Position numbers and translations under genes: made by a program | Virus record (IMG/VR): IMGVR_UViG_3300038679_000021 | Coordinates: 20,560 to 84,559 of that record | Length of the DNA: 64,000 nucleotides | Source of the DNA: a virus | Lineage: Duplodnaviria; Caudoviricetes | Reading direction: 5' to 3' (one strand) | Shown here: positions 1 through 64,000 of the stretch, piece after piece | How positions within the stretch are numbered: position 1 is the first letter of the stretch | How the letters are laid out: each line of letters starts with the position of its first letter | Notes under the pieces: generated by a model | Told to the model about the DNA's origin: nothing | Database searches by the model: none | The model's input: only the letters and a program-made list of their open reading frames with translations

Positions 1-252
1 AAGTCTGGTCTGATCTGTTCGCCACTCATGGAGGTCGTGGGTGAGGGTCTTGATACCGTCAACACCATTCCCGTAGAGGTCTTTCTCAACCTCAGTCAGC
101 CGACGATCCCTATCAACGAAAGCCTCCGCAAGAAGAGTCTTGATGGTTTCCGTAATCCTCACAACGACTTGATCGATTACGGTCTTAAACATCAACTCGC
201 ACTGAGGATGAGGATAAGGTCCATGCTCTTCTTTCTTTACTCTTTGGGCCAT
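1..252 (-). CDS. Partial CDS running off the window edge; possible holin-adjacent/lysis-module protein
   Basis: Not in ORF track. Read by hand: GGAGG RBS then ATG at 252, open to position 1 (MAQRVKKEEHGPYP...VEKDLYGNGVDGIKTLTHDLHEWR). The YGNG..G motif and position after the tail genes suggest a lysis module; function is inference. Confidence 0.6.
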   Translation of the reverse strand, partial: MAQRVKKEEHGPYPHPQCELMFKTVIDQVVVRITETIKTLLAEAFVDRDRRLTEVEKDLYGNGVDGIKTLTHDLHEWRTDQTRL

Positions 253-333
253 AGAACCTCCGGCAATCGCAAAGTCTTCTCAAATCCATTCGAGGATTCT
301 TACCACAAAGGAACTATACCGAAAAAAGGAGCG

Positions 334-1368
334 TCAGTCAACCCAAGACTCTTGGGCCAGCGTTTTTCTCTGTCGGAAATTCGGGATATTCCAACCGATA
401 ACTCTGCCGTCTTTCAACTCGATGGCAACAACGCCAGTACCCGAAGGATTTGTTCCGAGAAACCAATGTGAGCGATTCCCATTGGCCTTTGGGTCTGTCG
501 TCGGTGTCTTAACGGTTCGAATCTCGTATACTTCAGTCAACGTCCGATCTCGGGCGACAGTTAATCGGACGATTTCACCATTGTACTTCGCCGGAATTAG
601 AACTACAGGTCTTCCTGTAGTTTCACTCGTCTCTTTCCAGAGGAAGTTCTGGTCGCCTTGCTTATCTACAGGGAGCGGATTGGGGGTAGGCGGCGGTGTC
701 GGAGGGTCCGGGGTCGGCGGCGGGGGTGGCGGGACATAAACATACCCGCACATCACACAAGGCGTTCCGGTATGCCCGTACTTACTACAAAAGTTCTTGG
801 CATTGTAAGCACGGCCCCAAGAATACTTTGAAAGAAACTTTGCCAGCTTAGTGTACCAAGACTTGATATCGATATCTACAGCCTCAACAGGCATTGGGGC
901 TTCGATCAGGTCAGAGGATTGAGTCAGTCCGGAAGACGTAGAATGCCAACCGAGAATCCAAGTCCTCCACTCAGGTGGAAGGCTTGGAGAACCTGTTTTG
1001 TTCGCTGCAAGAGCATGCGCGAGTTCATGCACTAGATGTTCCTCGGGGAGGAAGCCATCTACGTGTTTCGCAAGGTCGATATTAGCTATCTCTCTACTCC
1101 CTCGGAACTCTCCCACGTTCCCACTAGCAAGTGTAGCAACTTGCCGTTGGAAGTGTCGGGACCATGCTGTCGTCTCTCTTACATACACGCGAACGGCGAT
1201 CTTCTGGAAGCCCCACTTCCAGCCAGATTTCTGCTCGCAGTATGCCATAGCAGATTTGACTCTGCTCTCGTCAATGCCCTGCAACTTTGAGAAATAGGGC
1301 TCATTCCTCATATCATGGAAGGTAGCACACCCAGAAAGCAGAATAGCAACGATAGGAAGTGATCGCAT
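334..1368 (-). CDS. Predicted lipoprotein with HExxH zinc-metallopeptidase motif, Cys cluster and poly-Pro linker
   Basis: Lipobox LLSGC at residues 10-14; HELAH motif; CSKYGHTGTPCVMCG; PPPPPPTPDPPTPPPTPNP linker before a C-terminal domain. Confidence 0.7.
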   Translation of the reverse strand: MRSLPIVAILLSGCATFHDMRNEPYFSKLQGIDESRVKSAMAYCEQKSGWKWGFQKIAVRVYVRETTAWSRHFQRQVATLASGNVGEFRGSREIANIDLAKHVDGFLPEEHLVHELAHALAANKTGSPSLPPEWRTWILGWHSTSSGLTQSSDLIEAPMPVEAVDIDIKSWYTKLAKFLSKYSWGRAYNAKNFCSKYGHTGTPCVMCGYVYVPPPPPPTPDPPTPPPTPNPLPVDKQGDQNFLWKETSETTGRPVVLIPAKYNGEIVRLTVARDRTLTEVYEIRTVKTPTTDPKANGNRSHWFLGTNPSGTGVVAIELKDGRVIGWNIPNFRQRKTLAQESWVD

Positions 1369-1376
1369 AAGGCTCC

Positions 1377-3257
1377 TTATTTTTGAAGCTCTAGTATGAA
1401 CAGCCCACCAGCATTGGTAACGATATTCGGACCCATGTTAAGAAGCTGGAAGTACATATACACCGGGGCCGTGCCATTCCCCGGACCCGCAGGAATAGCA
1501 GAACCAACAGGAACCATATTGGTGGTTTGCGCCCTGAGATAGGGATTTGCCATAGCAGTATACGCGGTGTTTGTGAAGTAGTTGAATGCCCCGAATCCCG
1601 CTGAGTTTCCTCCACCAGACCAACCAGCATAGATACGCCAAGCCATTCCTGTGGTATAGTAGGTGGTTTGGTCTATCAGATTGTTTGTATTGTACTCTAG
1701 CTGGAAAGCTATCCTACTAATATTTGTATACAGCCCACCGGGCCACATATCTGCAAAAGCGATAGATCCGACAGAGCTTGTGTTTGCAGCAACAGTAGCA
1801 GAAGGAATACGTACGGAAACCATAAGGCGATCAGGCCAGTTGGAATCTGTTATATTGCACTTAACTGCCCCAACCTTCGCTGCCGTGATATTCGTCAGGC
1901 TCCCGCCGTCCCCCGTCGCGCCCGGCACAAGCGCCAGCGCCACGGTCCCCGTCGCCGCGATGCCAGCGTTCGTGGCATAGCCGCTGGACGCCGCATAACC
2001 AGAGTTGGTGCCATAACCAGCCGATGTTGCATACCCTGCATTGGTCGCGAAGCCCGCCGATGTGGCGTAGTCTGCCACCAGCGCGACTGTTGACGTTGGC
2101 GCGGCGTAAGTGGTGCCCAGCGTTGCGACCTGAGCCAAGAGGTTGCTATAATCCGTGGAAGAAAGAGCGTTGGTGGTATAGGTAATAACAGGAGCATTGG
2201 TGACAATGATAGCCTCCCAAGCTACGTCGAGACTGACCGTAGGAGAACCCTCATACTGCGCGTCAGTTGCAACATAGGTATCCGCAGGGCTATCCATGAT
2301 AGCCGTCTGCGATTGATACATATTATTCCCGTCGTTTGCGAGATACCAAATCAACCCCGCTTGATACCAGAAGCACCACCAATTAGTCTCCCCAAGAAGG
2401 ACAAAGGCAGGGCCGTTACCAGACTTGCCATTAGTGGCAGTATAGGTGCCACCTATGAAATCGTTCGTAGTTGACCAACCATCGAGACTCCAAATCGCCC
2501 CGTTGGGTGTAACCGTAATACTGCCTACATAAGAGTTCGTAGTATAGGTGGCGTCTCCGACAGTAGCACTGACCCAAAACACTCTTTCGATTGATTGTGT
2601 GTGGTTTGCAATCTCAAGTTGCTGTACTGCATTAGTGTCGTGGGCCAGAGAGGTATAGACCCTAGCAGCACCGCCTGTATTAATCACCGCAGACATTGCG
2701 GTAGCTGCAAGCCCACTAGCTGTATTTCCCCAAGCAAGAGGATAACTCCCAGCCGAAGAAGCAGTGACAGAGGCCGAGACATCTGCAAACATTGCGAACC
2801 CATTAGATCGCGAAAAAGCCTCCGCAAGAGGGAACACTAAACCAGAGTTAGTATTAACCGTAACTGCCCTAGTAGAAGACGTACTCGCAGCATTGGTATA
2901 CGTAGAAGCAAGAGTAGCGAAGTTCGAGATGGAAGACCATCCATATTCGGGGGCATTGGTGAACAGCAGCTTGAAGTAGTAGTTACTCGAAGGCTTCAGC
3001 CCGTAGAGATAGTGGCTAACCGTACCTGTAGCCATGCTTCCTACAAGAGAGTTCCCGTCCCAAGCCTCGAAGTCCTCCCCGGCGTCGGCCCCGCCGTAGA
3101 CAACATAGACATTACCTGTAGAGGCATTGGTAACAAGGCCATCGACAACAGCAAAAACTGAGCCTACAGAGCTTGTCCCAGAGTTGACGAGAGTAGCCGC
3201 GTCCAATCTGCAATCGATTGCAGATAAAAAAGCCAGCAAAACGAGCAGTTTTTTCAT
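1377..3257 (-). CDS. Tail fibre/receptor-binding-like protein with N-terminal signal peptide and FN3-like segment
   Basis: Likely start MKKLLVLLAFL at 3257, coupled TGATG to the upstream gene. GLKPSSNYYF resembles FN3; T/S/N/A/G-rich; hexapeptide repeats; distal tail position. Confidence 0.55.
   Translation of the reverse strand: MKKLLVLLAFLSAIDCRLDAATLVNSGTSSVGSVFAVVDGLVTNASTGNVYVVYGGADAGEDFEAWDGNSLVGSMATGTVSHYLYGLKPSSNYYFKLLFTNAPEYGWSSISNFATLASTYTNAASTSSTRAVTVNTNSGLVFPLAEAFSRSNGFAMFADVSASVTASSAGSYPLAWGNTASGLAATAMSAVINTGGAARVYTSLAHDTNAVQQLEIANHTQSIERVFWVSATVGDATYTTNSYVGSITVTPNGAIWSLDGWSTTNDFIGGTYTATNGKSGNGPAFVLLGETNWWCFWYQAGLIWYLANDGNNMYQSQTAIMDSPADTYVATDAQYEGSPTVSLDVAWEAIIVTNAPVITYTTNALSSTDYSNLLAQVATLGTTYAAPTSTVALVADYATSAGFATNAGYATSAGYGTNSGYAASSGYATNAGIAATGTVALALVPGATGDGGSLTNITAAKVGAVKCNITDSNWPDRLMVSVRIPSATVAANTSSVGSIAFADMWPGGLYTNISRIAFQLEYNTNNLIDQTTYYTTGMAWRIYAGWSGGGNSAGFGAFNYFTNTAYTAMANPYLRAQTTNMVPVGSAIPAGPGNGTAPVYMYFQLLNMGPNIVTNAGGLFILELQK
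1962..2069 (-). repeat. Six in-frame 18-bp/hexapeptide repeats ([YF]ATxAG-like)
   Basis: YATSAG FATNAG YATSAG YGTNSG YAASSG YATNAG in the translation. Confidence 0.85.
3206..3225. promoter_or_regulatory. Perfect 20-bp palindrome ATCTGCAATCGATTGCAGAT (copy of recurring site)
   Basis: Read directly; inside the 5' end of the 1377..3257 gene. Confidence 0.75.
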
Positions 3258-3922
3258 CAGGTTTCTCCCGCGCCCCAATCGCCAGTAACCGATCCTTCGA
3301 TTCCGTTCGGGAAAAACTCATGGTATTTTCCCGTAACACTATTGAAGAGAAGAAATCTTCCGTCGTCCGTGAATCTCCACTTCGCATTCGTGGGAATTCT
3401 CGGGACGAAAAGATTGTTCACGTAGTCCAGAGAAGCGTAAGAGGGGAGAGGGTTGGCCGAAGGGGAGCCCACTTCGACGGCAATGTTCGAGACGATGATG
3501 GGGATATGGAAGAGAAGGTAAGGCGACTCACCCGGAGGCGTGGCCCACAAGGCTGCGAAGGCCCCGAGGTTGGCCCCCGTACCTATGGCGGTGCGGAGTT
3601 CGCTGGTGTTCATGTTCACCCGCCAGCAGACTTTTCCAGTAGCGAGGTCGAAAGTCCAGTCTCCTGCGATGTTGAACTGGCTATGAAGGCTGGAAACAAT
3701 ATCCGCCTTTCCTGCGGTATATTCATTGTCAATACCGAAGTAGAAAACCGTCCCTGTTGGGAGGTCGAATGCCGTCAGGTCCGTTTTCTGGAAAGTTACC
3801 TTCATCAAAACCTGAGTGCCCCGCCAGAAAGTGAGGGAACCATCGAGGGCAGTACCGTCGGAATTCTTCACGGTAAAGGTTTCGACATCGACAATGAGGT
3901 CGTAAACAAGTCGGGAGTTCAT
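3257..3922 (-). CDS. Putative baseplate/fibre adaptor (BppU-like N-terminal region)
   Basis: 221 aa, beta-rich, between the large tail protein and the fibre gene; coupled overlap. Confidence 0.45.
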   Translation of the reverse strand: MNSRLVYDLIVDVETFTVKNSDGTALDGSLTFWRGTQVLMKVTFQKTDLTAFDLPTGTVFYFGIDNEYTAGKADIVSSLHSQFNIAGDWTFDLATGKVCWRVNMNTSELRTAIGTGANLGAFAALWATPPGESPYLLFHIPIIVSNIAVEVGSPSANPLPSYASLDYVNNLFVPRIPTNAKWRFTDDGRFLLFNSVTGKYHEFFPNGIEGSVTGDWGAGET

Positions 3923-3962
3923 AGGTAAAGAATAACAGAAGGGGAGAATAGGTCAACCAAAA

Positions 3963-6900
3963 TCAGAAAGTCCACTTAATAACGGAGAAGGGTGTCTCCA
4001 TTTGGTAAGACCAATCTGCTCGATATGACTTCTGATCCTCAGTAAAGGTATACTCCCAAGTGAAGTTTACCTGTTCCTCGTTAATGTAATCTTCGACGTA
4101 AAGAGTGCGCGTAAACGGTCCAGTATTCGTAGATGCGATATTCGTTGTAAAGGCATACGTATTATAGTAGTAAGTGCTGGGCGTTCCTTGGTTAGAAATC
4201 TCAGAAGAGAGTTCTGTAAAGGTAACAGGAGAGTATACAAAAAGGCCGGGGGCAGAAGTAACAGAAGTCCCTACTAACTCAACATCTTCCACAACAGAAG
4301 TAGACGCCTCGATTACTAACCAAGTATCAGGGATGAAATACTCTTCCTCATAAGGAGAGGCGACCATTGGGATTTCCATGTAGAATCCTGCATAGGTCTC
4401 TGAAGACTCAAGATCCCGAATAGTAGCAACTACAGGATCGGGTGGGGTAGTAGGAAGAAGCGAGGTTGGGGTGATAACAGCAGTAGTGGCCCCTTTGGCT
4501 TTTGCTGTAACACCAACGTTTCTATAGTTGGGTTCAGACTCCGTGCTATTGAGAATGTTCGTGAAAGGGGTTCCGGCTTCGACAGTAGGGGCACCCCAGC
4601 CTTCGCCCCCGTAAGGGTCGATATTCACTGAGTAGTAAGCGTCCGCTGTTTTCTCGTAAGGAAGGAAACCATTGGTTACTGCAAGGGGAGAAAGCCTAGT
4701 CGGCTTGGAGTACATTTCAACAGAACAAGCAAGACGGTCAGAAAGATTCGGCAATGCATAATCACCAAAGGATTTGCTCTTGGTAAAAACAAGACTCCAA
4801 TCATCCAGAAGGTCGTTATCTGAGCTTCTGCCGTTGGATGAAACATATCTTCCGCCGCCTTCGTACCTTTGTGAGTAGGTGAGCGTGAGAAGATACTCAG
4901 TGAAGTTGCCGTACTCTGTAATATGATACGGAAGATAATGCGTAAGGTTGGTAGTTACTGCTTGGCCCTTAGAGTTTACATAAATGTCGAGGTAGTTCGG
5001 GCCTCTCGTCGTATTGTAATCTTCCGCCAGAGGGTTTCCGCAATCTACGACGACCTGCACATTGGTACTGTCAACATAGTCCGGATCGCTGGGTTTCTTC
5101 CTATTGTCATACGTTTTGTTTATGTTAAGAACGGTGCTGGTGGAAAACAATTTAGTAGGGTCAACAAACTCATAAGTATCGTTCGTGGCGAGCGTTTGGG
5201 AAGACGACGCATAAGTCCACTTCAGTTCCTCAAGAGCCGCCAACCTCTCATTGAAGAATGATCGGCTCATCCAATAAGCAGGGACACTTCCGTAGGAAGG
5301 GGCACTAGCTTTTTGCTTCCAGATAATAGAAGACCCGATAAGAGTGTTGGTCTCGTCCACAAGCTCAAGAGTTTCGAAACCTGAGCCCAAGGAAACAGAT
5401 TGGCAAAGTGTATCTGCAACAGAGTTGGTGGAGCTAGAAACAGTAGAAGAGAAAGTCTCCGACTCTAGGGTAACATACGGCCCGGTGAATGCTCGAAGAA
5501 CAGATGCCGTAACAGCTACATCAAAAGTAGGAATAGCGGTATTGGTAGTTGCTCTTTCAAACAGAAGATACCCAGTACCAAGGTCTTGGATGGGCATAGA
5601 CGGAAGATAAATAGCATTCGTGAAACCCGGATGCGTTGCGTTATAGAGATACTCTTCGAAGTCCCCATACGACTTAGCATTCCCTACTCGCACTGTATTG
5701 TAAATGCCATCAGTGCCAGCGTAGATAAACTCCAAGCTCGCTAAAGCCTTCTCGTAAGTATCGACTTTGGCAGTCCTTGTAAAGGATGCGACTTTGCTGG
5801 TGGAGATAAAGTTTCCGGCAGCATAGAAGTTCGTGACGTAGTAAGCATCGTAATCGGCAACTTCCCAGCCGTAAACGATGTTAGTATATGGCTCTTGGTT
5901 TTTCGCTATCGAGACAAGAGTGGTTCCAACATTCGCTTGCGTAAGAACCTTCTCTAGTGTCATAAAAGGAAGGGCTGTGTAGTACACTGTAGTGTTTGTC
6001 CACTCTCCTTGTTCAATGAGTGTAAACTCTTCATCGTAGTAGCTAGTGTCGGCCCAAGACCATAGTTGAGAAGACTGATTGAGATAGGTATCAAAAGACC
6101 CACCAGAGGCTTGGGAGTCATCTAAGAAGTAGGGGATCAACGCAGAAATCTCGTAGTCTATTGCCGCCATGTTAGACCAAGAGAGATAGTCTACTATTCC
6201 TTCAGTGTCTCCATCGACAGTAGGCTGCTGGGAAGTCCAAGCGAAGTTCGTGGCGATCACTACCATGACATTCGTGGAATTCCTAAGAGTTACCGTACCA
6301 AACTCTGGGTGCCCTTCGTCAAACTTAGCATCTGCCTGAGTGAAGTAGTTAGAAAAGATCGGGGACGGGCGATAAGCGTTCGTTACGAAAGTACCCGGCG
6401 GGCTTTCATAAATCCAGTACCACTCTGGAGCGGTGAGGTTGTAATTGGAAACATACGTGGAGTTCTTGTTAGTCCAGAATGCTCCGTCAATGAAAGTGTA
6501 ACGAGATTCGAAATAAACATCCCGATAGGCCCCGGCGGTATTCGTGAGAACAGGGACATATTCCTCAGTGTAATCTTGGATCGAAGGGCCAAGAAGCACT
6601 TCCTCTGTTATGTTGGAAAGGTACTGAGAATAGTAATACCCTTCCTCAGTATAGGTTGCAGCCCTGTCGGGGATGGCCGTGACGTTAGTAACAGGATCTC
6701 TCCGCTCTGCGTCAGTGAGGGTAGGGTAGTTTACGTCAGGGTTCGCTACTCTTACCCACGTCTGCCCATTGGAGATAGCATAAGGAAGCGTAACAGGCTG
6801 GGTGAAGACCGTCAATGGCCGGTAGTAAAGACGGTTTGTGTGGTTAATCCCCGATGAAGGGAGATTCGTAACACTCACACCATAAAACGTAGCCTCTTGC

Positions 6901-7019
6901 CTTGCGTGGAGTTTTTCTGCAATGTTCGTGAGTTCTGCATAAGGCAGAAACTCGACAGAGGGGTCGAGTTGAGCGCATGCCGTAGAAGCGAACAGAAGGA
7001 GTATTAAGGGCCTAGCCAT
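3963..7019 (-). CDS. Large (1018 aa) T/S/Y/N-rich tail-region protein with signal peptide
   Basis: N-terminus MARPLILLLFASTACA|Q fits a Sec/SPI signal; lies downstream of the tape measure where hub/Tal genes usually sit. Confidence 0.55.
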   Translation of the reverse strand: MARPLILLLFASTACAQLDPSVEFLPYAELTNIAEKLHARQEATFYGVSVTNLPSSGINHTNRLYYRPLTVFTQPVTLPYAISNGQTWVRVANPDVNYPTLTDAERRDPVTNVTAIPDRAATYTEEGYYYSQYLSNITEEVLLGPSIQDYTEEYVPVLTNTAGAYRDVYFESRYTFIDGAFWTNKNSTYVSNYNLTAPEWYWIYESPPGTFVTNAYRPSPIFSNYFTQADAKFDEGHPEFGTVTLRNSTNVMVVIATNFAWTSQQPTVDGDTEGIVDYLSWSNMAAIDYEISALIPYFLDDSQASGGSFDTYLNQSSQLWSWADTSYYDEEFTLIEQGEWTNTTVYYTALPFMTLEKVLTQANVGTTLVSIAKNQEPYTNIVYGWEVADYDAYYVTNFYAAGNFISTSKVASFTRTAKVDTYEKALASLEFIYAGTDGIYNTVRVGNAKSYGDFEEYLYNATHPGFTNAIYLPSMPIQDLGTGYLLFERATTNTAIPTFDVAVTASVLRAFTGPYVTLESETFSSTVSSSTNSVADTLCQSVSLGSGFETLELVDETNTLIGSSIIWKQKASAPSYGSVPAYWMSRSFFNERLAALEELKWTYASSSQTLATNDTYEFVDPTKLFSTSTVLNINKTYDNRKKPSDPDYVDSTNVQVVVDCGNPLAEDYNTTRGPNYLDIYVNSKGQAVTTNLTHYLPYHITEYGNFTEYLLTLTYSQRYEGGGRYVSSNGRSSDNDLLDDWSLVFTKSKSFGDYALPNLSDRLACSVEMYSKPTRLSPLAVTNGFLPYEKTADAYYSVNIDPYGGEGWGAPTVEAGTPFTNILNSTESEPNYRNVGVTAKAKGATTAVITPTSLLPTTPPDPVVATIRDLESSETYAGFYMEIPMVASPYEEEYFIPDTWLVIEASTSVVEDVELVGTSVTSAPGLFVYSPVTFTELSSEISNQGTPSTYYYNTYAFTTNIASTNTGPFTRTLYVEDYINEEQVNFTWEYTFTEDQKSYRADWSYQMETPFSVIKWTF

Positions 7020-7606
7020 GACTTCAGATCCACAACGCCGAGATGCAAATTAGAGTACCAAATAGAGCTTCCATAAACGAAGACTTCGTACAGAGGCATA
7101 CGCCAATGGGTAGTGGTGTGCCCGGTGAAGGTACTAGCAGGAACAGAAGATGAAGCAATAGCACCCGTCAAAGGAGAAACCGTACCTTCGGCATAGATGA
7201 TATGCCGAGCCGCCGGAGCCCCTCCGACAAGGACACTCCCAGAAGTTAAGTCCCAGTTCTGATTAGGCGATAATGAGGCTCCCGGAATCTTCACAAATTG
7301 GTTGAATCCCATGACATAGGATTCTCTCAGGTAAACACGGTAAACAGTCGGACCTTCTTCCATCGAAACAAGACCAAATCCGAAGAGGCTAAGATCCATT
7401 GTCCCAGACCCTCTGCGGGACGGAGGCGTCAAAAGGGAGATGACTTTCATCCCCCCTTTGATTGCAACTTCGAAATCAGTAGGGCTGAAAAACGTAAGGT
7501 TGCTTCTGTTTGCAGAGGCAATCAGAGCATTGTGGTCATCCCGAACCAAAAACCGTTGGGTGCTTGGGATGGCCGGAATTATCCCAGACTCGGCAGGCGT
7601 CTTCAC
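7004..7606 (-). CDS. Putative tail protein
   Basis: 200 aa ORF overlapping both neighbours in the tail operon. Confidence 0.5.
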   Translation of the reverse strand: MKTPAESGIIPAIPSTQRFLVRDDHNALIASANRSNLTFFSPTDFEVAIKGGMKVISLLTPPSRRGSGTMDLSLFGFGLVSMEEGPTVYRVYLRESYVMGFNQFVKIPGASLSPNQNWDLTSGSVLVGGAPAARHIIYAEGTVSPLTGAIASSSVPASTFTGHTTTHWRMPLYEVFVYGSSIWYSNLHLGVVDLKSWLGP

Positions 7607-8667
7607 TCAGATTCCTTGTTAGATAGTTTGAGGACTTTTGCCAAGTTCTGCGGAGGAAACGCCGTGTAATCCTCAAACGTGGCAGATTCCTCTGTAGTGC
7701 CTGTCTTCAGCTTCCGGCGATCATAACAGCCGTCAGGACGCAAGTAGTGATTCCAACCACCGATGTTATTCGTAGCGTCAAGAACTGCATTCGCCCCTGT
7801 TCTTCCCCAAGCATCTTTCCAGATATACTTGATGGAAAAGTTGTGCGTACCTTTGTATCGAAGGTTTCCTTGGGCATCGAAAACGGGATCAAGATTTCCA
7901 CCTTCGTAGATTACTGTTTCAGGAGGCATCTTGAAGATCGTTGCTTCGTTACAACTCTGTGCGGCGTTCGCCATGCGCTCAAGAATGTCATCGAAATCGC
8001 GGTAATGCTTGATAACAGTAACGGTTCCCGTGAGAACAGGAGCCCAAATCTTCCCTTTGTTTGTTCCTCCACCTTTCCAGATCGAGACATTACTCAGAGG
8101 GGCGGGATTGGGGGAATATCTATCACGAATAGGGTTCGCCCAAACAATGTAGTTCCTGAAGAAGTTTCTCGCATCATCCCACGGAATCTTCGAAGCCCCG
8201 CCAGTCTCAGAACCAGAGTTGAACATCCAATCAGAAAGGTCAATAGTATCAGCGGTGAACCCGATAGTGAAAGACTTTTGCCAATCCGCTTCTTTCTGTT
8301 CCTCGTCATCGTCAGAGTTTCTCTTTCTAGTTTCGTACTTACAAGTGTACTGCACACAAGAAGGATCGTCTTGAGCGATTCCTACATCAATAGATCGGAG
8401 AATACAAGTTGTAAAAAGAGGGGAACCACTAGGTATAGGCAACGCTAGCATGGAACTTGAAGTCCCGTCAATCCACGGTTGAGGATAACCAAGAGGAGAA
8501 CGAATAGTAGGAAGAGTTTGGTCAAATCCGGCTTGCTTTCCACATTTGAGGCTCTTGAGGAAGACACGGGTAGCTGTAACGCCACCTTCATCATCGACAG
8601 TAAGGTTCCACTTACCTTCGATTTCCTTGCACTCAGCGATTGGAATTGTAGGGGTAACGATAGCCAT
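7603..8667 (-). CDS. Putative distal tail/hub protein
   Basis: First gene after the tape measure; 354 aa; call is positional. Confidence 0.5.
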   Translation of the reverse strand: MAIVTPTIPIAECKEIEGKWNLTVDDEGGVTATRVFLKSLKCGKQAGFDQTLPTIRSPLGYPQPWIDGTSSSMLALPIPSGSPLFTTCILRSIDVGIAQDDPSCVQYTCKYETRKRNSDDDEEQKEADWQKSFTIGFTADTIDLSDWMFNSGSETGGASKIPWDDARNFFRNYIVWANPIRDRYSPNPAPLSNVSIWKGGGTNKGKIWAPVLTGTVTVIKHYRDFDDILERMANAAQSCNEATIFKMPPETVIYEGGNLDPVFDAQGNLRYKGTHNFSIKYIWKDAWGRTGANAVLDATNNIGGWNHYLRPDGCYDRRKLKTGTTEESATFEDYTAFPPQNLAKVLKLSNKESE

Positions 8668-8675
8668 AAAATCCT

Positions 8676-11600
8676 CTACGCGAAGACGCCGCCACCCTTA
8701 TTTAGAGCCGCAGCGATCTCAGCCGTATTCTTGTTAATATCACCGAGATTGTCTTCCGGATCAAACTCTGGGCCTTTATTAGAGGGAATCCCAGAAGTGC
8801 CAGCCCCGCCAACAGAAAGATAGGGACTAGGCACTCCATTCATAAATCCCGCAGAAAGGGATTGCAAGAACTCATAGAGACCCGCGCCGCCAGCAACGTT
8901 GGCGATCTCAATCATTGTGTCTTTGGTTTCTGCCAAAGACTCGTTAAGTTTTGCATTCTCTTCTGCACTCTTAGCAATAGCGTTAGGAAGAACATTCTCT
9001 AAAGACTGAATCTGCAACAAACGCTCTAGGAGTTTATCAAGAGGAATGTTCGCAAACCAGTTGTTGAAGCTCTTTGAGCCCGGAACAAACCTCTGAAGAG
9101 CGGCTCCTTTTCTCTTCTCCCTCTCATCAAACTCTGCAAGAGCCTGCTGTCGATTAAAAGTAACACTAGGCCCCTCTCCGGGGAACTTCTTCTGCAAAGA
9201 CTCCTCGAACTCAGAGCGTCGTTTAGCTAGACCTTCTTTGCTGCTAAACGCAGGGAAAATAGCGGAGAAGACTTCGCGTATCTTGGCAGCAGTACCAGAA
9301 AGAGTAGTTTCAGCGGTCTTCTTCCCAAGAAACTTTTCTTGGGCAATCTGATTCTGTATTCCGGTAGGGAGAGTGTTTGCAGTGATCGCAAAACCGAACT
9401 TCTTTTCGAACTCTTGGGAAAGACCTTGAACAGCTTGAGAGGAGTCGATAGCTTCCTTAGAGATACCCATAGCCCTCATTTTTGCAAAGAGAACTTGGAA
9501 TCTCTGGTAGAAAGGCCCCATTGCTGCTTCAGTCTTACTGTAATCCCCAAGCGGAGAGGCTTGAGCCCGATCTTCGGCAACCGCTCCGATTGTCTCACCG
9601 AAGATAGCAACTTTTCTCTTTATCTCGGCAGATGCCTTAGCTGCTTCCTGATTCCCTGCAAATCGCCCGAACAGAAGTTCCCTGAAATAATCTTTCGGGA
9701 TATCCGGATTCAGCGCACTGATTTCGTCCAGAGCTTCCGCCATATTTGCCTTAAAGCCCTCACCAAAGTTTGCAACGCTCTTCTTGATGTCGCCTTTCAT
9801 TTCCGTCAAAGCAACCTGAAGAGTTGCCTCAACACCAGCTTGCCGCAAAGCATCAATGACTTGGGAAACAACCTCGGAAGCCCCGCTATCACCTAAGTTT
9901 TTAATAAGGGCTTCGTCGAGAACCTGAGTAACGAAGTCACTGGGGTCTCTTTTAAGACCGAGAGTTTCATTTAACCTAAGCGAATCCTCGATAGCTTTAG
10001 TAACTGCCTTACCTACTTGAATAGCCGAGTTCGCACCAACTCCCGACTTCTCCAAGGCAGCAGTAACTTTACTCCCAATTGTCTCTTCCTCTGACAGGAT
10101 AGGATCAAAACCATAACGTTGAGTGAAAGTTTCGCGCAACATTTTTGCGCGTTCTTTGTTGGCTGCTACCGCTTCTCTTTGAGAAGCTACAAACTTTCTA
10201 CCTACGTCTATAGGTTCCGGTGAAGGGTAGTCTAAAGAAACGTTGGACTCTTTCAGTCTCTTAGCTTTCTCTATGATCCGTGAGGTTTCCTCCCACATCC
10301 TGTCTTCAAAAGAATTCGCGTCTAAGAAAGCCTCTCGGAACTCTTTGATTTGCCTACGATCAGCAGAGGATCGATGGGCCGTGGCGATCTCGCTTTTTAC
10401 ACTAGATGGGAGAAGAGGCTTCGCAACAAAAGCCCTTGCTGCGGTCATTCCGGGCAAGTTAAGCCGTAAAATATCCGCAGTAAAGGCATTTGCCATCAGC
10501 TTACCGAGCCCGATGAAAATACCTTTAGAAGCTGCGAAAATAGAGATTAGTAGATCCGCTAGAGATTTGACCAGCCCCTTCAAAAGGATGTAAACCATCA
10601 TTAACGTCTTCTTGAAGTCAAGTTTCTCACTTGCCATCTTAAAGGCGTCACCAAGAGTACTCCCGAGGGCTTTGGCAAAAGGCGCACCACGGAACTCCCA
10701 CCAACTTCTGATCTTCTCAGAGGTAGCCTTAACTATTTTCCAGATATTCTTGAAACCAGAGGTCATCCTCTCAACAAAACCCTCTCCTGAACCTAGTGCA
10801 TAGATCAAAGTGGTAATTGCCATGATCGGAATGGACATTAACGTGAGTTTCACAAGAAGAAAACCGAGCCGAAGAAGCATTAAGCCAATCAGCTTGAGAA
10901 GAGAGGCAAGACCTTTCAAACTGAGAAATGCTAACATCTTCAGAACTGCTTTGACGGCACTTCCGCCGAGAACTCGCATAGGCGCGGTCATGTGTCGCCA
11001 TGTTCCGGCAACCTTGGAGAAGCCAAGAAAAGCCATTACCCCTGCGAGACGACCAAGCACCGCTCGAAAAGCCACAAATCTCACGACAGCCAAACCAAGA
11101 GCCGCCTTTATGATTGCAAACTTAGCCACAGCAATAGCTCCTAATGCGGCAAAAGCTGCCCCTATTTTCCCTCCCGCAATAACTACCCATAACTTCGAAA
11201 AGCTGGTTGTTAAAAGCGTAAGAGGGAAGAGAATACGGAGGATTACTCCAAGTACGTTTTTCACAAGACTGAAGCCAAATAAGGCAAACAGCATAGGGAA
11301 TCCCATAAGAAAAACCCTAAACTTAGAAAAAAGGGCCATGATAACTAGAACTGGCCCCACGAAAGCTGTAAAGACGCCAAAACTGACCACGGCTGTTTTT
11401 ACCTTGGACGGAATCTTGGCAAAAGCGTTAGAAAATCTATCAATCTGATCTGCGGCACGTCGCACGACAGGAGCAAGATGTTGCCCTAAATCGATCCAAA
11501 ACGCCTTGAGGCTTTGAGCTACTCTATCGAGGACGAAACCAAGAGATTTAGTTTGTTCCGCAAACATTCGTTGCGTCATTCCGGCAACGTTGGAGTAAGT

Positions 11601-12524
11601 ACCAACTCTCTGCATATCCGCTGCGAACTCTCTGCCATCATTTCGCGTAAGGCTCATTGCCGCACGCATAGCGCGGATATCTAACTTTAGCTTCCCGATC
11701 TCTTCTGCGGAACCATGGGTCACACCTTGTAACCACTTAAAAGCACCTCCGAGACCTTTTGCACGAATCATTGCCGAACCAGAAGAGTATCCAGCTTCCT
11801 TGATCTTATCAATAAACTTTCCGGCGGGCTTGATGAAGGCTCGCATCATCGAAGATAAGGCAAAGGCGGCACTCGCAGAAGTAAAACCAGCACGGGTGAT
11901 TGTAGCCATTGCTGCGGAAACTTCACCAATGGAAACACCAGCAGCGGCAGAATTCGCCATGACATCGCCCATGTGGGCGGCAAGTTCCTCAAAGGTAATA
12001 ATACCCCACTTAACTGTGGCGAGCATGTGATCGCTTACTTTTTCGACATCCTGCGCGCTCATCGTATAAGCGTTCAAAGTACTTGCTAGAACTTTGGCAG
12101 CAGCCGCAGTAGTGGTCAACCCGGCGCGTGACGCCAGAGCTGCAACTCGGAGAATCTCCAAGGAATCCGCACCGAAGAATGCGGCTGAAGTGATATCATA
12201 CAAACCTTTGGCAAGGTCTTCGGGAGGCTTACCAAACTCCCGAGACAGCTTCATAACAACTTCGGTATAACTCTTGAGGGTCTTTTCAGAGACTCCCGCA
12301 AGAGTATTGACGTTCCGCATTGCGGTATCAAGAGCAGCAAATGATTTTACTGCCTTATACCCTGCCGCTGTAAGAGCCCCAGTAAACGCGAAAGACATCT
12401 GGCGACCAAGAGCCAGCATCCTATTTTCGGTATGATTAACGCGTGTGACTAACTTGTCTAAAGCTCCCTTGGCTTGCGACCAGTCTGCCCCGATTTGAAT
12501 GCCTAATGCACCAATGGAAATCAT
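8676..12524 (-). CDS. Tape measure protein (TP901-like)
   Basis: 1282 aa, Ala/Gly-rich helical protein; N-terminal 'FAALDTAMRNVNTLAG...LAKGLYDITSAAF' pattern; hydrophobic central block; follows the frameshifted chaperones. Confidence 0.93.
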   Translation of the reverse strand: MISIGALGIQIGADWSQAKGALDKLVTRVNHTENRMLALGRQMSFAFTGALTAAGYKAVKSFAALDTAMRNVNTLAGVSEKTLKSYTEVVMKLSREFGKPPEDLAKGLYDITSAAFFGADSLEILRVAALASRAGLTTTAAAAKVLASTLNAYTMSAQDVEKVSDHMLATVKWGIITFEELAAHMGDVMANSAAAGVSIGEVSAAMATITRAGFTSASAAFALSSMMRAFIKPAGKFIDKIKEAGYSSGSAMIRAKGLGGAFKWLQGVTHGSAEEIGKLKLDIRAMRAAMSLTRNDGREFAADMQRVGTYSNVAGMTQRMFAEQTKSLGFVLDRVAQSLKAFWIDLGQHLAPVVRRAADQIDRFSNAFAKIPSKVKTAVVSFGVFTAFVGPVLVIMALFSKFRVFLMGFPMLFALFGFSLVKNVLGVILRILFPLTLLTTSFSKLWVVIAGGKIGAAFAALGAIAVAKFAIIKAALGLAVVRFVAFRAVLGRLAGVMAFLGFSKVAGTWRHMTAPMRVLGGSAVKAVLKMLAFLSLKGLASLLKLIGLMLLRLGFLLVKLTLMSIPIMAITTLIYALGSGEGFVERMTSGFKNIWKIVKATSEKIRSWWEFRGAPFAKALGSTLGDAFKMASEKLDFKKTLMMVYILLKGLVKSLADLLISIFAASKGIFIGLGKLMANAFTADILRLNLPGMTAARAFVAKPLLPSSVKSEIATAHRSSADRRQIKEFREAFLDANSFEDRMWEETSRIIEKAKRLKESNVSLDYPSPEPIDVGRKFVASQREAVAANKERAKMLRETFTQRYGFDPILSEEETIGSKVTAALEKSGVGANSAIQVGKAVTKAIEDSLRLNETLGLKRDPSDFVTQVLDEALIKNLGDSGASEVVSQVIDALRQAGVEATLQVALTEMKGDIKKSVANFGEGFKANMAEALDEISALNPDIPKDYFRELLFGRFAGNQEAAKASAEIKRKVAIFGETIGAVAEDRAQASPLGDYSKTEAAMGPFYQRFQVLFAKMRAMGISKEAIDSSQAVQGLSQEFEKKFGFAITANTLPTGIQNQIAQEKFLGKKTAETTLSGTAAKIREVFSAIFPAFSSKEGLAKRRSEFEESLQKKFPGEGPSVTFNRQQALAEFDEREKRKGAALQRFVPGSKSFNNWFANIPLDKLLERLLQIQSLENVLPNAIAKSAEENAKLNESLAETKDTMIEIANVAGGAGLYEFLQSLSAGFMNGVPSPYLSVGGAGTSGIPSNKGPEFDPEDNLGDINKNTAEIAAALNKGGGVFA

Positions 12525-12837
12525 GATCCGATTGCCCCGCTAACGTCATTTAAGCTAAACTGCTTCTTTCCAGTTTGCTGCGCTAGCAACTTCATATAAG
12601 TAATGAAGGACGAATTAGAGTCACCAGACGACTTAGAACCACCCTTTTTATACTCTTTTCCTGCCTGAAGTTCAAGCCACTTCACCATGCCTTCGGCATA
12701 TTCCATAAACTGCGGGAGGGTGAGAGCCGCGATTTTTTCCGGCTCACACCCTCCGTAAAACTTACCGAGAAAGGCGAAGGTTAATCCCCAGTCAACGTCG
12801 GAGAGGCTCCCGCTAGAGACTGTTGAACTTCCGTCTT
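12521..12837 (-). CDS. Tail assembly chaperone C-terminal extension (gpT-like, -1 frame)
   Basis: No independent start; reached by -1 shift at A AAA AAG (GLKKK|DGSSTV); ends overlapping the tape measure start. Confidence 0.85.
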
Positions 12838-13239
12838 TTTTTTCAAGCCGCAAAGGTACTCAATCCAAGGTGTGAGTTCGTTGAGGTTCTCGATTGTCAC
12901 CAGAGCCTCGATATCGGCCAGAGTGATCTCAGGGTGCATCTTCACAACACCCATCCAGATGATCCTCTGCACACCAGACAGCGTGCGGAATTCCTCCTGC
13001 ACCTTTTCCATCAGAGCGGAGCCCGTAGGAAGCTCACGCCAAACCCTCTGGAGAAACTCCACCTTTTCCGCACCGGAAAGCGTTGCTGCAATGCGCTGGG
13101 CATTCGAAAACTCGCGATCAGTGACGAGCTTCTCGAAAGAAGCGAAAAGGTCACGAAGGGAGAGTTGCTGCGCCTGAAATTCCCGATCACCAAGCTTCAG
13201 GGTGATGGGAGTATTGACCATGTTCTTGAAGTCGATCAT
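12781..13239 (-). CDS. Tail assembly chaperone (gpG-like)
   Basis: Upstream of the tape measure with a slippery site near its 3' end. Confidence 0.85.
   Translation of the reverse strand: MIDFKNMVNTPITLKLGDREFQAQQLSLRDLFASFEKLVTDREFSNAQRIAATLSGAEKVEFLQRVWRELPTGSALMEKVQEEFRTLSGVQRIIWMGVVKMHPEITLADIEALVTIENLNELTPWIEYLCGLKKKTEVQQSLAGASPTLTGD
12835..12843 (-). other. Programmed -1 ribosomal frameshift slippery site
   Basis: Minus strand TTG AAA AAA AAG ACG; heptamer A AAA AAG fits X XXY YYZ; the -1 frame is open to 12521. Confidence 0.88.
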
Positions 13240-13240
13240 A

Positions 13241-14371
13241 TCAGACCTCGATAGCTGCGAGCAGCTTTGTTACTACATTATCAGCCTCAAACTCTGAAAC
13301 TTGGGCGCGGACACTTTCGGGATCGTAATCCTGCCGATGCTCGAAAGCCTCAGAAAGAATCTTCACTGCCGCACCTTTGTCGATATGTCCCCAGAAGACT
13401 TCGGCATTATCCATGACATTGGTGCAAGGAATCCCGAAACCAGACTTGATGAGTTCCGTGCAAGCGGAGTTCTGCGCGGCGATGACAGGGGTTCCGCAAG
13501 CCTGAGCCTCAATCAGAGGCACACCAAAGCCCTCACCCTTGCTTGTGTTCAGGTAGAAATCACAAGAAGAGTAGAAAGGCATCAAGTACTCGATCCCCAA
13601 CATGCCGCAGTCGTACATATACTGCGGAGAGAAGATGAGATTCTTCTCAGGGATTTGGAAGAAATCCCGAAGACGAAGAAGATTGAACCCACCTGTTGAG
13701 GAATTGGTTGTGGAATGAATCATCAGCAGAGCATCAGGATGCGTCTTGATGAACTTAGCCCACACTTCGAACATCGCGCAAACATTCTTCCGATCCTGCA
13801 TAGCGATGATGTTCGCGAAGACCGCACCAACAACGAAACGCTCTCCCAACTCTGTTTTGATGAGAGGGCTGAGAATATCTCTGGCGTCTTCTTTGGAAAG
13901 CGACGTATTGTATTCCTCGGGATCAAAAGCCAGAGGAACATACGTGCTAGGGAACCCTGCATGCGTGAGGACTTCCTTACCGAATTTGGACATCGCCAGA
14001 ACCTTCTTAGTTCCTTTGAGGCCCCTAGCGGTCAGAGGATGAAGAGGCCAGCCATCGATGACTGCCCACACAACCCAGTTCGGAAGTTGACCAAAAGCTT
14101 CATGCTCAAGATTGTAGATGTCGAAAAGGGAGAGACAAACATCGGCGTTGAAGTGCTTGTAGTGCTGCCGAATATACCTACTGCCATAATCTTTAACAAG
14201 TGCGTGAGTGGGGTAAATAGGAATGTCGTTCCACATTATCGGAGTGAGGGTGCCGACAGTAGAGGCACAGGCAACATCGTGCTTTTCTGCGAGTCGTGGA
14301 AGCAAGAGCTTGGCTTGCTGTCCGTAACCAGTGGGATTCGTCGGAGGGACCGTATGGAGCAGGATTCTCAT
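13241..14371 (-). CDS. Glycosyltransferase, GT4-like (GT-B fold)
   Basis: N-terminal MRILL...PTGYGQQ and C-terminal EGFGVPLIEAQACGTPVI (EX7E). Confidence 0.9.
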   Translation of the reverse strand: MRILLHTVPPTNPTGYGQQAKLLLPRLAEKHDVACASTVGTLTPIMWNDIPIYPTHALVKDYGSRYIRQHYKHFNADVCLSLFDIYNLEHEAFGQLPNWVVWAVIDGWPLHPLTARGLKGTKKVLAMSKFGKEVLTHAGFPSTYVPLAFDPEEYNTSLSKEDARDILSPLIKTELGERFVVGAVFANIIAMQDRKNVCAMFEVWAKFIKTHPDALLMIHSTTNSSTGGFNLLRLRDFFQIPEKNLIFSPQYMYDCGMLGIEYLMPFYSSCDFYLNTSKGEGFGVPLIEAQACGTPVIAAQNSACTELIKSGFGIPCTNVMDNAEVFWGHIDKGAAVKILSEAFEHRQDYDPESVRAQVSEFEADNVVTKLLAAIEV

Positions 14372-14406
14372 TATCTACCTCATTATGTTGATTCTCAAAC
14401 TTAGGC

Positions 14407-14439
14407 GAGGCGGGGGTAGGGGAGGACTACCCCCGCCTC
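14407..14439 (-). terminator. 13-bp GC stem-loop after the tail tube gene (weak U-tract)
   Basis: GAGGCGGGGGTAG-N7-CTACCCCCGCCTC. Confidence 0.6.
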
Positions 14440-14451
14440 TAGGGCTGGGGA

Positions 14452-14841
14452 CTAGGACGGATTCAAATTGATCGTAACGACACCGCTGAAGCGGAAGTCG
14501 CAGGTGTACTGAACCACACCATCCGAAGGAGTCTCGACCTGCCAGTTAGTCGTAAAGGCAGAGCCAGAGATCGAAACATCGAAGGCATCACCAGCAGCGC
14601 AACCATCCGTCGATGCCATCGTAAGGCTGACTGCGACCAAGCAATCAGAGAGCGACGGAATATGCGAGCCAGTGCAGACGAAGGAACCAGAAGCGGACTT
14701 CAGGCCCTTGACGAAAACTTTCCAGCCAGCGTTGTGTCCAGCCTCGACCTCATCGGACGCGACTGCAACGTTCCAGCTTTTCAGTTCGCTCACCGTTCCG
14801 GTAGCGAAAGAAACAGCACCCTTAACACCAGAGATAGCCAT
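14452..14841 (-). CDS. Major tail tube protein
   Basis: 129 aa, S/T-rich beta protein (SWNVAVASDEVE...KGLKSASGSF...VQYTCDFRFSG); between the tail terminator and chaperones; followed by a hairpin. Confidence 0.75.
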   Translation of the reverse strand: MAISGVKGAVSFATGTVSELKSWNVAVASDEVEAGHNAGWKVFVKGLKSASGSFVCTGSHIPSLSDCLVAVSLTMASTDGCAAGDAFDVSISGSAFTTNWQVETPSDGVVQYTCDFRFSGVVTINLNPS

Positions 14842-14857
14842 GATTTAGCCCTTTCGA

Positions 14858-15265
14858 TTACACACTCTGAAGAAGTACCTCATAGTGAATAACATATTGC
14901 CACAGATTTTCACCGGGGTCAAGCTGTTTTTCAAACGTTCTATGACAGTACACCATACTGAAACTTGCGCCACTAAGGCAGACATTATCAAACAAAGTCT
15001 TGGCAAGTTCCGCAATATCCAACGGAGAAGTTGGAGAAATGTCACTGGAGATAGTTAGTCGGAGAATCCCCTTGAAGAAAGTGACATTGTTTCCGGCAGT
15101 TTTCCATACAGAACTCGCCGGAAGAGTCATCACGATGTAAGGACTTGCCGTACCTTTAGGGGCTCTGGTTTGGTGTAACCCTCCAAGATTGGCGGCTCTC
15201 AGGGCAACGGCGGCAGCGGAGGTTCCGTTGTAAGCGGTCATACATGCGACAAAGAGAGGTTTCAT
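14858..15265 (-). CDS. Tail terminator/completion protein
   Basis: RAPKGTASPYIV pattern, ~135 aa, canonical position. Confidence 0.7.
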   Translation of the reverse strand: MKPLFVACMTAYNGTSAAAVALRAANLGGLHQTRAPKGTASPYIVMTLPASSVWKTAGNNVTFFKGILRLTISSDISPTSPLDIAELAKTLFDNVCLSGASFSMVYCHRTFEKQLDPGENLWQYVIHYEVLLQSV

Positions 15266-15774
15266 CGTTTTCCTGTCTTGATGATTCTTAGGACTTTATT
15301 ACTCACTGAAATGTCGCCTAAGATCGGAGTCATATACGGCCTTGGCTGAATCTTTCCGCCGCCAAACTCCAGTAACTCCGCGTAATCTCCGACAACTTTT
15401 GCGTTCCCCCTGTCATCAAATCCTACGAAGTCAGGATCAGGCCCGACAACCGCAGTTCCTTTTCCGGTCATTTGATAGGTGATTGATTGCCTAAGAGTGT
15501 CCGTCTTAACGTAGGGAGGTTCTCCGGGGGACGAATGTTCCTGATCGTCCATGTGTTCTTCCATACTCGCACGGATTCTATCAACTACTTCCTGCGCGGC
15601 TCTTTCGACCCTTCGTTTCATTTCCCTAGTAAGGGCCACACCTACTGCTGCGGATTCGATCTTGACCTTGATGCCTATTCCTTTACGCGCAGAGGTCATA
15701 GTAGCAAGCAAAGCCCTAACCCCCGTGGGCTTTATCCGCCTCCGTATAAACGAACAATCAACAAACCTACTCAC
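15262..15774 (-). CDS. HK97 gp10-like neck/tail protein
   Basis: PGEPPYVKTDTLRQSI...YAELLEFGGGKIQPRPYM motifs; exact start uncertain. Confidence 0.8.
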   Translation of the reverse strand: MSRFVDCSFIRRRIKPTGVRALLATMTSARKGIGIKVKIESAAVGVALTREMKRRVERAAQEVVDRIRASMEEHMDDQEHSSPGEPPYVKTDTLRQSITYQMTGKGTAVVGPDPDFVGFDDRGNAKVVGDYAELLEFGGGKIQPRPYMTPILGDISVSNKVLRIIKTGKR

Positions 15775-16087
15775 GAAGTCTCATCCATAGCTCGGTGTGG
15801 TGTGTCATGCCATGCTTTTGATCCACGTAGAGGACATCAAAAGTCCGCCCCCCATTAACAACACGCGATTTTGAAGTCACCACAGAGTTGGGAAGCATCG
15901 CTAGCTTATGAGTGCTGAAGACTGTCTCTTTCAAGAAGAGCTTCGATTGTTCCTCACCCTGAAGAGACCAAATCCTACAAGGTACAGAAGCGGCAAGAGC
16001 AAAAGTGCTGACTTCGCCACCAGCTTCATCTTGCGTGACAACTGGGGTATGAATCTCGGCTCTGGTATTGAAAGTGATGTGAATCAT
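15767..16087 (-). CDS. Head closure/head-tail joining protein (SPP1 gp16-like)
   Basis: QDEAGGEV...RVVNGGRTFDVLYVD pattern; 106 aa. Confidence 0.85.
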   Translation of the reverse strand: MIHITFNTRAEIHTPVVTQDEAGGEVSTFALAASVPCRIWSLQGEEQSKLFLKETVFSTHKLAMLPNSVVTSKSRVVNGGRTFDVLYVDQKHGMTHHTELWMRLRE

Positions 16088-16090
16088 ACG

Positions 16091-16624
16091 TTAATCCGTG
16101 GTTTCGTTGTAGCTACCAAAACGGTCAGACAGAAAGTGAGCGTCCATATAGGCCAGAGCTATCTCCCCAGTGCCCCACGTGTCCCCAGCAGACAAGCGGA
16201 TAAGCTTCACGTAAAGAATAGAAGAGTAAACCTCGTTCGTCGGCGCGGAAAGGTTAGTAATAATAGTATTGATCTTTTGTTTATACTGATCCGCGCTTGC
16301 CAACGTAATCGTGATAGTATTGGTGTTGGGGAGCGAGGCAGGAATCTCGTCGTTGTGATTATACCAACCCCACGCATAGCTGATCTGAATATCGCCAGCA
16401 GCAGCCGCAATAGGGATGAAGTGAAGGTGGACCGAATCGATAGGTGTACCGAGCGATTTGCGGTGGGGCATCTGAAAGACCATAGAGAAAACATCGTCAC
16501 GCGCAATGTGCGGCATCACTATACCAGTGGAACGGTATTGCCTAGGCGTATAAGTGGTAACGCCAGCAAGGGCTGTCTGAAGGATGCCCTGAATGTCGTC
16601 GTGATACTTATGGGATGTAATCAT
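16091..16624 (-). CDS. Hypothetical virion-module protein
   Basis: 177 aa, coupled to neighbours. Confidence 0.55.
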   Translation of the reverse strand: MITSHKYHDDIQGILQTALAGVTTYTPRQYRSTGIVMPHIARDDVFSMVFQMPHRKSLGTPIDSVHLHFIPIAAAAGDIQISYAWGWYNHNDEIPASLPNTNTITITLASADQYKQKINTIITNLSAPTNEVYSSILYVKLIRLSAGDTWGTGEIALAYMDAHFLSDRFGSYNETTD

Positions 16625-17460
16625 GGAACCCTCATCAGTTCATTGGTGTAGTAGTTTGACTGATAGTAGATGATCGATCTCAAAACAAGATTAGACTCCC
16701 CAACTTCGGAAATGTTAAACCAATTGGTTGCAACACTATTAGTTAAGATAAGGTTTGCTAACCCAGAAGAAAGAAGGGCTGTGGCTAGAGGATCAGTCTC
16801 TTTCGGAGAAGGTGCAACGAAGATAACCCCCTGATTATTGTGCGAAACTACACACCTACCGATAATCAAAGGAGCAGTCTGCCCTTCACCAATGTAATTG
16901 GTGGTGATCGCTCCAGCATTTGTTGATAGATAAAGTAACGCCCCTTCTTCGAACATAGAAGTGTTAAGTTCCCTTACCAATCCGTAAGAAGTAACGATAC
17001 CTTCTTGATTATTGGTAATGTTATGAGTTGCAATGCCGAGTACTCGCGTTCTCAAAGGATTATCGGCATCAGCAAGAGCACCTGAAATCCTATTCCCCGA
17101 CGCAGAAATACAACTTACGACACACCCATTAGAAATCGTCGATCCATGTTTATTTACTATTCTTATCCACTGCTCTTGCCCTACCTGCAACTTCGCAGGC
17201 AAGTCGGGAATTAGAGTAAGGGTATGGTCGTCTACATCCCAGTATACCTGCCCCTCAGTGGTAAAACCATTGTCATACGGAATAAACTGAAAAGACCGAA
17301 TATGGTTAAGGTCATTCGTACCAAGAGAAATCCCATTGGTAAAGACAGGCTGTAAATTAGGATTTACGACAATCCCGTTAGTGTCGGTTTGTAGGTAATG
17401 TCTGATATCCAACCCGAAGCAGCTAGTGGCAATCAGTAGAAGAGGGATTACGTGTTTCAT
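16621..17460 (-). CDS. Signal-peptide-bearing protein with fibre/decoration-like beta domain
   Basis: MKHVIPLLLIATSCFG|L; GIATHNITNNQEGIVTSYGLV...GALLYLS resembles small beta domains in phage appendage proteins. Confidence 0.55.
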   Translation of the reverse strand: MKHVIPLLLIATSCFGLDIRHYLQTDTNGIVVNPNLQPVFTNGISLGTNDLNHIRSFQFIPYDNGFTTEGQVYWDVDDHTLTLIPDLPAKLQVGQEQWIRIVNKHGSTISNGCVVSCISASGNRISGALADADNPLRTRVLGIATHNITNNQEGIVTSYGLVRELNTSMFEEGALLYLSTNAGAITTNYIGEGQTAPLIIGRCVVSHNNQGVIFVAPSPKETDPLATALLSSGLANLILTNSVATNWFNISEVGESNLVLRSIIYYQSNYYTNELMRVP

Positions 17461-18302
17461 ATAGCTTCCACAGTGGAGTTTCCTTCGGAATCGATCTTCA
17501 AGCGCATACCCGCCGCGATGTTGAGCTTGCCGTTGAGGATGGCATCTACCTCTGCCGCAGAGTAAACAACAGAATCCAAGGGGGTAATCGTCCCACCAGA
17601 GACTCTAGTAGCAGTCTCAGGCCCGTTGAGGAACAAGGAAGCCATGGAAACATACCGGCTGAGAATTCGGTCGATCTCAAGGAATCCAGTGAGAGAGTTT
17701 CCCTTCGCGAGACGGGAGTTGTTCATGAACGAAATCGAGAAATCTCCGATAGAGTAACTCCCAACCCCCGCAGGAGCCATTCCGGACTGTCCGGGGAGAA
17801 GAAGCTCGAAGGCATAAAGACAAATGGCCCTCTTGATCTCCAAAGGGGTGGTAAGCATGCCCCAGACCCCCGTAACCTGATAGTTCCTCTGCCCCGGCAC
17901 AAAGACGTACCCTCCAAGGGCGACGATCCTGCGGCGGCGGGAGTGGGGTCCGGTGGGGATGGGTGACAGGTAGTGGTGGCAGTTCGTGTAGTCTTCGTTC
18001 TCAACTAAGTCGTAAGCCGTGGAGATTACTCCGTCGTTCCATTCGAGTTCTTCCACCTTGGTGATGGAGAGAAGAGGATACATGATCGCGGGAGGGAAAG
18101 TCAGGGTGTTGTCACGGGCTCCATCGATCTGCCACACTTCGGAAAAAGCCCCGAAACGATTCTGAGTGACTCTTTCGAAGATTTCCTCAGTCTGGTTCAG
18201 AGCGGCCTGAATTTCAGAGTCGGAAAAGCTACTTACCGGAATTGCTGTTCCGTCTCTGCCTTTGAAAGCCCGGAACTCGGCGATTGAAACGTAGTTGCTC
18301 AT
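17457..18302 (-). CDS. Head-tail adaptor (gp6/gp15-like)
   Basis: Likely start MSNYVSIAEFRAFKG; Y.S..E..., IERVTQNRF, PLEIKRAICL, SYSIGDFSISF motifs. Confidence 0.8.
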   Translation of the reverse strand: MSNYVSIAEFRAFKGRDGTAIPVSSFSDSEIQAALNQTEEIFERVTQNRFGAFSEVWQIDGARDNTLTFPPAIMYPLLSITKVEELEWNDGVISTAYDLVENEDYTNCHHYLSPIPTGPHSRRRRIVALGGYVFVPGQRNYQVTGVWGMLTTPLEIKRAICLYAFELLLPGQSGMAPAGVGSYSIGDFSISFMNNSRLAKGNSLTGFLEIDRILSRYVSMASLFLNGPETATRVSGGTITPLDSVVYSAAEVDAILNGKLNIAAGMRLKIDSEGNSTVEAI

Positions 18303-18397
18303 GTCTGTTTCCTTGAAAAGTTCCCTGCAATCGTGTGCAGATAGCAAACCGGGGTGAGACCTTTCGATCCCACCCCGGCATCATACCGCATTTTCGG

Positions 18398-19102
18398 CTA
18401 GCGATCAATCACAGCCGTGAATCCGCCAGTCGTAGCCGTGGTGCCTCGCGTGGCACGAATCAGCATGCGATTGGGAATGTAAAGGCCGTCACTGAATTCA
18501 CGATTCAGTTGCACTGCCTTCAACTGAGTAGTGGCGACAGAGTTGAAAACACCAGCGTACTGGGTCTCATTCCACACCAGATTACCACCCGAATAGATAC
18601 TCAGCGTGATATCGCCAGTACCACCGACATCGCCAGCGACAGACTTCAGCATACCTCCACGCGCCGAGAGGCTGTAGTGCAACGCCGTCGAGGTATCGTA
18701 CATCACCGAAGTGATCGTTCCGTTCGTGAGGGTATACGTACCATCGAGCAACTCGCCATCCGTCGAATCAGTCGTCAGCGAGTACTGCGAATCCACGACG
18801 ATAGGCGTCGTAGTCGTAGTCCCACTCACGTAGATACACGCCTCAAGAGCAGCCCGCAACTCCGCAACCGTATCGATGGTGCTATCACCAGCAACCGTGT
18901 TGGTAGTCGTACCGATAATCACCGCCATGTCATTGGCCGCGCCGTTCGTGGTCACGACGAACTTTCCGGCAACGCCGGACTGATCGAGCGTGATCGTGAA
19001 CGCGGGAGAGGCATCAGCGGCAATGTACTCAGGAACCGGAGCGGCAGAAACAACCGCAGCAGCCGTGAGCGCAGCAAACAGAGCAATCAGACTCTTCTTC
19101 AT
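18398..19102 (-). CDS. Signal-peptide-bearing T/A/G-rich protein immediately downstream of the capsid genes
   Basis: Probable start MKKSLIALFAALTAAAVVSA|AP at 19102 (internal to the listed ORF); strong SPI-type signal; GC3-rich codons like the capsid gene. Confidence 0.7.
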   Translation of the reverse strand: MKKSLIALFAALTAAAVVSAAPVPEYIAADASPAFTITLDQSGVAGKFVVTTNGAANDMAVIIGTTTNTVAGDSTIDTVAELRAALEACIYVSGTTTTTPIVVDSQYSLTTDSTDGELLDGTYTLTNGTITSVMYDTSTALHYSLSARGGMLKSVAGDVGGTGDITLSIYSGGNLVWNETQYAGVFNSVATTQLKAVQLNREFSDGLYIPNRMLIRATRGTTATTGGFTAVIDR

Positions 19103-19106
19103 CGCA

Positions 19107-19394
19107 TTACCCTTTCGTGGAAACCGTCGGGACCACAAGCTTAACAGGCTCAGGCTTCGCCGGGGCTTCCTTTGCCTCAACTTCGACTGCTCCCTCTCCC
19201 GGAGGGACATTCGTAGCATCCTTCGACACCGACATCTTCGGAGGAACCGAATCAGGAAGCTGAATACAGAGACCCTTCTCGATAAGCAGATTGCCTTCAT
19301 CAGAACTTGCCTCAAAAGGCGTCAAACGAGGGACTTCCACCCCTGAAATCGGCGTCGTGATCTTCCAGAACCTATTTCGCGCTTTCAGAATCAT
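19107..19394 (-). CDS. Small protein after the major capsid gene (possible packaging/decoration accessory)
   Basis: GAGG RBS and ATG at 19394; Pro/Ala/Glu/Lys-rich tail. Confidence 0.6.
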   Translation of the reverse strand: MILKARNRFWKITTPISGVEVPRLTPFEASSDEGNLLIEKGLCIQLPDSVPPKMSVSKDATNVPPGEGAVEVEAKEAPAKPEPVKLVVPTVSTKG

Positions 19395-19413
19395 ACAAAA
19401 CCTCAAGTTAGGA

Positions 19414-19442
19414 AGGGGGCGGTAGGGTTAGTACCGCCCCCT
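19414..19442 (-). terminator. 11-bp GC stem-loop after the major capsid gene (weak U-tract)
   Basis: AGGGGGCGGTA-N7-TACCGCCCCCT. Confidence 0.6.
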
Positions 19443-19451
19443 CCATCGGAG

Positions 19452-20507
19452 TTAGTCGATCACGTAGTCCGCGCCATTGACGCCGACGTTCTTCGCGATA
19501 ACCACCGCGTCCGCGTTCTCAACCGCGAAATCGCAGCGCGTATGGATCGTGACTTCCCACTTGTCCTGCCGGGGAACGCGATCCCACTCAATCGTGATGT
19601 CACGCTGAATGAAGTAGATCAGGTTCTTGAGCGGAGTCAACCAGATGGACGAGCCATCCGTCGCAGGGGTGCCGCCGACCGTATAGGCCAGATCGGTCGG
19701 GAAGAGAGGAACCTCGAACTGCGGAATCCCGAAGGGCTTGCCGCCGCCGCCGATTTCGCGGAAGCGAGCAACCGTATCATTCGGAGTACCACCACCAGAA
19801 ACCGCGCCAACCTGCGTCATGTCATACGCCCACTTATCCCAAGCGCGGCTGGAGACCACGAAGCGATAGTTGGGGAGAGCAGGACGATAGCGAGCGGGGA
19901 TCGCACTCTTCATCTTGTAGTAGAGAGCCGCAGACGCATTCGCGCCTTCCGCGTCAATCTGCTGCGAAGGAGTCGGAACAGCGGTCTGAAGCAGAGCTTG
20001 ATAACCGTTGTTGTCGCCAAGCAATCGCTGAAGGGCCGTGCCATCAGGCGTGGCCGTATACGAGCCCTGAATACCAAGCATCTCCATGTCGATGGCAATC
20101 TGCTTGGTGAATATATTCAGGAGCTTGTCACGGACGTTCTCGCCCTCGATGTTGTCCTCAAGGAAGTCCGAGGTCAGATCGAACGCCGAGCGCAGCTTGC
20201 TCGTATCGTAATCGACCTTCGACGCCGAAGGCTTAAACGTACTCGTACCCGGAGCGCGGGTCGATTCCGTCACAGTCTTACCGAGGTCGATCTTGTTGAT
20301 TTCACCCGAGGGGTGATCGATCTTCGCAAGACGCACCTGCTTGAGAAGCTGCGAAACATCGACCATCAGATCGATGAAACGGTCAGCCTGTTGACGCGTC
20401 AGAATCGAATTCGAAATCTGCGCGGTGTCGATAACCTCGCTCGTAGCCGCCTTGTTAAGGAGACGCTCGATGCTCAGTTTGCCAAGGACTTCATCGCCAA
20501 CACTCAT
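19452..20507 (-). CDS. Major capsid protein (HK97 fold)
   Basis: 351 aa, LTRQQADRFIDLMVD, IYFIQRDITIEWDRVPR...TIHTRCDFAVENADAVV; strong GC3 bias; follows protease/scaffold. Confidence 0.92.
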   Translation of the reverse strand: MSVGDEVLGKLSIERLLNKAATSEVIDTAQISNSILTRQQADRFIDLMVDVSQLLKQVRLAKIDHPSGEINKIDLGKTVTESTRAPGTSTFKPSASKVDYDTSKLRSAFDLTSDFLEDNIEGENVRDKLLNIFTKQIAIDMEMLGIQGSYTATPDGTALQRLLGDNNGYQALLQTAVPTPSQQIDAEGANASAALYYKMKSAIPARYRPALPNYRFVVSSRAWDKWAYDMTQVGAVSGGGTPNDTVARFREIGGGGKPFGIPQFEVPLFPTDLAYTVGGTPATDGSSIWLTPLKNLIYFIQRDITIEWDRVPRQDKWEVTIHTRCDFAVENADAVVIAKNVGVNGADYVID

Positions 20508-20532
20508 GGTATTACCCTTTCATTCAACTTTC

Positions 20533-22239
20533 CTACCGGACAAAAGGCCAACCTTTACTACCAAAAACATCGTTCGGGCTCTTCGGAACATCAACGGGTT
20601 TGTTCGCAGGCTCTTCCCGATGAGTGGCCGGAACCGCTGTCTTGGTAATATCTTCCAACACTTTCCCGAGTTCGTCAATCTTCTTCTGCACCGCCTCCAA
20701 CTCCGCGCTTCGATCCACACCGTCCGTAGCAGACTTGGAAACAGCGGCTTCCTTCAGAGCAGTTGCCTGACTCTGCAAGGCATTAGAAAGCGACTGGGCG
20801 ACATCGGCGAAACGAGCAAGGGCGTCGTTAATCGAAGCGGCAACGGCAGCGATCTTCCCGTTGACTGCCTCGACAAGAACGTTCCCAACCTGCCCAACCA
20901 TGCCCTCAAGAGCCCACTTCAGTTGATCCTTCAACATGGCAACAGTAGGATCAACAGGAGGCTCCGGAACAGCGGGGACCGGGACAGGAACTTCGATGAC
21001 TTGAACAGGCTGAACAACAACGGAAGGGGCCTGAGAAGCAGGAACCTCATCGACGCGCCGTTCCGTAACAGTGGTCGTCTCCACAACCACAGACTTCTCA
21101 GCTTCCACAGGCGTTTCGGCAGGTGCCGGAGCGGGGGGAGGCGTCTCAGGAACAACTTCGGGAGAAGGCGTAACAGCCTCGATAGCCGCCTTCGTCTCAG
21201 GGGTCTCGACAGGCGTTTCCGCAGCGGTGGCGACCTCGACAGGCGGCGTTGCGGCCTCCGGGGCGGCGGGCGGCGGGGTAACTTCAGGTGTCACAGCAGT
21301 AGACATAGCCTTTTCCTTTCCTTCAAGTACTCTACTACCAAGTAGAGCTTCACACAAGACAGAAATCGCAACCTTCTCTTCATCGGAAACTTTATTCGCG
21401 GCGAGAGGGCCAACAATGGCTTGAACGCCAGTAGAAACTCCGACAGTCCTCATTCCGCCGTCGAAAACGTCCTTGTTGATCTGAGGGGCAACAATTTCCC
21501 CATCATCCAGAGTGAAAATCCCGTCCGAAACAAACTTATGAGCATCGAGCCAAGAAGCTGCCTTCTGAGCGTCGAACATTTCCGGAGAGAAGACGAAACC
21601 GAAAACTCCGAGTTCTCCGTCGTAGTCTTGCAGCGTCATAGACTTCTGCGCTTCCTTGATTGCGGACTTCATGGCCGGAACCAGCATCGCGCTGGGGTTC
21701 ATCGGAGAGAAAACAACGGAAACTTCGGCAATATCGGCGAGAACAGAGAGGACTTTCTTGAAAGGACCGATCTTCATCTTAGTCATCAGGGCTTTTCCAT
21801 GCCAAGAAAACCCAGAGAGCATGCCGCGAAGAACACGATTCCATACTTCCTGCACAGTGATGGAAGCCGTGATCCAAACTCCGCGATCCCCTGTAACACA
21901 CTTAGGGATTCGATCCTTCGGGAAATGTCCAATAATGTCGCCAGAGTTGACGCTCTTGATGGCCCACATCGTAGGGTCGTCGCTAGGGACAAGCTTAACA
22001 ATCTCCCCGGAACGGACTTCTCCGACAGGAATAGGGTTCCCTCGCTCGTCCAACCACATCTTGTGGTTGTAGCAAAGCGTCCGCTTCTGAAGGAACGAAT
22101 CAAGATCGAAGCTTTCAGGGGTGATAGTTTCCCCCTCCAAGTCCTCAGAGTTAAAGGACAAAAAGCCCTTCACCATGAACGGAGAAGTAATGTCATGGAC
22201 AAAAGGGGCCTTCAGCTTGATTTCGACAGTAGTTTTCAT
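20533..22239 (-). CDS. Prohead protease fused to acidic Pro/Ala/Glu-rich scaffold
   Basis: DLEGETI, LCYNH (His), LSGFSWHG (Ser), EVSVVFSPMNPSA motifs; low-complexity then coiled-coil C-terminus. Confidence 0.88.
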   Translation of the reverse strand: MKTTVEIKLKAPFVHDITSPFMVKGFLSFNSEDLEGETITPESFDLDSFLQKRTLCYNHKMWLDERGNPIPVGEVRSGEIVKLVPSDDPTMWAIKSVNSGDIIGHFPKDRIPKCVTGDRGVWITASITVQEVWNRVLRGMLSGFSWHGKALMTKMKIGPFKKVLSVLADIAEVSVVFSPMNPSAMLVPAMKSAIKEAQKSMTLQDYDGELGVFGFVFSPEMFDAQKAASWLDAHKFVSDGIFTLDDGEIVAPQINKDVFDGGMRTVGVSTGVQAIVGPLAANKVSDEEKVAISVLCEALLGSRVLEGKEKAMSTAVTPEVTPPPAAPEAATPPVEVATAAETPVETPETKAAIEAVTPSPEVVPETPPPAPAPAETPVEAEKSVVVETTTVTERRVDEVPASQAPSVVVQPVQVIEVPVPVPAVPEPPVDPTVAMLKDQLKWALEGMVGQVGNVLVEAVNGKIAAVAASINDALARFADVAQSLSNALQSQATALKEAAVSKSATDGVDRSAELEAVQKKIDELGKVLEDITKTAVPATHREEPANKPVDVPKSPNDVFGSKGWPFVR

Positions 22240-23744
22240 TAGGCCGGGGGTTGGGTTGTAGCGGGAGGCTTCTGGAACAAAGGTACTAACTCATTCCCAC
22301 TGCGAACAGTGTACTTATCCCCACCTTCGATAGGCCCGCCGAGATTGTTCCTCTCGCGGACCTCATTGAGGGTGAGAAGACCATTAGCCATGGCTTCGAT
22401 ATCGTCCTTCAGCAACTCTGAACGTTCCTCAGTGCTGAGAGGGTCGAACACGATTCCAGCTTGAGAAACTCCAAGGCCGATTTCGAACATGCGATTGATG
22501 ACAGAGGCCCATCGCGTCTGTAGGGGCGTAACGATTCGCTCCCTATAGTTCTCCATCTGCGCGGTTCCTTTGCCAGAACCGAGATTAGCGGCATCATTGA
22601 TACCAATAATAGCAGGGTTGACCCCGTGAGAAATCATGATCGAAGACTGATTCGACTTTCGAACAGCTTCGTAATCCGAGGCTTGGATATCAGTTTCGAG
22701 CTTCTCAAACGTGACATCGATCTCCCCCGCAGCCGGGATTGGAATGATGAGGGTCTTGTGCGTCGATCCCTTAACATCACGCGAGAAATAAGCCATGATA
22801 AGCTGCTTGACTTCAGGAGTGAGGTCCGCCCCCTTAATCACAATAGCGTACTGAGGAATCGTATTGTGATCGAAGAACTGAAGGAAGTAATCGCGGATAT
22901 TGGCATTAACCATGATGTACCCGATAGCAGACATATAATCGGGAACACCATAGTAAACAGACTTGGGATGGAACTTAGGAATGTAGAGGATTTCGCTACA
23001 AGCCTCAGAAAGGTTCGACGTAGGTTCGAAGGTATTCCTATTCCGGAGATTCCATGAGGAACCCCGCCAGTTGCCATCACGGGAAAGGTTGAAAGGCTCC
23101 GGAATCCCCGTTACCGTCTTCTTAGCTGAAACTACCTTATCCCCAAAGGGCTGGTAATACCGCTTCTTCCCATTGTTAAGGGTTTCGATGAATCCCGTAA
23201 ACCCTTCGATGACCCGAATCCTAGAGGATCGGATATGGTTGATTTTGACGATCCTGCGGTTCAGAGCCCGAATGACTTCGACACAAGCCCACCCGATAGC
23301 CTCGAAATCGACGCCAGCCTGATACCAGACACCTTCGAAGCCGTCGAATCGGTTACAGGTGGCGATGAATTCCTTGATAACTTCCGTCTCGGCATCAAGA
23401 ACTTCCCGGTCAACAGGGTCGGACTTACTCTTGCGCCCGATCCGGTAAGGTCTGCCAAGAGCGTCGGTGACTTTCGTGGCAATACATCGGGCGTTGATCT
23501 CATCAGACTCAGAGAATCGTTCCAAAATGGCCGGGTTGTAGGGAGGCTCGACTATCCGAAGGGCTGAAGAGGTCGTGGACTCGACTGTACCTTCCCCCAT
23601 AGGGGCAGAGGCAACAGCCGCCTTCACCATAGTTTGGAATTCTTCCGCAGAAACTACAGTTCCATTTCCGAGAATGAAAGCCCGAGAAACAAGGCGCGTC
23701 TCAGGAACTACAGGATCAGGAGTTTTTACTGCCTCAGTTGACAT
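22239..23744 (-). CDS. Portal protein
   Basis: Likely start MSTEAV at 23744; IGWACVEVIR, YYGVPDYMSA, FFDHNTIPQYAIVIKG, LLTLNEVRERNNL motifs. Confidence 0.92.
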   Translation of the reverse strand: MSTEAVKTPDPVVPETRLVSRAFILGNGTVVSAEEFQTMVKAAVASAPMGEGTVESTTSSALRIVEPPYNPAILERFSESDEINARCIATKVTDALGRPYRIGRKSKSDPVDREVLDAETEVIKEFIATCNRFDGFEGVWYQAGVDFEAIGWACVEVIRALNRRIVKINHIRSSRIRVIEGFTGFIETLNNGKKRYYQPFGDKVVSAKKTVTGIPEPFNLSRDGNWRGSSWNLRNRNTFEPTSNLSEACSEILYIPKFHPKSVYYGVPDYMSAIGYIMVNANIRDYFLQFFDHNTIPQYAIVIKGADLTPEVKQLIMAYFSRDVKGSTHKTLIIPIPAAGEIDVTFEKLETDIQASDYEAVRKSNQSSIMISHGVNPAIIGINDAANLGSGKGTAQMENYRERIVTPLQTRWASVINRMFEIGLGVSQAGIVFDPLSTEERSELLKDDIEAMANGLLTLNEVRERNNLGGPIEGGDKYTVRSGNELVPLFQKPPATTQPPA

Positions 23745-23753
23745 AAAAGTTCC

Positions 23754-23769
23754 CTGCAATCGATTGCAG
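23754..23769. promoter_or_regulatory. Palindrome CTGCAATCGATTGCAG between a predicted promoter and the portal start codon (operator-like)
   Basis: Read directly; about 16-31 nt downstream of the inferred +1 and abutting the RBS. Confidence 0.7.
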
Positions 23770-23791
23770 ACAGGTGAAACCTAGTGAGTCG

Positions 23792-23820
23792 AATATACAA
23801 CAATGCGGGGAGAACTGCAA
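23792..23820 (-). promoter_or_regulatory. Sigma70-like promoter for the portal/head operon
   Basis: TTGCAG-17 bp-TATATT in the terL-portal intergenic gap. Confidence 0.55.
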
Positions 23821-23828
23821 GAAGAAGG

Positions 23829-25505
23829 TCAGCCAACACAGATTGTATCTAGGGAGCTACTACTTACAAAGGTAGCCGCAAGGTAGTCGTACAAATCAGC
23901 GAATCTCTGATGGTCTTTTCCCTTGCTCCAAACAAATTTCGTATTGCCCTTTGTGTCTGTCTCTTCTTGCCGGACAGGCTCAGTCATTTCCTTGACGTAC
24001 TCTCCCTCAAGTAATGACTCAAAGTTGATTGGAAGAAGATTCTTCCCAGCTTTGAACTCTGCTAGCGTTCTATCTAACCCTGCTGTTCGATCAATAGCGA
24101 TAGACCTATTCTTCTTGTCTTTCTTGATCCTCTTATCGGCACCTTCGGAGCCGAAAGAGCAAGACCAAACAAAGAAAGGGGCCTCTTCTTGAAAATCAAG
24201 AACTGTGCGAAACTCAGGCATTGCATCGATTACTGCCACTTGGACATTGAACTGGACACCCAAGGAGATAAGCTCTTGAAGAGTAGATACCTTCCCAATG
24301 AAGATTGCTTTCCTAACCCCATCAGGAAGAACTTCAGAAATGCGAACATCGAACTTCTTTCCTACGTCAACTCCCATAGAGCATTTCTTACGGGAGAACT
24401 CTTCATTTAAGTACCCTTTATGCTTCTCTGTAGTAAACGAGTAAGGGTCTCGAAGATGCGCTGCTTTCCGGAGAGTTTGAACAGTAAGGCGTTGGTTTCC
24501 AACTACGAAAGGAATACCTAAGTTAGAGGTATAGAAATGCTCTAACCCTGCCGCGCTCTCCCACGCATCTTCCCAAGCTGTGAAAATGTCATAAATGGAG
24601 TTTTCCCATGAGTTCAACATCGTCATGGAATACCCCTCTGTATCACAAGAGGGATTCTCAGGAACCCACAGTCCGGCAGTTGATTGCCTGTTCAACGGGA
24701 CATCGCAAGTGGGGCACATGCAATGAATATCTCTCCCACAATCCCGCCGCCATTCCTGATCGCGGAGTGAGTAATCTACGAAGTTTCCGTCGTCGTCATG
24801 CTTAACAATCACAACAGTCTTGAACCAATCGAGCGGGATTGGTTGCCCGCACTTTTCGCAGGGAATATGCCAGAAGTTCCTCGTTGAGGATTCAAACATG
24901 CGATTGATGCCAACACCTTTAAGAGATGGGTTTCCGATATACCTTCTGAATTGGTAGATGGAACCGCGCAGGCGGTCTCTTGCGTATTGAACGTTAGTCC
25001 CGGCGCACTGATCCAACTCTTCCACAAAGAGCATATCAGCAGGGTACTCTCGCATGTCAGAAAGCACATTGGAGCCGACGTATTTGATCGTTCCTTTTCC
25101 GAAATGCTTGAGAACAGTATTGTCAAAGAAGCCATCCCTAACATAAGCGCGATACTCAGGCGTTTCTCCAATGCGCTTATCGATGCGGTTTTGCACGTAA
25201 GTAGTGCGGGATTCTACTTTCGGAAGAACAAAGAAAATGTTAAGGCCACAGGCGGCTGCTGCGAAATGGTCAATGATGATAAACTCAGATTTCTTCGACT
25301 GTACTGAGCCTTGAATTACGAGACTCTTCGCGAGAGTATTGTAGATTTGAGGTAGGTGGGCATTCCGAACAAAATCCATCCTCTCACCATGGGTGTTCCG
25401 ATGGTATTTTGTGGCGAACTCAATGCGCTTATCACGAACCTCTAGCAGTTTCTCTGCTACTAGAAGATCGCGACGATCAAGAGAAAGAAAATCACGACGC
25501 GTCAT
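23829..25505 (-). CDS. terL: Terminase large subunit (lambda gpA-like)
   Basis: N-terminal ATPase (QSKKSE; LFVEELD), GNPS coupling motif, CEKC..C..C zinc-binding insertion, nuclease MGVDVG...AVIDAMP. Confidence 0.9.
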   Translation of the reverse strand: MTRRDFLSLDRRDLLVAEKLLEVRDKRIEFATKYHRNTHGERMDFVRNAHLPQIYNTLAKSLVIQGSVQSKKSEFIIIDHFAAAACGLNIFFVLPKVESRTTYVQNRIDKRIGETPEYRAYVRDGFFDNTVLKHFGKGTIKYVGSNVLSDMREYPADMLFVEELDQCAGTNVQYARDRLRGSIYQFRRYIGNPSLKGVGINRMFESSTRNFWHIPCEKCGQPIPLDWFKTVVIVKHDDDGNFVDYSLRDQEWRRDCGRDIHCMCPTCDVPLNRQSTAGLWVPENPSCDTEGYSMTMLNSWENSIYDIFTAWEDAWESAAGLEHFYTSNLGIPFVVGNQRLTVQTLRKAAHLRDPYSFTTEKHKGYLNEEFSRKKCSMGVDVGKKFDVRISEVLPDGVRKAIFIGKVSTLQELISLGVQFNVQVAVIDAMPEFRTVLDFQEEAPFFVWSCSFGSEGADKRIKKDKKNRSIAIDRTAGLDRTLAEFKAGKNLLPINFESLLEGEYVKEMTEPVRQEETDTKGNTKFVWSKGKDHQRFADLYDYLAATFVSSSSLDTICVG

Positions 25506-26104
25506 TTGGGATGGTTCGCTGGCAACATAATCTGCCCAAACTTGAGAAGCTTCTCAATAGAGCCAGCAATCTGATCGGGAGTACGCTCTTCTTTGGTATC
25601 TGCTTCGTGGATGATCTGATCGCCCAACTTCTTAAATAACTGCGCGGGATCGCCTGCTCTAGGGATGATTCCAGCATCTTGAAGCAACTTGATCTTCATC
25701 TTGCGGGCTTCAAGAGCCTGTTGGAAGAACTTGGCGCGATTGGGGTCTGGTTCTGTTCGCGACTCTTTAACAGTCCCCGTAACAGGATCGAAAGTCTTAA
25801 CGGTCTTCGGCTCAAGCTGGTGGGCTTCATAGAGAGCGATACGCTCGATCTCATCAAGCCACTGAATGTTAGCTGAAATGATCCCTACGGCGTCCGACTT
25901 GAGTAATTGTTGCCGGTAAATCTCTGTAACGGCAGAGATATCATCCAAAATAACAGCATCAGAAACCTGAAAGACACGCGCCAAAGCGGAAACGGGGATG
26001 CCTTTGATGTAACCATCCCAGACTTTGGCGCGACGTTCCGCCTCAGAGGCGATTTCAATCGTCCCTTTCCTCTCAGGAGGCAGAACTGTAATGTCAGATT
26101 TCAC
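25502..26104 (-). CDS. terS: Terminase small subunit (HTH)
   Basis: N-terminal HTH (GIPVSALARVFQVSDAVILDDI), helical body, overlaps the terL start. Confidence 0.7.
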   Translation of the reverse strand: MKSDITVLPPERKGTIEIASEAERRAKVWDGYIKGIPVSALARVFQVSDAVILDDISAVTEIYRQQLLKSDAVGIISANIQWLDEIERIALYEAHQLEPKTVKTFDPVTGTVKESRTEPDPNRAKFFQQALEARKMKIKLLQDAGIIPRAGDPAQLFKKLGDQIIHEADTKEERTPDQIAGSIEKLLKFGQIMLPANHPK

Positions 26105-26340
26105 GAAGGAGTAGGTGGAAGAACGAGAGTAGACCTCGGATAAAGAGTGGCTAAGTCATCAGACAAAGCACAAGGGAAAGCCCCATCGTGCCCCAACGCA
26201 TGAAGGGCCAGCTTCACTGCCCTCATGCGTTTAGTCCACCCACATTCACACTTGTCATTGAGCGTGATTTTCTCCCAATCGGGATGCTCGAAAGCAACGT
26301 TATCACACTCAAGACAGTTAGGCCATGAGACTAGGATCAT
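26101..26340 (-). CDS. Small Cys-containing hypothetical protein
   Basis: Likely start MILVSW overlapping the ParB-like stop; overlaps terS. Confidence 0.45.
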   Translation of the reverse strand: MILVSWPNCLECDNVAFEHPDWEKITLNDKCECGWTKRMRAVKLALHALGHDGAFPCALSDDLATLYPRSTLVLPPTPS

Positions 26341-27125
26341 ACAGAATCCTTCAGCTTCGATTTCAGGAACGTGCAAATATCAACCTTCGTTGATCGAAGT
26401 TCGTTGACCATCTTCTCAGTCATGTCGAAGAGTTCACCATCCATGAGGACCATCAGATGCGTCTTCCCGCGATAGGCGAAGAACATGAAGTTTCCCGGAA
26501 GATCACCAGCGTAGTTCGAGAAGATGTTGTTCAGAACATCGGAGACCGAATCAATCGCCGTGAGTTCCTTGGAAGTTTCCTTCATTTCCTTGACCCACTT
26601 CTTGTCGTCTTCGGCGGAAGCGGGCTTCAAAAGATGCTTGGCATAGTCCCGGAAATCATCGAACCCCAAGAGCCCCGGCAAAGTTTCGTCCGAAAACCCC
26701 TTTTCCTTCAAGGAAGCAACAAGGGCGGTGAACTTGGAGTCGTCAAGTTCGCCACCAATGAGATTTCTCCGAACCGTCTTGAGTTTCTGCAACTCGATGG
26801 AGTCCCAGCTTTTGACGTAGCAAGGCACAGATGACATGCCAAGCACGCGGGCGGCGCGGAATCGGTGCGCCCCTCCAATGATGGTGTACGTCTGGGGTTC
26901 TCCATCGGCCACGGGATTTGGGACCACAAGAAGAGGGTCGTCAAAACCATCTTCCTTGATTTCGTTCACAAGGGCCGCGAAGTTGGCGTCTGTTTCGACG
27001 TTAGGGTTCCAGTTGTTCTCTACGAGTTGTCCCATAGAGATCAACTCAGGGACATTGATCCTCACTCCGGTATCTTCCGCAGGGGCTTCTGGAGAATCCG
27101 CAACATCAATAACTTCGTCTTCCAT
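26337..27125 (-). CDS. ParB/Sulfiredoxin-like N-terminal domain protein
   Basis: LVENNWNPN...LVNEIKEDGFDDPLLV...YTIIGGAHRFRAARVLGMSSVPC. Confidence 0.88.
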   Translation of the reverse strand: MEDEVIDVADSPEAPAEDTGVRINVPELISMGQLVENNWNPNVETDANFAALVNEIKEDGFDDPLLVVPNPVADGEPQTYTIIGGAHRFRAARVLGMSSVPCYVKSWDSIELQKLKTVRRNLIGGELDDSKFTALVASLKEKGFSDETLPGLLGFDDFRDYAKHLLKPASAEDDKKWVKEMKETSKELTAIDSVSDVLNNIFSNYAGDLPGNFMFFAYRGKTHLMVLMDGELFDMTEKMVNELRSTKVDICTFLKSKLKDSV

Positions 27126-27132
27126 AAGTTCC

Positions 27133-28587
27133 TCACAGCATTTTCATTGTTACTAGGTCTTGGATCGAGGCCCCTACTCTTTGGAAAAGAGCCCCTCCGC
27201 TTCCGCCAACATCTGCGAACCCGAGCAAAAGGAGAGCATCCCGATAAACTCCCGGACTTCTTCCGTATCTGGCCCCCGTCTTATTGATCTGGATACCTTT
27301 GTCCGAGGATTCCTTGACATGCTTGACAAGCTCCACCCAAGAAATCAGATTTTTTCCTTTCGTAAACTCTTCCATAAGACGAAAGGCGACGGATTTTATT
27401 GTCCGCAGCTTCTTTCTTACCAGAGTTTCGACTACTTTGTCAATCAGAGCGTCTGCGTTACCTTGCTTGGCATATACTATCCGCAAGAAGTTTATCTGTT
27501 TGTCGATAACTTCTTGCACTTCCTTTGAGTGGTAGTTATCGATCAGGTGACGAAGAATAGCGGCACCCTCAAGCGGATTCGAGTAGAGGTAGGGGTAATC
27601 AGGAAAAACATAATCCCCCTGCCAATACCGCCCTTTATGGAAAACACCTATCTGGCGAAGCATCTGCTGCGTTACAATCGAAGCAGAAATCTCCCCCTCG
27701 GAGGCGTCGAACAAGAAGATATGCCCTGAGCGAAGCCACTTGACCCACTCGTCGTAAGAGATGTTTCTCGTCCAGACAGCGTGCTTGTACTTGTCCGGAA
27801 TCTGGTGGACCTGTTCGAAAACAGTGAGATCAGAAGGCGTGTTGATCTGAAGAGTAACATCCCTACCGCCTGCGTAAGCCTTGTCCATGAGATCGAAAAT
27901 CTCAAGGACTCCCGCAGCCCCGCTCATGGCAACTGCGAAGTTTAGAACTATCGGTTTGGCGGGCTTCGGGCAAGTACCGTCAAACTTGGAGAAGTCGAAG
28001 AAGGGAAGGAACTTAAAGCTCCGATCTCGCACAGCATTGAGCATCAGTGGCGACAGATACTTCGAAGCTACTCTAGCTGCTCTGGTGTACTGAGAGTCGC
28101 TAACATAGAAGTTGAGGTCTGCATGGTAGAGACCAGCAGATTGGTTCATCAGTATCTCTTCGTCAACGTAACCATGCGTTGTCTTATCGAGAATGAACTG
28201 AAAGAAATTCGCGTAAACACGCTCTGTCTGCCCGCCAGTGCATCCGGTAAGACCTGAAAGAAGACCCCGGAGGTAAGGGGTAGATGCTACCTTTTCGGTG
28301 AGAACTACATCAAGAAAGTCTGTTCCATCATCCCAAAAACGACTGATCTCAGGTGGGATAAACCGCATCTCGAACTGCTGCCGTTGCCTCCAAGTTTCGG
28401 CAGAGATAAGTTGAATACGAGGATGATTAAAAGACTCGGTGTTCTTGATTTGTTTCGGGATTACAAGGTAAACAAAGGCGTTCTGAAAGCGATCAAGAAA
28501 CCGAAAGAGGATGATCTTTGAGGACCGAAGGGACGAACAAACCTTAGCGTCTGCGCTTGTCAGCAAAGGGACATACAGAATTCTCAT
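27133..28587 (-). CDS. Divergent GT-B glycosyltransferase-like protein with basic C-terminal extension (candidate DNA glycosyltransferase)
   Basis: MRILYVP first strand, two Rossmann-like halves, WLRSGHIFLF; no canonical EX7E; adjacent to ParB-like gene. Confidence 0.55.
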   Translation of the reverse strand: MRILYVPLLTSADAKVCSSLRSSKIILFRFLDRFQNAFVYLVIPKQIKNTESFNHPRIQLISAETWRQRQQFEMRFIPPEISRFWDDGTDFLDVVLTEKVASTPYLRGLLSGLTGCTGGQTERVYANFFQFILDKTTHGYVDEEILMNQSAGLYHADLNFYVSDSQYTRAARVASKYLSPLMLNAVRDRSFKFLPFFDFSKFDGTCPKPAKPIVLNFAVAMSGAAGVLEIFDLMDKAYAGGRDVTLQINTPSDLTVFEQVHQIPDKYKHAVWTRNISYDEWVKWLRSGHIFLFDASEGEISASIVTQQMLRQIGVFHKGRYWQGDYVFPDYPYLYSNPLEGAAILRHLIDNYHSKEVQEVIDKQINFLRIVYAKQGNADALIDKVVETLVRKKLRTIKSVAFRLMEEFTKGKNLISWVELVKHVKESSDKGIQINKTGARYGRSPGVYRDALLLLGFADVGGSGGALFQRVGASIQDLVTMKML

Positions 28588-29228
28588 GCTCGCATCCTCA
28601 AGATTCTAAAAGCTTCGGCGTACTTAGCTTGTATTGACAAGCCACGAAATCGCAAGTAAGCCTCGACTTGTTTCTTCCCCCGAAAAGCGTTCATCTCATC
28701 ACCATAAGCGGAGATGGCCCGCATCTTCGCGGAGACATCGGTAATGTCAAGGCATGTAAAGAGATTAGGCGAAAACGTCCGTGGAGTCAACTCAGAAGCA
28801 GAAGGAACTTCGAACTCGATCAAATCCAGCGGAAGTCTCCGAGTTGCTATTTCCACTGCCTGCGAAACTCTGCGATGATCTTGGTTGAAATCTTCCGACC
28901 AATGGGTATAGACGCGATCCGGCTGAAGTTTTCTGAGAACATTCTCGATGGAAGAAATCAGGGCGATAAACTGATCGCTATTCTGAACTTGTTCGTCCTC
29001 ACAACCACCGAAGAAAAGCAGTGAGGGCATAACTCCGAGTTCCTTACAGGCTAGCACAGCCCGTATACGAGACGTAGCCGCTGCTTTTTCGTCCTTCAAG
29101 TTGTGAACCCTCTTTGCCAAGCAAAAGAGAACCCCGCAGTATCCATCAGAGTGGGAAAGCTTGTGGATAGTTCCGCCAGAAGAAAGCGTTTCATCATCAC
29201 AGTGGGCGACTACAAAGAGATTTCTCAT
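28584..29228 (-). CDS. PIG-L/LmbE family deacetylase
   Basis: VAHCDDETLSSGG and THWSEDFNQDHRRV motifs. Confidence 0.9.
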   Translation of the reverse strand: MRNLFVVAHCDDETLSSGGTIHKLSHSDGYCGVLFCLAKRVHNLKDEKAAATSRIRAVLACKELGVMPSLLFFGGCEDEQVQNSDQFIALISSIENVLRKLQPDRVYTHWSEDFNQDHRRVSQAVEIATRRLPLDLIEFEVPSASELTPRTFSPNLFTCLDITDVSAKMRAISAYGDEMNAFRGKKQVEAYLRFRGLSIQAKYAEAFRILRMRA

Positions 29229-29956
29229 AAGACCCTCCAAGGTACATTAGAGAGGATGAATTCTTTCCTCTCTACACTCCCGCCATTTCGGATATTCGGA
29301 ACTTTCGTGGCATAGGCAAACTGAAAAGGCATCCCCGGAAAAACATCAGTGGATTCAGAGTAAGTTGCTACGAAAGGAATCCCTTTTGTTAAGCAGATAT
29401 CAAACAAACGCATAGCTTGAAGAATCGCAGTAGAGTCGGAATGCTCACCATAGTTGGCAGAAGTTTTTGTGTAAGGAGGATCGATGAAAAGAAACATTCC
29501 GTCTGCGGGTTCGACACAACTTGAAGTGGCGCAAAAGACAAGGCCCTTCTTGAGAAAAGGGATCGCCTCAATCGTCTTTTCAACAGGGAGGTTATGTTGA
29601 GGGTACAGAGAATAAGACGAAAGCTGCCCAACCATCACACTAGCACAGTTGATCCTGAGATAAGTTTGCTCTTCCGGCTTTAACCCTAGCGTTCTGACAT
29701 CTTTCTTAGCTTCTCTATTTACGTCACAAATAGCTTTGAGTTCCCTCAACCGAGAAATAGGGACTCGTTGAAGCCACAAGAGCATCATCACAAGTTCTTC
29801 GTTTACATCAACCCCCAGAAAGCGCGAGCCTTGATTCAAACTAAAAGCCAAGCTCCCGCAAAAGGGTTCCACAATTACTTCGTGAGGGGGCATCTCTACA
29901 GCAACCTTTCGGAGCCATCTTCCCTTATTCCCAGAGTACCTGAACAAAGCCCTCAT
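29225..29956 (-). CDS. DNA adenine methyltransferase (Dam/D12-like)
   Basis: Likely start MRALFRYSGNKG; EPFCGS (motif I) and FIDPPY (motif IV). Confidence 0.88.
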   Translation of the reverse strand: MRALFRYSGNKGRWLRKVAVEMPPHEVIVEPFCGSLAFSLNQGSRFLGVDVNEELVMMLLWLQRVPISRLRELKAICDVNREAKKDVRTLGLKPEEQTYLRINCASVMVGQLSSYSLYPQHNLPVEKTIEAIPFLKKGLVFCATSSCVEPADGMFLFIDPPYTKTSANYGEHSDSTAILQAMRLFDICLTKGIPFVATYSESTDVFPGMPFQFAYATKVPNIRNGGSVERKEFILSNVPWRVL

Positions 29957-30999
29957 ATAAAATTCGGCGTCCTTGTGTGAAGAAGGTTGTGGATCATCAG
30001 ATTGTACTTCGTGTGGCGGCAAGAAGGACAAAACCTCTGGCAAATGTTAGGGTCTAGCATACCTCGAATATACTTTTCCCTCTTCTTTCCAGTCCAGATC
30101 GCTTCAACAGATTCTTCGTAGATATTCCCGATTATTCCGAGACTCTCCCCAGTAGGAAGATGAACAGAATGAAGGCGGCAACAGAAGAAGACACTTCCAT
30201 CAGAGCCGATCACAGAAGAGAGATTGTGAGCCCTACAAGGGAGCCCGAGATTCCCCGAAGCGTCAACTTCCCAGTCAAGCTGATGGGTATAGACCTTGAA
30301 CGTTTCCGTTTGTAGGTCGTTTACCGGCGGCATCTTCCAATCAATAGGGATGTTACGATCCTCTTTGTCGTCAAGTGTTCGGATTTGAACATAGTCCACT
30401 TCGATATCCCGAAGCCGCTGCGTGATACCATAGATATCCGTGATCGAGTAGGAACTAATAAGGTAGCCTACTCCAATGACACACTTTTCTTTCACTTTGG
30501 ACCATGCTGCAAGATTCGCGAGAACCTTCTCGAAGGCGTCAACTCCCTTAGCAGCCTTGTACTCTTCCTTAGTAGAAGCATCAAGAGAGACTCGAATCCA
30601 CTCGAACTCTTTGATTACATCGTTGCTAAGAGGCTGAACTCCGTTAGTAATCAGCCCTACAGCGAGGCCGATCTTCTTAATCTCTCGCACAATAAACTCG
30701 AAATTCTTGTGGAGGGTAGGCTCCCCGCCGCCTTCGAGGACTACCCCATGGGTTCCCATAGCCTTGAACTCTCTCAGGGCTTTCAACAATGCATCCGGCT
30801 GAAGCTCCCCACAATGACGCTTTCTCCATTCGATATCGACGCACCATTTGCAGTCGAGATTGCATCGGGAAGTCAAACTGACTTCGATGGAAATGGGGGC
30901 TTTGGAAAAATCACCAACAGTAAGCGCAGAAAGCCTCTCAGGATGCAGGAAAATCTTGGAAGACGAAAACTCAACTTCAGGTGAGGGGCGGATTTTCAT
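29953..30999 (-). CDS. Radical SAM protein with SPASM/twitch domain
   Basis: CNLDCKWC; GGGEPTLH; C-terminal CRAH...FCC...IGNI...C..C..C. Confidence 0.9.
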   Translation of the reverse strand: MKIRPSPEVEFSSSKIFLHPERLSALTVGDFSKAPISIEVSLTSRCNLDCKWCVDIEWRKRHCGELQPDALLKALREFKAMGTHGVVLEGGGEPTLHKNFEFIVREIKKIGLAVGLITNGVQPLSNDVIKEFEWIRVSLDASTKEEYKAAKGVDAFEKVLANLAAWSKVKEKCVIGVGYLISSYSITDIYGITQRLRDIEVDYVQIRTLDDKEDRNIPIDWKMPPVNDLQTETFKVYTHQLDWEVDASGNLGLPCRAHNLSSVIGSDGSVFFCCRLHSVHLPTGESLGIIGNIYEESVEAIWTGKKREKYIRGMLDPNICQRFCPSCRHTKYNLMIHNLLHTRTPNFI

Positions 31000-31000
31000 T

Positions 31001-31687
31001 TCATCCTCTCAAGTAGTTACGAACAGCATCCCAGTTGGGCATGTTCGCTATCAGGTCAATTATCGAAAGCTCAGGAACAAAACTTCCAGAAAACGTGCAT
31101 TGCGGATAAGGAGGACAGGGCCACGTATCTTTCACAATCTCGATGCCTTCGAATATCTCCCGCTTCAGGTACTCAAAAGCAGAATCTCCGACCAAAAATT
31201 TGGTGCATCCCTTTAATTTGCAAAGGGCATTAAGCTGATGCTGCACAGCATCAGTGCCTTCCGAACTTACGTAGGTTGATCCAGAAAGTTGAACATGGGT
31301 CTCTATCCCAATCTTCCCTAGGATTATCTTGAGAACAGAAACAGCAAAAGAGTTAAACGGATAGTCAATATACTTTCTGGTGTCCCTCTCAATCTCTTTC
31401 AAAGCGTCAATACCGGGGCTCCTTGCATAAGTGTGAAGAATAGCCTTCCAATGGAAGTTGACAACTGCCCTGTCAAAATCCACATTGCGAATAGGGACTT
31501 GCTTCTTCCCTTTAATGGGGAGCGTAAGCATCAAAGGACCGTTTGGAAGAAGAATCCTATTACGGTTAATCCAATCCCCTTTGACAAATTGCACGGTGTC
31601 AAAAGCGACAAAAGCATCGCTTCTGGCAATGCGCGAGAAATACCGCACAGAAGGGAGGTAATGAAGCTGGTGAGCGGAGAAAATCAT
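31001..31687 (-). CDS. WbqC-like protein
   Basis: HQLHYLPSVRYFSRIARSDAFVAFDTVQFVKGDWINRNRI...LTLP; YPQ...FVPELSIIDLI. Confidence 0.9.
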   Translation of the reverse strand: MIFSAHQLHYLPSVRYFSRIARSDAFVAFDTVQFVKGDWINRNRILLPNGPLMLTLPIKGKKQVPIRNVDFDRAVVNFHWKAILHTYARSPGIDALKEIERDTRKYIDYPFNSFAVSVLKIILGKIGIETHVQLSGSTYVSSEGTDAVQHQLNALCKLKGCTKFLVGDSAFEYLKREIFEGIEIVKDTWPCPPYPQCTFSGSFVPELSIIDLIANMPNWDAVRNYLRG

Positions 31688-32856
31688 ATCTCGCGAATCC
31701 TATCCCATTCCCGCAAAACGTTGCAAACTGATGCCGCTTTCTCTTCGTCAAACTTTGCTGAGATCGGAAGGCAAACATGGGATTTGGTAACATGGTCTGA
31801 AACAGGGAAGGTGTCCGTGAAGTTTACCCACCCATTCGCGTAGGGACTAAGCATAAAGTAAGGTTGCTCATGGAGACCAAAAGCAAAAACATCCATCTGC
31901 GCCGGAGTCCCATTGCTCTTTAACAGCCCCTTCAGACGCTCCGCTTGCAGAGGGGTTTCGCAAATAACGATAACTTTGTAGTAGTTGGGAATGCAGTTTT
32001 CGCAGAAGACTGGCTCATTCCTTTCTTCGAAGAAATCCCCATAGTAATCGGCATAACGAGTTCGCTCTGCGATCATCTGAGGAAGGAAAGACTGCACATG
32101 ATGGCAGATACAAGCATTGACATTGCTCATCCTACCATTGAATCCGGCATAAGCATATTGATCCAACCATCCGGGATTCTGCCTTCCAATATCTCTGAGA
32201 CGAATCAACTTCTCATAGAGCCCGCGGTCTTTCGTTACTATGCACCCTCCCTCTGCTCCGAAAGCAACCTTTGTGGGATAATAAGAAAACACACCAGCAT
32301 GCCCAATGCTGCCACCAAATTGCGTTTCCAGCTTCCTTCCGGCATTACCGGGCGCAACTTGCCATGTGCTAATACGTACTCCATGAGCGTGAGCCGCATC
32401 TTCGATAAGATGAATCCCCGTCGTGTCACAGAAATCACGGAGCTTGAGTATATCTTGAGAAATGAAGCCTCCAATTGACACGTAGACGATAGCGACTACA
32501 TCCTCCCCTGCATAGTGGGTAATCATCGTCTTATCATCGACTGCTAGCATCATATTGGAAGGATCAACGTCTCTGAAAAGCACCTTATGCCCTGCATTGA
32601 CTGCGGCAATGGCAGTTGCGAAATGCGTGTTTGTGGGAATGATTACAATACCCTTCCTAGGGAGGGCACGGAAGACTAACTCCAATCCTGCTGTCCCTGA
32701 TCCGCAGGAAACAGCATAGTGTGATCCGGCCATGATCTTGGTCTGGTCTTCAAACCGCGAGTTCCACACCCCATGGGTGAGCCAGCCGCTTTTCAGGACT
32801 TCTTCCAGCTTCACCATCAGGCCGGGAACATCGGGGACTTCAATAGTAGGTTTCAT
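31684..32856 (-). CDS. DegT/DnrJ/EryC1/StrS PLP-dependent sugar aminotransferase
   Basis: SGTAGL, IEDAAHAHG, FSYYPTKVAFGAEGG (PLP lysine), GFNGRMS. Confidence 0.93.
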   Translation of the reverse strand: MKPTIEVPDVPGLMVKLEEVLKSGWLTHGVWNSRFEDQTKIMAGSHYAVSCGSGTAGLELVFRALPRKGIVIIPTNTHFATAIAAVNAGHKVLFRDVDPSNMMLAVDDKTMITHYAGEDVVAIVYVSIGGFISQDILKLRDFCDTTGIHLIEDAAHAHGVRISTWQVAPGNAGRKLETQFGGSIGHAGVFSYYPTKVAFGAEGGCIVTKDRGLYEKLIRLRDIGRQNPGWLDQYAYAGFNGRMSNVNACICHHVQSFLPQMIAERTRYADYYGDFFEERNEPVFCENCIPNYYKVIVICETPLQAERLKGLLKSNGTPAQMDVFAFGLHEQPYFMLSPYANGWVNFTDTFPVSDHVTKSHVCLPISAKFDEEKAASVCNVLREWDRIREI

Positions 32857-32857
32857 A

Positions 32858-34111
32858 TTACTCCCTTATCCATTTTTTTCGGTGATTCAACCGCAAAGCT
32901 CTTTCCCAAGTCCCACTAGAAACACCCCAAAAATCAAGAAGTCGCGGGTCTGCTACAGAAGCCCGCCCACCAGCCATATCGGATGGAAACACGTCTTTTA
33001 CGGCATCATAAAGCTCGGAGTTACCGAAAGGATAGGTCACTGCAAGGCTATACCAATCCGCCCCCATGGCCTCGAATCCGTCCAGACTCTCGTTGTAATC
33101 CGCGTCAGTACAGCCCGGAGCCCCAAGCATGACGTACACCGCTACAGGAACTCCGTTGGCTTTGAGAAGAGCTACGGCTTCTTTCGCCTGCGCGACAGTG
33201 ATTCCTTTGTGGAAAGCATCCAGCATTCGTTGGGAACAAGCTTCGACACCTAGCTTGATCTGTTTGCAGCCCTGAAGATTTCCGGCAAGTTCCGGGGTGA
33301 TATCATCACACCGGGCATCACAGACGAAAGGAATTCTTCGATTACGGAGAAGTGAGATGACGGCCTCTGCCCTAGTGGGGTTGATAAACAAAGAATCATC
33401 CACGAACTGAAGGAAGAACTTTTGGCCTTTGTAGAGGTCTGCAAAGTAATCCAACTGCCTCTTGATATATTCGATAGGATAGAAGCGAACATGCCCCCAA
33501 ATTCTCTTGGAGGAACAGAAAGAACATTTGAAAGGGCATCCCCGAGAGGAAGCAATCTGATTGAACTCGTTCGGCTTTGTGGGAGGAACAAGCATGCAGT
33601 CTTTGGTAATAATCGGAAGATTCCCGTAATCCACAGAAGTCGGAGTGATATACGAAGGAAGACGAGCGGGGTCTATCACGCGGAGAATAGATGAATCAGA
33701 CTCCCCAATGAAAGTAGGGAAACCTCTCCCAACCTTCTCGGCGGCAGGCCCACCAACAAAAACCCGAGGAACTAGGGGAGAAAGCCCAGAGAGTAAAGCA
33801 CGGGCCTGAATCAGGGTGCCTTCATTTACAGAAACCCCCACGGCATCTGGTTGGAAGTCCAAAACCTCCCTGAAAATGCTTTGATAAACCTCGTCGTCCA
33901 GATTATGAATCCTTCGCGGATACTCCACAGCATTTTTGAGCAACTGCTTGAGAGGAATTGGAGGAACGCTTGCGAAATCTCCGTTGAGAACCTTTGCGTC
34001 TACCCCGTGACTTCTCAGGGTTTCTGCTAAGAACATCGGCCCTAAAGCACTCCATTCTGTTCGGGAGCCAAGAAACCGATAGTAGGGTGGGGTGATAAAC
34101 AATACTTTCAT
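32858..34111 (-). CDS. B12-binding radical SAM protein
   Basis: Likely start MKVLFITPP (TAATG overlap); N-terminal cobalamin-binding-like domain (LGPMFLAETLR, PDAVGVS, VFVGGP); SRGCPFKCSFC. Confidence 0.88.
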   Translation of the reverse strand: MKVLFITPPYYRFLGSRTEWSALGPMFLAETLRSHGVDAKVLNGDFASVPPIPLKQLLKNAVEYPRRIHNLDDEVYQSIFREVLDFQPDAVGVSVNEGTLIQARALLSGLSPLVPRVFVGGPAAEKVGRGFPTFIGESDSSILRVIDPARLPSYITPTSVDYGNLPIITKDCMLVPPTKPNEFNQIASSRGCPFKCSFCSSKRIWGHVRFYPIEYIKRQLDYFADLYKGQKFFLQFVDDSLFINPTRAEAVISLLRNRRIPFVCDARCDDITPELAGNLQGCKQIKLGVEACSQRMLDAFHKGITVAQAKEAVALLKANGVPVAVYVMLGAPGCTDADYNESLDGFEAMGADWYSLAVTYPFGNSELYDAVKDVFPSDMAGGRASVADPRLLDFWGVSSGTWERALRLNHRKKWIRE

Positions 34112-34638
34112 TAAACACCAAGTTTTGTAGCTATCAAAGTGGCCCCAACCCGCAAAACATGACACCCAACTTTCTGAAGCATTTCCGGAACAAAAGTAAC
34201 AACATGCCTCTCATGCTCATTACCAAAAGCGGGGTCTTGAGGGTCTGGGCCATCAGGAACAGCTATTACAATATCGCAAGAACTGGGAACTTTAGAAATG
34301 ACAGACTCCCATGTAGGAATATGCTCAAGAACATCCCCAAAAATAACGAGGTCCGCTTTTGGGAAGAGAAAGTTAGGGTTGGAAACATCGGCGAAAATGA
34401 TGTCGTCATAAATCGCACGGTGATGGTCTTGGACATATGCTGGAAAAACCTCAACAGCAGTTAAGTGAACTTTCCAGTCCTTAGATAGAAAGACTCCGTT
34501 CTTGAGGCACTCAAGATATTCCCGGCAAAGAAGACCGAACTTCCCAAACCCACAGCCGACATCAACAATCCTCTTGGGGTTTTGCTGAAGAATGAACCTC
34601 ATCATAGGCTCAATAGACTCTAAGTTACTTGTCGGCAT
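34111..34638 (-). CDS. Class I SAM-dependent methyltransferase
   Basis: IVDVGCGFGKFG; DLVIFGDVLEH. Confidence 0.88.
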   Translation of the reverse strand: MPTSNLESIEPMMRFILQQNPKRIVDVGCGFGKFGLLCREYLECLKNGVFLSKDWKVHLTAVEVFPAYVQDHHRAIYDDIIFADVSNPNFLFPKADLVIFGDVLEHIPTWESVISKVPSSCDIVIAVPDGPDPQDPAFGNEHERHVVTFVPEMLQKVGCHVLRVGATLIATKLGV

Positions 34639-35218
34639 TTACGATATTCCTTTTGTCTAAGAGGGTTTTTGCCTCTTCCGGAGAATACCCGACAAGCTCA
34701 AGAACTTTCTCAGCGTATCGGTTTGGCCGTTCCTTATCGAGTAGCCCGCCTTCTTCGCAGAACTTCCTCGCGCCCTTCTGGCCGACAAAGCCTAGCTCTT
34801 TTCCCCTCTTCGTGTGCATATCCACAGCGAAAGATGGGATTGCAGGCTTCCATCCCTTCTCCGCGACTTGCGCCACAATCCAATCGAGATCACAAGCCTC
34901 ATGGGATTTGACTGCCCTACACATCTTGAGAATGGCGCAAGCAACGATGTTAGTCTCCGCAGATTTCGGGGCGTCTTTCATCGCCACGTTCGAGAGGTAA
35001 TGGCAAGAGGCCACGTAAGGGAGAACATCGGGCTCTCCGGCGCAATCCTCTCCGGCGGTGACTGCCAGCCGCCGCCACATATACGCGGCGAATCCGTTTT
35101 CGATCATCACACGCGCCCAGTACATCGCGTGAACTTCATCGCCCCTTCGAATGGTCTTCTGCAAAGCAGAAACAACCTCATCCAAAGGATACGCTCCGCA
35201 CATCAGAATGTCAGCCAT
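34625..35218 (-). CDS. Stand-alone MgsA/RarA C-terminal-like domain protein
   Basis: SALQKTIRRGD...YWARVMIENG..YMWRRLAVTAGED...AVDMHT; no AAA+ module. Confidence 0.8.
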   Translation of the reverse strand: MADILMCGAYPLDEVVSALQKTIRRGDEVHAMYWARVMIENGFAAYMWRRLAVTAGEDCAGEPDVLPYVASCHYLSNVAMKDAPKSAETNIVACAILKMCRAVKSHEACDLDWIVAQVAEKGWKPAIPSFAVDMHTKRGKELGFVGQKGARKFCEEGGLLDKERPNRYAEKVLELVGYSPEEAKTLLDKRNIVNADK

Positions 35219-35265
35219 AAGTCCTCCGTTTAGTAGATAATAGAGCAGAGACTTCGTGAAAGCAA

Positions 35266-35961
35266 TCAGCGATACTTGGCTAGAACTGAATCTGGTAGTT
35301 TCTCGACAATGCTCTTCAAATAGCTGATTTGCTTGTCTGTGAGAGAAAACCGTCTGCGGTATTGCGTGGTCATGCTCTTGATAACTTCCTTCGCTTTGTC
35401 ATTAAACAAATGCAAGTTATCATTAGCTATCGTGATGTACTTTGAAGCCAGAGACTTCCTCTCGTCAGCGGTATAAACAGGAGCGGGCCTTATTACACCA
35501 TGGTGCGACTTCTCCGAAACAAGAGAATCAAAGACCCGTACAAAGGCATCAGCCTGTTCCCGCGTAGGGGGAGACTTCGATGCGGTGACGCGATCTGCAA
35601 TCGATTGCAGGAAGCTGACTCGTTCAGTCGGGGCACCCTCAAGTTTTCCGTGGAGGAAGCCGGAAAGCCTCCGCGTGAAAGCCGGGAAAGCTACTGAGAG
35701 GTTCTCAAGGAAAGTCTCGGGGTCAGAAGAGTAGACCTTAAACTCAGTAGCGGGAAGGAACAGTGCCTCCCTAACCTTGACAGGGGCCGCAAGAATACAT
35801 GCCGCGCAAAGGTGAATCTTCACTATCTCAAGATACCCAGAAGAGGTAAAAAGGACTGAGGAATTCGACCTAGCGCAGCTATCGCAAACTTTTGGGAGTG
35901 CGTTCTCGGAAGCAGCCCAACAAGGAATCAGGCTCAAAGCCTCAAAATCAGAGGAAGTCAT
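35266..35961 (-). CDS. Hypothetical protein (N-terminal Cys motifs)
   Basis: 231 aa ORF in the minus-strand run. Confidence 0.55.
   Translation of the reverse strand: MTSSDFEALSLIPCWAASENALPKVCDSCARSNSSVLFTSSGYLEIVKIHLCAACILAAPVKVREALFLPATEFKVYSSDPETFLENLSVAFPAFTRRLSGFLHGKLEGAPTERVSFLQSIADRVTASKSPPTREQADAFVRVFDSLVSEKSHHGVIRPAPVYTADERKSLASKYITIANDNLHLFNDKAKEVIKSMTTQYRRRFSLTDKQISYLKSIVEKLPDSVLAKYR
35595..35610. promoter_or_regulatory. Palindrome CTGCAATCGATTGCAG (intragenic copy)
   Basis: Read directly. Confidence 0.7.
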
Positions 35962-36290
35962 TATTCGATCACTTCACAAAGTAAGCTCTTGCCATTAGCG
36001 GTATAGCGGATCACCTTCAGCTTGGAGACAAAGAATGTGCCTCCAATAGGTTGCAGACTCTTCTGAGATTCCGGAAGAATAAGGCACACGATCCCTTTCT
36101 CAGAAGAGGTTAGGAACCAGCCATTCGCTGCTACTTCAACAGCGACTCGGCAGAAAACAGCCTTCTTTCGAACGCCGCCTTCCTCCTTATTGGAGATAGA
36201 CAAAGGGATAAGATCGCCGTTCAGGGAACACAGGATGTCCCCAGCCTTCGGCTGATCCTTCTTCAACTTCATGAAGAGAGACTCTTCCAT
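35961..36290 (-). CDS. Hypothetical protein
   Basis: Coupled to neighbours. Confidence 0.5.
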   Translation of the reverse strand: MEESLFMKLKKDQPKAGDILCSLNGDLIPLSISNKEEGGVRKKAVFCRVAVEVAANGWFLTSSEKGIVCLILPESQKSLQPIGGTFFVSKLKVIRYTANGKSLLCEVIE

Positions 36291-36291
36291 A

Positions 36292-36654
36292 TTATGCCAC
36301 TTCTTTCAGTTCAGGGTGATACTTGAGGAATAGCTGTTTGACTTCATCAAGGCTAAGATACTTCCCATCAGTAGCAACTGCATCATTCGGGTGCATGATG
36401 GGGAAAACGATGTTGCAGCCACCGAATTGGATGTCGCATACAACACCTTTGAGAGGATTCTTGAGTTCGTCAAAGCGGAAGTTGACGATGATCTTCCCTA
36501 CCTTCACAGGCATCGGAATAACCAGCCGCCCAAGGAGTTCGACTTTTCGAACAATGTTACCTTCTCGGGAATCGGCTATGATGACCCGGACAGTCGTTCG
36601 CGTCGTCTTGACAGAAACTTTCTGGCCCGGATGGTTCGCTGTAATAATGCCCAT
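36292..36654 (-). CDS. Hypothetical protein
   Basis: Likely start MGIITAN just after the ligase stop. Confidence 0.5.
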   Translation of the reverse strand: MGIITANHPGQKVSVKTTRTTVRVIIADSREGNIVRKVELLGRLVIPMPVKVGKIIVNFRFDELKNPLKGVVCDIQFGGCNIVFPIMHPNDAVATDGKYLSLDEVKQLFLKYHPELKEVA

Positions 36655-36655
36655 A

Positions 36656-37576
36656 CTATTCCTCAATCTGCCACAAGCATTGGTCTGCGGATTTGTCCGT
36701 TCTCCACTGCTTGAACTGTGGGAATCGGAATTTCTTTCCGTCCCATCCAAGATGGACAAACTCAACAACTCGATTCATATAGTCGTAACCAATAGGATGC
36801 CGGTCTTCCTCTGGCAGAGGAATCCAAGCCACAAGCTTGGATTTTTTCCCTTCCCATTGTGCCACCCCGACTGTTCCTACTCTTCCGGTCTTGGTGACTT
36901 CCCCTAGATTATGCTTTTTCTCTTCCGCCACAGCAACAATAAAACCATCAGAGGTATCCTTTACCTTAATCTTCCACCCCATAGTGTGCTTCCCATAGGG
37001 TCTCGAAAGAGGTTTCAGGACGAAGCCCTCTACCTCAATAAGAGGGATAGACTCAAGCGCAGAATCCAGCATCGGCTCAGTAAACTCATCAACCACTTCT
37101 TGCGGGTGAAGCCGTACTCTTGGATGGTTTACTTCCTTGATTACACGCGCTAGAACATCTCTTCGGTGACTCAGGGAACAACTTTGAATGTCGGGGCTTC
37201 CGTTGAAGATAAGGATATCAAAGCAGACAAGTTCCTTCTCTTTATCAAGCCTACCAGCGTCCGATGCAGAAGTCCCTCCAAGAGAGCAAAACTCGCCATC
37301 CAAGACAACATCATAAGGGAGGACACATTCTTTCATCCAATCGTATGGCTCTTGGACTACGAAGGGAAGATTCTTAGAAACACTCACTCCATGAGTCTTC
37401 AGAGCCCTGCTGCGGGAAACCACAAAAAGACCAGAAGGGCCAAGTTGGAGAGTGTACCGTCGTCCATCGAGCTTGACCTCGAAACCACATTTCTCCTTAA
37501 TGGGGAGTTTTGTACGGAGATGATCCGTATTCTTCAACCTTGCAAGCTCGATGTTTAACTTGTTTCTGTAGTCCAT
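36656..37576 (-). CDS. ATP-dependent DNA ligase (minimal adenylation + OB)
   Basis: EVKLDGRR (motif I KxDG), VLDGEF, FDIL, EGFVLK, WKIK, FRFPQF. Confidence 0.9.
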   Translation of the reverse strand: MDYRNKLNIELARLKNTDHLRTKLPIKEKCGFEVKLDGRRYTLQLGPSGLFVVSRSRALKTHGVSVSKNLPFVVQEPYDWMKECVLPYDVVLDGEFCSLGGTSASDAGRLDKEKELVCFDILIFNGSPDIQSCSLSHRRDVLARVIKEVNHPRVRLHPQEVVDEFTEPMLDSALESIPLIEVEGFVLKPLSRPYGKHTMGWKIKVKDTSDGFIVAVAEEKKHNLGEVTKTGRVGTVGVAQWEGKKSKLVAWIPLPEEDRHPIGYDYMNRVVEFVHLGWDGKKFRFPQFKQWRTDKSADQCLWQIEE

Positions 37577-37581
37577 AAGAA

Positions 37582-37611
37582 ACCCTCCCCCGGAGTGCGC
37601 CGGGGGAGGGT
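37582..37611 (-). terminator. Intrinsic terminator-like hairpin
   Basis: 12-bp stem ACCCTCCCCCGG/CCGGGGGAGGGT followed by TTCTT on the minus strand. Confidence 0.65.
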
Positions 37612-37618
37612 AAGGGAA

Positions 37619-38620
37619 CTAGGCGTCGATGGACTCAACCTTCTTCTCAGGAACAGGCATCTCAGAAGTGATCGACTCGAAAATCTTCGCAGTCGCCGCA
37701 TCCTCAATGACAACCATTTCCTGCGTCCTGATTCGGAAAGGACACCGATAAGATGTCTTCATCGTGACAGGAACTGCGCTGTTGCAGACCTTGCAATGAA
37801 GCATCATGTCTTCGGCATTCGGGCTACAGCTAACCTTGAGATTAACCCTGCGGGCTCCGATGTCCTTATAGAGAACCTCTTGGACTGATCCGAAAGAGTT
37901 ACAACTATCGCAGAAGTAGTCCGTCTTCTCCATGACCTTGCCAGAGAGAAGGCACATCAGAACTTGGTCGTTGGACTGAAGTGCGATTTTCTCCAATAGG
38001 GCCATGAACGCAGTGGGATCGGGAAGCTTATCGAGAAGCAACTGCCCATCGCGAAGCGTCGTAACATGCGTCCACAGTTGCTCCACAAGGGTCTGGTGAA
38101 TCTCCTGCGTCATGGACTTGAACGCAGACATTCGATCCTCAAGCCGGGACTTGAGGCGAGCAACCGCCCGATCATGTGCGGAAACGATTCCGCCAAGACG
38201 CTCCTTCAACTCCGCATTCTCGGTGTTGAGATTGAGCTTCTTCTTAGCATACTTTTCGTGGATCGCTTCCGTGTGAACACGGACTTCCTCGTCCTCATCC
38301 GTACTGATCTGCTGAAGTGCGATCTCCAACTCACCAAGACGGCGGCGGATCGAAGTAATATCTCCGGAGTTTGCGTCCTTCAACTGATCCACAAACATCT
38401 GGATTCGTGGATTAACCTTCGTTGTAATGAAGTGGTGGAGCGTCTCAAGACGCTGACGAAGAAGGGCCTCAAGCCGCGTTCGCTCACGCGTTCCGAGCTT
38501 AATCTTCTCCTGCCTCTTGATAACTTCTTCCGTGATTTCGGCTTTGAAGGCCGCACGGATTGCGTCAATCGCGGTATTCGGGCTCGAAGGAATCATCAAA
38601 CTTACATTCTCATTCATCAC
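37619..38620 (-). CDS. Coiled-coil protein with C-terminal Cys-rich (Zn-binding) domain
   Basis: Long heptad-like helical region; CDSC...C...CKVC...C. Confidence 0.65.
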   Translation of the reverse strand: MMNENVSLMIPSSPNTAIDAIRAAFKAEITEEVIKRQEKIKLGTRERTRLEALLRQRLETLHHFITTKVNPRIQMFVDQLKDANSGDITSIRRRLGELEIALQQISTDEDEEVRVHTEAIHEKYAKKKLNLNTENAELKERLGGIVSAHDRAVARLKSRLEDRMSAFKSMTQEIHQTLVEQLWTHVTTLRDGQLLLDKLPDPTAFMALLEKIALQSNDQVLMCLLSGKVMEKTDYFCDSCNSFGSVQEVLYKDIGARRVNLKVSCSPNAEDMMLHCKVCNSAVPVTMKTSYRCPFRIRTQEMVVIEDAATAKIFESITSEMPVPEKKVESIDA

Positions 38621-38634
38621 TTTTTCCTTTGTTT

Positions 38635-38663
38635 GGAGGGGCCGGAGTTTTTCCGGCCCCTCC
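38635..38663. terminator. 12-bp stem-loop between two genes
   Basis: GGAGGGGCCGGA-N5-TCCGGCCCCTCC. Confidence 0.5.
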
Positions 38664-38672
38664 GTTGTTGTT

Positions 38673-39407
38673 TTATCCGACCGCCAACCGGGCCTTGATC
38701 TTCGGCCACATCTTCAGGATCACCGTCTCGGGAAGCTTCCAATTCTTCCGTGCGAGGGAGAGGAACTTCTTCTGCGTATTCACCTTGGCTTTCTTCGCCG
38801 CAGCCGTGGCTTCCACGAACGAAGGGGGCTTGATTGCCACTGCCTTCTTGGCAGCAGCCTTCTTCTCCGTCCGAACAAGGTCTTCCCCGGCAATCGCGGC
38901 GTCGTAATCCGCCTGATCCACGCGGATCATCTTGGCAACCCAAGTGGTGACATTGTTGGCACCAGCAGCGGAATCCTTCCCGATATCAGAGATGAAATCA
39001 GGATGGACGAAGCAGCGGAGAACCGCCTCACTCGGTCCGGGACGCGGAGGCCGAACCGCGAGGACATGGAATCCGTACTCACCGGGCGGAAGCTTTCCGC
39101 CAGTAAAGTTCGCGGCGGCGGGTTTCTTCGCGACCATGAGGCCGGGAACCCACTCGTCGTCGGCCATTGCGGAACGCAGGATCACCTTGCCGCCCTTCTT
39201 GATCCTCCGCAGCACCTTCCAGCCAGTAAGCCACTGTTGGCTTGCCATGACCGCTTCAGTGACAGGGGTGGGCTTATCCGCGCTCCCAACCGGGGCAGAG
39301 ACAGCAGGAACGGGCACGCTTGCGGGAAGCGCGGGAGGCGGCGTTGCCGGAGCTTCAGGCAACTGGCTTCGGATTTCTCGCTTCGGAACAGGATTGCTAA
39401 TGCACAT
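38673..39407 (-). CDS. Hypothetical protein with Pro/Ala-rich N-terminus and Lys/Ala-rich C-terminus (possible nucleoid-type DNA binder)
   Basis: EKKAAAKKAVA...AAAKKAK; GC3-rich codons suggest high expression. Confidence 0.6.
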   Translation of the reverse strand: MCISNPVPKREIRSQLPEAPATPPPALPASVPVPAVSAPVGSADKPTPVTEAVMASQQWLTGWKVLRRIKKGGKVILRSAMADDEWVPGLMVAKKPAAANFTGGKLPPGEYGFHVLAVRPPRPGPSEAVLRCFVHPDFISDIGKDSAAGANNVTTWVAKMIRVDQADYDAAIAGEDLVRTEKKAAAKKAVAIKPPSFVEATAAAKKAKVNTQKKFLSLARKNWKLPETVILKMWPKIKARLAVG

Positions 39408-39687
39408 GGAATATACCTTTCTGGCAGATCGGACAAACTACATTTGCTTTGTTTGTTTTTCCCTCGATGAAGATTTCGACTGCGGACCAATCGGAAAAGT
39501 AGTCTTTTAGATCATTTTGAGACATCCTCCTGTTGCAGTGACTACAGACGAGATACCAAGAACCGTCATCGGGAAGTTGGGTGTAACTCAAGAAAGAACG
39601 CATCGAAGAAGTGCGTCTATTCTTGTATTTGGGCGGGTGAAACTCAGCTAGCGCACTAGGGGTCGGATCTTTCAAAATCAGTTCCAT
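39397..39687 (-). CDS. Hypothetical Zn-ribbon protein
   Basis: CSHC and CPIC pairs. Confidence 0.55.
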   Translation of the reverse strand: MELILKDPTPSALAEFHPPKYKNRRTSSMRSFLSYTQLPDDGSWYLVCSHCNRRMSQNDLKDYFSDWSAVEIFIEGKTNKANVVCPICQKGIFHVH

Positions 39688-39744
39688 AATTCATTCTCCG
39701 TGTGCAGTATAGGTTTTCTACTCCGTGAAGTAAAGAGCAAAGTG

Positions 39745-40308
39745 TTATTTCTCACTCTTTCCTAGCCTCTTAATGGCCTCCAAGACTTCTGTATAAACCA
39801 TCCCCGAAATCTCTTGAGCAAGATGTTTAGCGAGCATCGACTTCGTATCGAAGACCCCATCACCAATGAGTTCATCTATTACGTCTTTCGGTACGCTCGT
39901 ACCAGTACTTCCAAGAAGAAAGAATTTGGATTTGAAGGTAACGTCACCAGACCCCTCGCGCTTAAACTCCAAGTCTACATGAGATACTTTTGGCAGTGAT
40001 CCAGTGGATACTCCTTCGATATCAACACTAGGATAAGAGCTAACAGAATGCGTTAGCCTAACATTACGGGCATAGTAGTAGCGTAGCTCTGGAGACAGTA
40101 GGATGATATGGGCATTCTCCCCAACCTCTCCCTTATGCACTGTGCGGGTAAAGCCATCTGCAATCGTTGCAGGTAACTCTTCCGCAGATTTCTCCAACTT
40201 CTTCTTTGCGATTTCTCTCTTTATATCGTCAAGAAGAGTTCGAACCTCGGCAGGACCATCAACCGGATGCGTTCCAGCAAATAAAACATCGTCCATACTT
40301 ACCCCCAT
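39745..40308 (-). CDS. Hypothetical protein
   Basis: 187 aa, overlaps the initiator-like gene end. Confidence 0.55.
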   Translation of the reverse strand: MGVSMDDVLFAGTHPVDGPAEVRTLLDDIKREIAKKKLEKSAEELPATIADGFTRTVHKGEVGENAHIILLSPELRYYYARNVRLTHSVSSYPSVDIEGVSTGSLPKVSHVDLEFKREGSGDVTFKSKFFLLGSTGTSVPKDVIDELIGDGVFDTKSMLAKHLAQEISGMVYTEVLEAIKRLGKSEK

Positions 40309-41162
40309 CCTTTATCCGGCCCGCCAGCGAAGCGATGTTTCGACGGGCAATTTACTTGTTTGATTAGTTCCCCAGAACGCTCGAAGATTTCCGGTGGCAA
40401 GATATCTGGCGAGACCTCATGGAGTTTTCTCAGGAAAGACTCAGTTTCCAAGAAGTTCCCGTTAAATCTCAGTTTCCGCAACTGCTTGAGGGCGTACCCC
40501 CAATCGTAAGCCCGTATAAGCACCTTCGGCTTGTAAAGCTCCAAGTACAGCGTAAGCAACTTGCTCACATAGCCGGGGTGTCTTGGTCTTGGAGGCGTAG
40601 CCTCTGCGAAATTTTTCGCAGAAAAATTTTCGCCCTTCGGTTTCTCTGGCGTCTTCTCTGTAGTACTCTCTGATTCAATGGTTCCCCCGATGGGTGAGTC
40701 AGGGGTCACTCGGCGGGTGCCCCTGTTTTCCCCGATGGGTGAGCCATGGTTTACAGAAATTTTTTCGGAGGGTATGACTTCGCTTATCTCTTCGGTTTCG
40801 TCGTCGCTATCAGTGCGAGTCGTACTATCGCTCTTTAGCAAGGCTTCCCATGCAGTGTTTACTGCCTCGAAGTTGACTTTGAAAAAGAGCCTCGCTGGCA
40901 TCCCTTTAACAGACTCTAGGATGAAGTTCTTGCGTTTTAGCTCCCTGCGGCAACGCTCTTGCTCCCTGCGAGTCAGCCCGGTTTCTTCTTCCAACTCATC
41001 TGCTGTCTTGTAGATCCAACCTTCTTTGTTGGATTGTTTACCAGACCAATAGATTAGCTGACTAAGAAACACAGACTCTTTCAACCCACCAGTAAGCCTC
41101 CCCATTTTGGGGTAAACAACAACGGGTCTTCCTAAGTCAGATAGGCATTCGGTGAGTCTCAT
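40299..41162 (-). CDS. Replication initiator/replisome organiser-like protein (N-terminal wHTH)
   Basis: FLSQLIYWSGKQ...GWIYKTADELEEETGLTRREQERCRRELK; low-complexity linker containing DNA repeats, as in lambdoid O-type genes. Confidence 0.75.
   Translation of the reverse strand: MRLTECLSDLGRPVVVYPKMGRLTGGLKESVFLSQLIYWSGKQSNKEGWIYKTADELEEETGLTRREQERCRRELKRKNFILESVKGMPARLFFKVNFEAVNTAWEALLKSDSTTRTDSDDETEEISEVIPSEKISVNHGSPIGENRGTRRVTPDSPIGGTIESESTTEKTPEKPKGENFSAKNFAEATPPRPRHPGYVSKLLTLYLELYKPKVLIRAYDWGYALKQLRKLRFNGNFLETESFLRKLHEVSPDILPPEIFERSGELIKQVNCPSKHRFAGGPDKGWG
40685..40743. repeat. 14-bp direct repeat CCCCGATGGGTGAG x2 within the initiator linker (iteron-like)
   Basis: Copies at 40685-40698 and 40730-40743. 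Confidence 0.7.
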
Positions 41163-41476
41163 CGTACCGTCTCCTTGGAAATAGTGCTTAGATTCGCTCG
41201 GAAGGTTAAACAGGCTGGAAGACCTGTTAAACCTTCAGTAATAAATCCCTTCTCCTTCAAAGTCTTTCGCACTAACTCTTGCTCTCTTCGCGTTAAGAAA
41301 GTAGCTTTTTCAATCTCATCAGCCGTCTTTCTTACCCAACCTTCGGCGTTTTCCTTTCCCCAAGAACAAAGCTGAGATAGGAAAATAGCAGCTTTTATAC
41401 TGCCTGTTAGCCTTGCTAGTTTTGGGTAAAAAGCAACTGCCTTTTCCGGGTTTAGGATTGCATCTAACTCGTTCAT
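41159..41476 (-). CDS. Short paralog of the initiator wHTH domain
   Basis: YPKLARLTGSIKAAIFLSQL...GWVRKTADEIEKATFLTRREQE aligns by eye with the N-terminus of 40299..41162. Confidence 0.8.
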   Translation of the reverse strand: MNELDAILNPEKAVAFYPKLARLTGSIKAAIFLSQLCSWGKENAEGWVRKTADEIEKATFLTRREQELVRKTLKEKGFITEGLTGLPACLTFRANLSTISKETVR

Positions 41477-41540
41477 AGATAAGCCCTCTCGATCCTGCTA
41501 GTATAGCAGGAGAAACGTTCAAAAGAAAGCAAGAACTTAT

Positions 41541-41741
41541 CTAATCTCCCCCAACCCGCAAATCCTCAACGTTTCCGAAGAGGTTTTCAAAAAGCATCAT
41601 GGCTTGCTTTCGTCCACCTTCTCCGGGAAGTCTTACAATGTGATCCCTACTGCTATCCATTGCGTCCTTCACCACACTCGGACTTTCAATGGCAGTAGAC
41701 TCTTCCGTAACTTCCGCAACTTCTTTTTCTTCGTCGCCCAT
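41541..41741 (-). CDS. Small acidic hypothetical protein
   Basis: GAGG RBS, ATG start. Confidence 0.5.
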   Translation of the reverse strand: MGDEEKEVAEVTEESTAIESPSVVKDAMDSSRDHIVRLPGEGGRKQAMMLFENLFGNVEDLRVGGD

Positions 41742-41748
41742 ATAATCC

Positions 41749-42198
41749 TCACTTGTTAAGAGACGCGAACAATGCTTGGAGTTTCAGACCTGTTGAAGAA
41801 GGAACCGTAACTTTCGGAACCGTTATTTTTGGAACAACTACAGTGACCTTTGGCGGCTCCGGAGCCTTACCAAAAGCCGATAGAAGGGAAGTCCGAGCAA
41901 CTACAGGGGCCTCTTCTCTGAGGACATTTGGTGTAGTTGGCTTGATCCTAAACCATGTGATCTCATCGAAGAAGTCGTACAGTTCCTGAGTCGGAGCCTC
42001 CGGACGGATGATGTCACGAGAGTCAATGTCGGTACGAAAACTCCTTTTCGGGTCGCGAGGATGACACTTCACTGCGAAAATAGCATGGCCTCGATGGACC
42101 ATCATCGCATAAAGTAGATCAATCTCAGTGCCACTACAAAAGATAGATGGGGCTGTTCTTGTACGAAGGTTAATCGGAGTTCTCGTCGTCAGGCTCAT
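41749..42198 (-). CDS. Hypothetical protein
   Basis: ORF in the minus-strand run; start uncertain. Confidence 0.5.
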   Translation of the reverse strand: MSLTTRTPINLRTRTAPSIFCSGTEIDLLYAMMVHRGHAIFAVKCHPRDPKRSFRTDIDSRDIIRPEAPTQELYDFFDEITWFRIKPTTPNVLREEAPVVARTSLLSAFGKAPEPPKVTVVVPKITVPKVTVPSSTGLKLQALFASLNK

Positions 42199-42448
42199 CT
42201 AGTACCTCCTTGATTCTCCGTTGTTCTGCGGCAGCATGAAACTGCCGCACTTTGGTTAGATCAAAATCGCGAGGGTTGATGCCAAACTTCTCGCATTCAA
42301 AATCAAATCTCTCTGCTACTGCTTCGTCTGATACGGATGCCTGCCTTCTTCGTATTTCCGGAATAAGCTCATCTTTCGACAAACCCGGTGGGGGTTCCTG
42401 TGGGGGTTTCATCAACGTGTATAGGTCCAGTAACCGACTCATTGCCAC
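42170..42448 (-). CDS. Hypothetical protein
   Basis: 92 aa; overlaps the HNH gene 3' end. Confidence 0.5.
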   Translation of the reverse strand: MAMSRLLDLYTLMKPPQEPPPGLSKDELIPEIRRRQASVSDEAVAERFDFECEKFGINPRDFDLTKVRQFHAAAEQRRIKEVLDEPDDENSD

Positions 42449-42902
42449 TCCTGATTCTGTTCAATTGAGCAAACCTTCCAAAATGCTTTACAGCGGCTAG
42501 ATTGTATGCGGTTGCTGCGAGTTCAGGCGATTGGAAGTTACCAAGGGAAATGCGCTTCCCATTAACTCGTATCATCGCCCGATACGTTCTCCCATCCTTG
42601 TAAACTCCTTTGTAGTCGATCATTCCGTAAACAGTATGGATGTTCTTGGCATTCTCAGATTGGGTGCATACGCGTAGATTACTCCTTCTATTATCTAGGG
42701 TGTCACCATTTACATGGTCGCAAACCATTCTTGAAGTCTCGTCCAACCCCATAAGAAAGCGGTGCATCATCGTATGTTTACCCGATGATTGCCGTATGTA
42801 GATTTGCCCGTGGCTTCTGCAAACTGTCCAGTTATGTTGCGAGATGATCTTGAAATCATCGTCGTCTATCTGAACAGCTACACCTTTGACTAGAAAGTTC
42901 AT
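42369..42902 (-). mobile_element. HNH homing endonuclease with AP2 DNA-binding domain
   Basis: CDHVNGDTLDNRRSNLRVCT (HNH); YKGV...YRAMIRVNGKRISLGNF..PELAATAYNLAAVKHFG (AP2). Confidence 0.92.
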
Positions 42903-43052
42903 ATTCGTAAAGAGGAATGGGGTTGAAGCAGGTTCGGCATGTATAACAGATATCTTGATGAAGGAGTACACCAAGACTCCCCTACCGCCCTTACCTCCGG
43001 ACGCTCCAAGTAGTTAGAGCAACCAGCCCGTACACGCTGGCCCCGGTGAGCT

Positions 43053-43541
43053 TCACTTCAACCCCATGTTTTTCAAATAGGTTTCCACATCCATTACTCG
43101 GCGAAGATCGCGAAAAAAGAAGGTTCCGTCTTCGTTGTTGACGGGCCATAGATAGCCAAGAGCAGTCGGGTCTGTCCACTGGTAACGGCTGTACCAAGGG
43201 AAGTTCTTTCGCAGAAGATTCCCGCGCATGACTGAGTGAAAGTCTGGGTGACCAACCCAAGGGGGAAGCCGGAAGGATTCTGGGAGAGAAAACTTTGGAA
43301 AGAATCTCCGCCCCGTCCTTCTGTTGATTTCGTCCACGACTTCATTGGAAAATGCCTTCAGCGCGTCGGTGAATCCGTCGAACATGACCACTGCCGGATG
43401 GTGCGTCCACCCGACATGCCTCTTTTCGAGGCTTGAGATAATGACCCGGCATTCATTCAACTGATTTCCTAAGCGTTGCGGATCGAGACACTGCGCCGAT
43501 TTCTGGAAATCAGGGTAGGGCAAAAAAACGTTCATTGTCAA
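43053..43541 (-). CDS. Pyrimidine dimer DNA glycosylase (T4 endonuclease V/DenV-like)
   Basis: MNVFLPYPDFQKSAQCLDPQRLGNQLNEC...HHPAVVMF...PPWVG...HSVMRGNLLRK. Confidence 0.85.
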   Translation of the reverse strand: MTMNVFLPYPDFQKSAQCLDPQRLGNQLNECRVIISSLEKRHVGWTHHPAVVMFDGFTDALKAFSNEVVDEINRRTGRRFFPKFSLPESFRLPPWVGHPDFHSVMRGNLLRKNFPWYSRYQWTDPTALGYLWPVNNEDGTFFFRDLRRVMDVETYLKNMGLK

Positions 43542-43569
43542 GCCCTATCGCAAACTTTCTCCTTAGCAC

Positions 43570-44022
43570 TTAAAAACTCGCGTCACATGCTGTTGATTGT
43601 GGCCTTGCAGGGTCTATAATAGCAGGTTCCGTGCCATCGCTACTCGAAGCTGAGAAGGATACGCCAGTGAGACGCCTTATGAAGGCTCCCCACTTCGCCA
43701 GAGCCTCTTTGGAAACCGAGGCGTTAAACGGGTAACAGGCATAAGCCTCATCCATTTCTGCGAGGATAGACAATGCCTCTTGGGTGCAATCGATTGCAGG
43801 TAGATTTTCCAGCCTCTTCCGCAACTCCCCTACCATCCCAAGGGCACCAATTCCAGAAGGTTGCTCATCCGGACGCCCCGCCAGTTTGGCGAGGGCTTTG
43901 AATGCCCCGAAAACTTCCGACTCCAAGTTAGCGGCTTCATCACGAAGTTCCGTGATGCGCTTCCTGATCGGAGTCGGAAGTTTCTTTGCCCGTAGAAGGG
44001 CTTGTAACTCGTGAGAGATCAT
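43570..44022 (-). CDS. Hypothetical protein
   Basis: 150 aa; overlaps neighbour. Confidence 0.5.
   Translation of the reverse strand: MISHELQALLRAKKLPTPIRKRITELRDEAANLESEVFGAFKALAKLAGRPDEQPSGIGALGMVGELRKRLENLPAIDCTQEALSILAEMDEAYACYPFNASVSKEALAKWGAFIRRLTGVSFSASSSDGTEPAIIDPARPQSTACDASF
43785..43798. promoter_or_regulatory. Palindrome TGCAATCGATTGCA (intragenic copy)
   Basis: Read directly. Confidence 0.65.
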
Positions 44023-44528
44023 ACAGGAATCTGCGGCACGGCATTCGGGACGAGAGTGAGGGTAATGTCTTCGCGCTCAGGGCTGACTTGCTCAATAGTG
44101 AGCAGCCCGTAATCTCGCTTAACGTCATCGAAAGTCCGTGTAAGGGAGTAGCGGACCCTCTTCCCCTCTTCGATGTCCCTTGCCATGGCGTCGAAGACAA
44201 TATCCTCGACTTGGACCTTCAGAACAGTTCCAGTCTTCGAGCGGGCAATAATCACTTTCATTGGGTTGATCCTTCCTGCTGATTTTAGTTCCCAAACTTT
44301 TGTTTGAAGTATTTTGTTCTTTGCTTCCGTGTCCGCAAGTTCCAGAAGAAGATTCCCAACTGTTCCGATGCTTTCGCGCGCAAGCGCACGTTCAATCTCG
44401 GAAAAAGCCTGCTTTACTCTCGCAGACATTGGCTCCCTCTGCAAGCCTGCAACAACCGTAGCACAGACGGAGAGAAGGTTCCGGACATCTCCCGAAAGCT
44501 CTCCGTACTTTTCTTGCCAGAAGTCCAT
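44019..44528 (-). CDS. Hypothetical protein
   Basis: 169 aa with GAGGAAG RBS. Confidence 0.55.
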   Translation of the reverse strand: MDFWQEKYGELSGDVRNLLSVCATVVAGLQREPMSARVKQAFSEIERALARESIGTVGNLLLELADTEAKNKILQTKVWELKSAGRINPMKVIIARSKTGTVLKVQVEDIVFDAMARDIEEGKRVRYSLTRTFDDVKRDYGLLTIEQVSPEREDITLTLVPNAVPQIPV

Positions 44529-44534
44529 ACTTCC

Positions 44535-45293
44535 TCAGATAGCTTTTGCCCAGAGGTAATCGATTGGGCTCAACTGGACATGATAAGGAAACGCCTTGAG
44601 AAGTTTGTCAGCACGAAGAACTTCTTTCCTAGTGGTAAGCTCGATCAGAACTACTTGCGTGTTCTCAAGGGTATTAGAGGCCCCTTCCAAAACCTGAATG
44701 CCATGCCCTTCTGCATCGATTTTCAGAACATCGACCACTCGATCTTCCACCATGGCATCTAAAGGATTGATACAGACACCATCTTGTTGGGTGTCTTCGC
44801 CCTTTGTAGGATAAAGAGAGGCACAGACATCTCCTGTCCCTTGAGAGTACAGATAAGCATATCGATGAGCGGCCCCCGCCGCAGCGCAGAAAACTTCGCG
44901 AGCCCCTACGCAGTACAATCGATCAGTCAATCCCGCTTGAGGTTCGATGGCCTGAACAAACGCGTTAGGGTTGATGCGAAGACACCGAAGAACAAAAGCC
45001 CCATGGTTGGCTCCAACGTCTACTATAAAGGGCTCGCTCGCTCCCCGCACTTGTTTGATCCAAATCGGAGAATCAAGCTCTCGCTCAACCATCAGGCCCC
45101 AGTGAGTAATCAGAGCCCCCGGAGTGTCTAACTCGTAGAATCCATCACGCATACGCCAACAGATTCTCCGGGTCTTGAGGTACGCCAACCGCAACGCGAG
45201 AAGGCGGCTAGTCCAGATTGGCCTATGGAGAAACTCTCTGCTAATCCCGCGCAGAGACTTCTTTATATGGTAGCGAAGAAACTCAGGTTTCAT
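44535..45293 (-). CDS. FkbM-family methyltransferase
   Basis: IVDVGANHG; AIEPQ; VDVLKIDAEGHG. Confidence 0.88.
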   Translation of the reverse strand: MKPEFLRYHIKKSLRGISREFLHRPIWTSRLLALRLAYLKTRRICWRMRDGFYELDTPGALITHWGLMVERELDSPIWIKQVRGASEPFIVDVGANHGAFVLRCLRINPNAFVQAIEPQAGLTDRLYCVGAREVFCAAAGAAHRYAYLYSQGTGDVCASLYPTKGEDTQQDGVCINPLDAMVEDRVVDVLKIDAEGHGIQVLEGASNTLENTQVVLIELTTRKEVLRADKLLKAFPYHVQLSPIDYLWAKAI

Positions 45294-46177
45294 TTGAGGC
45301 TCCACTGAGATGACGGAGGGGTGGGGGTGTAGTGCCGGGTGAAATCAGAACACCTTCGGCAAATAGCGTATTTGAATACGCCCTCTGCCAAGTCCTTTCG
45401 CACTTTCCTGAAAGGCTCCCCTTCCCAGATTTCTCTCAGACTCTTATCCTTGATGTTCCCAAACACATGGGTTTTGAAGTAGTCCACACAGCATAGCACT
45501 ACTTCTCCATCCAAAGAGATTGTCAAAGACGCTTCAGGAATCCGGCAGCTACCTGTCTTGATAGTCTCAGACTTTTCTCCTTCGGGGATAGGAACAAGAC
45601 CTCCGAAGTTTCCGAATGGAGTCCCGTGAATCTTGAACACTTCCACTGTATCGGGAAAAGCTGCGCGAATCTGCTCGATACGCTCTCGCCAGTCGAAAGA
45701 GGGCTCTTTGTCGTGTTGCGTAACGACAATGTGATACATACCTATGTCGATCAACTTCTTCGCCAAATCCATGGTAAGGTAATCACCATTCGTATGAAGC
45801 TTCGGCATCGCTCCCGGAACCGATTCCTTCGTCTTCTTTACGATATCGAGGAAGTCAGGATTCAGAAGAGGCTCACCAAATCGGTTGTATACAAGAGGTC
45901 CGATAAAGCCGTATTCCCGCAATCGCGAGCATACCAAGTCCAGCATTTCCGGCGTGATCCTTCGAGAGACAGGGGTGTACTTAGAGTTTGGGCAATGCCC
46001 ACACCTTCGATTACAAGCCGTGTTAATCTCCAAGTTGACGCTACGGAAAACATCGCGATTCCCTTGCAACTTCTGTATGAGGTTCAGGACAGGAACGCCA
46101 ATGCGGTAGGATTGCCTTCCAAGAACTCGCTTGGCGACATGAAAGCCGGTCTTGAGAATAGTTTGCGTTAAGCTCAT
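45290..46177 (-). CDS. Radical SAM protein with SPASM/twitch domain
   Basis: CNRRCGHC; FGEPLL; LHTNG; C...DGEVVLCC.D...FGNI...C..C. Confidence 0.9.
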   Translation of the reverse strand: MSLTQTILKTGFHVAKRVLGRQSYRIGVPVLNLIQKLQGNRDVFRSVNLEINTACNRRCGHCPNSKYTPVSRRITPEMLDLVCSRLREYGFIGPLVYNRFGEPLLNPDFLDIVKKTKESVPGAMPKLHTNGDYLTMDLAKKLIDIGMYHIVVTQHDKEPSFDWRERIEQIRAAFPDTVEVFKIHGTPFGNFGGLVPIPEGEKSETIKTGSCRIPEASLTISLDGEVVLCCVDYFKTHVFGNIKDKSLREIWEGEPFRKVRKDLAEGVFKYAICRRCSDFTRHYTPTPPSSQWSLK

Positions 46178-46878
46178 ACCTTCCTCGCAAGAAACAAGAT
46201 GTAGTGCCCCAGTCCGAAGGACTCGTCAATTTCAATCTCAAACCCTGCCTTCTTCAGAAGATACCGGCATTGCTTCCTTGTAAGAACTCGAACATGCCCA
46301 TTAACTCCGCTGAAAGTGGGATGATTGTGGGGTCTGTTATCCCCTCGCATCATGCTCGATCCGGAACACCATCCTCCAATATACTCCCCGCAGCATGGTT
46401 GAAGAGAAAAGGGCACCTTCCCGCAAAGAAGGGCGAAGATATTCGGAAGAGAACTGAGCCCTTCAGTAGCCAGCAACAGCCTACCTCCCGGCTTCAGAAT
46501 TCGATGAAGCTCGGACAAAAACCAAGTGGTATTGTGCAGATGCTCGATTACTTGCTCACAAATAATGAAATCAACACTGTTGTTGTCCCAAGGTAGCCTT
46601 ACAGTGTTGAAGTCCATGTTTCTGGCGTAGATTGCGTCGGCAACTACGATATTGGGCCATCGCCTTCCATCGTTTCCGCCTATGTTGACAGCCAAAGCAT
46701 CTGGCTTGATGAGTCTCTTACCAAGTTCTTCGGCCCTAGCTTCGCAACCTCCGGAAGACATCTTCCTGAAGTAGTAGGCAAGAAGGTTGACAAAACCCCC
46801 TCGCTGCATGTTTCTCTCTGGACCATCTACGATAAAGTTCATGTTTCCCTTATTTCCAGTGGTGACCATTCTTCTCAA
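46174..46878 (-). CDS. Class I (type 11-like) methyltransferase
   Basis: LPWDNNSVDFIICEQVIEHL...LHRILKPGGRLLL. Confidence 0.85.
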   Translation of the reverse strand: MRRMVTTGNKGNMNFIVDGPERNMQRGGFVNLLAYYFRKMSSGGCEARAEELGKRLIKPDALAVNIGGNDGRRWPNIVVADAIYARNMDFNTVRLPWDNNSVDFIICEQVIEHLHNTTWFLSELHRILKPGGRLLLATEGLSSLPNIFALLCGKVPFSLQPCCGEYIGGWCSGSSMMRGDNRPHNHPTFSGVNGHVRVLTRKQCRYLLKKAGFEIEIDESFGLGHYILFLARKV

Positions 46879-47093
46879 AAAGCATCGTGATCGAAAGGTA
46901 CAGTCTTCGAAGAAAAGGTATCATATCTTACCTGCTTTCCGGTCGAGGATGAAAGCTATAACGCAAAGAACCACTACAAAAGCGAGATACAAATACGCTC
47001 CAATTGGAGAGAGTATCATCTCGATAATCGAGTTCCCACTTTTCTCCAAAGACGAATAAGGAGAAAGTGACTCCGCTGTTCGGATTACGTTTG

Positions 47094-47798
47094 TCATGGG
47101 TTGATTACCAAATGCTCACGGCTGATGTACTTCCATGAAAGTCCGTTGCAGAAGTTGACGACATCTCGCGTAATCCCGTGGTGAAGTTCAACAACCCATT
47201 TGATGTTGTTTGAAACGATGAAATCGCGAAACCTCTTGGACCGGAAGAAGGCATACTCAGAGCCTTCGATGTCCATCTTGATAACAGCAGGAATGCCAAA
47301 GAGCATCGCCGCCTCATCAAAACACATAGACCGAAGATGGCCGGGTTCCATGCGGTTATTCGCTCTGGCCGTTGTTGGAGGGGTGAAAAGAACAGGTTCC
47401 ACAGTCAACGGAAGGGTTACGCATCGAACATTGCGAACGAAATTGTTCTTAGCAACACCCTTCCAAAGAAGGCTCATGGCTGCTGGGGAGATATCGAAAG
47501 CAACAACAGAGATTCCCTTCTTTGCCATCCCAAGAGTATAGACTCCGGAGTTGCATCCGACATCCCACACAGAGCCTCTGGCATTGAAAAGCTCATCAGC
47601 AATACCCTCGGCCTCTTCGAAGTCCTTCCCTCTCATAAAGAGGGCAAACGGCTGATCTCGGATATTCATGCAAACACGGCATCCGAAAATCTTCCTTGAG
47701 ATAACCAAAGGAGGGGCCAGTTTGTGCCAGATGGCCGCTGCTACCCTTCCGCCTTTAGACCATGTGATGTCATTAACAATCTTGATCCACTTGTTCAT
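47094..47798 (-). CDS. FkbM-family methyltransferase
   Basis: VWDVGCNSG; VAFDIS; IKMDIEGSE. Confidence 0.85.
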   Translation of the reverse strand: MNKWIKIVNDITWSKGGRVAAAIWHKLAPPLVISRKIFGCRVCMNIRDQPFALFMRGKDFEEAEGIADELFNARGSVWDVGCNSGVYTLGMAKKGISVVAFDISPAAMSLLWKGVAKNNFVRNVRCVTLPLTVEPVLFTPPTTARANNRMEPGHLRSMCFDEAAMLFGIPAVIKMDIEGSEYAFFRSKRFRDFIVSNNIKWVVELHHGITRDVVNFCNGLSWKYISREHLVINP

Positions 47799-48190
47799 AG
47801 GTTCCTTATTCGTTTGCAGAGCTTGCAGCGTACCTGCACTTTTGTCGTGATGTTCAAGACCTCAAGAGAATCAGCAGGGCACACGCAGATTTCAGCATCC
47901 GATAGGATCTTAGCAGGACTCCATCTCCCTGATTCATTCCCATGAACAGTCTTTATGGTATTGCCTACAATGACAAACACGAAGTTGCTTGCCATGTAGT
48001 AATCGGCTTCCTCAAGATCGTGATTGAGTAGAGCCTTAACGCTATTGACAGGGTTCAGTTCCGCTCTCTGGGCTACAGCCAGAAGCGCGAGCATCTTCGA
48101 TTTGACGCGATCATCTGAATACTTCGCCCCTGTCCTCTCCCGCCAACGCCGAACAGCGTGGTTGGAGATAACAAGATCAGAAGTGTTCAT
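47795..48190 (-). CDS. Hypothetical protein (HA..R..ER motif, C-terminal Zn ribbon)
   Basis: ISNHAVRRWRER; CVC...CKLC. Confidence 0.5.
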   Translation of the reverse strand: MNTSDLVISNHAVRRWRERTGAKYSDDRVKSKMLALLAVAQRAELNPVNSVKALLNHDLEEADYYMASNFVFVIVGNTIKTVHGNESGRWSPAKILSDAEICVCPADSLEVLNITTKVQVRCKLCKRIRNL

Positions 48191-48354
48191 TCATCGTCTT
48201 TCGGAATAAGCTCGAAAGAACCATCTGTCCGCTTGTTGGCTTCGAAAACCGAAGGGTCTTCTTCAGCGAGAACATCGATGGTGACATCCGAGTCGTCCGT
48301 GCAACCAAGGTCTTCGAGCATCTTCTTAACGATTCCGTATTTCATGTTTACCTC

Positions 48355-49008
48355 TTAGTTAAGGGCCGAAACCAAACACTTGAACAGCGCAGGGTTCTTC
48401 TTGCGAAGCTCACTGAGAAACATCTCCATAAGTTGACGCATCTGCGGGTGCGCTGCGGGGCTGGTCCTCTGCTTGAGAATCGTAACCCATTCCCTGAGAT
48501 TGGCTGTCATCACGATCTCTGTCTTCAGGGAGTTGGGAAGAACGTTTCTCGCAAACTGAGGGGAGACGCCCTTCTCAAGCATCTTGGAATACGCCTTTGC
48601 AGTCTCGGTGCAAATGTGCTTCCAAACAATCCTAGCGTGAGGGTTATCAAGGAGGAAACCAGCGTCGATAAACACCGTCCCCCTCTTATCGTAGTTCACG
48701 TATCTTGTAGACTCTTGGGAGAATGAAGCAAGGCGGTGCCTCACCAACTCGTGAGTAATGCCCCGGTCGGTAATGAATCGCACAGTGATGTGTGCGTGTT
48801 CAATCACTGAGTTATGTCCTCTTTTAACGAGTCGCTTGAAGAACTCAGTGGCGGTGCCGGGACCAATAGCCCCTTCACTCTTCCAGCAAGTCCTTCCTGC
48901 GATCTCGATCAACTTCAGGGCATTCGGAGTGATATGAAGGATTTCGGCACTTTGTGGGATGAATGTTACGGCCATAAAAGGGTATACCTTTGCGTCATAA
49001 GCCACCAC
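48355..49008 (-). CDS. thyX: FAD-dependent thymidylate synthase
   Basis: GHNSVIEH and RHRLASFSQESTRY signature; NLREW...R....AH.QMR. Confidence 0.96.
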   Translation of the reverse strand: MVAYDAKVYPFMAVTFIPQSAEILHITPNALKLIEIAGRTCWKSEGAIGPGTATEFFKRLVKRGHNSVIEHAHITVRFITDRGITHELVRHRLASFSQESTRYVNYDKRGTVFIDAGFLLDNPHARIVWKHICTETAKAYSKMLEKGVSPQFARNVLPNSLKTEIVMTANLREWVTILKQRTSPAAHPQMRQLMEMFLSELRKKNPALFKCLVSALN

Positions 49009-49063
49009 ATTAGGTACAAGGAGATACCTACTGCGATAGCTAGTTTGATTTTATCCCAGAACA

Positions 49064-49441
49064 TTAGGCCAGCTCAAGGATCAGGGCCGGAGAGCCAACC
49101 TGACGCGCCTTCGCAGCCTCAAAAGCCGCGTTCGTGGTGGTGAATACGCCACCAGCGTCAATGATATCCTTGGATTCCTTCAGGCCATAGAAGAACATAG
49201 CGCGAAGCTCTTTGATCGCTGCGATCTTGTTCACAAAAACCCCAGCCATTTGTCCCACTTCGCGAACACGGGCCTTAATCTTGGCGTTGGGGTCAGCAAC
49301 CTTCTTCGTGCAAGGGCGCGGAGTCCTCTGCGCGGCCATCCCGATACGGGCAAAAGCGAAGACAGTTTCTTGGTCGGGGTTGCTCAAAACAATGTGGTTC
49401 AACATCGTAATGAGGTCATTGGTGTCAACGAGTACTTTCAT
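49064..49441 (-). CDS. Protein with ribosomal protein bL12 (L7/L12) C-terminal-like domain
   Basis: NKIAAIKELRAMFFYGLKESKDIID matches the K(I/V)..IK.VR...GLGLKEAK..VE pattern. Confidence 0.8.
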   Translation of the reverse strand: MKVLVDTNDLITMLNHIVLSNPDQETVFAFARIGMAAQRTPRPCTKKVADPNAKIKARVREVGQMAGVFVNKIAAIKELRAMFFYGLKESKDIIDAGGVFTTTNAAFEAAKARQVGSPALILELA

Positions 49442-49444
49442 GCG

Positions 49445-49810
49445 CTACCTTTCCGGGGTATGTTCCCCATCTGCTTTTGATACTAACACTCCATCACCTT
49501 CCACAAACTCAAGCTCGGAGAGATTAGCTACATCGAAAAGGTGTTCCTTGTTCCTATCAGATTGGTACTCTTGCAGGCGTCGGATCATGTCGGAAACTCT
49601 GTCGAATTTAGGTTTCCCCTTTACACCAAGTTGACCATACCTGAAAGCTCCCATCATCTTCCTGAGAATACGCCCTTCTTCAAAGGCGTGGCTACGTTCC
49701 GTCCTTCGGAGTTCTTTCGTGTCAGGGAGAATCTCAGGAACCATATCGAATCGTCCTCCGGAAACATTCCGATAAAGACTCTTCCAGAGAAGAGAAAGAA
49801 CTGAGGGCAT
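49445..49810 (-). CDS. Hypothetical phage protein
   Basis: MGAFRYG...EHLFDVANLSELEF; start uncertain. Confidence 0.55.
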   Translation of the reverse strand: MPSVLSLLWKSLYRNVSGGRFDMVPEILPDTKELRRTERSHAFEEGRILRKMMGAFRYGQLGVKGKPKFDRVSDMIRRLQEYQSDRNKEHLFDVANLSELEFVEGDGVLVSKADGEHTPER

Positions 49811-50160
49811 GCAGCAAAATCTCCAAGGGTTGCGTGCGTAGTGTAGGGCAGGAAACTATGCGATGCAAGCTAAAAGGCTTCCGGGGCACCTTTCCCATCC
49901 GGAGGCAACTGAGATACACCGACTTTTTCGGGGCGATCCAGCATCAGATAGATCAGAAAAGCTAAGGACACAATTCCTCCGAAAATCGCGACGGGAGCCC
50001 AGACGAATAACAGAGCTACAACCCAGCTTGCGATGATTCCCCATAACTTGAGGGAGATCATCAGTGCGTTGAGAAGGAGATACCAGAGGATGAAGTGCAT
50101 CGCAACAACCTTTCATTTCCCTTACCTTATCGTATTGAGAGGTTGCTGTCAACACCGTAT

Positions 50161-50367
50161 TCACTTCTCGATCCACACAATATGCGTTGCCCATGCGGGG
50201 CGTTCAGTCTCAACAAACTCAGAAATCTTCACGGGGAACTCATCATCAAGACAAGTCCCGTCGGAGAAGTAAGCAGTTCCGTCTTCATCGTTTACTGCTC
50301 CGAAGCAAACCAGCTTCAAGAAGACAGAGAACTTATGAGCGGAACCTTCTGGGATGGAAGTTTTCAT
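50161..50367 (-). CDS. Hypothetical protein
   Basis: ATGA overlap with upstream small ORF. Confidence 0.45.
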   Translation of the reverse strand: MKTSIPEGSAHKFSVFLKLVCFGAVNDEDGTAYFSDGTCLDDEFPVKISEFVETERPAWATHIVWIEK

Positions 50368-50699
50368 TGTATAGTGCGTCGTGGATGATACTTGTCTCTG
50401 TGTTGGTTAGCAGATGGAGCATGAACACCCGTAACTGCGGGTATGTCTTTCCCATCTCCTTTGTGGCTGCGATTTCCTTACGGTAGTTGGTTCTCCAGAG
50501 CCAGAGGAAGAACTTATATCCGTAGACAAAGAACGTGTCTCGAAAGCTCAATCTCTGTCCCTCCCAACAATTTTCAACTGTCGCTTGAGTTCCTCTACCT
50601 TCTTCTTCCACCGAATGCGGTCGGAAATACAGAAAGGAAGGTAGACAGCAGAAGCAATCAGAACCCCCAAAGACACTCCAAATGAAATCCAAAGGTGGG

Positions 50700-50939
50700 T
50701 CATCGGCCCTCCTTACGCAAGAGGTTCTCCATCTCCGTGATCTTCTGCTCAACGTACACCAGAAACTTCCAGTGGCCCCTGTCGTAATGCCCATGGATAG
50801 GGAACTCGCAGCGATGAAAGATTCCATTCACAAAGGTGATTGTGAACTGTTGCCCGTTAAATGGAGAGGCAAACTCTTCTGGTACTTGGAACATAAAACG
50901 GTCTTCAGTGATGCGGCCATAATCTTTTCCGGTACTCAT
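50700..50939 (-). CDS. Hypothetical protein
   Basis: AAGGA RBS; coupled. Confidence 0.5.
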   Translation of the reverse strand: MSTGKDYGRITEDRFMFQVPEEFASPFNGQQFTITFVNGIFHRCEFPIHGHYDRGHWKFLVYVEQKITEMENLLRKEGR

Positions 50940-50941
50940 GA

Positions 50942-51496
50942 TTATCCTTTCAGTACGATTTTAACTTTCCTTCCAACCAAAGCGCGTCCGTCTCCATTAC
51001 AGCGGAAAGAAAAAGCCCATTCTGTCGGACCTAATCTTCCTTCCAATCCGACAGTTGCGATGTAAACTTTAGAATCAATCTGTTTGATCTGAATGATTTC
51101 TCCATTCCGAAGGATTCTTTCCGTCCGAACTCGTTGAGCGCGGACAGGTTCGCGGGAGGCACGGAGAGGTTTGACAGCACAGGAGGGTGCCGAGGCACGG
51201 AGGGAAGCACGAACTGAGGCAGCCAAGGCGAGGGCCTCATTCTGGTTCACCCTCTTGAGCAGGGTTCTCGGTGAGACGCCAGATTTCTCTCCACAGTAAA
51301 TGTTTGGGTGGTTGATATGCGCCCTCAAAACGGGAAGCTTCCGGAGATCAAGCTTCTGGGTGGGTTCCTCCACACACTCTACAGGCATCCTTCGGTGGCC
51401 GCAATATGGTTGGTTACAGCCGTGCATTCCTACATGCGATCTAGCGTGAGGACAACCGTACTTCTTACACTCTTCGATTGCTTTGTTGCAGATCAT
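50942..51496 (-). CDS. Hypothetical protein (Cys/His-rich N-terminus)
   Basis: Coupled ORF with internal RAS-rich stretch. Confidence 0.45.
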   Translation of the reverse strand: MICNKAIEECKKYGCPHARSHVGMHGCNQPYCGHRRMPVECVEEPTQKLDLRKLPVLRAHINHPNIYCGEKSGVSPRTLLKRVNQNEALALAASVRASLRASAPSCAVKPLRASREPVRAQRVRTERILRNGEIIQIKQIDSKVYIATVGLEGRLGPTEWAFSFRCNGDGRALVGRKVKIVLKG

Positions 51497-51499
51497 ATT

Positions 51500-51931
51500 T
51501 CACCTAAACCAATGCCGGAAAGCCTGAATGAAAGCCTTCGCGGCGTAGCTCAACGTTGCGCGTTCTTTTTCTTTGTAGAACACTCCAAACTTCTTTCCCC
51601 ATTCCTCTCGACGCTTTCCAATCTCATTGAGAGTTTTGAGGTCAGGTTTCTTGTTATACTTCTCGCACAACAAGGTGGTTTGCCTTTCGTGTTCTTCCGC
51701 TTCGGGGCTGTGGGCGACTGCGAACTGCCGATCCGCAGCAATACTGAAGGCCCTAGCCTTATCTCTCCGAGTATAAACATAGACCCCTCCGGCCAGATAG
51801 GCTCTGACTGCTAGTTTGATATCTCCGGAACGGATAGCATCCTGCACCCACTGAGGAAAGATTCTAATGCTCAGTTTTTCCTCGGGCTGAGAGCTTATTC
51901 GGTACGCTCTTATTTCGAACCATTCGCTCAT
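51500..51931 (-). CDS. Hypothetical protein
   Basis: Likely start MSEWFE (ATGA overlap). Confidence 0.5.
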   Translation of the reverse strand: MSEWFEIRAYRISSQPEEKLSIRIFPQWVQDAIRSGDIKLAVRAYLAGGVYVYTRRDKARAFSIAADRQFAVAHSPEAEEHERQTTLLCEKYNKKPDLKTLNEIGKRREEWGKKFGVFYKEKERATLSYAAKAFIQAFRHWFR

Positions 51932-52119
51932 ACTTTCTCCTTGTATTCTCCACACCATTGCTCTGGTAGGACATCCGGCCAAGCTGTTACAGTTGCTCGG
52001 TTGAGAAATCCGATAAACGTAGTCCAGAGCCCCCAAGAGCCGCTGGTGACTTTCGGAGGATATCTTCGACACGTCTCTGTTTCAGTATCGAAGAAGAAAC
52101 ACGTCTCGCAGTTTCTCAT
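51928..52119 (-). CDS. Small Cys-rich protein
   Basis: CETC...CRRYPP...WCGE; ATGA overlaps at both ends. Confidence 0.55.
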   Translation of the reverse strand: MRNCETCFFFDTETETCRRYPPKVTSGSWGLWTTFIGFLNRATVTAWPDVLPEQWCGEYKEKV

Positions 52120-52313
52120 TGTTGAATCACATTCACAATGGAGTTCCAGTGCGTTCCTTCTTCCTCGATTACTTTGGTGAAGTCTTCGATCAAGAATTGC
52201 GGAGCCACTCCCCGCAAAGCGCAACGTTGATTCTCCGCTTGCATACCCATTGCTCGGATCATAGCCGTGGTGCAACGGGCGTTAATCATTGCTGCTTTGA
52301 GTTCGTCACTCAT
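52116..52313 (-). CDS. Hypothetical protein
   Basis: AAGGAG RBS. Confidence 0.55.
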   Translation of the reverse strand: MSDELKAAMINARCTTAMIRAMGMQAENQRCALRGVAPQFLIEDFTKVIEEEGTHWNSIVNVIQQ

Positions 52314-52419
52314 ACTTCTCCTTGTAGGCCAAGGCGCGTTGACTCACGCAGCATACGATCTGCCGCCGGATTTCATCGCGCCGGAATAATCCGGTTCCCT
52401 TTGTCGCCTACTCTGCCAC

Positions 52420-52608
52420 CTAATAAAACTTGTTCGTCGTGTTGTTTACTGGTTTCACTTCCCTATAAGTACCCGCCCAGAAGGGATTGCAGGAACTTGC
52501 TACGCAAGGCACGGGCGCATCGAGAACCGCGTTGACGGCTGCACAACCCGTAAGAAACAACACCGCCTGAGCGGCGAGGATAACTACAAGTGATCGTGTA
52601 AAGCTCAT
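52420..52608 (-). CDS. Small predicted lipoprotein
   Basis: MSFTRSLVVILAAQAVLFLTGC lipobox; ATGA overlap with upstream ORF. Confidence 0.55.
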   Translation of the reverse strand: MSFTRSLVVILAAQAVLFLTGCAAVNAVLDAPVPCVASSCNPFWAGTYREVKPVNNTTNKFY

Positions 52609-52915
52609 AAACAGCCCATCCCTTCGTTGTGCCAAGTCCCATTGCAGTTACACATCTTAATCGCTCCACAGTCTTCGCAGAGTCTTCCGCACCCGCCTAC
52701 TCCGTGGCAGGTCTCGCAATCTCCGAGAAACCAGTGTAAAAGAGCGCGTCGTTGAGGGTCTTTCTCAACTTTCAGCTTCTTCTTAACTTCGTGTTCTGTT
52801 CTCATGGTTTTTCGTCTGCAATCGTGTGCAGGTAGTTTTTCCTATCTCAAAGCGAAGAAAACACAAGCCAGAATGATCCACAAGGCGATCTTGAAATCTG
52901 ACTTGTCTTGCGGGC

Positions 52916-53344
52916 TCATATCTTCTCCAGAACCACAAGGAGTTGTTCGCCGTCTCTCCGGCAGGAAATCTTCTTGAACTTCCCCTTCGAGTACCAAGGA
53001 TACTTCTGCCCCCAGAACGTTTCCGGACAGAAGTAATCGAAAGACTCCTCATTGAAGAAATGAAGGTGCGTAGGGTCGGTAAAGGCCACTCGGGTATCCC
53101 ACAAACACGTCCGTATAGTAACCGTTCCCCCTACCTTTAGTACTCGGTGGATTTCTTCCATCGCCGGGATTACGTCCCGAAGATGTTCGATGATATCAAG
53201 GGCCTTAACGGCTTCGAACATTCCGTCTTGAAAAGGCCAAGGCGTGATGTTCAAATCCCACCGTATGGTGCCGGGGATCTCACGGATATCAACGTTGGTT
53301 TCGTACTTGGAGGGGTTTCCTCCGCATCCGATGTTGAGGATCAT
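52916..53344 (-). CDS. Class I (type 11-like) methyltransferase
   Basis: LNIGCG; WDLNITPWPFQDGMFEAV.ALDIIEHL; EEIHRVLKVGG. Confidence 0.88.
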   Translation of the reverse strand: MILNIGCGGNPSKYETNVDIREIPGTIRWDLNITPWPFQDGMFEAVKALDIIEHLRDVIPAMEEIHRVLKVGGTVTIRTCLWDTRVAFTDPTHLHFFNEESFDYFCPETFWGQKYPWYSKGKFKKISCRRDGEQLLVVLEKI

Positions 53345-53910
53345 TTTACTTCCTCCAAAAGCTTCCGAATAAAAGGAATCCACTTGAACTTCGCCAAGAA
53401 AGCCTTGAGCTTTCCGTACTTCGCGTCCAGCAAAGAACCAGCCGCGAGAAGCTTCAACTCCCTTGCCCGTTGGGTAGCCAGTTCGTCCTTCAGTGCATAG
53501 CAGTCTACCGCAAGAGCCTCCCGACCGGCAAGAGCTTCGTGCATAGAAGCATCCAACTCGGCAACCTTTGCTCTGGCGTGGACCAAATCCTCGGAGAGTT
53601 GGGCCATATTATTGTTGTCGAGGTCGATTCGACGCCGGAGATCAACAACAGTTTTCTCAAGTTCGGCGTACTTCTTGGAGACGATGCCAAGAGCTTGTTC
53701 AGCAGCCGCTCGCTCCCCAGCAATCAACGTAGCGTTTGCGCGGGCTTCGTGGAGAGCTTTCTCCAAGCCCTGAGAAACTTCTCTGGCAGCTTGAGCATCG
53801 GCACAAGACTTAATCTCCATACTCCGAGCTTTGGAGACTTCAGTTTGGCAGAGGTCAACTGCACATTGAGCGGTTTCGATTGCCTTCTTCAACTGATCTT
53901 TCAGTGTCAT
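53341..53910 (-). CDS. Coiled-coil protein
   Basis: Ala/Glu/Leu-rich heptads. Confidence 0.55.
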   Translation of the reverse strand: MTLKDQLKKAIETAQCAVDLCQTEVSKARSMEIKSCADAQAAREVSQGLEKALHEARANATLIAGERAAAEQALGIVSKKYAELEKTVVDLRRRIDLDNNNMAQLSEDLVHARAKVAELDASMHEALAGREALAVDCYALKDELATQRARELKLLAAGSLLDAKYGKLKAFLAKFKWIPFIRKLLEEVK

Positions 53911-54113
53911 TCTCTTAGTCCTTCCAGTGCTTTTTCGATACTCTTGATCTCTTTCCGTAGCCTCACTGCCGGAGGATCGCCAAACTCCACTAGCCGGAGA
54001 TTCGAAAACTCCTGTTTCTTATAGCTGAGTTCCCTTGTAAGATAGGGAACAATCATAGCCCAGAGTTCCCGTCTTATCTCTTCGGGCAACGCATCAAGAT
54101 TGAGTGGTTTCAT
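53907..54113 (-). CDS. Hypothetical protein
   Basis: ATGA overlaps. Confidence 0.5.
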   Translation of the reverse strand: MKPLNLDALPEEIRRELWAMIVPYLTRELSYKKQEFSNLRLVEFGDPPAVRLRKEIKSIEKALEGLRE

Positions 54114-54655
54114 TTGTTTCCGCAAAAGGCGCAACACCCAGTCTCATCGACACAGGTAAGATGGCTTCCAGATAGTTCGCACTCAATGAGGGTTCTAACA
54201 ACAGAAGGTTTCTTCCTCAAAGCATCTGCGATTGCGGTTGCTATTTCGACGGGGGTAACACCAGCCTTTTCGTGAGCAACCTTGAGTTCCTCTGCGAGTT
54301 TGTCCACCCTTGCCTGAGCGGATTTATCCGAGTACTTTTTTCCGTATCTCACTCGGAGTTTTCTCAAATTAGCTTCGAGAGTCTCACTCCGAGTAATACC
54401 CAAGTTGCTCCGGAGTCCTTGCATGTAGAACTCCAAATCTCCCAACTCCTCAATGATGTTAGCCAAGTCAACAGGCTTTCGGTAAATAGCCACTTTCTTT
54501 ACTGCATCGAGGAGTTCTCCGGCCTCACCAGAAATCCCCACGGCCATGTGCAGTAAATCGCAGTCAGAAGGGGTAATACTCGCGAGTATTTCGTGCCCCG
54601 GCTTCTTGAGATCGCAAACCATTTCTGCGTGTTCTTCTTCGAGACTTTTAGCCAT
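54110..54655 (-). CDS. MazG-like nucleotide pyrophosphohydrolase
   Basis: LLHMAVGISGEAGELLDAVKK...EELGDLEFY...ANLRKLRVRY. Confidence 0.88.
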   Translation of the reverse strand: MAKSLEEEHAEMVCDLKKPGHEILASITPSDCDLLHMAVGISGEAGELLDAVKKVAIYRKPVDLANIIEELGDLEFYMQGLRSNLGITRSETLEANLRKLRVRYGKKYSDKSAQARVDKLAEELKVAHEKAGVTPVEIATAIADALRKKPSVVRTLIECELSGSHLTCVDETGCCAFCGNK

Positions 54656-54663
54656 ATTATTCC

Positions 54664-55056
54664 TTATGCGATTACCCATTCATCTGGGTTGGTGATGACT
54701 ACTTCCCTCACTGCAAACGCTGTCTTGCCGTCATTGTAGAGAATCCGATAAGCGAGTCCGGAACTCTTGCCAATAGCCAACTTCCCCGGCCTGAAGTCCT
54801 CGATGGTAATGCTCTTAACAGTCTTCCAAGCAAGCGGCTCGAAAACAATAGGGTCGAGAGATATCTCGCCTTTGTTGGTCTTGAGGAAAACCGTACCCTT
54901 CTCATCGCAGTGGCAATGGTACTCTCCGGCGGGGATGAGTTCACCCGCAAACCGAAGATCCCTAAGAGTCCTAACTTTCGTAGGGATAAAATCAGGCTTA
55001 ACTTTGAGGAGTATAGCCCGGTAGTAAGCTCCGCTACAGGATTTGGGTTCGTTCAT
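54664..55056 (-). CDS. Hypothetical protein
   Basis: Likely start MNEPKS. Confidence 0.5.
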   Translation of the reverse strand: MNEPKSCSGAYYRAILLKVKPDFIPTKVRTLRDLRFAGELIPAGEYHCHCDEKGTVFLKTNKGEISLDPIVFEPLAWKTVKSITIEDFRPGKLAIGKSSGLAYRILYNDGKTAFAVREVVITNPDEWVIA

Positions 55057-55354
55057 ACTATTCCTTTTGTTGCGTTTCGATCTTACCAACCGCGTGCATC
55101 ACAACTGAGAAACCCGGTTTGTCCTTTGCCGCAAAGAGTATCGCATGACCGATGGCTTCTTCGAGACTTTTAGCCATACTGCTCCCTATGTTTTCTGTTG
55201 AGTTTCATGTGCTTGCAGAGAAACTTCTCAATATCCTGAAGAGGCCAACCAATCCCACATCTCTGTAACTCCGCGCTCAGGTCATCCCTTGTTTTCTGGA
55301 TATACTCTCGCTCTTCGTGAGTAAAGGCATCAGGGTTACTGAACGGTGTGGTAA

Positions 55355-55663
55355 TCATCCCAACTCCTCCGGTTGCTCTTCGGAAATGGCGGCATCGATG
55401 CACTTAACTAGAGCGATGTTGGGGTCCAGCGTGGCAAACTGGTCTTTTATGAAGTTCAAGCGAGTGATTCTCGCGAGCTTCGCCTCACGCCATGCTTGGA
55501 TAGCTGCGTTGACGCCGTGATCGAAGGGTTTATCTGAAAACGCTACTGTATCTTCGAGGATTACAGTAGACACTCCACGAAGCAACTCACCAGCCCCGTA
55601 ATCGAAACCCTTGCGCCGTTCTTCGGCTTTACGTTCTTCTCTCCATTTAGAAAGCCAGTTCAT
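55355..55663 (-). CDS. Hypothetical protein
   Basis: 102 aa ORF in run. Confidence 0.5.
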   Translation of the reverse strand: MNWLSKWREERKAEERRKGFDYGAGELLRGVSTVILEDTVAFSDKPFDHGVNAAIQAWREAKLARITRLNFIKDQFATLDPNIALVKCIDAAISEEQPEELG

Positions 55664-55787
55664 ATGTATTTACTCAGGATAATCCCCAAGGTGAAAAGTA
55701 CCAGACCATGCTTGTAGTCCCTTTGCGAGAGTAGCACTCCCCCGTAAATGCCGCAAGCACATGCGAAGATGCTATCGAGAACAGCAA

Positions 55788-56033
55788 TCATAAGTCCCTC
55801 AACAGATCGGTGGTGTTGTTCGCGAGGTTTTGCAGGGTGATTGCCTTCTCCACATCAGGGTAGTTACAGTTTTTGCAACTCGCTACGCCTTCAAGATAAG
55901 CGAGCATCCGACGAAGCTGCCCCAGTGTGAGGATAGGCACGGGACTAAAAGGCAAGGTTAGGGGTGTACTCTCAGGAAGGGGTGCCACGAAGGGGCTGTC
56001 TAGCAGTTCGCGCAGTCTCATAATGTCCTCCAT
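55788..56033 (-). CDS. Hypothetical protein
   Basis: First ORF after the non-coding gap; GGAGG near start. Confidence 0.5.
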   Translation of the reverse strand: MEDIMRLRELLDSPFVAPLPESTPLTLPFSPVPILTLGQLRRMLAYLEGVASCKNCNYPDVEKAITLQNLANNTTDLLRDL

Positions 56034-56056
56034 TTTGGCTTGTGGCGAGTATAGGC

Positions 56057-56120
56057 GGTATGACTTCGCTCTGCAAGGCTAAAAGGCAGGGTATGACTTC
56101 TTTTTAGAGGGTATGACTTC
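56057..56120. repeat. Three direct repeats GGTATGACTTC
   Basis: Copies at 56057-56067, 56090-56100, 56110-56120; the same motif occurs at 40768-40784. Confidence 0.85.
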
Positions 56121-56330
56121 TTAAAAAGGGTAGTACTTTAACTCTACGAGGTCGTAAAAACGCACTATTGGGGGCGAAAGACAAAATAAGGACGCTGTTA
56201 TCTTTCGTGGACGTTCTGGTGCTGAAAAATAAAAAACGCACGAAAAAATGCAGATAAAAATACCGAAAAATGCAAATAAAAAATACATGTGACTAGGGAA
56301 CAGGAAAACGCCAATCCTAATCTGGGCAAG

Positions 56331-56363
56331 CAAAAAGGCCGGAAGCTTTCGCCTCCGGCCTTT
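56331..56363 (-). terminator. Intrinsic terminator
   Basis: Stem AAAGGCCGGA/TCCGGCCTTT with U-tract on the minus strand, right after the 56382 stop. Confidence 0.8.
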
Positions 56364-56381
56364 GCCGTTGCCTATCGCGTG

Positions 56382-56645
56382 CTAGGGTTTGGGAGTCTCC
56401 CGCTTGCCTAGCATCGCAAGCTTGTAGCATCCGAGTCCGGAATCATGTGCGGTATCCGCTGCCTGTGCGAGAATCCCGCAGAATTCCGAAAAGGAATCCC
56501 GCTTGGCCGTGCGGAAAAGCTCCGCCGCGGTAAAGATTCGGCCATGCGCGGGGCCTTTGGCGTTCAGTGCGGTCAGCATATCGGCCCGGTATCCTTGCGC
56601 GGCGGTCGTCGTCGCGGTCGTCGCGGTCGTCGTCGTCTTCTTCAT
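56382..56645 (-). CDS. Early small protein, paralog of 60652..60879
   Basis: Start MKKTTTT; shared C-terminal EF.G.LA...D...DS.LGCYKLA..G.RE. Confidence 0.75.
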   Translation of the reverse strand: MKKTTTTATTATTTAAQGYRADMLTALNAKGPAHGRIFTAAELFRTAKRDSFSEFCGILAQAADTAHDSGLGCYKLAMLGKRETPKP

Positions 56646-56686
56646 TCTGGCCTTTCCGGCGGGAGGGTTGTCTCCCGCTCGCGATA

Positions 56687-56714
56687 ATTCTAGCAAAGTT
56701 TCCGGCGTTGTCTA
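56687..56714 (-). promoter_or_regulatory. Sigma70-like promoter
   Basis: TAGACA-16-TAGAAT with TGn extension. Confidence 0.6.
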
Positions 56715-56820
56715 TCGTTTTTTGTGTTAGGATTCTGTTAAGGAATGGTTAGGAAAAATGTGATGAAAAAGTCAATTCGTGTTATCGGTTCAATTTCCGT
56801 GCCATCGCCGTTTTTGATAA

Positions 56821-57083
56821 TGTGGGAAAATGCTTATCATTTTCAAAGGTGATTTCCCATTATCATATTTGATTATCAGATTTGATAATGCCTCATTGTC
56901 AATTTCACCTATCAAATTTGGCAACAGGACATCAGATTTGCTTATCAAATATGCTTATCAATTCTGGTAACAGACATATCAGATTTGATAAATCATCTTT
57001 GCCATTGTGGGAATTGATAATGTCATTTTGCAGAATGTCAAAGGTGATATTATCAGATTTGCCAATTTGGGAATTTTCCCACA
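56821..57083. repeat. AT-rich array of ~7-8 (T/C)ATCA(G/A/T)ATTTG-type repeats with three DnaA-box-like TGTGGGAA/TTCCCACA sites
   Basis: Copies start at 56861, 56874, 56910, 56930, 56943, 56977, 57051 (degenerate 56956); box-like sites at 56821, 57006, 57075. Confidence 0.8.
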
Positions 57084-57400
57084 GACTGCCCGAATGAGGG
57101 AAACCCATAAGTGACCACCAACTTAATGCCACAACAGGTTTTCTTACAGGTATCGCAACCGTGCCCCTTGCGACCGACGACCACTATACAGCCTCAAGAC
57201 TTCCGACAAACGACATGGCAAGCCTACAGAACTAGAAAACCACCACGGGGCAATCCTCACCATTGTTTACAGACAACAGAACTGACTCCCACTGCGTTTG
57301 CATAAAGGCCACTACCAAACTTAACCAAAACCTTTATTTCCTTACAGACCCCACATGGGGTGCGCGAAAGAGCCTAGCTGTTACGCTAGGTTCCGTCTTC

Positions 57401-57751
57401 TCAGTTCCAGTTTTCGCGGATTTTTTCGAGGATGGTCAACGGGTCTCCCTCCGGTTCCATGAGATGTTGGATCAGAGCCGCACGGATCAGCCTCATATCC
57501 ATATCGCAGGGTTTCACGATGATCTGTCCTTCCCTCTCATTCAAGATCTGAAATTCCACGAGCAGTTCATTTCCGCAAATCTCAGAGAAGAGGATGCGGG
57601 ACCGCCAGAAGCGGAGGATCAGCGTGTTGATGTCCACGATCTCCCCGTCTCCCTCGATGTAGACGGGCTTGTTATAGTTCATGATCGCATCGGCGACGGT
57701 GATTTCCGTTTCCCTCGCCGGGTTATATCCGCCAATTCTCATCGTTGTCAT
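57401..57751 (-). CDS. Early hypothetical protein
   Basis: Own promoter and RBS; likely start MTTMRIGG. Confidence 0.65.
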   Translation of the reverse strand: MTTMRIGGYNPARETEITVADAIMNYNKPVYIEGDGEIVDINTLILRFWRSRILFSEICGNELLVEFQILNEREGQIIVKPCDMDMRLIRAALIQHLMEPEGDPLTILEKIRENWN

Positions 57752-57793
57752 TCTGTCCCTTCCGCGGGTTGTGGCCCGCTTGTCTAGGGTGGA

Positions 57794-57822
57794 AGTTTCG
57801 CATGAGAACGGCAGAGTGTCTA
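57794..57822 (-). promoter_or_regulatory. Sigma70-like promoter (leader family B)
   Basis: TAGACA-17-GAAACT, TGn; leader similar to 60197-60264. Confidence 0.55.
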
Positions 57823-58048
57823 GCAGAAAAGTACCGGAATTTTTCGAGACCTGACAGACAACAATACAACTAACAACGACCGTGCCGCCGCCGCGCATTT
57901 TAACCAGAACCAAGGGCGTGTTGAGCGCGTCGGGCACGACCCACGACGCTAGAGACCACTAGGTATAATCTTTTCATAACGCATGGAGGACTACAGTACT
58001 TAATCCTATCAGGGGGAATCGTACAGACGCCTTATTGAGCAGAGACGG

Positions 58049-58073
58049 GAAAGCCCCGGTTCCTAGCCGGGGC
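58049..58073 (-). terminator. Intrinsic terminator
   Basis: GCCCCGG/CCGGGGC stem then TTT on the minus strand. Confidence 0.6.
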
Positions 58074-58085
58074 GATTCCACTACT

Positions 58086-58400
58086 CTAGAGGTTTCCCAT
58101 CCAGTAGATCAGATGCTCGATCCCCGAGCAGGCCAACCACTCCTCAGAGGCTTCGTTGCGGTCCTTGATCGTGATATCGAAGGACGGACCCAAGTGCCAG
58201 TCATCGAAAGGCTCAAGCCCGTTCATCGGTCCCTTTTTGTAGGGGAGGATCACGGCCAGTCCTTCTTCCCCTTCGTAAACCACCGGAGCCCTCTTCCGCG
58301 CCTCGATGATTCCCTCATCGGAGATCGGCACCACAAGCCAGAAGTCTCCATCCATCAATTCCAGTTTCGCGGTCCTCGCTTCATGCAGTTCACCACTCAT
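58086..58400 (-). CDS. Early hypothetical protein
   Basis: Likely start MSGELH after promoter and leader. Confidence 0.65.
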   Translation of the reverse strand: MSGELHEARTAKLELMDGDFWLVVPISDEGIIEARKRAPVVYEGEEGLAVILPYKKGPMNGLEPFDDWHLGPSFDITIKDRNEASEEWLACSGIEHLIYWMGNL

Positions 58401-58437
58401 CTTGCCCTTCCCTTTCTGGCCTTTTGCGGCCTGAAAG

Positions 58438-58466
58438 ATAATCGCAAATCCGACGGAAGTTGTCCA
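58438..58466 (-). promoter_or_regulatory. Sigma70-like promoter (leader family A)
   Basis: TGGACA-17-GATTAT, TGn. Confidence 0.55.
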
Positions 58467-58496
58467 TCGGAAAGTGCGATTATTTTCAGCCACAAC

Positions 58497-58808
58497 TCAG
58501 TAGATTCTGGAGAGAAGCAAAGCCTTCCACAACTGGAGGCTTTTCGCTTCGCAGGAAAGCCATTCCCCAATCGTGAGATCGGAAGTGATCTTCACGACTT
58601 CAATCGTGGTATCCCAGAATTCGGAGTGCCGAAGGACCACTCCATCCTCTTGGTTCAGGAGGACAACATCCGGATGTTCTGCGCTTCCGAAATGCGCCAA
58701 CAACTCATTCCTCGCTGCATTCGTTTCGGTGAATGCGATCCAACAACTGTGATCGCTTCCGTCTTCGTAAATCCCGTCGAAGTGAAGCAGTCCAATCTTA
58801 CTACTCAT
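58497..58808 (-). CDS. Early hypothetical acidic protein
   Basis: Likely start MSSKIG; GAGG RBS. Confidence 0.65.
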   Translation of the reverse strand: MSSKIGLLHFDGIYEDGSDHSCWIAFTETNAARNELLAHFGSAEHPDVVLLNQEDGVVLRHSEFWDTTIEVVKITSDLTIGEWLSCEAKSLQLWKALLLSRIY

Positions 58809-58844
58809 CTCATCCTCTTTCTGCGGATTTCGGCCCGCAGATGT

Positions 58845-58873
58845 AGAGTAGTAAATCCAACGGAAGTTGTCTA
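58845..58873 (-). promoter_or_regulatory. Sigma70-like promoter
   Basis: TAGACA-17-TACTCT; spacer nearly identical to the 58438-58466 promoter. Confidence 0.55.
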
Positions 58874-58975
58874 TAGAAAAACGAAAGAATTTTTCAGCAA
58901 CCACCGTGCCTCGCGCGTCACGACCCTACAACATGGCGCGGAGAAGCCCATGGTTTCCCATGGGCCTCCACCACT

Positions 58976-59215
58976 CTAGTGCTGCCCGGTCGCCTTCAGA
59001 TAGGCTTCCGATACGACTCCATGGAGTTTCTCCCAGAGTTCATGGTCTTCCCTCGACCACTCCCAGTAGGCTCCGAATGCGGCGGGCTGGAGCATCAACA
59101 ACTCCGAGTCCAGTTCTCCGGAGATTTTCTCCAGACGACTCCGAATGTCCTCCAGTCGGATCAGGAATTCGGTTTTCGTCTCCGGCTCACGACTATGGCT
59201 GATTTTCTTTCCCAC
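58976..59215 (-). CDS. Early hypothetical protein
   Basis: Likely GTG start after GAGGGAG. Confidence 0.6.
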   Translation of the reverse strand: MGKKISHSREPETKTEFLIRLEDIRSRLEKISGELDSELLMLQPAAFGAYWEWSREDHELWEKLHGVVSEAYLKATGQH

Positions 59216-59253
59216 GACTCCCTCTGCCTTTCTGGCCTTGTGCGGCCAAGTGA

Positions 59254-59282
59254 ATAATCCCAAAATGACGATGAGAAGTCAA
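59254..59282 (-). promoter_or_regulatory. Sigma70-like promoter (leader family A)
   Basis: TTGACT-17-GATTAT, TGn. Confidence 0.6.
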
Positions 59283-59470
59283 TAGGAAAAACGATGAATT
59301 TTTCAGGTATTTTCGCGACCACCGTGCCGCCAGCGCACTACCGACCACCGACGACCATTCACCACTGCACTTCATATCCTAGTGACAGGAAATAGACTAC
59401 AAAACTTAACAGGAAGTTTCCCATCCTTACAAGTGTAGGGACAGGAAACTTAACCTCTTTTCTTGAAGTC

Positions 59471-59740
59471 TTACTCGAAGAACTGCCGAACCTTGACTGC
59501 CTCATCGTGGATGGTGAACAAGAACCCAAAGTAGTCTTCGGCCTTGTCACGGGCCGCGTCTGTCAACAGCAGGCCCCACCTATTCTGGATTCTGTTCCAG
59601 ACAAACCGGAGATGCTCGTAGTTCCACGCGGATTCCTGCATGGAGATCAACAGCCAGAGAGGCCCGTAGATGAACCGGAGATTTTCCTTCTCGGCGACTT
59701 CCATTGCCAACAGATGCCCTAGCACTTTTACCATTTTCAT
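59471..59740 (-). CDS. Early hypothetical protein
   Basis: 89 aa; GGAG RBS. Confidence 0.6.
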   Translation of the reverse strand: MKMVKVLGHLLAMEVAEKENLRFIYGPLWLLISMQESAWNYEHLRFVWNRIQNRWGLLLTDAARDKAEDYFGFLFTIHDEAVKVRQFFE

Positions 59741-59805
59741 TTCGGTCTCCTAAAAGAGAACCCGCGCCGATGCGAAAGGGACACCGGCGCGGGAGGGGGA
59801 AGATG

Positions 59806-60045
59806 TTACAGAACCCGGATGGTTCCTCCGAAGTTTTCTGCCAAAACGGTGCAGAAGGTGAAGAGGTTCGTGACCGACTCCGCTCCCATCCGGAGGATCA
59901 TGGCGAGGACTTCCTCGATGGAAGTATCCATGTACGGGACTTCCGGGTGATTCTGGTCGGCGGGCATCAGGGGGAACGAGAAGCTCCCGTTTCCGAAGAG
60001 ACAGAAAGCCTGCATGTCTCCCACGTTCTTGAGGCGGATTTTCAT
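59806..60045 (-). CDS. Early hypothetical protein
   Basis: ATGA overlap with upstream ORF. Confidence 0.6.
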   Translation of the reverse strand: MKIRLKNVGDMQAFCLFGNGSFSFPLMPADQNHPEVPYMDTSIEEVLAMILRMGAESVTNLFTFCTVLAENFGGTIRVL

Positions 60046-60191
60046 TCTTCGACACTCCATGTCTGGAAGTCCCGCGACTCCCGTTCGATGTTACGGTTGC
60101 GAATCTCCCTTGCGAGACTCCCGATCAAGAGGATCAGCACTGCGGTAATCAGCACTCCCTCTCCGATCCTTCCGTTTTCCAGCACTCTCAT
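60042..60191 (-). CDS. Small single-TM protein
   Basis: GVLITAVLILLIGSLA hydrophobic segment; AAGGA RBS. Confidence 0.55.
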   Translation of the reverse strand: MRVLENGRIGEGVLITAVLILLIGSLAREIRNRNIERESRDFQTWSVEE

Positions 60192-60235
60192 CCGATCCTT
60201 TCCGGCGGGGTGTGGCCCGCTCTTTCGATGGTGGA

Positions 60236-60264
60236 AGTATCGCATGGGAACTATTCCGGAGCAA
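60236..60264 (-). promoter_or_regulatory. Sigma70-like promoter (leader family B)
   Basis: TTGCTC-17-GATACT, TGn. Confidence 0.55.
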
Positions 60265-60290
60265 GAAGTTTCTGCAAGTATTTTCAGCTA

Positions 60291-60473
60291 CTACATCGCC
60301 GCTTCGGTGATCTCGCGGACAAACTCCGGGTGCTTCTTCAAGTCTTCGCGGAAGATACGCACAGTGGTAGCGATGGTATCCTCCATCCCGTATTCCGCGA
60401 TGACTTCGGTGATCGGGATCGGATGCTTGCCGACTCCCGCCAGAATCTCTCTGAAGAACTGCTCAATCGTCAT
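60291..60473 (-). CDS. Early small protein
   Basis: Likely start MTIEQF. Confidence 0.6.
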   Translation of the reverse strand: MTIEQFFREILAGVGKHPIPITEVIAEYGMEDTIATTVRIFREDLKKHPEFVREITEAAM

Positions 60474-60508
60474 ACTTGCCTTCTTTCTAGCCTTTTGCGG
60501 CTGGAGAG

Positions 60509-60537
60509 ATAATCGCAATTTAGACAGAATTTGTCAA
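60509..60537 (-). promoter_or_regulatory. Sigma70-like promoter (leader family A)
   Basis: TTGACA-17-GATTAT, TGn. Confidence 0.65.
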
Positions 60538-60618
60538 TAGGGTTCGACAAGATATTTCAAAGACGACCGTGCCCGGTGCGACTGACGACGACGAACGCCC
60601 AATCACTTCACATGGAAA

Positions 60619-60640
60619 TACCCCGCATCGCTGCGGGGTA
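60619..60640 (-). terminator. Intrinsic terminator
   Basis: TACCCCGCA/TGCGGGGTA stem then TTT. Confidence 0.65.
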
Positions 60641-60651
60641 CTCCGTTTAGA

Positions 60652-60879
60652 CTACTGGGCCTCGCGGGAACCGGCCAGCGCGAGCTTGTAGCACCCCAAC
60701 TTGGAGTCCCCCATCTCGTCGGTAATCTCCGCGAGAACGCCGATGAACTCCTTGAGGGAATCGCCCGACGTTGCGTAGAGCTTCACCATGTCCTGCACCC
60801 GTTCGTGCGCCGGGGACTTCTTGGCGGCGACTTCGGCCATGGCCTTGCGAACCTGCGGGTCCAACTTCTTCTGCTTCAT
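60652..60879 (-). CDS. Early small protein, paralog of 56382..56645
   Basis: AAGGAG RBS; LGCYKLA motif. Confidence 0.75.
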   Translation of the reverse strand: MKQKKLDPQVRKAMAEVAAKKSPAHERVQDMVKLYATSGDSLKEFIGVLAEITDEMGDSKLGCYKLALAGSREAQ

Positions 60880-60923
60880 ACTACTCCTTCTGATTGGGTT
60901 CCTTCCCAATCGTTACAAGTGTG

Positions 60924-60952
60924 AGTTTACATGATTTAACGAAGAGATGCAA
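60924..60952 (-). promoter_or_regulatory. Sigma70-like promoter
   Basis: TTGCAT-17-TAAACT. Confidence 0.6.
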
Positions 60953-61140
60953 GCAAAAAGAACCGATTTTACGATTTATTTTAGCAACTCCACATGCTTA
61001 TTTGAGCAACAGACGACGGCGACATTTGTGCCACGACGCACGACTGACGACTAGACATGGTTTCACTTGAAGTCTGAAAGAGAGGACAGAAAACTTAACG
61101 CCACTTAAAGGAAGCTTACAGATGCTTACAAGTACGCGAA

Positions 61141-61164
61141 GAAGCCCTCTGTTACGAGGGCTTC
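61141..61164 (-). terminator. Terminator-like hairpin
   Basis: GAAGCCCTC/GAGGGCTTC stem just after the 61175 stop. Confidence 0.55.
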
Positions 61165-61174
61165 TCGTTGTGGG

Positions 61175-61732
61175 CTACAGAGCCCCGTGGTATGCCTTGG
61201 TCATCTTGTAGTTACGAGCGTTCTCCATCTGGAACCGCTTCTGGGTGAACTTCACTTTGAGTTGCCCCGCGAGACGTGCGATCTTGTCGTATCCCCAACC
61301 GGCCTTGAGAAGCTCCCCAACGAGATCGGCCTTGTTGCTCTCCCACGCGTCGGCATCCATCAGGATACGAGCGAGTTGCTTCATCCCGCCCACGGTGTTC
61401 AGGGCTTCTCGGACTTCCGCCTGTTGCTGATCCGCGAACTCTTCCATGATCCGGAAGAGGATCACAGCCATCGGGCGTTTCTGTGCGAGAGTCTCCTTAC
61501 TGACTTTCTTGGTTTCTTCCTTGTCCATCGCGGCATGAACAAACTCGTAGGCTGCGGCGTATTTCTCGCCGGACAGCCACTTGTTCGCCAGTTGGATACG
61601 GGGTGCCATCCCGAATCCCATCTCCACCATCAGGGCATCCATCGCGGCCACAATCGTCTGGGACCGCTCCGGCTCTTTCGCGAGCAACAATCCGTTCGTT
61701 GCCCTCATACCCTTGATCTCTTCTCCGTTCAC
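61175..61732 (-). CDS. Early hypothetical helical protein
   Basis: 185 aa, GC3-rich, own promoter. Confidence 0.7.
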   Translation of the reverse strand: MNGEEIKGMRATNGLLLAKEPERSQTIVAAMDALMVEMGFGMAPRIQLANKWLSGEKYAAAYEFVHAAMDKEETKKVSKETLAQKRPMAVILFRIMEEFADQQQAEVREALNTVGGMKQLARILMDADAWESNKADLVGELLKAGWGYDKIARLAGQLKVKFTQKRFQMENARNYKMTKAYHGAL

Positions 61733-61772
61733 TCTTCCCTCGCCTTTCTTCCGGAATCCTTCCGGTGCCTGT

Positions 61773-61800
61773 ATCCTAGCATAGTAACGGAGAGTGTCAA
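61773..61800 (-). promoter_or_regulatory. Sigma70-like promoter
   Basis: TTGACA-16-TAGGAT, TGn. Confidence 0.65.
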
Positions 61801-61865
61801 AGCTTTTACGAAAGATATTTTCAGCATACTGACCGGAACTGCTCCTGCGGCACGCGATGAAAAGA

Positions 61866-61896
61866 CCCGCTGGGGGAAAGGCGTAACCCCAGCGGG
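61866..61896 (-). terminator. Intrinsic terminator
   Basis: CCCGCTGGGG/CCCCAGCGGG stem then TCTTTT. Confidence 0.7.
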
Positions 61897-61913
61897 CCTA
61901 GGTGGAAACTTGG

Positions 61914-62288
61914 CTACTGCGGCTTGTAGTTGACGATCTGCTCGATCATGCGGTGGAGATCGGTCGTGGACAGCCTCTCCCCCACGAAGGGAGCGACGTA
62001 GAACATCAGATCGTCCATGGGCATTCCCCGCTGCGCCATGCGTTGAATCGCGATGACGAGATGCTCGTTCTTCACCGCGAACATGCGCGGGAGGAAGTTC
62101 GTCGTCAACTTCTCCCGGAATTCGTAACGGCCATCCGGCATCTTGTTCGTGTGGAACGTCTGCCCCGCCGTCAACTGGAGATCGACCTCGAATCCGTCCC
62201 GCGAGATCAGGCACAGCTTCCGGTCAACTTTCAGGCCGTCGCTTTCCGAAGCGTCCACAATCCCTCCGTTCACACTCATCTTATGCAT
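61914..62288 (-). CDS. Early hypothetical protein
   Basis: AAGGAG RBS before MHKMSV. Confidence 0.7.
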   Translation of the reverse strand: MHKMSVNGGIVDASESDGLKVDRKLCLISRDGFEVDLQLTAGQTFHTNKMPDGRYEFREKLTTNFLPRMFAVKNEHLVIAIQRMAQRGMPMDDLMFYVAPFVGERLSTTDLHRMIEQIVNYKPQ

Positions 62289-62337
62289 TCTCCGACTCCT
62301 TCTTCTTGCGGGATCGGTATGATTCCCGCTGGTATGG

Positions 62338-62365
62338 ATTCTAGCAGAATGCACTGAAAGATCAA
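62338..62365 (-). promoter_or_regulatory. Sigma70-like promoter
   Basis: TTGATC-16-TAGAAT, TGn. Confidence 0.6.
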
Positions 62366-62387
62366 GAAGAAAATACTAGAAAAACTC

Positions 62388-62405
62388 CCTGCAATCGATT
62401 GCAGG
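62388..62405. promoter_or_regulatory. Perfect 18-bp palindrome CCTGCAATCGATTGCAGG upstream of promoter
   Basis: Read directly. Confidence 0.75.
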
Positions 62406-62458
62406 TAACGACCGTGCCCAGTGCGCCACGACCGACGACGGCCACATGAGAGACAAGA

Positions 62459-62488
62459 GAAAGCCGGGGGCCACTGGCACCCCCGGCT
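62459..62488 (-). terminator. Intrinsic terminator
   Basis: AGCCGGGGG/CCCCCGGCT stem then TTCTCTT. Confidence 0.65.
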
Positions 62489-62505
62489 CCACCGAACCGC
62501 TCGTG

Positions 62506-63195
62506 TTAGCTCGGTGACGCTCCATGATCCTTCCGCCACGCGATTGCGGGAGGAAGCGAACAGTTCAACCGATCCGGACAGTCATCGCACCTGTGGCCGT
62601 CGGCGGGATCTTCACCATCGGGATCACCGGGCTCCCCGATGCGGATACCTCCGAGGATTTCCTCCAGACGCGTCATCAGCGCGTCACCGGAAAGTCCCGC
62701 GAAAGGACTGGCGGCTTTCCCCGCGACCTTCTCCGTGACCTTCAGGACTCCTCTCGCGAAGTCCACGATTGCGTTCGACTTCAGATCGTAATCACCGAGA
62801 TCGGCCAACTTCGTGAGAAGCGGAGTCGGAACGTTCTCGTTGAACTCCCGGAGAACCTGCATCTCGATTGAGTGGAAGATCACCGTTCGGAACTTCTCGT
62901 CCATCGCGTTGAACTGCCGCACAAAGGAGTTGTAGTCCGGAACTCCTTCGATGGACCTACCCGCCTTGGCGATCTTGTGGTTGATTCCCAACCGGATCGA
63001 CGTGAGAAGAATCTGCGCGGGATGCCCAACGGAGGCCATCCGGGACATCCTGCGGAGATCGTCCACGCGCGCCTTGATGTCATCGCGACGTTCGCGGAAC
63101 GGCTCTGTCATCGTCGTCGGGAGACTCGCGAGAATCTCCACGATGAAGTTGAAGAGATCGGTCACCAAGCTCAGGACTGTCTTCATCAGGTTCAT
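62506..63195 (-). CDS. Early hypothetical protein with C-terminal CxxC..C motif
   Basis: 229 aa; GAAGGAG RBS; HRCDDCPDRLNC. Confidence 0.7.
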   Translation of the reverse strand: MNLMKTVLSLVTDLFNFIVEILASLPTTMTEPFRERRDDIKARVDDLRRMSRMASVGHPAQILLTSIRLGINHKIAKAGRSIEGVPDYNSFVRQFNAMDEKFRTVIFHSIEMQVLREFNENVPTPLLTKLADLGDYDLKSNAIVDFARGVLKVTEKVAGKAASPFAGLSGDALMTRLEEILGGIRIGEPGDPDGEDPADGHRCDDCPDRLNCSLPPAIAWRKDHGASPS

Positions 63196-63431
63196 TCTTC
63201 GACTCCTTCTTCATCCAACTCCTCAGAAAGGTTCAGCGACCCTCCGAGGATAACTGACGGGTCATCTGCATCGGGGACTTCCCGCGCAAAGATTTCCCGC
63301 ATCACCTTCTTGTTCTCGCGGACGATTTCATCCACGCTCATTCTCGTCTCCCAAAAGACGGGCGGGAGGGGAAGAAGGAGGAAGACCCCTGCGCCGCCCT
63401 ACTGAAATCTGCGTACTCCTTCTTCATTGGA

Positions 63432-63635
63432 TCACTGCTGCTGTTCGGACGGGGGCTTCGCCATCGTGAACCGCTTGTCGGCCACCGCGATGTCGCGGAG
63501 TCGCACCCAGCTTTCCCCGTACATCGCACGCTGGGGAGGCTTGCTTCCCGGAACGATGTTGTCGCGGACTCCCCGCTTCTTCAAGCGGTTGAACAGGGTT
63601 TTCCCGCTTCCGTAGTACGGCTTTCCGGTCTTCAT
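63432..63635 (-). CDS. Small basic early protein
   Basis: AAGGAG RBS; ATGA overlap. Confidence 0.55.
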   Translation of the reverse strand: MKTGKPYYGSGKTLFNRLKKRGVRDNIVPGSKPPQRAMYGESWVRLRDIAVADKRFTMAKPPSEQQQ

Positions 63636-63775
63636 TCCCAGAACTCCTTCTGCCCCGGACGGGGGCGGCCCTTCATGCTGACCTTCGGGCACTCCTTCGT
63701 TTCGTGATCTTTCCCGCACCAGCGGCAGGGATACTCATCCCGGTTCCGCTTCCGCCACTGCTTCCGCATCTGCAT
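63632..63775 (-). CDS. Small basic zinc-knuckle-like protein
   Basis: CRWCGKDHETKEC (C-X2-C-X3-H-X4-C); GAGGAG RBS. Confidence 0.6.
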   Translation of the reverse strand: MQMRKQWRKRNRDEYPCRWCGKDHETKECPKVSMKGRPRPGQKEFWE

Positions 63776-63818
63776 CACTGTCTCCTCTTCTTTGCCAGTG
63801 GTATTCTGGCGTGAGTGC

Positions 63819-63847
63819 ATTCTAGGGTAGGCGACGGAGAATGTCAA
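63819..63847 (-). promoter_or_regulatory. Near-consensus sigma70 promoter
   Basis: TTGACA-17-TAGAAT. Confidence 0.75.
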
Positions 63848-63888
63848 TAGGTTTACGGAATTTATTTTCAAGAAACTACGGAAAGATT

Positions 63889-63908
63889 ACCTGCAATCGT
63901 TTGCAGGT
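63889..63908. promoter_or_regulatory. Palindrome ACCTGCAATCGTTTGCAGGT (one mismatch) upstream of promoter
   Basis: Read directly. Confidence 0.7.
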
Positions 63909-64000
63909 TGAGACGACCTACGACCGTGCCGAAGGCGCACAGACGACGACGCACCACCACGAAGGTACGACCACGAGGTATGACCAAAGGTAGGATAAAA

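What the first reader, a model, noticed from the sequence alone, without database searches (positions are those of the whole stretch)
334..19102. Five export-signal proteins embedded in the virion morphogenesis operons
Seen: Sec-type signal peptides at the N-termini of 18398..19102 (MKKSLIALFAALTAAAVVSA|), 16621..17460 (MKHVIPLLLIATSCFG|), 3963..7019 (MARPLILLLFASTACA|) and 1377..3257 (MKKLLVLLAFLSAIDCRLDA|), plus a lipobox in 334..1368. They occupy head-decoration, neck and distal-tail slots; 16621..17460, 3963..7019 and 1377..3257 overlap an upstream gene, suggesting coupled translation. Established: tailed-phage virion proteins fold and assemble in the cytoplasm and normally lack signal peptides. 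Inference: either particles acquire parts that mature in the periplasm or at the envelope (a distinct assembly/egress route, perhaps in a host with a large periplasm), or these late proteins are displayed on the infected cell. The strongest candidate for an undescribed system here.
Basis: partly seen in the sequence, partly recalled or inferred. Interest (0 to 1): 0.85.

Follow-up and report, generated by a model that had tools for sequence, protein, structure and literature searches.

The report
Export signals on phage outer-virion proteins
An uncultured 84.6-kb long-tailed groundwater phage puts bacterial secretion signals on two capsid-side and two tail-fibre-side proteins plus one lipoprotein inside its particle-building operons, which suggests that outer parts of the virus mature outside the cytoplasm, a route I found described for no tailed phage.

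Summary
All five ORFs start with a Sec-type or lipoprotein-type signal at a well-supported start codon. Such N-termini are concentrated in the late block (6 of 21 ORFs against 3 weak ones of 78; p = 0.003).

- **SP1 (18398-19102):** it belongs to an unnamed family. All 32 members examined keep a signal of the same type but different sequence. The gene always lies 0-1 genes after the capsid gene, in two capsid lineages.
- **SP4 (1377-3257):** both full-length homologues keep the signal, and the ribosome-binding junction is conserved at the DNA level.
- **SP2 (16621-17460):** its core has the fold of capsid cement (decoration) proteins (Z 8-10). None of 39 sequence relatives carries a signal.
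- **SP3 (3963-7019):** an orphan.
- **334-1368:** a textbook lipoprotein with an HExxH motif, lying beside a spanin-like gene pair. It may be an ordinary lysis or exclusion gene.

My best reading (0.45) is that decoration- and fibre-type parts are exported and join cytoplasm-built particles when lysis merges the compartments. The main rival (0.30) is that they are exported envelope-acting proteins that never enter the virion.

This scan has reported the same phenomenon on other DNA about ten times. I found no paper describing it.

The parts
18398..19102 (-). SP1: 234-aa exported two-domain beta-sandwich/jelly-roll protein. The signal is codons 1-20 (19043-19102).
   Evidence: 32/32 family members carry a charged n-region, 16-28 uncharged residues and an AXA-type site. 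Model pLDDT 81.7. Generic jelly-roll matches with Z up to 7.0.
19107..19394 (-). It ends 4 nt before the SP1 start.
   Evidence: No family hit.
19415..19441 (-). 10-bp G+C-rich hairpin (GGGGGCGGTA / TACCGCCCCC) starting 11 nt after the capsid gene stop.
   Evidence: Read directly from the sequence. Not folded.
19452..20507 (-). Major capsid protein, no signal (context).
   Evidence: 23 related viral loci at 22-68% identity.
17457..18347 (-). Head-tail adaptor, no signal (context). Its stop overlaps the SP2 start.
   Evidence: phrog_442, E 3e-13.
16621..17460 (-). SP2: 279-aa protein with a Sec-type leader (codons 1-16, 17413-17460), a roughly 55-residue linker and a capsid-cement-fold core (residues ~72-218).
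   Evidence: PF09956 at 20.8 bits, below the cut-off of 24. VIA Z 10.3, 9.8, 8.9, 8.4, 8.3 and 8.2 to capsid decoration chains of HFTV1, Pam3, FCWL1, Adjutor and Patience. 0/39 sequence relatives have a signal.
16091..16624 (-). 177-aa signal-less gene inserted together with SP2 between the adaptor and head-closure genes.
   Evidence: Weak CBM_35 hit, E 0.026. Flanked by Hc1 at 15767-16087, phrog_25.
8676..12524 (-). Tape measure protein with about 10 hydrophobic segments (context).
7603..8667 (-). 354-aa signal-less distal-tail protein; role (Dit or hub) unresolved.
   Evidence: Only unnamed viral look-alikes.
7004..7606 (-). 200-aa signal-less distal-tail protein. It overlaps the SP3 start by 16 nt.
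3963..7019 (-). SP3: 1018-aa orphan, rich in Thr, Ser, Tyr and Asn. The leader is codons 1-16 (6972-7019), with ACA|Q.
   Evidence: No homologue, family or look-alike. No alternative start in 45 codons.
3257..3922 (-). 221-aa signal-less gene always paired upstream of SP4-type genes. Candidate docking partner (inference).
   Evidence: A 224-227-aa gene sits in the same position in L030 and in the contig of P0109. Sequence similarity is not significant.
1377..3257 (-). SP4: 626-aa fibre-like protein. Leader (codons 1-20, 3198-3257), an FN3-like domain (~25-120), short A/G/Y/T/S repeats and a variable C-terminus.
   Evidence: P0099 and P0109 share leader + domain + ~50 residues, and their C-termini are unrelated. 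The junction GGGGCG(C)GGGAGAAAC before the ATG is conserved in L030.
334..1368 (-). 344-aa lipoprotein: lipobox LSG|C at residues 11-14, HELAH motif, Pro/Thr linker and a ~110-aa C-terminal domain.
   Evidence: No homologues or families.

Best explanation
The N-terminal segments are working Sec signals (a lipoprotein signal on 334-1368).

The core particle carries no signal and is built in the cytoplasm: portal, capsid protein, adaptor, head closure, neck, tube, tape measure and the two small distal-tail proteins.

Four peripheral proteins are translated from the same operons, often by coupled translation, and are sent to the periplasm where the leader is cut off. These are SP1 and the cement-fold SP2 on the head side, and the large SP3 and the fibre-like SP4 on the tail-tip side.

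They would meet the finished particles only when the holin and endolysin steps merge cytoplasm and periplasm, or after release, and dock then. Known decoration proteins and distal fibres can likewise be added to finished particles in vitro.

What is shown: the signals exist, sit at the real starts, are conserved as a property in SP1 and SP4 relatives, and SP2 has a capsid-cement fold. What is inferred: export itself, cleavage, virion membership and the timing of docking.

The lipoprotein is more likely an envelope-acting lysis or exclusion protein than a virion part.
For: - Signals and starts.
- SP1: 32/32 members keep an n/h/c signal whose sequence is not conserved, which points to selection on the property. 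The gene lies 0-1 genes after the capsid gene in loci with two capsid types.
- SP4: both full-length relatives keep the leader. The conserved N-terminal module with a variable C-terminus is the usual fibre layout. The RBS junction is conserved at the DNA level although the proteins share only 27-28% identity.
- SP2: the top 8 structural matches are all phage capsid decoration proteins, six of them at Z 8.2-10.3. Sequence relatives are structural fibre genes beside adaptor genes.
- No signal-less paralogue of any of the four exists in the genome, so these are the only copies.
- The genes are coupled into the operons, and flanking promoters or terminators are not above chance.
- All recognised core parts lack signals.
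- From established knowledge, not tested here: lambda holin lesions are hundreds of nanometres wide, spanin-less lysis leaves an outer-membrane-bound sphere, and gpD, Soc, Hoc and T4 long fibres bind finished particles in vitro.
Against: - No experiment, no virion proteome and no trained signal predictor.
- SP3 sits where a central tail hub or fibre (gpJ/Tal) would be. If it is the hub, export is incompatible with tail assembly, and its identity could not be resolved.
- 0/39 SP2 relatives have a signal.
- SP1's fold is a generic jelly roll that also fits lectins and the exported non-virion protein XepA.
- The mature proteins have few cysteines, so there is no obvious need for periplasmic folding.
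- The host and its envelope are unknown.
Confidence: 0.45

Rival explanations
1. The proteins are exported but never become virion parts. They act on the infected cell's envelope. Receptor- or glycan-binding domains derived from virion proteins would mask receptors, exclude superinfecting phage, or stop progeny from sticking to debris. This would make them larger analogues of lambda Lom/Bor, T5 Llp, Cor or PBSX XepA.
For: - Exported genes inside late operons are known (Lom, Bor, Cor, Llp, XepA; my knowledge).
- SP1's C-terminal domain best matches carbohydrate-binding modules (Z 7.0) and XepA (Z 6.2).
- Low Lys/Arg and high Thr/Ser/Asn/Tyr composition fits secreted adhesins.
- The SP4 domain recurs in giant, probably cellular, proteins of which 16 of 57 have signals.
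- The lipoprotein sits next to the last fibre gene, as llp and cor do.
- MAT fibres show that phage-like fibres can be exported and surface-displayed (PMC10769870).
Against: - SP1 keeps a fixed place after the capsid gene across distant phages, unlike sporadic morons.
- The genes are translationally coupled and have no promoter of their own above chance.
- SP2 has a capsid-cement fold, and no signal-less copy exists that could serve the virion instead.
- No integrase or lysogeny role was seen in the parts examined.
Confidence: 0.3
2. The hydrophobic N-termini are not export signals in vivo. They would be uncleaved anchors or assembly arms, leaders removed by the prohead protease, or membrane tethers that localise assembly at the inner membrane.
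For: - Matrishin et al. 2023 proposed protease removal for signal-like leaders on capsid proteins of Porphyromonas phages (PMC10367356).
- SP2 relatives work without a leader.
- SP2 and SP4 have a TTG near the predicted cleavage site, which could give a leaderless isoform.
Against: - The full n/h/c layout with small residues at -3/-1 is kept in 32/32 SP1 members while the residues themselves drift.
- AlphaFold models the leader as a detached low-confidence helix.
- Such segments are normally captured by the Sec/SRP machinery.
- The tail-side proteins never meet the prohead protease.
Confidence: 0.12
3. Chance or mis-called starts: the real starts lie downstream and the hydrophobic stretches are untranslated.
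For: The gene calls are mine. SP2, SP4 and 334-1368 have downstream in-frame start codons.
Against: - SP1 and SP3 have no alternative start in 45 codons.
- The starts overlap upstream stops or follow an SD sequence (AAGGAG, GGGAG).
- The SP4 junction is conserved in L030.
- Enrichment p = 0.003.
Confidence: 0.03

Closest known systems
Capsid decoration (cement) proteins of the gpD / beta-tulip type: HFTV1, cyanophage Pam3, FCWL1, mycobacteriophages Adjutor and Patience, E217, TW1; phi29 gp8.5 base; Pfam PF09956
   Same: The SP2 core (residues ~76-224) superposes on them at Z 10.3 to 7.2 over 114-131 residues. There is also a weak PF09956 hit.
   Different: None of these has a signal peptide. 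SP2 has one, plus a ~55-residue linker and a ~60-residue C-terminal tail. The Pfam score is below the family cut-off. The gene lies between the adaptor and head-closure genes rather than next to the capsid gene.
Lambda Lom and Bor, T5 Llp, Cor of phi80/N15/T1-like phages (exported or lipoprotein genes beside tail genes)
   Same: Signal-bearing genes embedded in or next to tail and fibre operons. The lipoprotein 334-1368 follows the last fibre-like gene, as llp and cor do.
   Different: Those are single small proteins, often with their own promoter. Here there are five, up to 1018 aa, translationally coupled, with virion-type folds. There is no sequence similarity.
PBSX XepA / SPbeta YomS (exported protein of a Bacillus prophage late operon)
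   Same: A late-operon exported beta-sandwich protein. SP1 aligns at Z 6.2.
   Different: The Z score is within the range of chance jelly-roll matches. XepA belongs to a lysis module in a monoderm host.
Signal peptides on Porphyromonas phage genes (Matrishin et al. 2023, PMC10367356)
   Same: Signal peptides were reported on phage proteins, including capsid proteins, spanins and unknowns. Gln at +1 (the Bacteroidetes Q-rule) also appears in many SP1 relatives and in SP3.
   Different: That paper does not describe exported decoration or fibre proteins, and it attributes the capsid-protein leaders to the prohead protease.
Mosaic adhesive trimer (MAT) fibres of Bdellovibrio (Caulton et al. 2024, PMC10769870)
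   Same: Phage-fibre-like proteins that are exported and displayed outside the cytoplasm.
   Different: Those are cellular genes used for predation. They are not in a phage morphogenesis operon.

Membership tests
Sec / signal peptidase I (type I) signal peptide | Positively charged n-region followed by an uncharged hydrophobic h-region of about 8-20 residues within the first ~30 residues | tested here: met
   SP1-SP4: net charge +1 to +2, h-regions of 10-17 residues with mean Kyte-Doolittle 2.1-3.0.
Sec / signal peptidase I (type I) signal peptide | Small or neutral residues at -3 and -1 after the h-region | tested here: met
   VSA|A (SP1) and ACA|Q (SP3) are classical. CFG|L (SP2) and LDA|A (SP4) are acceptable but less typical. 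The SP4 c-region is constrained by an 18-bp DNA palindrome.
Sec / signal peptidase I (type I) signal peptide | The signal is kept as a property in homologues | tested here: inconclusive
   SP1 32/32 and SP4 2/2 keep it. SP2 0/39. SP3 has no homologues.
Sec / signal peptidase I (type I) signal peptide | Positive call by a trained predictor; export and cleavage shown experimentally | not testable with these tools
   No SignalP or DeepTMHMM was available, and there is no proteome.
Bacterial lipoprotein (signal peptidase II) signal | Lipobox [LVI][ASTVI][GAS]C at the end of a short h-region, with a basic n-region | tested here: met
   334-1368: MRS-LPIVAILL-LSG|C, Cys at residue 14. SP2 (ATS-C) and SP3 (STA-C) fit only the looser PROSITE-style pattern.
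Capsid cement / decoration proteins (PF09956 and the gpD-like fold) | Pfam gathering score | tested here: not met
   20.8 bits against a cut-off of 24.
Capsid cement / decoration proteins (PF09956 and the gpD-like fold) | Fold shared with solved capsid-bound decoration proteins | tested here: met
   Six of the top matches at Z 8.2-10.3, all phage capsid decoration chains. The model core has pLDDT 60-82.
Capsid cement / decoration proteins (PF09956 and the gpD-like fold) | Binds the capsid lattice as a trimer | not testable with these tools
Moron-type exported genes (Lom, Bor, Cor, Llp) | Autonomous unit with its own promoter and terminator, and sporadic distribution | tested here: inconclusive
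   Promoter and terminator counts equal the shuffled expectation. SP1 has fixed synteny in all examined loci that extend upstream to the capsid gene. There is no sequence similarity.
Two-component spanin (for the pair just outside the window, genome 19033-20309) | N-terminal-TM protein followed by an overlapping small outer-membrane lipoprotein gene | tested here: inconclusive
   TM at residues 17-35 of the 237-aa protein. The next gene overlaps it by 1 nt and starts with MNIIR...LATG|C. There are no family hits, and the 237-aa protein weakly hits a tail-fibre-chaperone PHROG.

The most novel reading that the evidence does not exclude
Tailed phages of several lineages, here a long-tailed one, finish their virions from two compartments. 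The DNA-filled core is built in the cytoplasm. Decoration and fibre proteins are Sec-exported, perhaps to be glycosylated or otherwise matured in the periplasm: this phage also carries a GT4 gene inside its tail operon and a ten-gene sugar operon. These proteins dock only during the brief stage when holin lesions join the compartments.
Probability: 0.4. Interest if true: 0.9.

Novelty: new variant of a known kind. Interest (0 to 1): 0.72.

Why it matters
Textbook tailed-phage assembly happens entirely in the cytoplasm.

If outer parts are exported and added at lysis, several things change. Virion composition could no longer be read from gene order alone. Periplasmic chemistry such as glycosylation, lipidation or disulfide formation could act on phage surfaces. 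Lysis timing would become part of assembly.

If instead these are non-virion envelope effectors, they form a large hidden class of late phage proteins built from virion domains.

Either way, the SP1 family is a widespread, unnamed, exported protein tied to the capsid gene. It is absent from all 50,697 deposited phage genomes searched.

Tried and rejected
- **N-glycosylation sequons:** N-X-S/T is not enriched beyond composition (SP3 z = 1.6, SP4 z = -1.0). Dropped.
- **Host or prophage search:** two scans of 185,579 species genomes, with the capsid protein and with the SP1 alignment, found nothing.
- **SP3:** no homologue, family, Atlas look-alike, PDB sequence or GenBank phage match. No internal repeats.
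- **334-1368:** no homologues. The NCBIfam hit to EmtA covers only the lipoprotein leader.
- **SP1 fold:** Foldseek against PDB and BFVD gave nothing specific. VIA gave only generic jelly-roll matches, Z at most 7.0.
- **7603-8667 (Dit or hub?):** unresolved.
- **Whether SP1 is a core gene in SU10-capsid phages:** scans with that capsid protein returned only a contig already held.
- **Partner 3257-3922 against L030 447-1121:** not significant, E 0.46.
- **Paralogues within the genome:** none.
- **A phage-encoded oligosaccharyltransferase or other multi-TM enzyme:** none. Only the tape measure has many hydrophobic segments.
- **Read laying:** the DNA runs X2 and X3 carry the identical sequence, so there was no variation for a selection test. 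Short contigs from two RNA libraries overlap 18472-19326, 17311-17615 and a few other spots, but DNA carry-over cannot be excluded, so this is not counted as expression.
- **Promoter and terminator scan:** equal to the shuffled expectation.


Full report
**Setting**

The window is bases 20560-84559 of an 84,559-bp virus record. Near-identical DNA occurs in several groundwater metagenomes.

On the minus strand lies a complete head-neck-tail block:
- large terminase (23829-25505), portal (22239-23759), protease/scaffold (20533-22239), capsid protein (19452-20507)
- head-tail adaptor (17457-18347, phrog_442), head closure (15767-16087, phrog_25), neck/tail completion (15262-15774, phrog_5)
- a small tube-like protein (14452-14841)
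- a GT4 glycosyltransferase (13241-14371, PF00534 E 1e-10)
- chaperone, then a 1282-aa tape measure (8676-12524)

There is no sheath gene, so the phage is long-tailed and non-contractile.

Just beyond the window start lie a 237-aa protein with an N-terminal TM segment and an overlapping lipoprotein gene. Together they look like a spanin pair and hint at a two-membrane host. They hit no spanin family.

**The observation**

All five ORFs are present and begin as described.

Using a simple rule (net positive n-region, at least 10 uncharged residues with mean hydropathy of 1.9 or more), such N-termini occur in 6 of 21 late-block ORFs. Elsewhere they occur in 3 small doubtful ORFs of 78 (Fisher p = 0.0026). 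SP1 is additional, because its ATG lies far inside the longest frame.

The start codons are well supported:
- SP1 and SP3 have no alternative start in 45 codons.
- SP2's ATG overlaps the adaptor stop (ATGA).
- SP3 overlaps its upstream gene by 16 nt.
- SP4's ATG overlaps the upstream stop (TGATG) and follows GGGAG.
- The lipoprotein follows AAGGAG.

The 349-nt 'gap' after the capsid gene holds a strong hairpin and a 95-codon ORF that ends 4 nt before SP1. So all five genes are packed into the operons. Promoter- and terminator-like sites are no more frequent than in shuffled sequence. The genes therefore do not look like self-contained morons.

**SP1 (18398-19102)**

A search of 5.8 billion proteins found 23 relatives at 30-42% identity. 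Eight more came from viral and metagenome contigs.

All 32 members, SP1 included, have a basic n-region (+1 to +4), 16-28 uncharged residues and AXA-type sites, while the residues themselves are not conserved. That pattern is what selection for export looks like.

In every locus that extends upstream as far as the capsid gene, the SP1 gene lies directly after it or one small gene later. This holds both next to this phage's capsid type (L001, 68% capsid identity) and next to SU10-type capsid genes (L024-L028, L034, L040, L043, L047, L049). In some of those loci the next two to four genes also begin with signals.

The AlphaFold model (pLDDT 81.7) shows a detached leader helix and two beta-sandwich domains. 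Structural matches are generic jelly rolls: CBM32 at Z 7.0, XepA at 6.2 and the Helicobacter phage KHP40 cement protein at 5.7. The fold therefore does not fix a function.

No deposited phage genome encodes a relative.

**SP2 (16621-17460)**

Sequence relatives (35-40% identity over the core) are 230-460-aa proteins. In many of them this domain forms the C-terminus behind a collagen-like segment. They are encoded beside SU10-type adaptor and collagen genes, which makes them virion fibre genes. None of the 39 has a signal.

The model is confident only in the core (residues ~72-218, pLDDT 60-82). That core matches solved capsid decoration proteins well above background:

| Match | Z |
|---|---|
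| HFTV1 | 10.3 |
| Pam3 | 9.8 |
| FCWL1 | 8.9 and 8.3 |
| Adjutor | 8.4 |
| Patience | 8.2 |
| XM1 | 7.6 |
| E217 | 7.2 |

Further down the list come the phi29 gp8.5 base, TW1 and lambda gpD.

SP2 and the signal-less 177-aa gene after it are inserted between the adaptor and head-closure genes, which are normally adjacent. In this phage a virion-type cement domain has therefore acquired an export leader where its relatives have a fibre shaft.

**SP4 (1377-3257) and SP3 (3963-7019)**

An exhaustive HMMER search found that SP4 residues ~25-120 are an FN3-like module. The same module is repeated up to 19 times in giant proteins.

Two full-length-type relatives, P0099 and P0109, share three things with SP4: the leader, this module, and about 50 further residues. 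Their C-termini are unrelated. That is the usual layout of a fibre with a conserved docking end and a variable binding end.

In all three contigs a 221-227-aa signal-less gene lies immediately upstream. The junction GGGGCG(C)GGGAGAAAC-ATG is nearly identical in L030 although the proteins share only 27-28% identity. This supports both the start codon and coupled translation.

SP3 has no detectable relative of any kind. It occupies the slot and has the size of a central tail fibre or hub. I could not decide between those roles, and this is the weakest point of the virion reading.

All four Sec-type proteins are poor in Lys/Arg and rich in Thr, Ser, Asn and Tyr, unlike the core proteins. None has a signal-less paralogue in the genome.

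**The lipoprotein (334-1368)**

It has a canonical lipobox, an HELAH motif, a Pro/Thr linker and a small C-terminal domain, but no relatives. It follows the last fibre-like gene and precedes the spanin-like pair. I read it as a lysis- or exclusion-type envelope protein, which is an ordinary category, though its enzyme type is unknown.

**Explanation**

Two points are well supported: the signals are real, and in SP1 and SP4 they are under selection. Which compartment the proteins finally work in is inferred.

I favour (0.45) export of peripheral virion parts with docking at or after the holin step, for five reasons:
- the cement fold of SP2
- the fixed position of SP1 after the capsid gene
- the fibre-like modularity of SP4
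- the absence of signal-less copies
- every recognised core part lacks a signal

The rival (0.30) is that these are envelope-acting proteins derived from virion domains, acting in receptor masking, exclusion or anti-readsorption. Smaller rivals are non-export uses of the hydrophobic leaders (0.12) and mis-called starts (0.03).

**Comparison with the literature and with this scan**

Among papers I could search, the nearest is Matrishin et al. 2023. It notes signal peptides on some Porphyromonas phage proteins and the Gln(+1) rule. Many SP1 relatives and SP3 have Gln at +1.

Caulton et al. 2024 show that exported phage-like fibres exist in a bacterium.

Searches for exported decoration proteins found nothing relevant.

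Earlier notes of this scan report the same phenomenon on roughly ten other genomes, mostly short-tailed phages. These are unverified AI notes. My results here were obtained independently and agree with them. New in this case are a long-tailed phage and a cement-fold protein whose 39 relatives all lack the signal.

Noticed in passing
window 19107-19441: A 95-codon ORF fills the apparent gap between the capsid gene and SP1. A 10-bp G+C hairpin starts 11 nt after the capsid stop. Relatives (L001, L005, L012) have a small gene in the same place.
   Followed up: partly
window 3207-3224: One copy of the genome's recurrent palindrome (TCTGCAATCGATTGCAGA) lies inside the signal-coding part of SP4. It dictates the odd c-region residues S-A-I-D-C-R.
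   Followed up: partly
window 13241-14371: A GT4 glycosyltransferase (PF00534, E 1e-10) with no TM segment or signal sits between the tube and chaperone genes. Together with the sugar operon at 26337-35265, it could supply glycans for virion or exported proteins.
   Followed up: partly
window 8676-12524: The tape measure protein has about ten consecutive hydrophobic segments (residues ~375-660).
   Followed up: no
L024 10825-14923; L027 8765-10155; L028 8270-9703; L032 1272-5596; L034 10491-11502: In several SU10-capsid-type phage contigs, the two to four genes after the SP1 homologue also start with Sec- or lipoprotein-like signals. One of them (L032, 685 aa) has short tail-fibre PHROG hits.
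   Followed up: partly
alignment A1 and loci L040, L043, L044: Many SP1 relatives have Gln right after the predicted cleavage site (the Bacteroidetes Q-rule). In this phage only SP3 does, and 36% of its genes have an SD motif against a 15% background, so its host is probably not a Bacteroidota member.
   Followed up: partly
genome 19033-20811 (just before the window start; locus L038): A 172-aa one-TM protein, then a 237-aa protein with an N-terminal TM segment (weak tail-fibre-chaperone PHROG hit), then an overlapping 187-aa lipoprotein. This may be a holin/spanin-like cassette. No endolysin was identified.
   Followed up: partly
window 18740-18760 (SP1 residues ~105-112): This phage's SP1 has a Thr5 run (GTTTTTP) that its relatives lack, and the lipoprotein has a Pro/Thr linker. 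Both are possible O-glycosylation sites.
   Followed up: no

Follow-up and report, generated by a model that had tools for sequence, protein, structure and literature searches.

A coupled glycosyltransferase, ParB and amino-sugar tailoring operon ahead of the phage terminase, with DNA as its possible acceptor

Ten consecutive genes in the window, i.e., the analysed 64,000-nucleotide stretch of the IMG/VR record IMGVR_UViG_3300038679_000021, form an operon that is undescribed as a system, as the initial annotation had supposed. We read it as ParB-assisted glycosylation of phage DNA, in which a HexNAc would be deacetylated, aminated, re-acylated and methylated, and give this reading a probability of about 45%. 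The block consists of two modules, a conserved phage-specific core of a glycosyltransferase, here named GT480, and a ParB-like protein, and a variable sugar-tailoring cassette. The complete record comprises 84,559 bp, with a completeness of ~84% as estimated by CheckV. The phage carrying the operon is of marine type.

The ten ORFs occupy positions 26337-35218, all on the minus strand and mostly overlapping, and are followed by terS, terL and a portal gene. Domains were assigned with Pfam, PHROGs and NCBIfam, and both the gene order and the domains listed at first were confirmed. The ten-gene block is tightly translationally coupled into terS/terL. After refinement of three starts (M19 in the B12-type radical SAM gene, M30 in the Dam-type gene and M5 in the PIG-L gene), the junctions from the MgsA_C gene to the ParB-like gene were, in order, -14, -1, +1, -4, +1, -4, -4, -4 and +7 nt. 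The ParB-like gene overlaps a 91-aa ORF (-40 nt as called), and the junctions of this ORF with the terS-like gene and of terS with terL are -4 nt each. Neither the Cys-rich 91-aa ORF nor the terS-like gene (25502..26376 together, minus strand) had a match in the family search; the terS-like protein is conserved in relatives and is 44% identical in locus L003, at the same position. The downstream end of the coupled block is terL (23829..25505, minus strand; phrog_675, 2.2e-62), after which the portal gene follows. Two conserved genes of 231 aa and 109 aa (35266..36290, minus strand) lie upstream in the same transcription unit and are matched by homologues in the corresponding place of L003 (28% and 47% identity, respectively); family, PDB and Atlas searches gave no assignment for them. 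Further upstream there is a strong terminator-like hairpin at 37611-37582. Motif inspection found the catalytic motifs intact in the B12-type enzyme, the radical SAM/SPASM enzyme, PIG-L and DegT. Domains, motifs and junctions together bear out a coupled operon for amino-sugar tailoring.

GT480 (27133..28587, minus strand) is composed of a GT4-like core, residues 1-373, and a winged-helix-like C-terminal domain, residues 373-484. The window protein had no match in Pfam and was recognised by the glycosyltransferase family phrog_30253 at 1e-8; the phage family comprises ~125 clusters, and Glycos_transf_1 matched 10 of 60 aligned members, at best with 1.5e-12. Fold assignment rests on the predicted structure (AF2, pLDDT 89, pTM 0.90), for which Foldseek returned PglA, MshA, BshA, PimA and HepE at E ~1e-10 and TM by target ~0.7, SenB likewise at ~1e-10, as well as Arthrobacter phage glycosyltransferases at TM 0.8. 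According to this model the core is a GT-B fold of the retaining GT4 type with two Rossmann-like domains. T4 BGT and AGT were not among the top PDB matches listed, and a cyanophage "DNA alpha-GT" stood at rank 34 of the BFVD matches (TM 0.43-0.48). The nearest structures, MshA, BshA, PglA and SenB, are users of UDP-HexNAc, and the donor is probably a HexNAc, GlcNAc from the host UDP-sugar pool. DNA is not the substrate of these nearest structures, which work on small molecules or lipid-linked sugars, a point against DNA glycosylation. The modelled C-terminal domain matched the winged helices of ArsR, LOTUS, MecI and forkhead proteins at Z 5.4-6.7, which is a middling match (Z <7, Foldseek E 0.17); Arg residues are conserved in what would be its recognition helix and wing. 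Winged helices can mediate protein contacts too, and the pI of the GT480 family is not consistently basic (median 7.0).

The ParB-like protein (26337..27125, minus strand; ParB_N 1.7e-8, above the cut-off; phrog_26387 3.6e-36) has an intact GxxRxxA nucleotide box, GGAHRFRAAR. Its position ahead of the terminase had been noticed from the beginning, and it proved to be part of a constant pair: in all 13 independent GT480 loci with enough flank, a ParB-like homologue was located at most 2.8 kb downstream of GT480, at 30-49% identity across loci. The pairing is obligate. Paired loci come from phages of Actinobacteria, Alpha- and Gammaproteobacteria and from marine and sludge metagenomes, and cultured phages infecting Stenotrophomonas, Rhodobacter, Vibrio, Rhizobium, Agrobacterium and Arthrobacter are among them. 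Carriers in culture include DLP3/DLP5, RcKickapoo, VH2_2019, JP1 and DanielleIgnace/Kitkat. The core is almost always placed directly ahead of terS/terL; in L015 (with RNR next), L017 and L009 the pair is kept with no terminase or structural gene nearby. Such co-occurrence suggests that the ParB-like protein is the cognate partner of GT480, on which the glycosyltransferase would depend. Experiments have shown that phage ParB-like proteins activate, on dsDNA, the DNA-modifying enzyme to which they are cognate (PMC13229309), and phage clusters for DNA hypermodification typically combine a glycosyltransferase, ParB and terminase (PMC8256090; bioRxiv 2023.12.21.572611). The ParB-dependent thymine dioxygenases of phages (O'Toole et al. 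2026, PMC13229309) offer a parallel, since there too one cognate enzyme is genetically paired with a short ParB-like protein whose NTP box is conserved; their partner is a dioxygenase, that of the present protein a glycosyltransferase, whose putative dependence on ParB is read from co-occurrence.

We infer from the obligate pair, the ParB-activator precedent and the winged-helix-like domain that DNA is the best-supported acceptor. The intact nucleotide box of ParB, the tight coupling into terS/terL and the variability of the tailoring set count for this reading as well. Some actinobacteriophages glycosylate virion proteins, and GT480 together with a second glycosyltransferase could put the tailored amino sugar on capsid or tail, with ParB only sharing the position. 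The operon, a late one, leads into structural genes, a separate GT4-like gene is present in the tail module (13241-14371), GT480 is closest to GT4 enzymes with non-DNA acceptors, and the restriction-site avoidance described below suggests unshielded DNA. We nevertheless hold a virion-protein acceptor to be unlikely, since the pair persists in loci with neither terminase nor structural genes, ParB is co-conserved, and the winged-helix-like domain with the published precedent fits DNA better. The tail-module gene has a weak homologue in the structural region of an Arthrobacter phage.

Against DNA glycosylation speaks the absence of a known acceptor-making enzyme. The initial failure to recognise TET/JBP or DpdA was upheld, and the 84,559-bp record (84% complete by CheckV) yielded no Tet_JBP, ThyA, C5-MTase or TGT/DpdA. 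Neither PF12851 nor PF00303 was matched in this genome or in any of four complete genomes of cultured relatives, with the Tet_JBP control silent in one search, and no maker of hydroxymethyl-pyrimidine, 5hoC, a TET/JBP product or deazaguanine was found here or in these four. Only ThyX is present as a thymidylate-synthase type, and MazG is also encoded. The glycosylation clusters based on 5mYOX/TET or ThyA (Burke 2021, PMC8256090; bioRxiv 2023.12.21.572611; PMC13326640) resemble the block in having a glycosyltransferase, sugar-tailoring genes that vary from relative to relative and a ParB-like gene by the terminase, and in being late and pre-packaging. They differ in possessing a 5mYOX, C5-MTase or ThyA homologue, which neither this phage nor its four complete relatives have, and in their glycosyltransferases, as GT480, GT4-like with a winged-helix tail, is neither a BGT-like GT-B nor a JGT-like GT-A enzyme; a cassette of PIG-L, WbqC, radical SAM/SPASM and DegT is not reported in them. 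The genome contains a dispersed palindrome, TGCAA-N4-TTGCA, that also occurs in three of these relatives and could be a ParB site. A distinctly unlikely variant would be a sequence-addressed one, in which ParB-GT480 loads at this candidate site and joins the tailored amino sugar directly to one of the canonical bases or to the backbone itself, with no hydroxymethyl- or hydroxy-pyrimidine precursor. If true, this would add a novel acceptor chemistry to those by which DNA is glycosylated, and cultured phages of Stenotrophomonas, Rhodobacter, Agrobacterium and Vibrio would possess it.

An anti-restriction role had also been proposed, and here the DNA acceptor was supported while the blanket shield was not. 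As many as 28 of the 64 six-base palindromes are absent from the genome, and nearly all CCWGG sites are gone too. Such avoidance is typical of phages with DNA exposed to type II restriction, and this extreme degree of it weakens the case for a blanket shield. The relative DLP3, which carries the module, was published as resistant to 15 enzymes (PMC7326821); over the 24.6 kb examined, most of these enzymes lack a recognition site, so the resistance is probably largely due to site absence. SmaI and ClaI sites are present in DLP3, and its DNA was not cut by either enzyme (PMC7326821), which counts for DNA glycosylation.

The block begins with an MgsA/RarA C-terminal-like protein of 197 aa (34625..35218, minus strand; MgsA_C in Pfam, E 5.6e-7; phrog_33349, 2.3e-16). 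Homologues are first in the cluster of L003 and L009 (54% and 36% identity), with less similar counterparts in DLP3 and DanielleIgnace. A small class I SAM methyltransferase follows (34111..34638, minus strand; Methyltransf_23 4.5e-6, a weak match whose 26.9 bits fall just short of the cut-off, 27; GCGFG motif); it is a proposed accessory tailoring enzyme and is not conserved in L003. The class B-type, B12-binding-like radical SAM enzyme (32858..34165, minus strand; likely true start M19 at 34111) has Radical_SAM at 1.8e-18 and the motif CPFKCSFC, with the B12-binding domain at 1.1e-4 and 22.4 bits, below the Pfam cut-off of 32.1. Its PDB neighbours are 9ccb and AprD4; of the named structures AprD4, which works without cobalamin, is the nearest. 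The best database homologues are just 25-28% identical, and the enzyme was not found in any related locus; by this distribution it is an orphan accessory add-on. The DegT/PseC-type PLP sugar aminotransferase (31684..32856, minus strand; DegT 2.7e-57, 195 bits; PseC 2.3e-40) is a fold-type I enzyme with the catalytic Lys196 in SYYPTK196VAFGAEGG, not the dehydratase His, and is conserved in L003, L009, L015, L018, DLP3 and RHph_Y1_11. The WbqC-family protein (31001..31687, minus strand; Pfam 1.6e-38), for which we propose N-acyl or aminoacyl transfer to the freed sugar amine, co-occurs with PIG-L and a glycosyltransferase in phages; in bacteria it is present in L022 and in a Streptomyces ProRSx-GT4-WbqC-LmbE operon (PMC10404621). 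The radical SAM/SPASM enzyme (29953..30999, minus strand; Radical_SAM and SPASM in Pfam, SPASM with 36.8 bits against 21.5) carries CNLDCKWC and six C-terminal Cys (255, 273, 274, 320, 324, 327), is 52% identical in L003 and 41% in L009, and is proposed to oxidise the sugar and thus feed DegT. The Dam-type N6-adenine DNA methyltransferase (29225..30043, minus strand; likely start M30 at 29956; MethyltransfD12 8.3e-9, 36 bits against 22; phrog_56 7e-17), of which Pfam covers only the N-terminus although both EPFCGS and FIDPPY are there, was not found in relatives and appears to be an accessory gene. The last of the tailoring genes encodes a PIG-L/LmbE-family de-N-acetylase (28584..29240, minus strand; likely start M5 at 29228; 3.8e-16, 60.2 bits against 28.2; phrog_11796 4.7e-31) with the metal-binding AHxDD motif as AHCDDE, residues 12-17. 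Diacetylchitobiose deacetylase and an LmbE-related protein are its PDB neighbours, and it accompanies GT480 in 9 of 16 contexts examined.

The tailoring gene set differs between relatives, some of which have an SDR in place of the radical SAM and others ATP-grasp, PS-decarboxylase or N-acyltransferase genes; such variation is the outcome expected from diversifying selection. Bacterial enzymes fused to sugar cytidylyltransferases (CTP_transf_3) share ~40% identity with the radical SAM/SPASM enzyme, and this enzyme type adjoins DegT in the bacterial glycan clusters L021 and L022, whose neighbouring genes include NeuB, cytidylyltransferase and a MurJ/MatE flippase. Homology and gene order thus show a bacterial glycan-cluster origin of the cassette, which implies sugar chemistry for the radical SAM/SPASM enzyme. 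The initial annotation was therefore supported in part: tailoring, ParB and DNA stand, whereas activation of the base by radical SAM/B12 chemistry does not, given these relatives of the SPASM enzyme and a B12 enzyme that has no close relatives and is missing from every related locus. The Dam-like methyltransferase is not conserved either. L022, a nonulosonic-acid-type cluster in the order rSAM/SPASM-DegT-MTase-rSAM/SPASM-MTase-WbqC-NeuB-PIG-L-cytidylyltransferase, has five tailoring families in common with the phage, the same rSAM/SPASM-DegT adjacency and a radical SAM/SPASM enzyme ~40% identical; the phage is devoid of its NeuB and cytidylyltransferase and adds GT480 and ParB. Derivation from surface-glycan clusters would suit modification of the host envelope (LPS/CPS, teichoic acid or a lipid II-type carrier) as a means of excluding superinfection or masking a receptor, LPS modification being what the DLP3 authors propose for their glycosyltransferase (PMC7326821); DLP3 and DLP5 are moreover temperate. 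This we find improbable. The block has no membrane-associated glycosyltransferase or flippase, the genes are not arranged like a moron but are built into the late lytic operon and coupled to the terminase, and the ParB linkage is obligate. Furthermore, GT480 including its acceptor-side domain is found in phages of Gram-positive and Gram-negative hosts, and across hosts so diverse a host-specific envelope acceptor is not expected to stay constant.

Under the preferred reading, DNA glycosylation, the ParB-like protein would hold or activate GT480 on replicated phage DNA late in infection, and GT480 would transfer a HexNAc drawn from the UDP-sugars of the host, most probably GlcNAc. PIG-L would remove the N-acetyl group, the radical SAM/SPASM enzyme would oxidise a sugar hydroxyl to a ketone to be aminated by DegT, WbqC would re-acylate the free amine, possibly with an amino acid, and the methyltransferases and the B12 enzyme would add methyl groups before the modified DNA is packaged. 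Gene content, intact motifs, the glycosyltransferase fold, the obligate pairing of GT480 with ParB and the bacterial source of the cassette are shown; DNA as target, the identity of the donor, the sequence of the reactions and the placing of tailoring before or after transfer are what we infer. The PIG-L enzymes MshB, BshB and BtrD act on GlcNAc already joined to the aglycone. In mycothiol and bacillithiol synthesis a GT4 enzyme, MshA or BshA, adds GlcNAc, the LmbE enzyme MshB or BshB deacetylates it, and the ligase MshC acylates the free amine. The GT480 block is similar, with MshA and BshA among the top structural matches (identity ~8-11% in the structural alignments) and PIG-L/LmbE to follow, but the mycothiol ligase is aaRS-like, whereas the acylating enzyme here would be WbqC, in a phage and with a ParB partner. 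In aminoglycoside tailoring the radical SAM dehydrogenase BtrN is combined with BtrS, a DegT enzyme, and the PIG-L enzyme BtrD acts on attached GlcNAc. By the same logic, oxidation by a radical SAM enzyme and then amination by DegT would account for the absent NDP-sugar dehydratase. That absence had been taken to indicate a host-derived precursor; it needs no special explanation, as the conserved pair of radical SAM/SPASM and DegT, or SDR and DegT in relatives, can give the keto and amino steps. The aminoglycoside links are weak (BtrN E 5e-4, AprD4 E 9e-8, partial length), and no 2-deoxystreptamine genes are present here.

This likeness of enzyme logic to mycothiol/bacillithiol (GT4, LmbE, ligase) and butirosin/apramycin (BtrN/BtrS, AprD4) would also fit a soluble target, either dNMP/dNTP modified before replication or a mycothiol- or aminoglycoside-like infection metabolite, and the phage encodes MazG, ThyX and a PolA with unusual motif A and B residues. 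We see a slim chance of this, as no 2-DOI or inositol-phosphate synthase was found, the block has neither kinase nor nucleotidyltransferase, the PolA changes are not linked to it, and ParB pairing and winged helix would be left without explanation. Glycosylation of RNA such as tRNA, by analogy with queuosine glycosyltransferases and the tRNA-linked Streptomyces operon, appears highly improbable. QTMAN_N was matched by one GT480 family member, a single and weak match, and the Streptomyces GT4-WbqC-LmbE trio lies beside an aaRS paralogue and a tRNA (PMC10404621); in this genome neither a tRNA nor an Rfam family was found, and linkage to ParB and terminase indicates DNA.

The initial annotation had described ten consecutive genes at 26337-35218, and this observation was confirmed: the co-directional minus-strand genes, from MgsA_C through ParB, held their positions and domain assignments, and their catalytic motifs were intact. 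Weak calls were limited to two, the class I methyltransferase (just under the Pfam cut-off) and the B12-binding domain (below the cut-off). With refined starts the junctions inside the block ranged from -14 to +7 nt, and on the 3' side the block continued into terS-like, terL and portal genes. Two conserved genes without assignment (35266-36290) lie upstream in the same transcription unit. The 231-aa gene among them has no Walker A motif, which led us to reject a split RarA ATPase. A strong terminator-like hairpin on the minus strand at 37582-37611, upstream of the ligase gene, has a 12 bp stem with 10 G-C pairs, and the transcription unit that includes the block probably begins there; promoter- or terminator-like sites within the block were not more frequent than in shuffled sequence. 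The block is described here as a real, well-defined operon. It is a new form of the known phage hypermodification theme of glycosyltransferase, ParB and terminase, and it rests on a new glycosyltransferase family together with an amino-sugar cassette.

The glycosyltransferase of the operon (27133-28587), a 484-aa protein called a divergent GT-B in the initial annotation, had zero Pfam hits. An exhaustive HMMER scan placed it in a family, GT480, of 125 clusters with proteins of about 470-510 aa, where Glycos_transf_1 was matched by 10 of 60 aligned members. The AlphaFold model was confident (pLDDT 89, pTM 0.90), and its predicted core resembled the retaining GT4 enzymes PglA, MshA, BshA and SenB, which for the most part use UDP-HexNAc; full-length structural matches were Arthrobacter phage glycosyltransferases. 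Residues 373-484, modelled separately (pLDDT 81), matched almost solely winged-helix domains (ArsR, MecI, forkhead, PadR, LOTUS) with middling scores (Z 5.4-6.7, Foldseek E 0.17), and the stretches of this C-terminal domain that would form its recognition helix and wing contain conserved Arg residues. An Atlas search with the domain gave nothing. The suggestion that the family is consistently basic was rejected, as charge analysis did not show it.

We examined 16 GT480 contexts, comprising metagenomic contigs (marine, sludge and other) and six cultured phages, the latter matched by the family profile as follows: Arthrobacter phage DanielleIgnace (E 1e-120), Agrobacterium phage JP1 (1e-76), Rhodobacter phage RcKickapoo (3e-70), Vibrio phage VH2_2019 (2e-47), Stenotrophomonas phage DLP3 (2e-46) and Rhizobium phage RHph_Y1_11 (7e-38). 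Each of the 13 independent loci with sufficiently long flanks had a homologue of this block's ParB-like protein, 30-49% identical over the full length, at most 2.8 kb downstream of GT480, and terS/terL followed directly in most loci. The ParB-like protein retains the GxxRxxA nucleotide box. A 2026 study (PMC13229309) showed that short phage ParB-like proteins activate their cognate thymine dioxygenases on dsDNA, and that the commonest neighbours of such enzymes are glycosyltransferases, ParBs and terminases; the same association with phage DNA modification appears in earlier work (PMC8256090; bioRxiv 2023.12.21.572611). The GT480-ParB pairing is the main reason for favouring DNA as the leading acceptor candidate, to which we give a probability of roughly 0.45. 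As separate observations, a small DprA-like gene stands directly upstream of GT480 in RcKickapoo (contig L013, 4618-5007) and JP1 (contig L020, 983-1399), and a NADAR-domain gene precedes GT480 in another context, L015.

Neither ThyA, TET/JBP, a C5-methyltransferase nor DpdA was found in this genome (a record about 84% complete) or in four complete relatives, in agreement with the initial annotation, which had recognised no TET/JBP or DpdA; hence no known acceptor hydroxyl would be made, a point against a DNA shield. Glycosylation of virion proteins, ranked second after DNA, is considered unlikely. A point in its favour is a GT4-like glycosyltransferase gene within the tail module (13241-14371), with weak NCBIfam GT4 hits and weak homology to a gene among the structural genes of DanielleIgnace; the constant ParB partner speaks for DNA.

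The proposal that a DNA modification serves anti-restriction was weighed against the distribution of restriction sites. In the whole genome (window 1-64000 plus the remainder, L001) 28 of 64 six-base palindromes were missing, each expected about 20 times, and with both strands counted only 40 of 4096 hexamers were missing, the 12 non-palindromes among them all containing CCWGG. This pentamer occurred once vs about 165 expected. Four-base palindromes were not avoided, including GATC, and CGATCG, TGATCA and GGATCC were absent despite 423 GATC sites. Several other GT480 carriers also have palindrome-poor genomes. Avoidance of six-base palindromes is a classic mark of DNA open to type II restriction. 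DLP3 DNA was reported to resist 15 of 15 enzymes (PMC7326821), which we rejected as strong support for DNA modification, since recognition sites for 11 of the 15 were absent from the examined 24.6 kb of DLP3. XbaI and NdeI have one site each, which leaves SmaI (14 sites) and ClaI (6 sites) as the sole informative enzymes. Site avoidance and the missing DLP3 sites together make a global, fully protective modification unlikely, so the anti-restriction proposal is weakened as far as a complete shield is concerned; a partial or sequence-addressed modification of DNA is possible.

The sugar-tailoring chemistry of the operon is well supported. Of the 16 GT480 contexts, 9 also had PIG-L, and DegT, WbqC and radical SAM/SPASM were frequent in a varying set. 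An SDR/epimerase was found instead of radical SAM in DLP3, RHph_Y1_11 and two further contexts (L015, L016), and in addition to it in two others (L009, L018); further genes at other loci included ATP-grasp, PS-decarboxylase-like, N-acyltransferase, UDP-sugar dehydrogenase and a second glycosyltransferase. The B12-type enzyme, the small methyltransferase and the Dam-like methyltransferase were private to the window phage. More than 1,400 homologues of the radical SAM/SPASM protein were recorded, many of the best being bacterial fusions of about 570 aa to a sugar cytidylyltransferase, and in two bacterial contigs with glycan clusters (L021, L022) it adjoins DegT. The order in L022 is rSAM/SPASM-DegT-MTase-rSAM/SPASM-MTase-WbqC-NeuB-x-PIG-L-cytidylyltransferase. 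Judged by these homologues and contexts, the cassette is a bacterial glycan toolkit of a nonulosonic-acid-like kind, and the radical SAM/SPASM enzyme is assigned to sugar chemistry and not, as first proposed, to activation of a base. The conserved pair of radical SAM enzyme and aminotransferase resembles BtrN/BtrS of aminoglycoside biosynthesis, with a weak sequence link, and by this parallel no NDP-sugar dehydratase would be needed. PIG-L enzymes work on GlcNAc already joined to an aglycone, which favours deacetylation after sugar transfer; WbqC would then re-acylate the amine released in this step, perhaps using an amino acid. As a lead, such re-acylation would fit a Streptomyces context (PMC10404621) where WbqC occurs alongside a GT4 enzyme and an LmbE deacetylase, with a tRNA and an aaRS paralogue as neighbours. 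No relative of solved structure was found for WbqC. A tRNA-like RNA as its possible donor was rejected, as ARAGORN and Rfam gave no tRNA or known RNA family. An 'Erm'-annotated gene of DLP3 (contig L014, 8921-9601) may be a tailoring methyltransferase, because it sits within the homologous sugar cluster; a divergent ThyX-like gene (15393-16286) follows DLP3 terL. In L015 a Thy1 gene (2307-2978) abuts PIG-L.

A 14-bp palindrome, TGCAATCGATTGCA, had 5 exact copies in the window vs 0.02 expected and 7-8 copies genome-wide, the sites being at window 3209, 23755, 35596, 43785, 62390 and 63892 and at 11289 and 17202 of L001. The TARA relative (L003) carries this core at the corresponding position, immediately ahead of the portal start. 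RcKickapoo carried 48 copies (at most one mismatch) and DLP3 25 copies as GCAATCAATTGC, with zero for the reversed-pattern control; the commonest 10-mers of JP1 form the related TGCAAACGTTTGCA, and VH2_2019 had two sites. No such motif was found in the Arthrobacter phage, and RHph_Y1_11 gave zero matches in a search limited to this core. The role of the palindrome may resemble that of parS or of an operator. Since a distant capsid gene is likewise common to the proteobacterial phages, it may belong to any protein that they share. The ParB homologue KorB has dispersed palindromic operators, and by this analogy the palindrome is put forward, strictly as an idea to be tested, as a candidate site at which ParB-GT480 loads or which it targets.

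Should DNA be the acceptor, the operon would represent a widespread, uncharacterised route to glycosylated phage DNA, with a new glycosyltransferase family, a ParB partner, amino-sugar deacetylation and re-acylation new to DNA, and glycosylation without a known base-activating step. This would bear on the ways in which phages escape or engage the defences of their hosts, on sequencing and cloning of phage DNA, and on the enzymes available to label DNA. Should protein be the acceptor, virion glycosylation would extend well past actinobacteriophages. The question is directly testable, because the core module is present in cultured phages (DLP3/DLP5, RcKickapoo-type, VH2_2019/PG28, JP1, RHph_Y1_11 and Kitkat/DanielleIgnace).

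The source record is a linear IMG/VR genome of 84,559 bp (CheckV completeness about 84%), and the window bases are 20560-84559 of this single virus record. Among cultured phages, megablast found no nucleotide-level relative of the block, terL was about 22% identical at most to that of cultured phages, and IMG/VR scans with GT484, the B12-type radical SAM enzyme and radical SAM/SPASM returned no close relatives. The genome encodes PolA, a DnaB-like helicase, primase, RecA, an SNF2 helicase, ligase, ThyX and MazG, as well as a CobS-like AAA protein, terL, portal and a long tail module. PolA, a family A DNA polymerase (L001 11904-13838, minus strand), has DVSQFQLR as motif A, where Gln replaces the steric-gate Glu of Pol I, and RQDGKTCNFALIFK as motif B, where Phe replaces the conserved Tyr. 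The CobS-like protein (AAA_5 and CbbQ_C) adjoins an 826-aa protein without a Pfam hit (L001 1004-4932), and in L009 a CobT-like gene is directly upstream of the sugar cluster. A second tailoring-like cluster (window 44535-47798 and 48355-49008) contains two class I methyltransferases, one of FkbM type besides, and the second radical SAM/SPASM enzyme of the phage (CNRRCGHC), and is followed by a canonical ThyX.

Follow-up and report, generated by a model that had tools for sequence, protein, structure and literature searches.

An oriented 18-bp site between the early transcription units of an uncultured groundwater phage

Introduction

The PeSLs of T4-type phages are composite terminator/promoter sequences that have been implicated in indels; they join a terminator stem-loop to an early sigma70 promoter, border small orphan genes within a variable part of the genome, and place related regulatory sequence around unrelated ORFs (PMC4122927). 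The pre-early region of phage T5 holds small, poorly conserved genes with several strong host-type promoters and is followed by a large, repeat-dense untranslated region (10.1101/866236). A third kind of intergenic signal is the strand-specific nick site, for which PMC3517423 gives 14 TACT/RTGMC sites in phage tf, all on the top strand and seven of them within the first 22% of the genome (its Table 1), CGACxxxxxCCTA/CTCCGG on the non-coding strand in the phiKMV group, and the consensus R/GCGCRGG in T5. In LUZ19 such a nick motif is called ‘the only detectable intergenic motif’ (PMC3604761).

Here we describe an array of early transcription units separated by an oriented 18-bp site that matches no described signal. 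The anatomy of the array fits the comparison with T4-type PeSLs that had been drawn in a sequence-only reading, but the available part of PMC4122927 presents no counterpart of the invariant 18-bp site and its heptads between stem-loop and promoter. Moreover, this phage has a long tail and a tape-measure protein and is no T4-like myovirus. The T5 likeness extends to an AT-rich untranslated region, rich in direct and inverted repeats (window 56720-57100), that follows the small genes; here, however, the array stands at the end of an incomplete assembly with no known terminal repeat, and no homologs of A1, A2 or dmp were found among the early ORFs scanned. Iteron-type operators that are bound head-to-tail, such as the omega protein heptads of pSM19035, the lambda Xis sites and the asymmetric P1 C1 operators, offer another comparison. 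The likeness lies in direct repeats of 7-nt period and in an asymmetric site upstream of several regulon promoters, whereas the core here is a unique 18-bp block and not a run of equal heptads.

Genome context and layout of the early array

The contig is 84,559 bp long and was estimated by CheckV to be 84% complete; about 16% of the phage genome is absent from it. Coordinates refer to the window, the whole 64,000-nt stretch of DNA that was analysed. Genes run on the minus strand throughout. The phage has a large terminase of GpA type (PF05876), and the terminase genes lie ∼30 kb from the array; in lambda, which has a terminase of this type, cos adjoins the terminase genes. The sequence-only reading had considered a signal acting on first-injected DNA; this idea has nothing to support it, since the window stops where an incomplete assembly stops; the replication module, co-oriented, lies at the contig end opposite the array.

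Between 56687 and 64000, 4425 of 7314 bases are coding (∼40% non-coding). None of 19 small ORFs matched in a Pfam scan, and a PHROGs scan of the small early ORFs gave a single faint match, to g1, so that neither suggested a binding protein, nor did an atlas look-up of g2; the 229-aa protein adjoining the site is an orphan. A promoter scan found 13 sigma70-like sites where 3.7 were expected, 12 of the 13 on the minus strand; the last 9.5 kb contains 12 minus-strand sites, compared to mostly 0-2 (maximum 6) per 5 kb elsewhere. Together with nine post-gene hairpins, which fold at -14 to -27 kcal/mol, and a 5' stem-loop in all 11 leaders, these bear out the modular promoter-ORF(s)-terminator layout that had been claimed. 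The parts of the array are as follows (terminator energies, where given, in kcal/mol).

56382..63775, minus strand, 16 small ORFs g1-g16 of 47-229 aa in 11 promoter units
63819..63847, minus strand, promoter P1, TTGACA-N17-TAGAAT
62460..62490, minus strand, terminator T1 after g4, -24.8
62338..62365, minus strand, promoter P2, TTGATC-N16-TAGAAT
61863..61899, minus strand, terminator T2 after g5, -27
61773..61800, minus strand, promoter P3, TTGACA-N16-TAGGAT, without a co-oriented site upstream
61137..61167, minus strand, terminator T3 after g6, -21
60924..60952, minus strand, promoter P4, TTGCAT-N17-TAAACT, found by eye
60615..60644, minus strand, terminator T4 after g7, -23
60509..60537, minus strand, promoter P5, TTGACA-N17-GATTAT, TG preceding the -10
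60237..60264, minus strand, promoter P6, TTGCTC-N16-GATACT, found by eye, directly after g8 without terminator or site
59761..59793, minus strand, terminator T5 after g10, -26.2
59411..59456, minus strand, hairpin T6 after g11, -22.1
59254..59282, minus strand, promoter P7, TTGACT-N17-GATTAT
58944..58967, minus strand, terminator T7 after g12
58845..58873, minus strand, promoter P8, TAGACA-N17-TACTCT, found by eye and by alignment to repeat family D1
58438..58466, minus strand, promoter P9, TGGACA-N17-GATTAT, directly after g13 without terminator or site
58048..58079, minus strand, terminator T8 after g14
57794..57822, minus strand, promoter P10, TAGACA-N17-GAAACT, found by eye
57366..57397, minus strand, terminator T9 after g15
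56687..56714, minus strand, promoter P11, TAGACA-N16-TAGAAT, driving g16

Units are built in the order terminator hairpin, site, optional palindrome, UP-like tract, -35, -10, leader stem-loop and ribosome-binding site, and the promoters of site-bearing units have both the UP-like tract and the 5' leader stem-loop. Repeat families D1, D2, D4, D6 and D9 cover leader, -10/-35, UP tract and site at 61-86% identity, while paralogy among the early ORFs is limited to one pair, g7/g16.

The 18-bp site

The 8-mer ACCGTGCC occurs exactly seven times (57158, 57879, 58903, 59321, 60566, 62411 and 63923), always on the plus strand as had been noticed, and an eighth copy was sought on both strands of the whole contig and is absent. 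Across 100 dinucleotide-shuffled versions of the window it appeared 1.25 times on average and at most three times, none of the 100 giving seven, and in a k-mer scan it ranked first among clustered 8-mers. All seven copies lie outside called ORFs, in agreement with the intergenic placement first reported; they span at most 8% of the contig, inside the promoter-dense early array. As transcribed, the site is asymmetric, 18 bp long, and reads CGC-N4-GGCACGGT-N-GT.

63920..63937, minus strand, site copy 1, 75 nt upstream of the P1 -35, the contig end lying 63 nt further upstream
62408..62425, minus strand, site copy 2, after T1, 45 nt from the P2 -35 with an 18-bp palindrome between
60563..60580, minus strand, site copy 3, after T4, 28 nt from the P5 -35, abutting the UP-like tract
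59318..59335, minus strand, site copy 4, after hairpin T6, 38 nt from the P7 -35
58900..58917, minus strand, site copy 5, after T7, 29 nt from the P8 -35
57876..57893, minus strand, site copy 6, CGG replacing CGC, ∼160 nt after T8, 56 nt from the P10 -35
57155..57172, minus strand, site copy 7, ∼200 nt after T9, ahead of the AT-rich repeat region
61022..61039, minus strand, degenerate co-oriented copy GGCACAAA (TTTGTGCC at 61025), 72 nt from the P4 -35
56793..56810, minus strand, degenerate co-oriented copy GGCACGGA (TCCGTGCC at 56796), 81 nt from the P11 -35
61834..61854, plus strand, degenerate copy of opposite orientation in the spacer that precedes P3, 76% complementary to copy 4 over 21 nt

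The two degenerate co-oriented copies and the inverted copy were absent from the earlier list, and an RNA-library contig (57834-58077) covers copy 6. An exact or degenerate co-oriented copy is present in seven of the eight long terminator-to-promoter spacers; three predicted promoters (P3, P6 and P9) have none, P6 and P9 being the two that directly follow genes. The distance from site to -35 is 28-75 nt for the first six copies, which apart from the counting of ends matches the 29-76 bp given before, and 443 nt from copy 7 to P11, the next strong promoter. The copies keep no helical phase with the promoters.

All seven copies share the 8-mer itself, the CG at -7/-6 and the G at +9, while the C at -5 and the T at +10 are each kept in six; overall about 12 positions are invariant and the rest of the 13 conserved positions are found in six of seven. 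On the plus strand, the N4-GCG previously noted is retained in six copies (57879 has CCG), whereas GTGC-N7-GCAC holds for just two, those at 63923 and 59321. Across the 11 promoters both the -35 and the -10 hexamers vary and are less conserved than the site, and the 30-nt flanks of the copies have pairwise identities of only 35% and 31%. An invariant 18-bp block amid dissimilar flanks points to selection on a discrete block and not to recent duplication.

One to four GTCG-type heptads continue the core on its promoter-distal side. The (C)GAC repeats first noticed beside the motif reflect a more than 10-fold enrichment of plus-strand ACGAC, 3.69 per kb in the array compared to 0.32 per kb in the remaining contig; 22 of the 27 array copies are intergenic, and all 22 lie at -12 to +64 nt from an exact or degenerate site copy. 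CGAC spacing peaks at 7 nt (nine pairs). Other repeats of the spacers include AAACTTAAC, whose four plus-strand copies in the contig (57317, 59402, 59446 and 61091) are all here, two of them in the arms and flanks of hairpin T6, and TTACAAG (59427, 60913 and 61126), both repeats having been noticed before.

62428..62441, plus strand, ACGACNN heptad tract next to the site
61033-61053, three contiguous ACGACNN heptads flanking the degenerate copy at 61022..61039
57171-57182, 59342-59356, 60579-60593, 63913-63926 and 63942-63951, further heptad tracts
62388..62405, no strand assigned, perfect palindrome of 18 bp that separates site copy 2 from the P2 UP tract
63890-63907, near-identical copy of that palindrome before P1

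A conserved RNA structure was rejected: folded as single strands, the seven elements share no structure and none is significant (z between -1.18 and +1.84, every fold different), and an Rfam search with the element had no match. With no conserved fold, recognition of the duplex sequence is the simpler reading.

Alternative explanations

The main rival, which we consider unlikely, is that the site is the target of a phage nicking system like those of T5, the phiKMV-like phages and tf. Virion DNA would then carry a single-strand break at each copy; lying between early units, such breaks could, for as long as they stay unligated, prevent read-through or ease torsional stress. The site shares with the nick sites of all three an exact, asymmetric consensus in several copies on a single strand, and with those of phiKMV-like phages also the intergenic, non-coding-strand placement and the bipartite form with a CGAC unit (PMC3517423 and PMC3604761); here the exact core, bipartite with CGAC units, lies on the plus strand, the one that serves the early genes as template (non-coding), and a gene for an HNH endonuclease is present at window 42369-42974. 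The core differs at one of eight positions from the tf variant ACTGTGCC, a lead only, with a chance of ∼5% given the comparisons made, and tf leaves its own variant with C at that differing position un-nicked (PMC3517423). In sequence the site differs from the nick sites of phiKMV-like phages, tf and T5; those described so far are distributed over half of a genome or all of it, whereas these copies occupy 8% of the contig and keep to terminator-promoter gaps, a placement that nicking does not call for.

Phage-specific promoters usually show as conserved, oriented blocks in the intergenic DNA ahead of genes, and the site might be all or part of a promoter that stands in tandem with the sigma70-type ones and serves a second transcription machinery, be it an RNA polymerase, a sigma factor or an activator of the phage, or host sigma54, with the early genes read in two phases. 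We think this quite improbable: downstream of the site nothing is kept at a constant distance, middle and late genes lack the site upstream, and no RNA polymerase or sigma family was found among the proteins scanned, though the absent ∼16% of the genome could encode a polymerase. Compared with the -24/-12 sigma54 consensus, GGCACG fits the -24 box in seven of seven copies, and the copy at 58903, alone among them, reads the full GGCACG-N4-TTGC; a sigma54 promoter was nevertheless rejected, as the -12 GC stands at the right spacing in two of seven copies, T precedes GG in none, and CGC-N4 is outside the consensus. Still more doubtful is a site with no function beyond a mobile, PeSL-like promoter-terminator cassette providing homology or crossover points for shuffling early ORFs. 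Related regulatory cassettes around unrelated ORFs favour it; neutral homology, however, should decay evenly, and here the 18-bp block is invariant while the adjoining bases and the N4 gap look random. Among the proteins scanned, no integrase or recombinase families were found, only RecA and RusA, and no close relatives of the phage were found to show breakpoints. Co-oriented, clustered copies are what makes Chi arrays protective, and an exact, strictly co-oriented 8-mer with several copies within a few kb, in a phage with its own RecA and RusA, recalls a polar signal diverting a host RecBCD/AddAB-type nuclease from phage ends or rolling-circle tails. This is the most improbable explanation of all: Chi would need none of the five conserved positions beyond the 8-mer, every copy is bound to a promoter gap, and with an incomplete assembly and the terminase so distant the array is not placed at a DNA end. 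In five Planctomycetota genomes, those holding distant terminase relatives, the 8-mer showed no Chi-like excess, being just 1.2-1.5 times as frequent as its reversed control, in genomes that may not be the host's.

A putative docking site in early gene control

We tentatively favor, at somewhat less than even confidence, a docking site at which a sequence-specific protein would insulate the early units or shut them off; we infer both the binding and the direction of effect. Against this reading, operators usually tolerate variation, an 8-mer kept identical in every copy being commoner among enzyme targets, and three predicted promoters do without a co-oriented copy. The site was sought in the phage's relatives and none carries it, so the docking reading has no comparative support, and neither a ribbon-helix-helix nor a winged-helix protein was recognised in this phage. 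The variable, non-phased distance to the -35 means that any direct contact with polymerase must be loose, and a face-of-the-helix activator role is unlikely, as the sequence-only reading had held for an activator at fixed position. What stands of that interpretation overall is the modular layout, the oriented element and the variable spacing, but not the first-injected DNA.

The candidate binder would be an orphan early protein or a host factor, and the heptad extension would permit head-to-tail cooperative binding. Its likeliest action would be that of an insulator, halting polymerases that run through weak-tailed terminators, or of a shut-off operator, making the upstream part of the promoter harder for polymerase to reach. 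A protein bound at these sites would mark unit boundaries and may control the early units as a set.

An oriented site between early transcription units

We find seven copies of the 8-mer ACCGTGCC in the window, on the plus strand only and from 57158 to 63923; dinucleotide shuffles average 1.25 copies and never exceed 3. All seven fall between called ORFs, which bears out the co-oriented intergenic element proposed in the sequence-only reading. That reading had also suggested looking for the motif elsewhere: the rest of the 84,559-bp contig adds no copy on either strand (the minus strand has none in 84.5 kb), and in five IMG/VR records with related terminases the core, which reads GGCACGGT in the direction of the genes, occurs 0–3 times per strand, not above control.

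N4-GCG follows the core in six of the seven copies. When the copies are aligned in the gene direction, the 8-mer, CG at –7/–6 and G at +9 are invariant, while C at –5 and T at +10 are each kept in six of seven. The 30-nt flanks show pairwise likeness of only 35% and 31%, and the bases of the N4 gap look random. The constrained unit is thus a discrete, asymmetric 18-bp block, CGC-N4-GGCACGGT-N-GT, hereafter the site. Two degenerate co-oriented copies lie at 61025 and 56796, and one inverted degenerate copy at 61834–61854. The CGAC repeats seen beside the element are likewise real. Plus-strand ACGAC shows an 11-fold higher density inside the array than outside it; 22 of the 27 array copies are intergenic, and every one of these is found between –12 and +64 nt relative to a site. 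CGAC-to-CGAC spacing peaks at 7 nt; the core itself parses into three heptads, and ACGACNN-type heptads adjoin it. The site with its heptad flanks is a clean, one-directional mark at nearly every terminator–promoter boundary of the array.

Anatomy of the transcription units

The modular early array in which these sites lie stands as first described. A promoter scan returned 13 sigma70-like sites (12 on the minus strand) where 3.7 were expected, and over the whole contig such sites cluster in the last 9.5 kb. The array promoters P1–P11 comprise scan promoters together with four read by eye. Each is preceded by an A/T-rich TGAAAA-type tract, and all 11 predicted leaders (56642–63812, minus strand) open with a 5′ stem-loop of 4–7 bp whose loop is mostly 6 nt long; an unpaired, purine-rich ribosome-binding site of the AGAAAGG type comes next. 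The leader stem-loop is probably an mRNA-stabilising 5′ structure common to the cassette. The units are closed by hairpins, nine in all, that fold at –14 to –27 kcal/mol and have pyrimidine-rich tails.

The regulatory parts of the units form repeat families with 61–86% identity. Among the 16 array ORFs (g1–g16) we found no Pfam match and a single faint PHROGs match (g1), and the only paralogous pair is g7 (60652–60879, minus strand) and g16 (56382–56645, minus strand), which are 45% identical over 64 aa. At its 5′ end the g16 coding sequence consists of an (ACGACG)n run, translated as poly-Thr/Ala, that is complementary to same-strand (GTCGTC)n tracts in the spacers. The first ORF after P1, g1 (63632–63775, minus strand), encodes 47 aa and is very basic, with a CX2CX4HX4C zinc-knuckle pattern. 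Zinc-knuckle motifs usually have single-stranded G/T-rich nucleic acid as ligand; in the spacers the sense strand is rich in G and T (40% and 26%). A structure-atlas look-up for g2 gave nothing usable (best score 0.77, with a poor stored model, pLDDT 0.43).

The order of hairpin, site and A/T tract is constant. From site to –35 box the distance is 28, 29, 38, 45, 56 and 75 nt in six copies, and 443 nt for the copy at 57158, with an AT-rich region between. P6 and P9 directly follow genes and lack a site, and P3 has no more than the inverted degenerate copy. In the two units closest to the contig end, an additional element lies between site and promoter:

62388–62405, 18-bp palindrome between the site and the upstream tract of P2
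63890–63907, 18-bp palindrome between the site and the upstream tract of P1

One copy is perfect and the other has one mismatch. The palindrome looks like a putative operator of a dimeric regulator for the first two units.

Two further spacer features were seen. AAACTTAAC, at 57317, 59402, 59446 and 61091 (plus strand), forms with CTGTAAG/CTTGTAAG and GACTTCAAG words a second module of the three longest spacers, and at 59411–59456 two of its copies flank or form a hairpin of –22 kcal/mol. Between site copy 7 and P11, a 400-bp AT-rich untranslated region (56720–57100) holds dense ATCAGATTTGATAA-type direct repeats, TGTGGGAA boxes and long inverted repeats with 29-nt arms that are 79% complementary; a replication origin is one possible role for it, a region bound by several proteins another. 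Its position and complexity resemble those of the repeat region that ends the T5 pre-early block. The first-step-transfer region of T5 lies in a long terminal repeat at the end injected first and carries A1, A2 and dmp; the early ORFs here gave no family matches to these, in a contig that is incomplete and whose ends are assembly ends.

Public DNA and RNA data

Parts of the array are present in groundwater sequence sets, four DNA runs and two RNA libraries. The assembled contigs of the public runs showed neither variants nor joints, nor any loose end where the contig stops. The two RNA libraries yielded 13 contigs, all 100% identical to the window: 10 fall within predicted promoter-to-terminator spans of the array, two are located further downstream and one lies over a spacer (57834–58077), while none spans a promoter. 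Such contigs give neither strand nor ends and gaps in their cover carry no weight; with DNA carry-over possible, their placement is consistent with expression of the units as drawn. The spacer contig covers the 160 nt after hairpin T8, including site copy 6, and stops just short of the P10 –35 box. It could represent read-through, a small transcript or DNA carry-over.

Genome setting and relatives

The window makes up the final 64,000 bases of an incomplete contig (84,559 bp, classed linear, 84% complete), and its end is therefore an assembly end. All long ORFs are on the minus strand. Transcription order starts with the small-ORF array (64000 to ∼56400) and the 400-bp AT-rich repeat region, and continues with MazG, thymidylate synthase, methyltransferases, radical SAM enzymes, an aminotransferase and glycosyltransferases, then an O-like initiator and a ligase. 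The last window genes encode a ParB-like protein, the large terminase, portal, capsid and tape-measure protein. Outside the window, the first 20 kb of the contig (1–20000) encode on the same strand a helicase, primase, family-A polymerase, SNF2 helicase, RecA and RusA. This amounts to a full replication and recombination set downstream of the tail genes, with a DnaB-like helicase and also a MoxR-type ATPase among its members. An HNH endonuclease is encoded on the contig as well. Window positions 27000–54700 hold a modification set (three radical SAM proteins, an aminotransferase, a WbqC-like protein, glycosyltransferases, several methyltransferases, thymidylate synthase and MazG), and a DNA-modification gene set of this size suggests that the phage DNA may be hypermodified.

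The proposal that the element is a signal on first-injected DNA is unsupported in this setting: the array borders an assembly end, co-oriented replication genes occupy the opposite end of the contig, and the terminase is GpA-type. In lambda, a terminase of that type goes with a cos site adjoining the terminase genes.

No close cultured phage was found (best terminase identity 22%), and the array had no DNA match. Terminase homologs at 45–58% identity lie on contigs of ∼100 kb. A clustered k-mer scan of three terminase-relative records returned tandem arrays only, and a promoter-density scan of more AT-rich relatives was too noisy to place early arrays. Searching by way of MazG led to 31 loci that are not phage relatives; none of four records tested had the phage's terminase or a motif cluster. 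The early protein g4 has no relative in viral_contigs, and a large protein database returns g4 alone. A collection scan with the extended motif gave at least 120 loci, of which 29 of 120, on high-GC contigs, have two or more co-oriented copies. We reject these as the same element: the 22 inspected by eye are without terminator–promoter gaps or GTCG flanks, and in them the word sits in long, high-GC, coding-looking sequence, read by eye as GGC-ACG-GTC codons.

Terminase-profile matches in genome_contigs all fall in Planctomycetota assemblies (seven of seven, 33–36% identity, one labelled Brocadiia), which is a weak hint to a possible host range of the wider phage group. When 401 Planctomycetota genomes were searched with 20 kb of DNA, no spacer-like match appeared and almost all matches were to the low-complexity g16 (ACGACG)n run, which matches low-complexity sequence in 104 of the 401.

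A literature word search with both 8-mers gave, among the matches listed, papers on unrelated topics only, the words there being probably primers. The early promoter–terminator cassette region is a known kind of array, and the oriented site an unexplained motif; with its heptad flanks it is undescribed as far as our searches reached, and absent from all relatives compared.

Candidate functions of the site

Our preferred, still tentative, reading is that the site may be a docking place on duplex DNA for a putative sequence-specific protein, bound head to tail. To this point the asymmetric 18-bp block, its specific bases about one helical turn apart, the one-sided heptads, the co-orientation and the constant place at unit boundaries. 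Given the variable, unphased distance to the promoter, a bound protein would more readily have an insulating or shut-off role than an activating one. It might stop polymerases that escape the weak-tailed terminators; alternatively, the upstream promoter region might be where it interferes. That a protein binds, which protein it is and in which direction it acts are all inferred. A fixed-face activator was rejected, the site centres lying at about –70, –71, –80, –87, –98 and –117 from the promoters and thus on two helix faces.

The main rival, which we consider unlikely, is that the site is a localized phage nick target. Perfect core identity is unusual in operators and typical of enzyme targets, and the core is identical in all copies here. 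The site also presents an exact asymmetric consensus on one strand (seven on plus, none on minus), the exact core and CGAC units lie on the template strand of the early genes, and there is the HNH endonuclease. Against this, the copies cluster in 8% of the contig and keep to promoter gaps, unlike what a nick site would lead one to expect. Localized nick sites are the closest described objects. According to PMC3517423, phage tf has 14 sites TACT/RTGMC, all on one strand and seven of them in the first 22% of the genome, and phiKMV-like phages have the nick motif CGACxxxxxCCTA/CTCCGG on the non-coding strand; for LUZ19, the nick motif is termed the only detectable intergenic motif (PMC3604761). 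A more specific version, in which a programmed template-strand nick between early units would provide a removable boundary against read-through and a torsional swivel until host ligase seals it, is distinctly unlikely.

Other functions are less probable. A PeSL-like recombination role, close to the cassette exchange first proposed, seems quite improbable for the site, although the comparison with T4-type PeSL fits the anatomy of the array (PMC4122927): the composite of terminator stem-loop and sigma70 early promoter recurs here, in nine hairpins with promoter-like sites after them. The phage is not a T4-like myovirus; a tape-measure protein, GpA-type terminase and one-strand gene order were seen, and the proteins scanned gave no matches to T4-like core genes. 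Nor were site-specific recombinase families found among the proteins scanned (51 + 19 + 33). An integron-like array was rejected, the site having no consistent flanking inverted repeat of the attC type and those proteins including no recombinase family. That the site is a Chi-like signal is very improbable. A Chi word is short, oriented and strongly over-represented in its host's genome. The 8-mer is oriented and exact; its frequency is only 1.2–1.5 times control in five of five Planctomycetota genomes with distant terminase relatives, which may not be the host's. A tandem second promoter, for its part, is improbable. Sigma54 promoters have the consensus TGGCACG-N4-TTGCW, with GG at –24, GC at –12 and fixed spacing; GGCACG in the site matches the –24 box (GG in seven of seven), but GC at –12 with the right spacing occurs in two of seven and the upstream T in none, and we rejected this class. 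An ECF-type two-block promoter was rejected likewise, the GTCG-to-CGT gap varying from 15 to 20 nt and the invariant 8-mer falling in the spacer.

Three more candidates were set aside. As structured RNA or DNA (nut/put-like, or a small RNA), the seven elements give seven folds that all differ and are no better than shuffles (z –1.18 to +1.84), and an Rfam search gave no match at E up to 1. A small ORF across the element was dismissed on the ATG of the recurring CATGT, which meets an immediate stop in two copies. Passive duplication misfits an invariant block amid random-looking flanks.

Significance

Many lytic phages take over their hosts by means of strong early-promoter arrays with orphan genes. 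To our knowledge, how early units are kept separate and jointly switched off is understood in only a few model phages. For the present, practical use is restricted, the phage being uncultured and no relative sharing the site. The site nonetheless offers a handle for finding the responsible factor, be it a regulator, a nickase or a host protein. If it is a nick target, an old unexplained feature of phage DNA would be linked to the organisation of transcription units; were the nick-boundary version true, a function would be given to the localized nicks of T5, phiKMV and tf-type phages, which have long gone unexplained, and localized nicks would be extended to a new phage lineage that may infect Planctomycetota. 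If it is instead an operator, it would point to a new regulator in that lineage, whose possible hosts are bacteria in which transcription control is little known.
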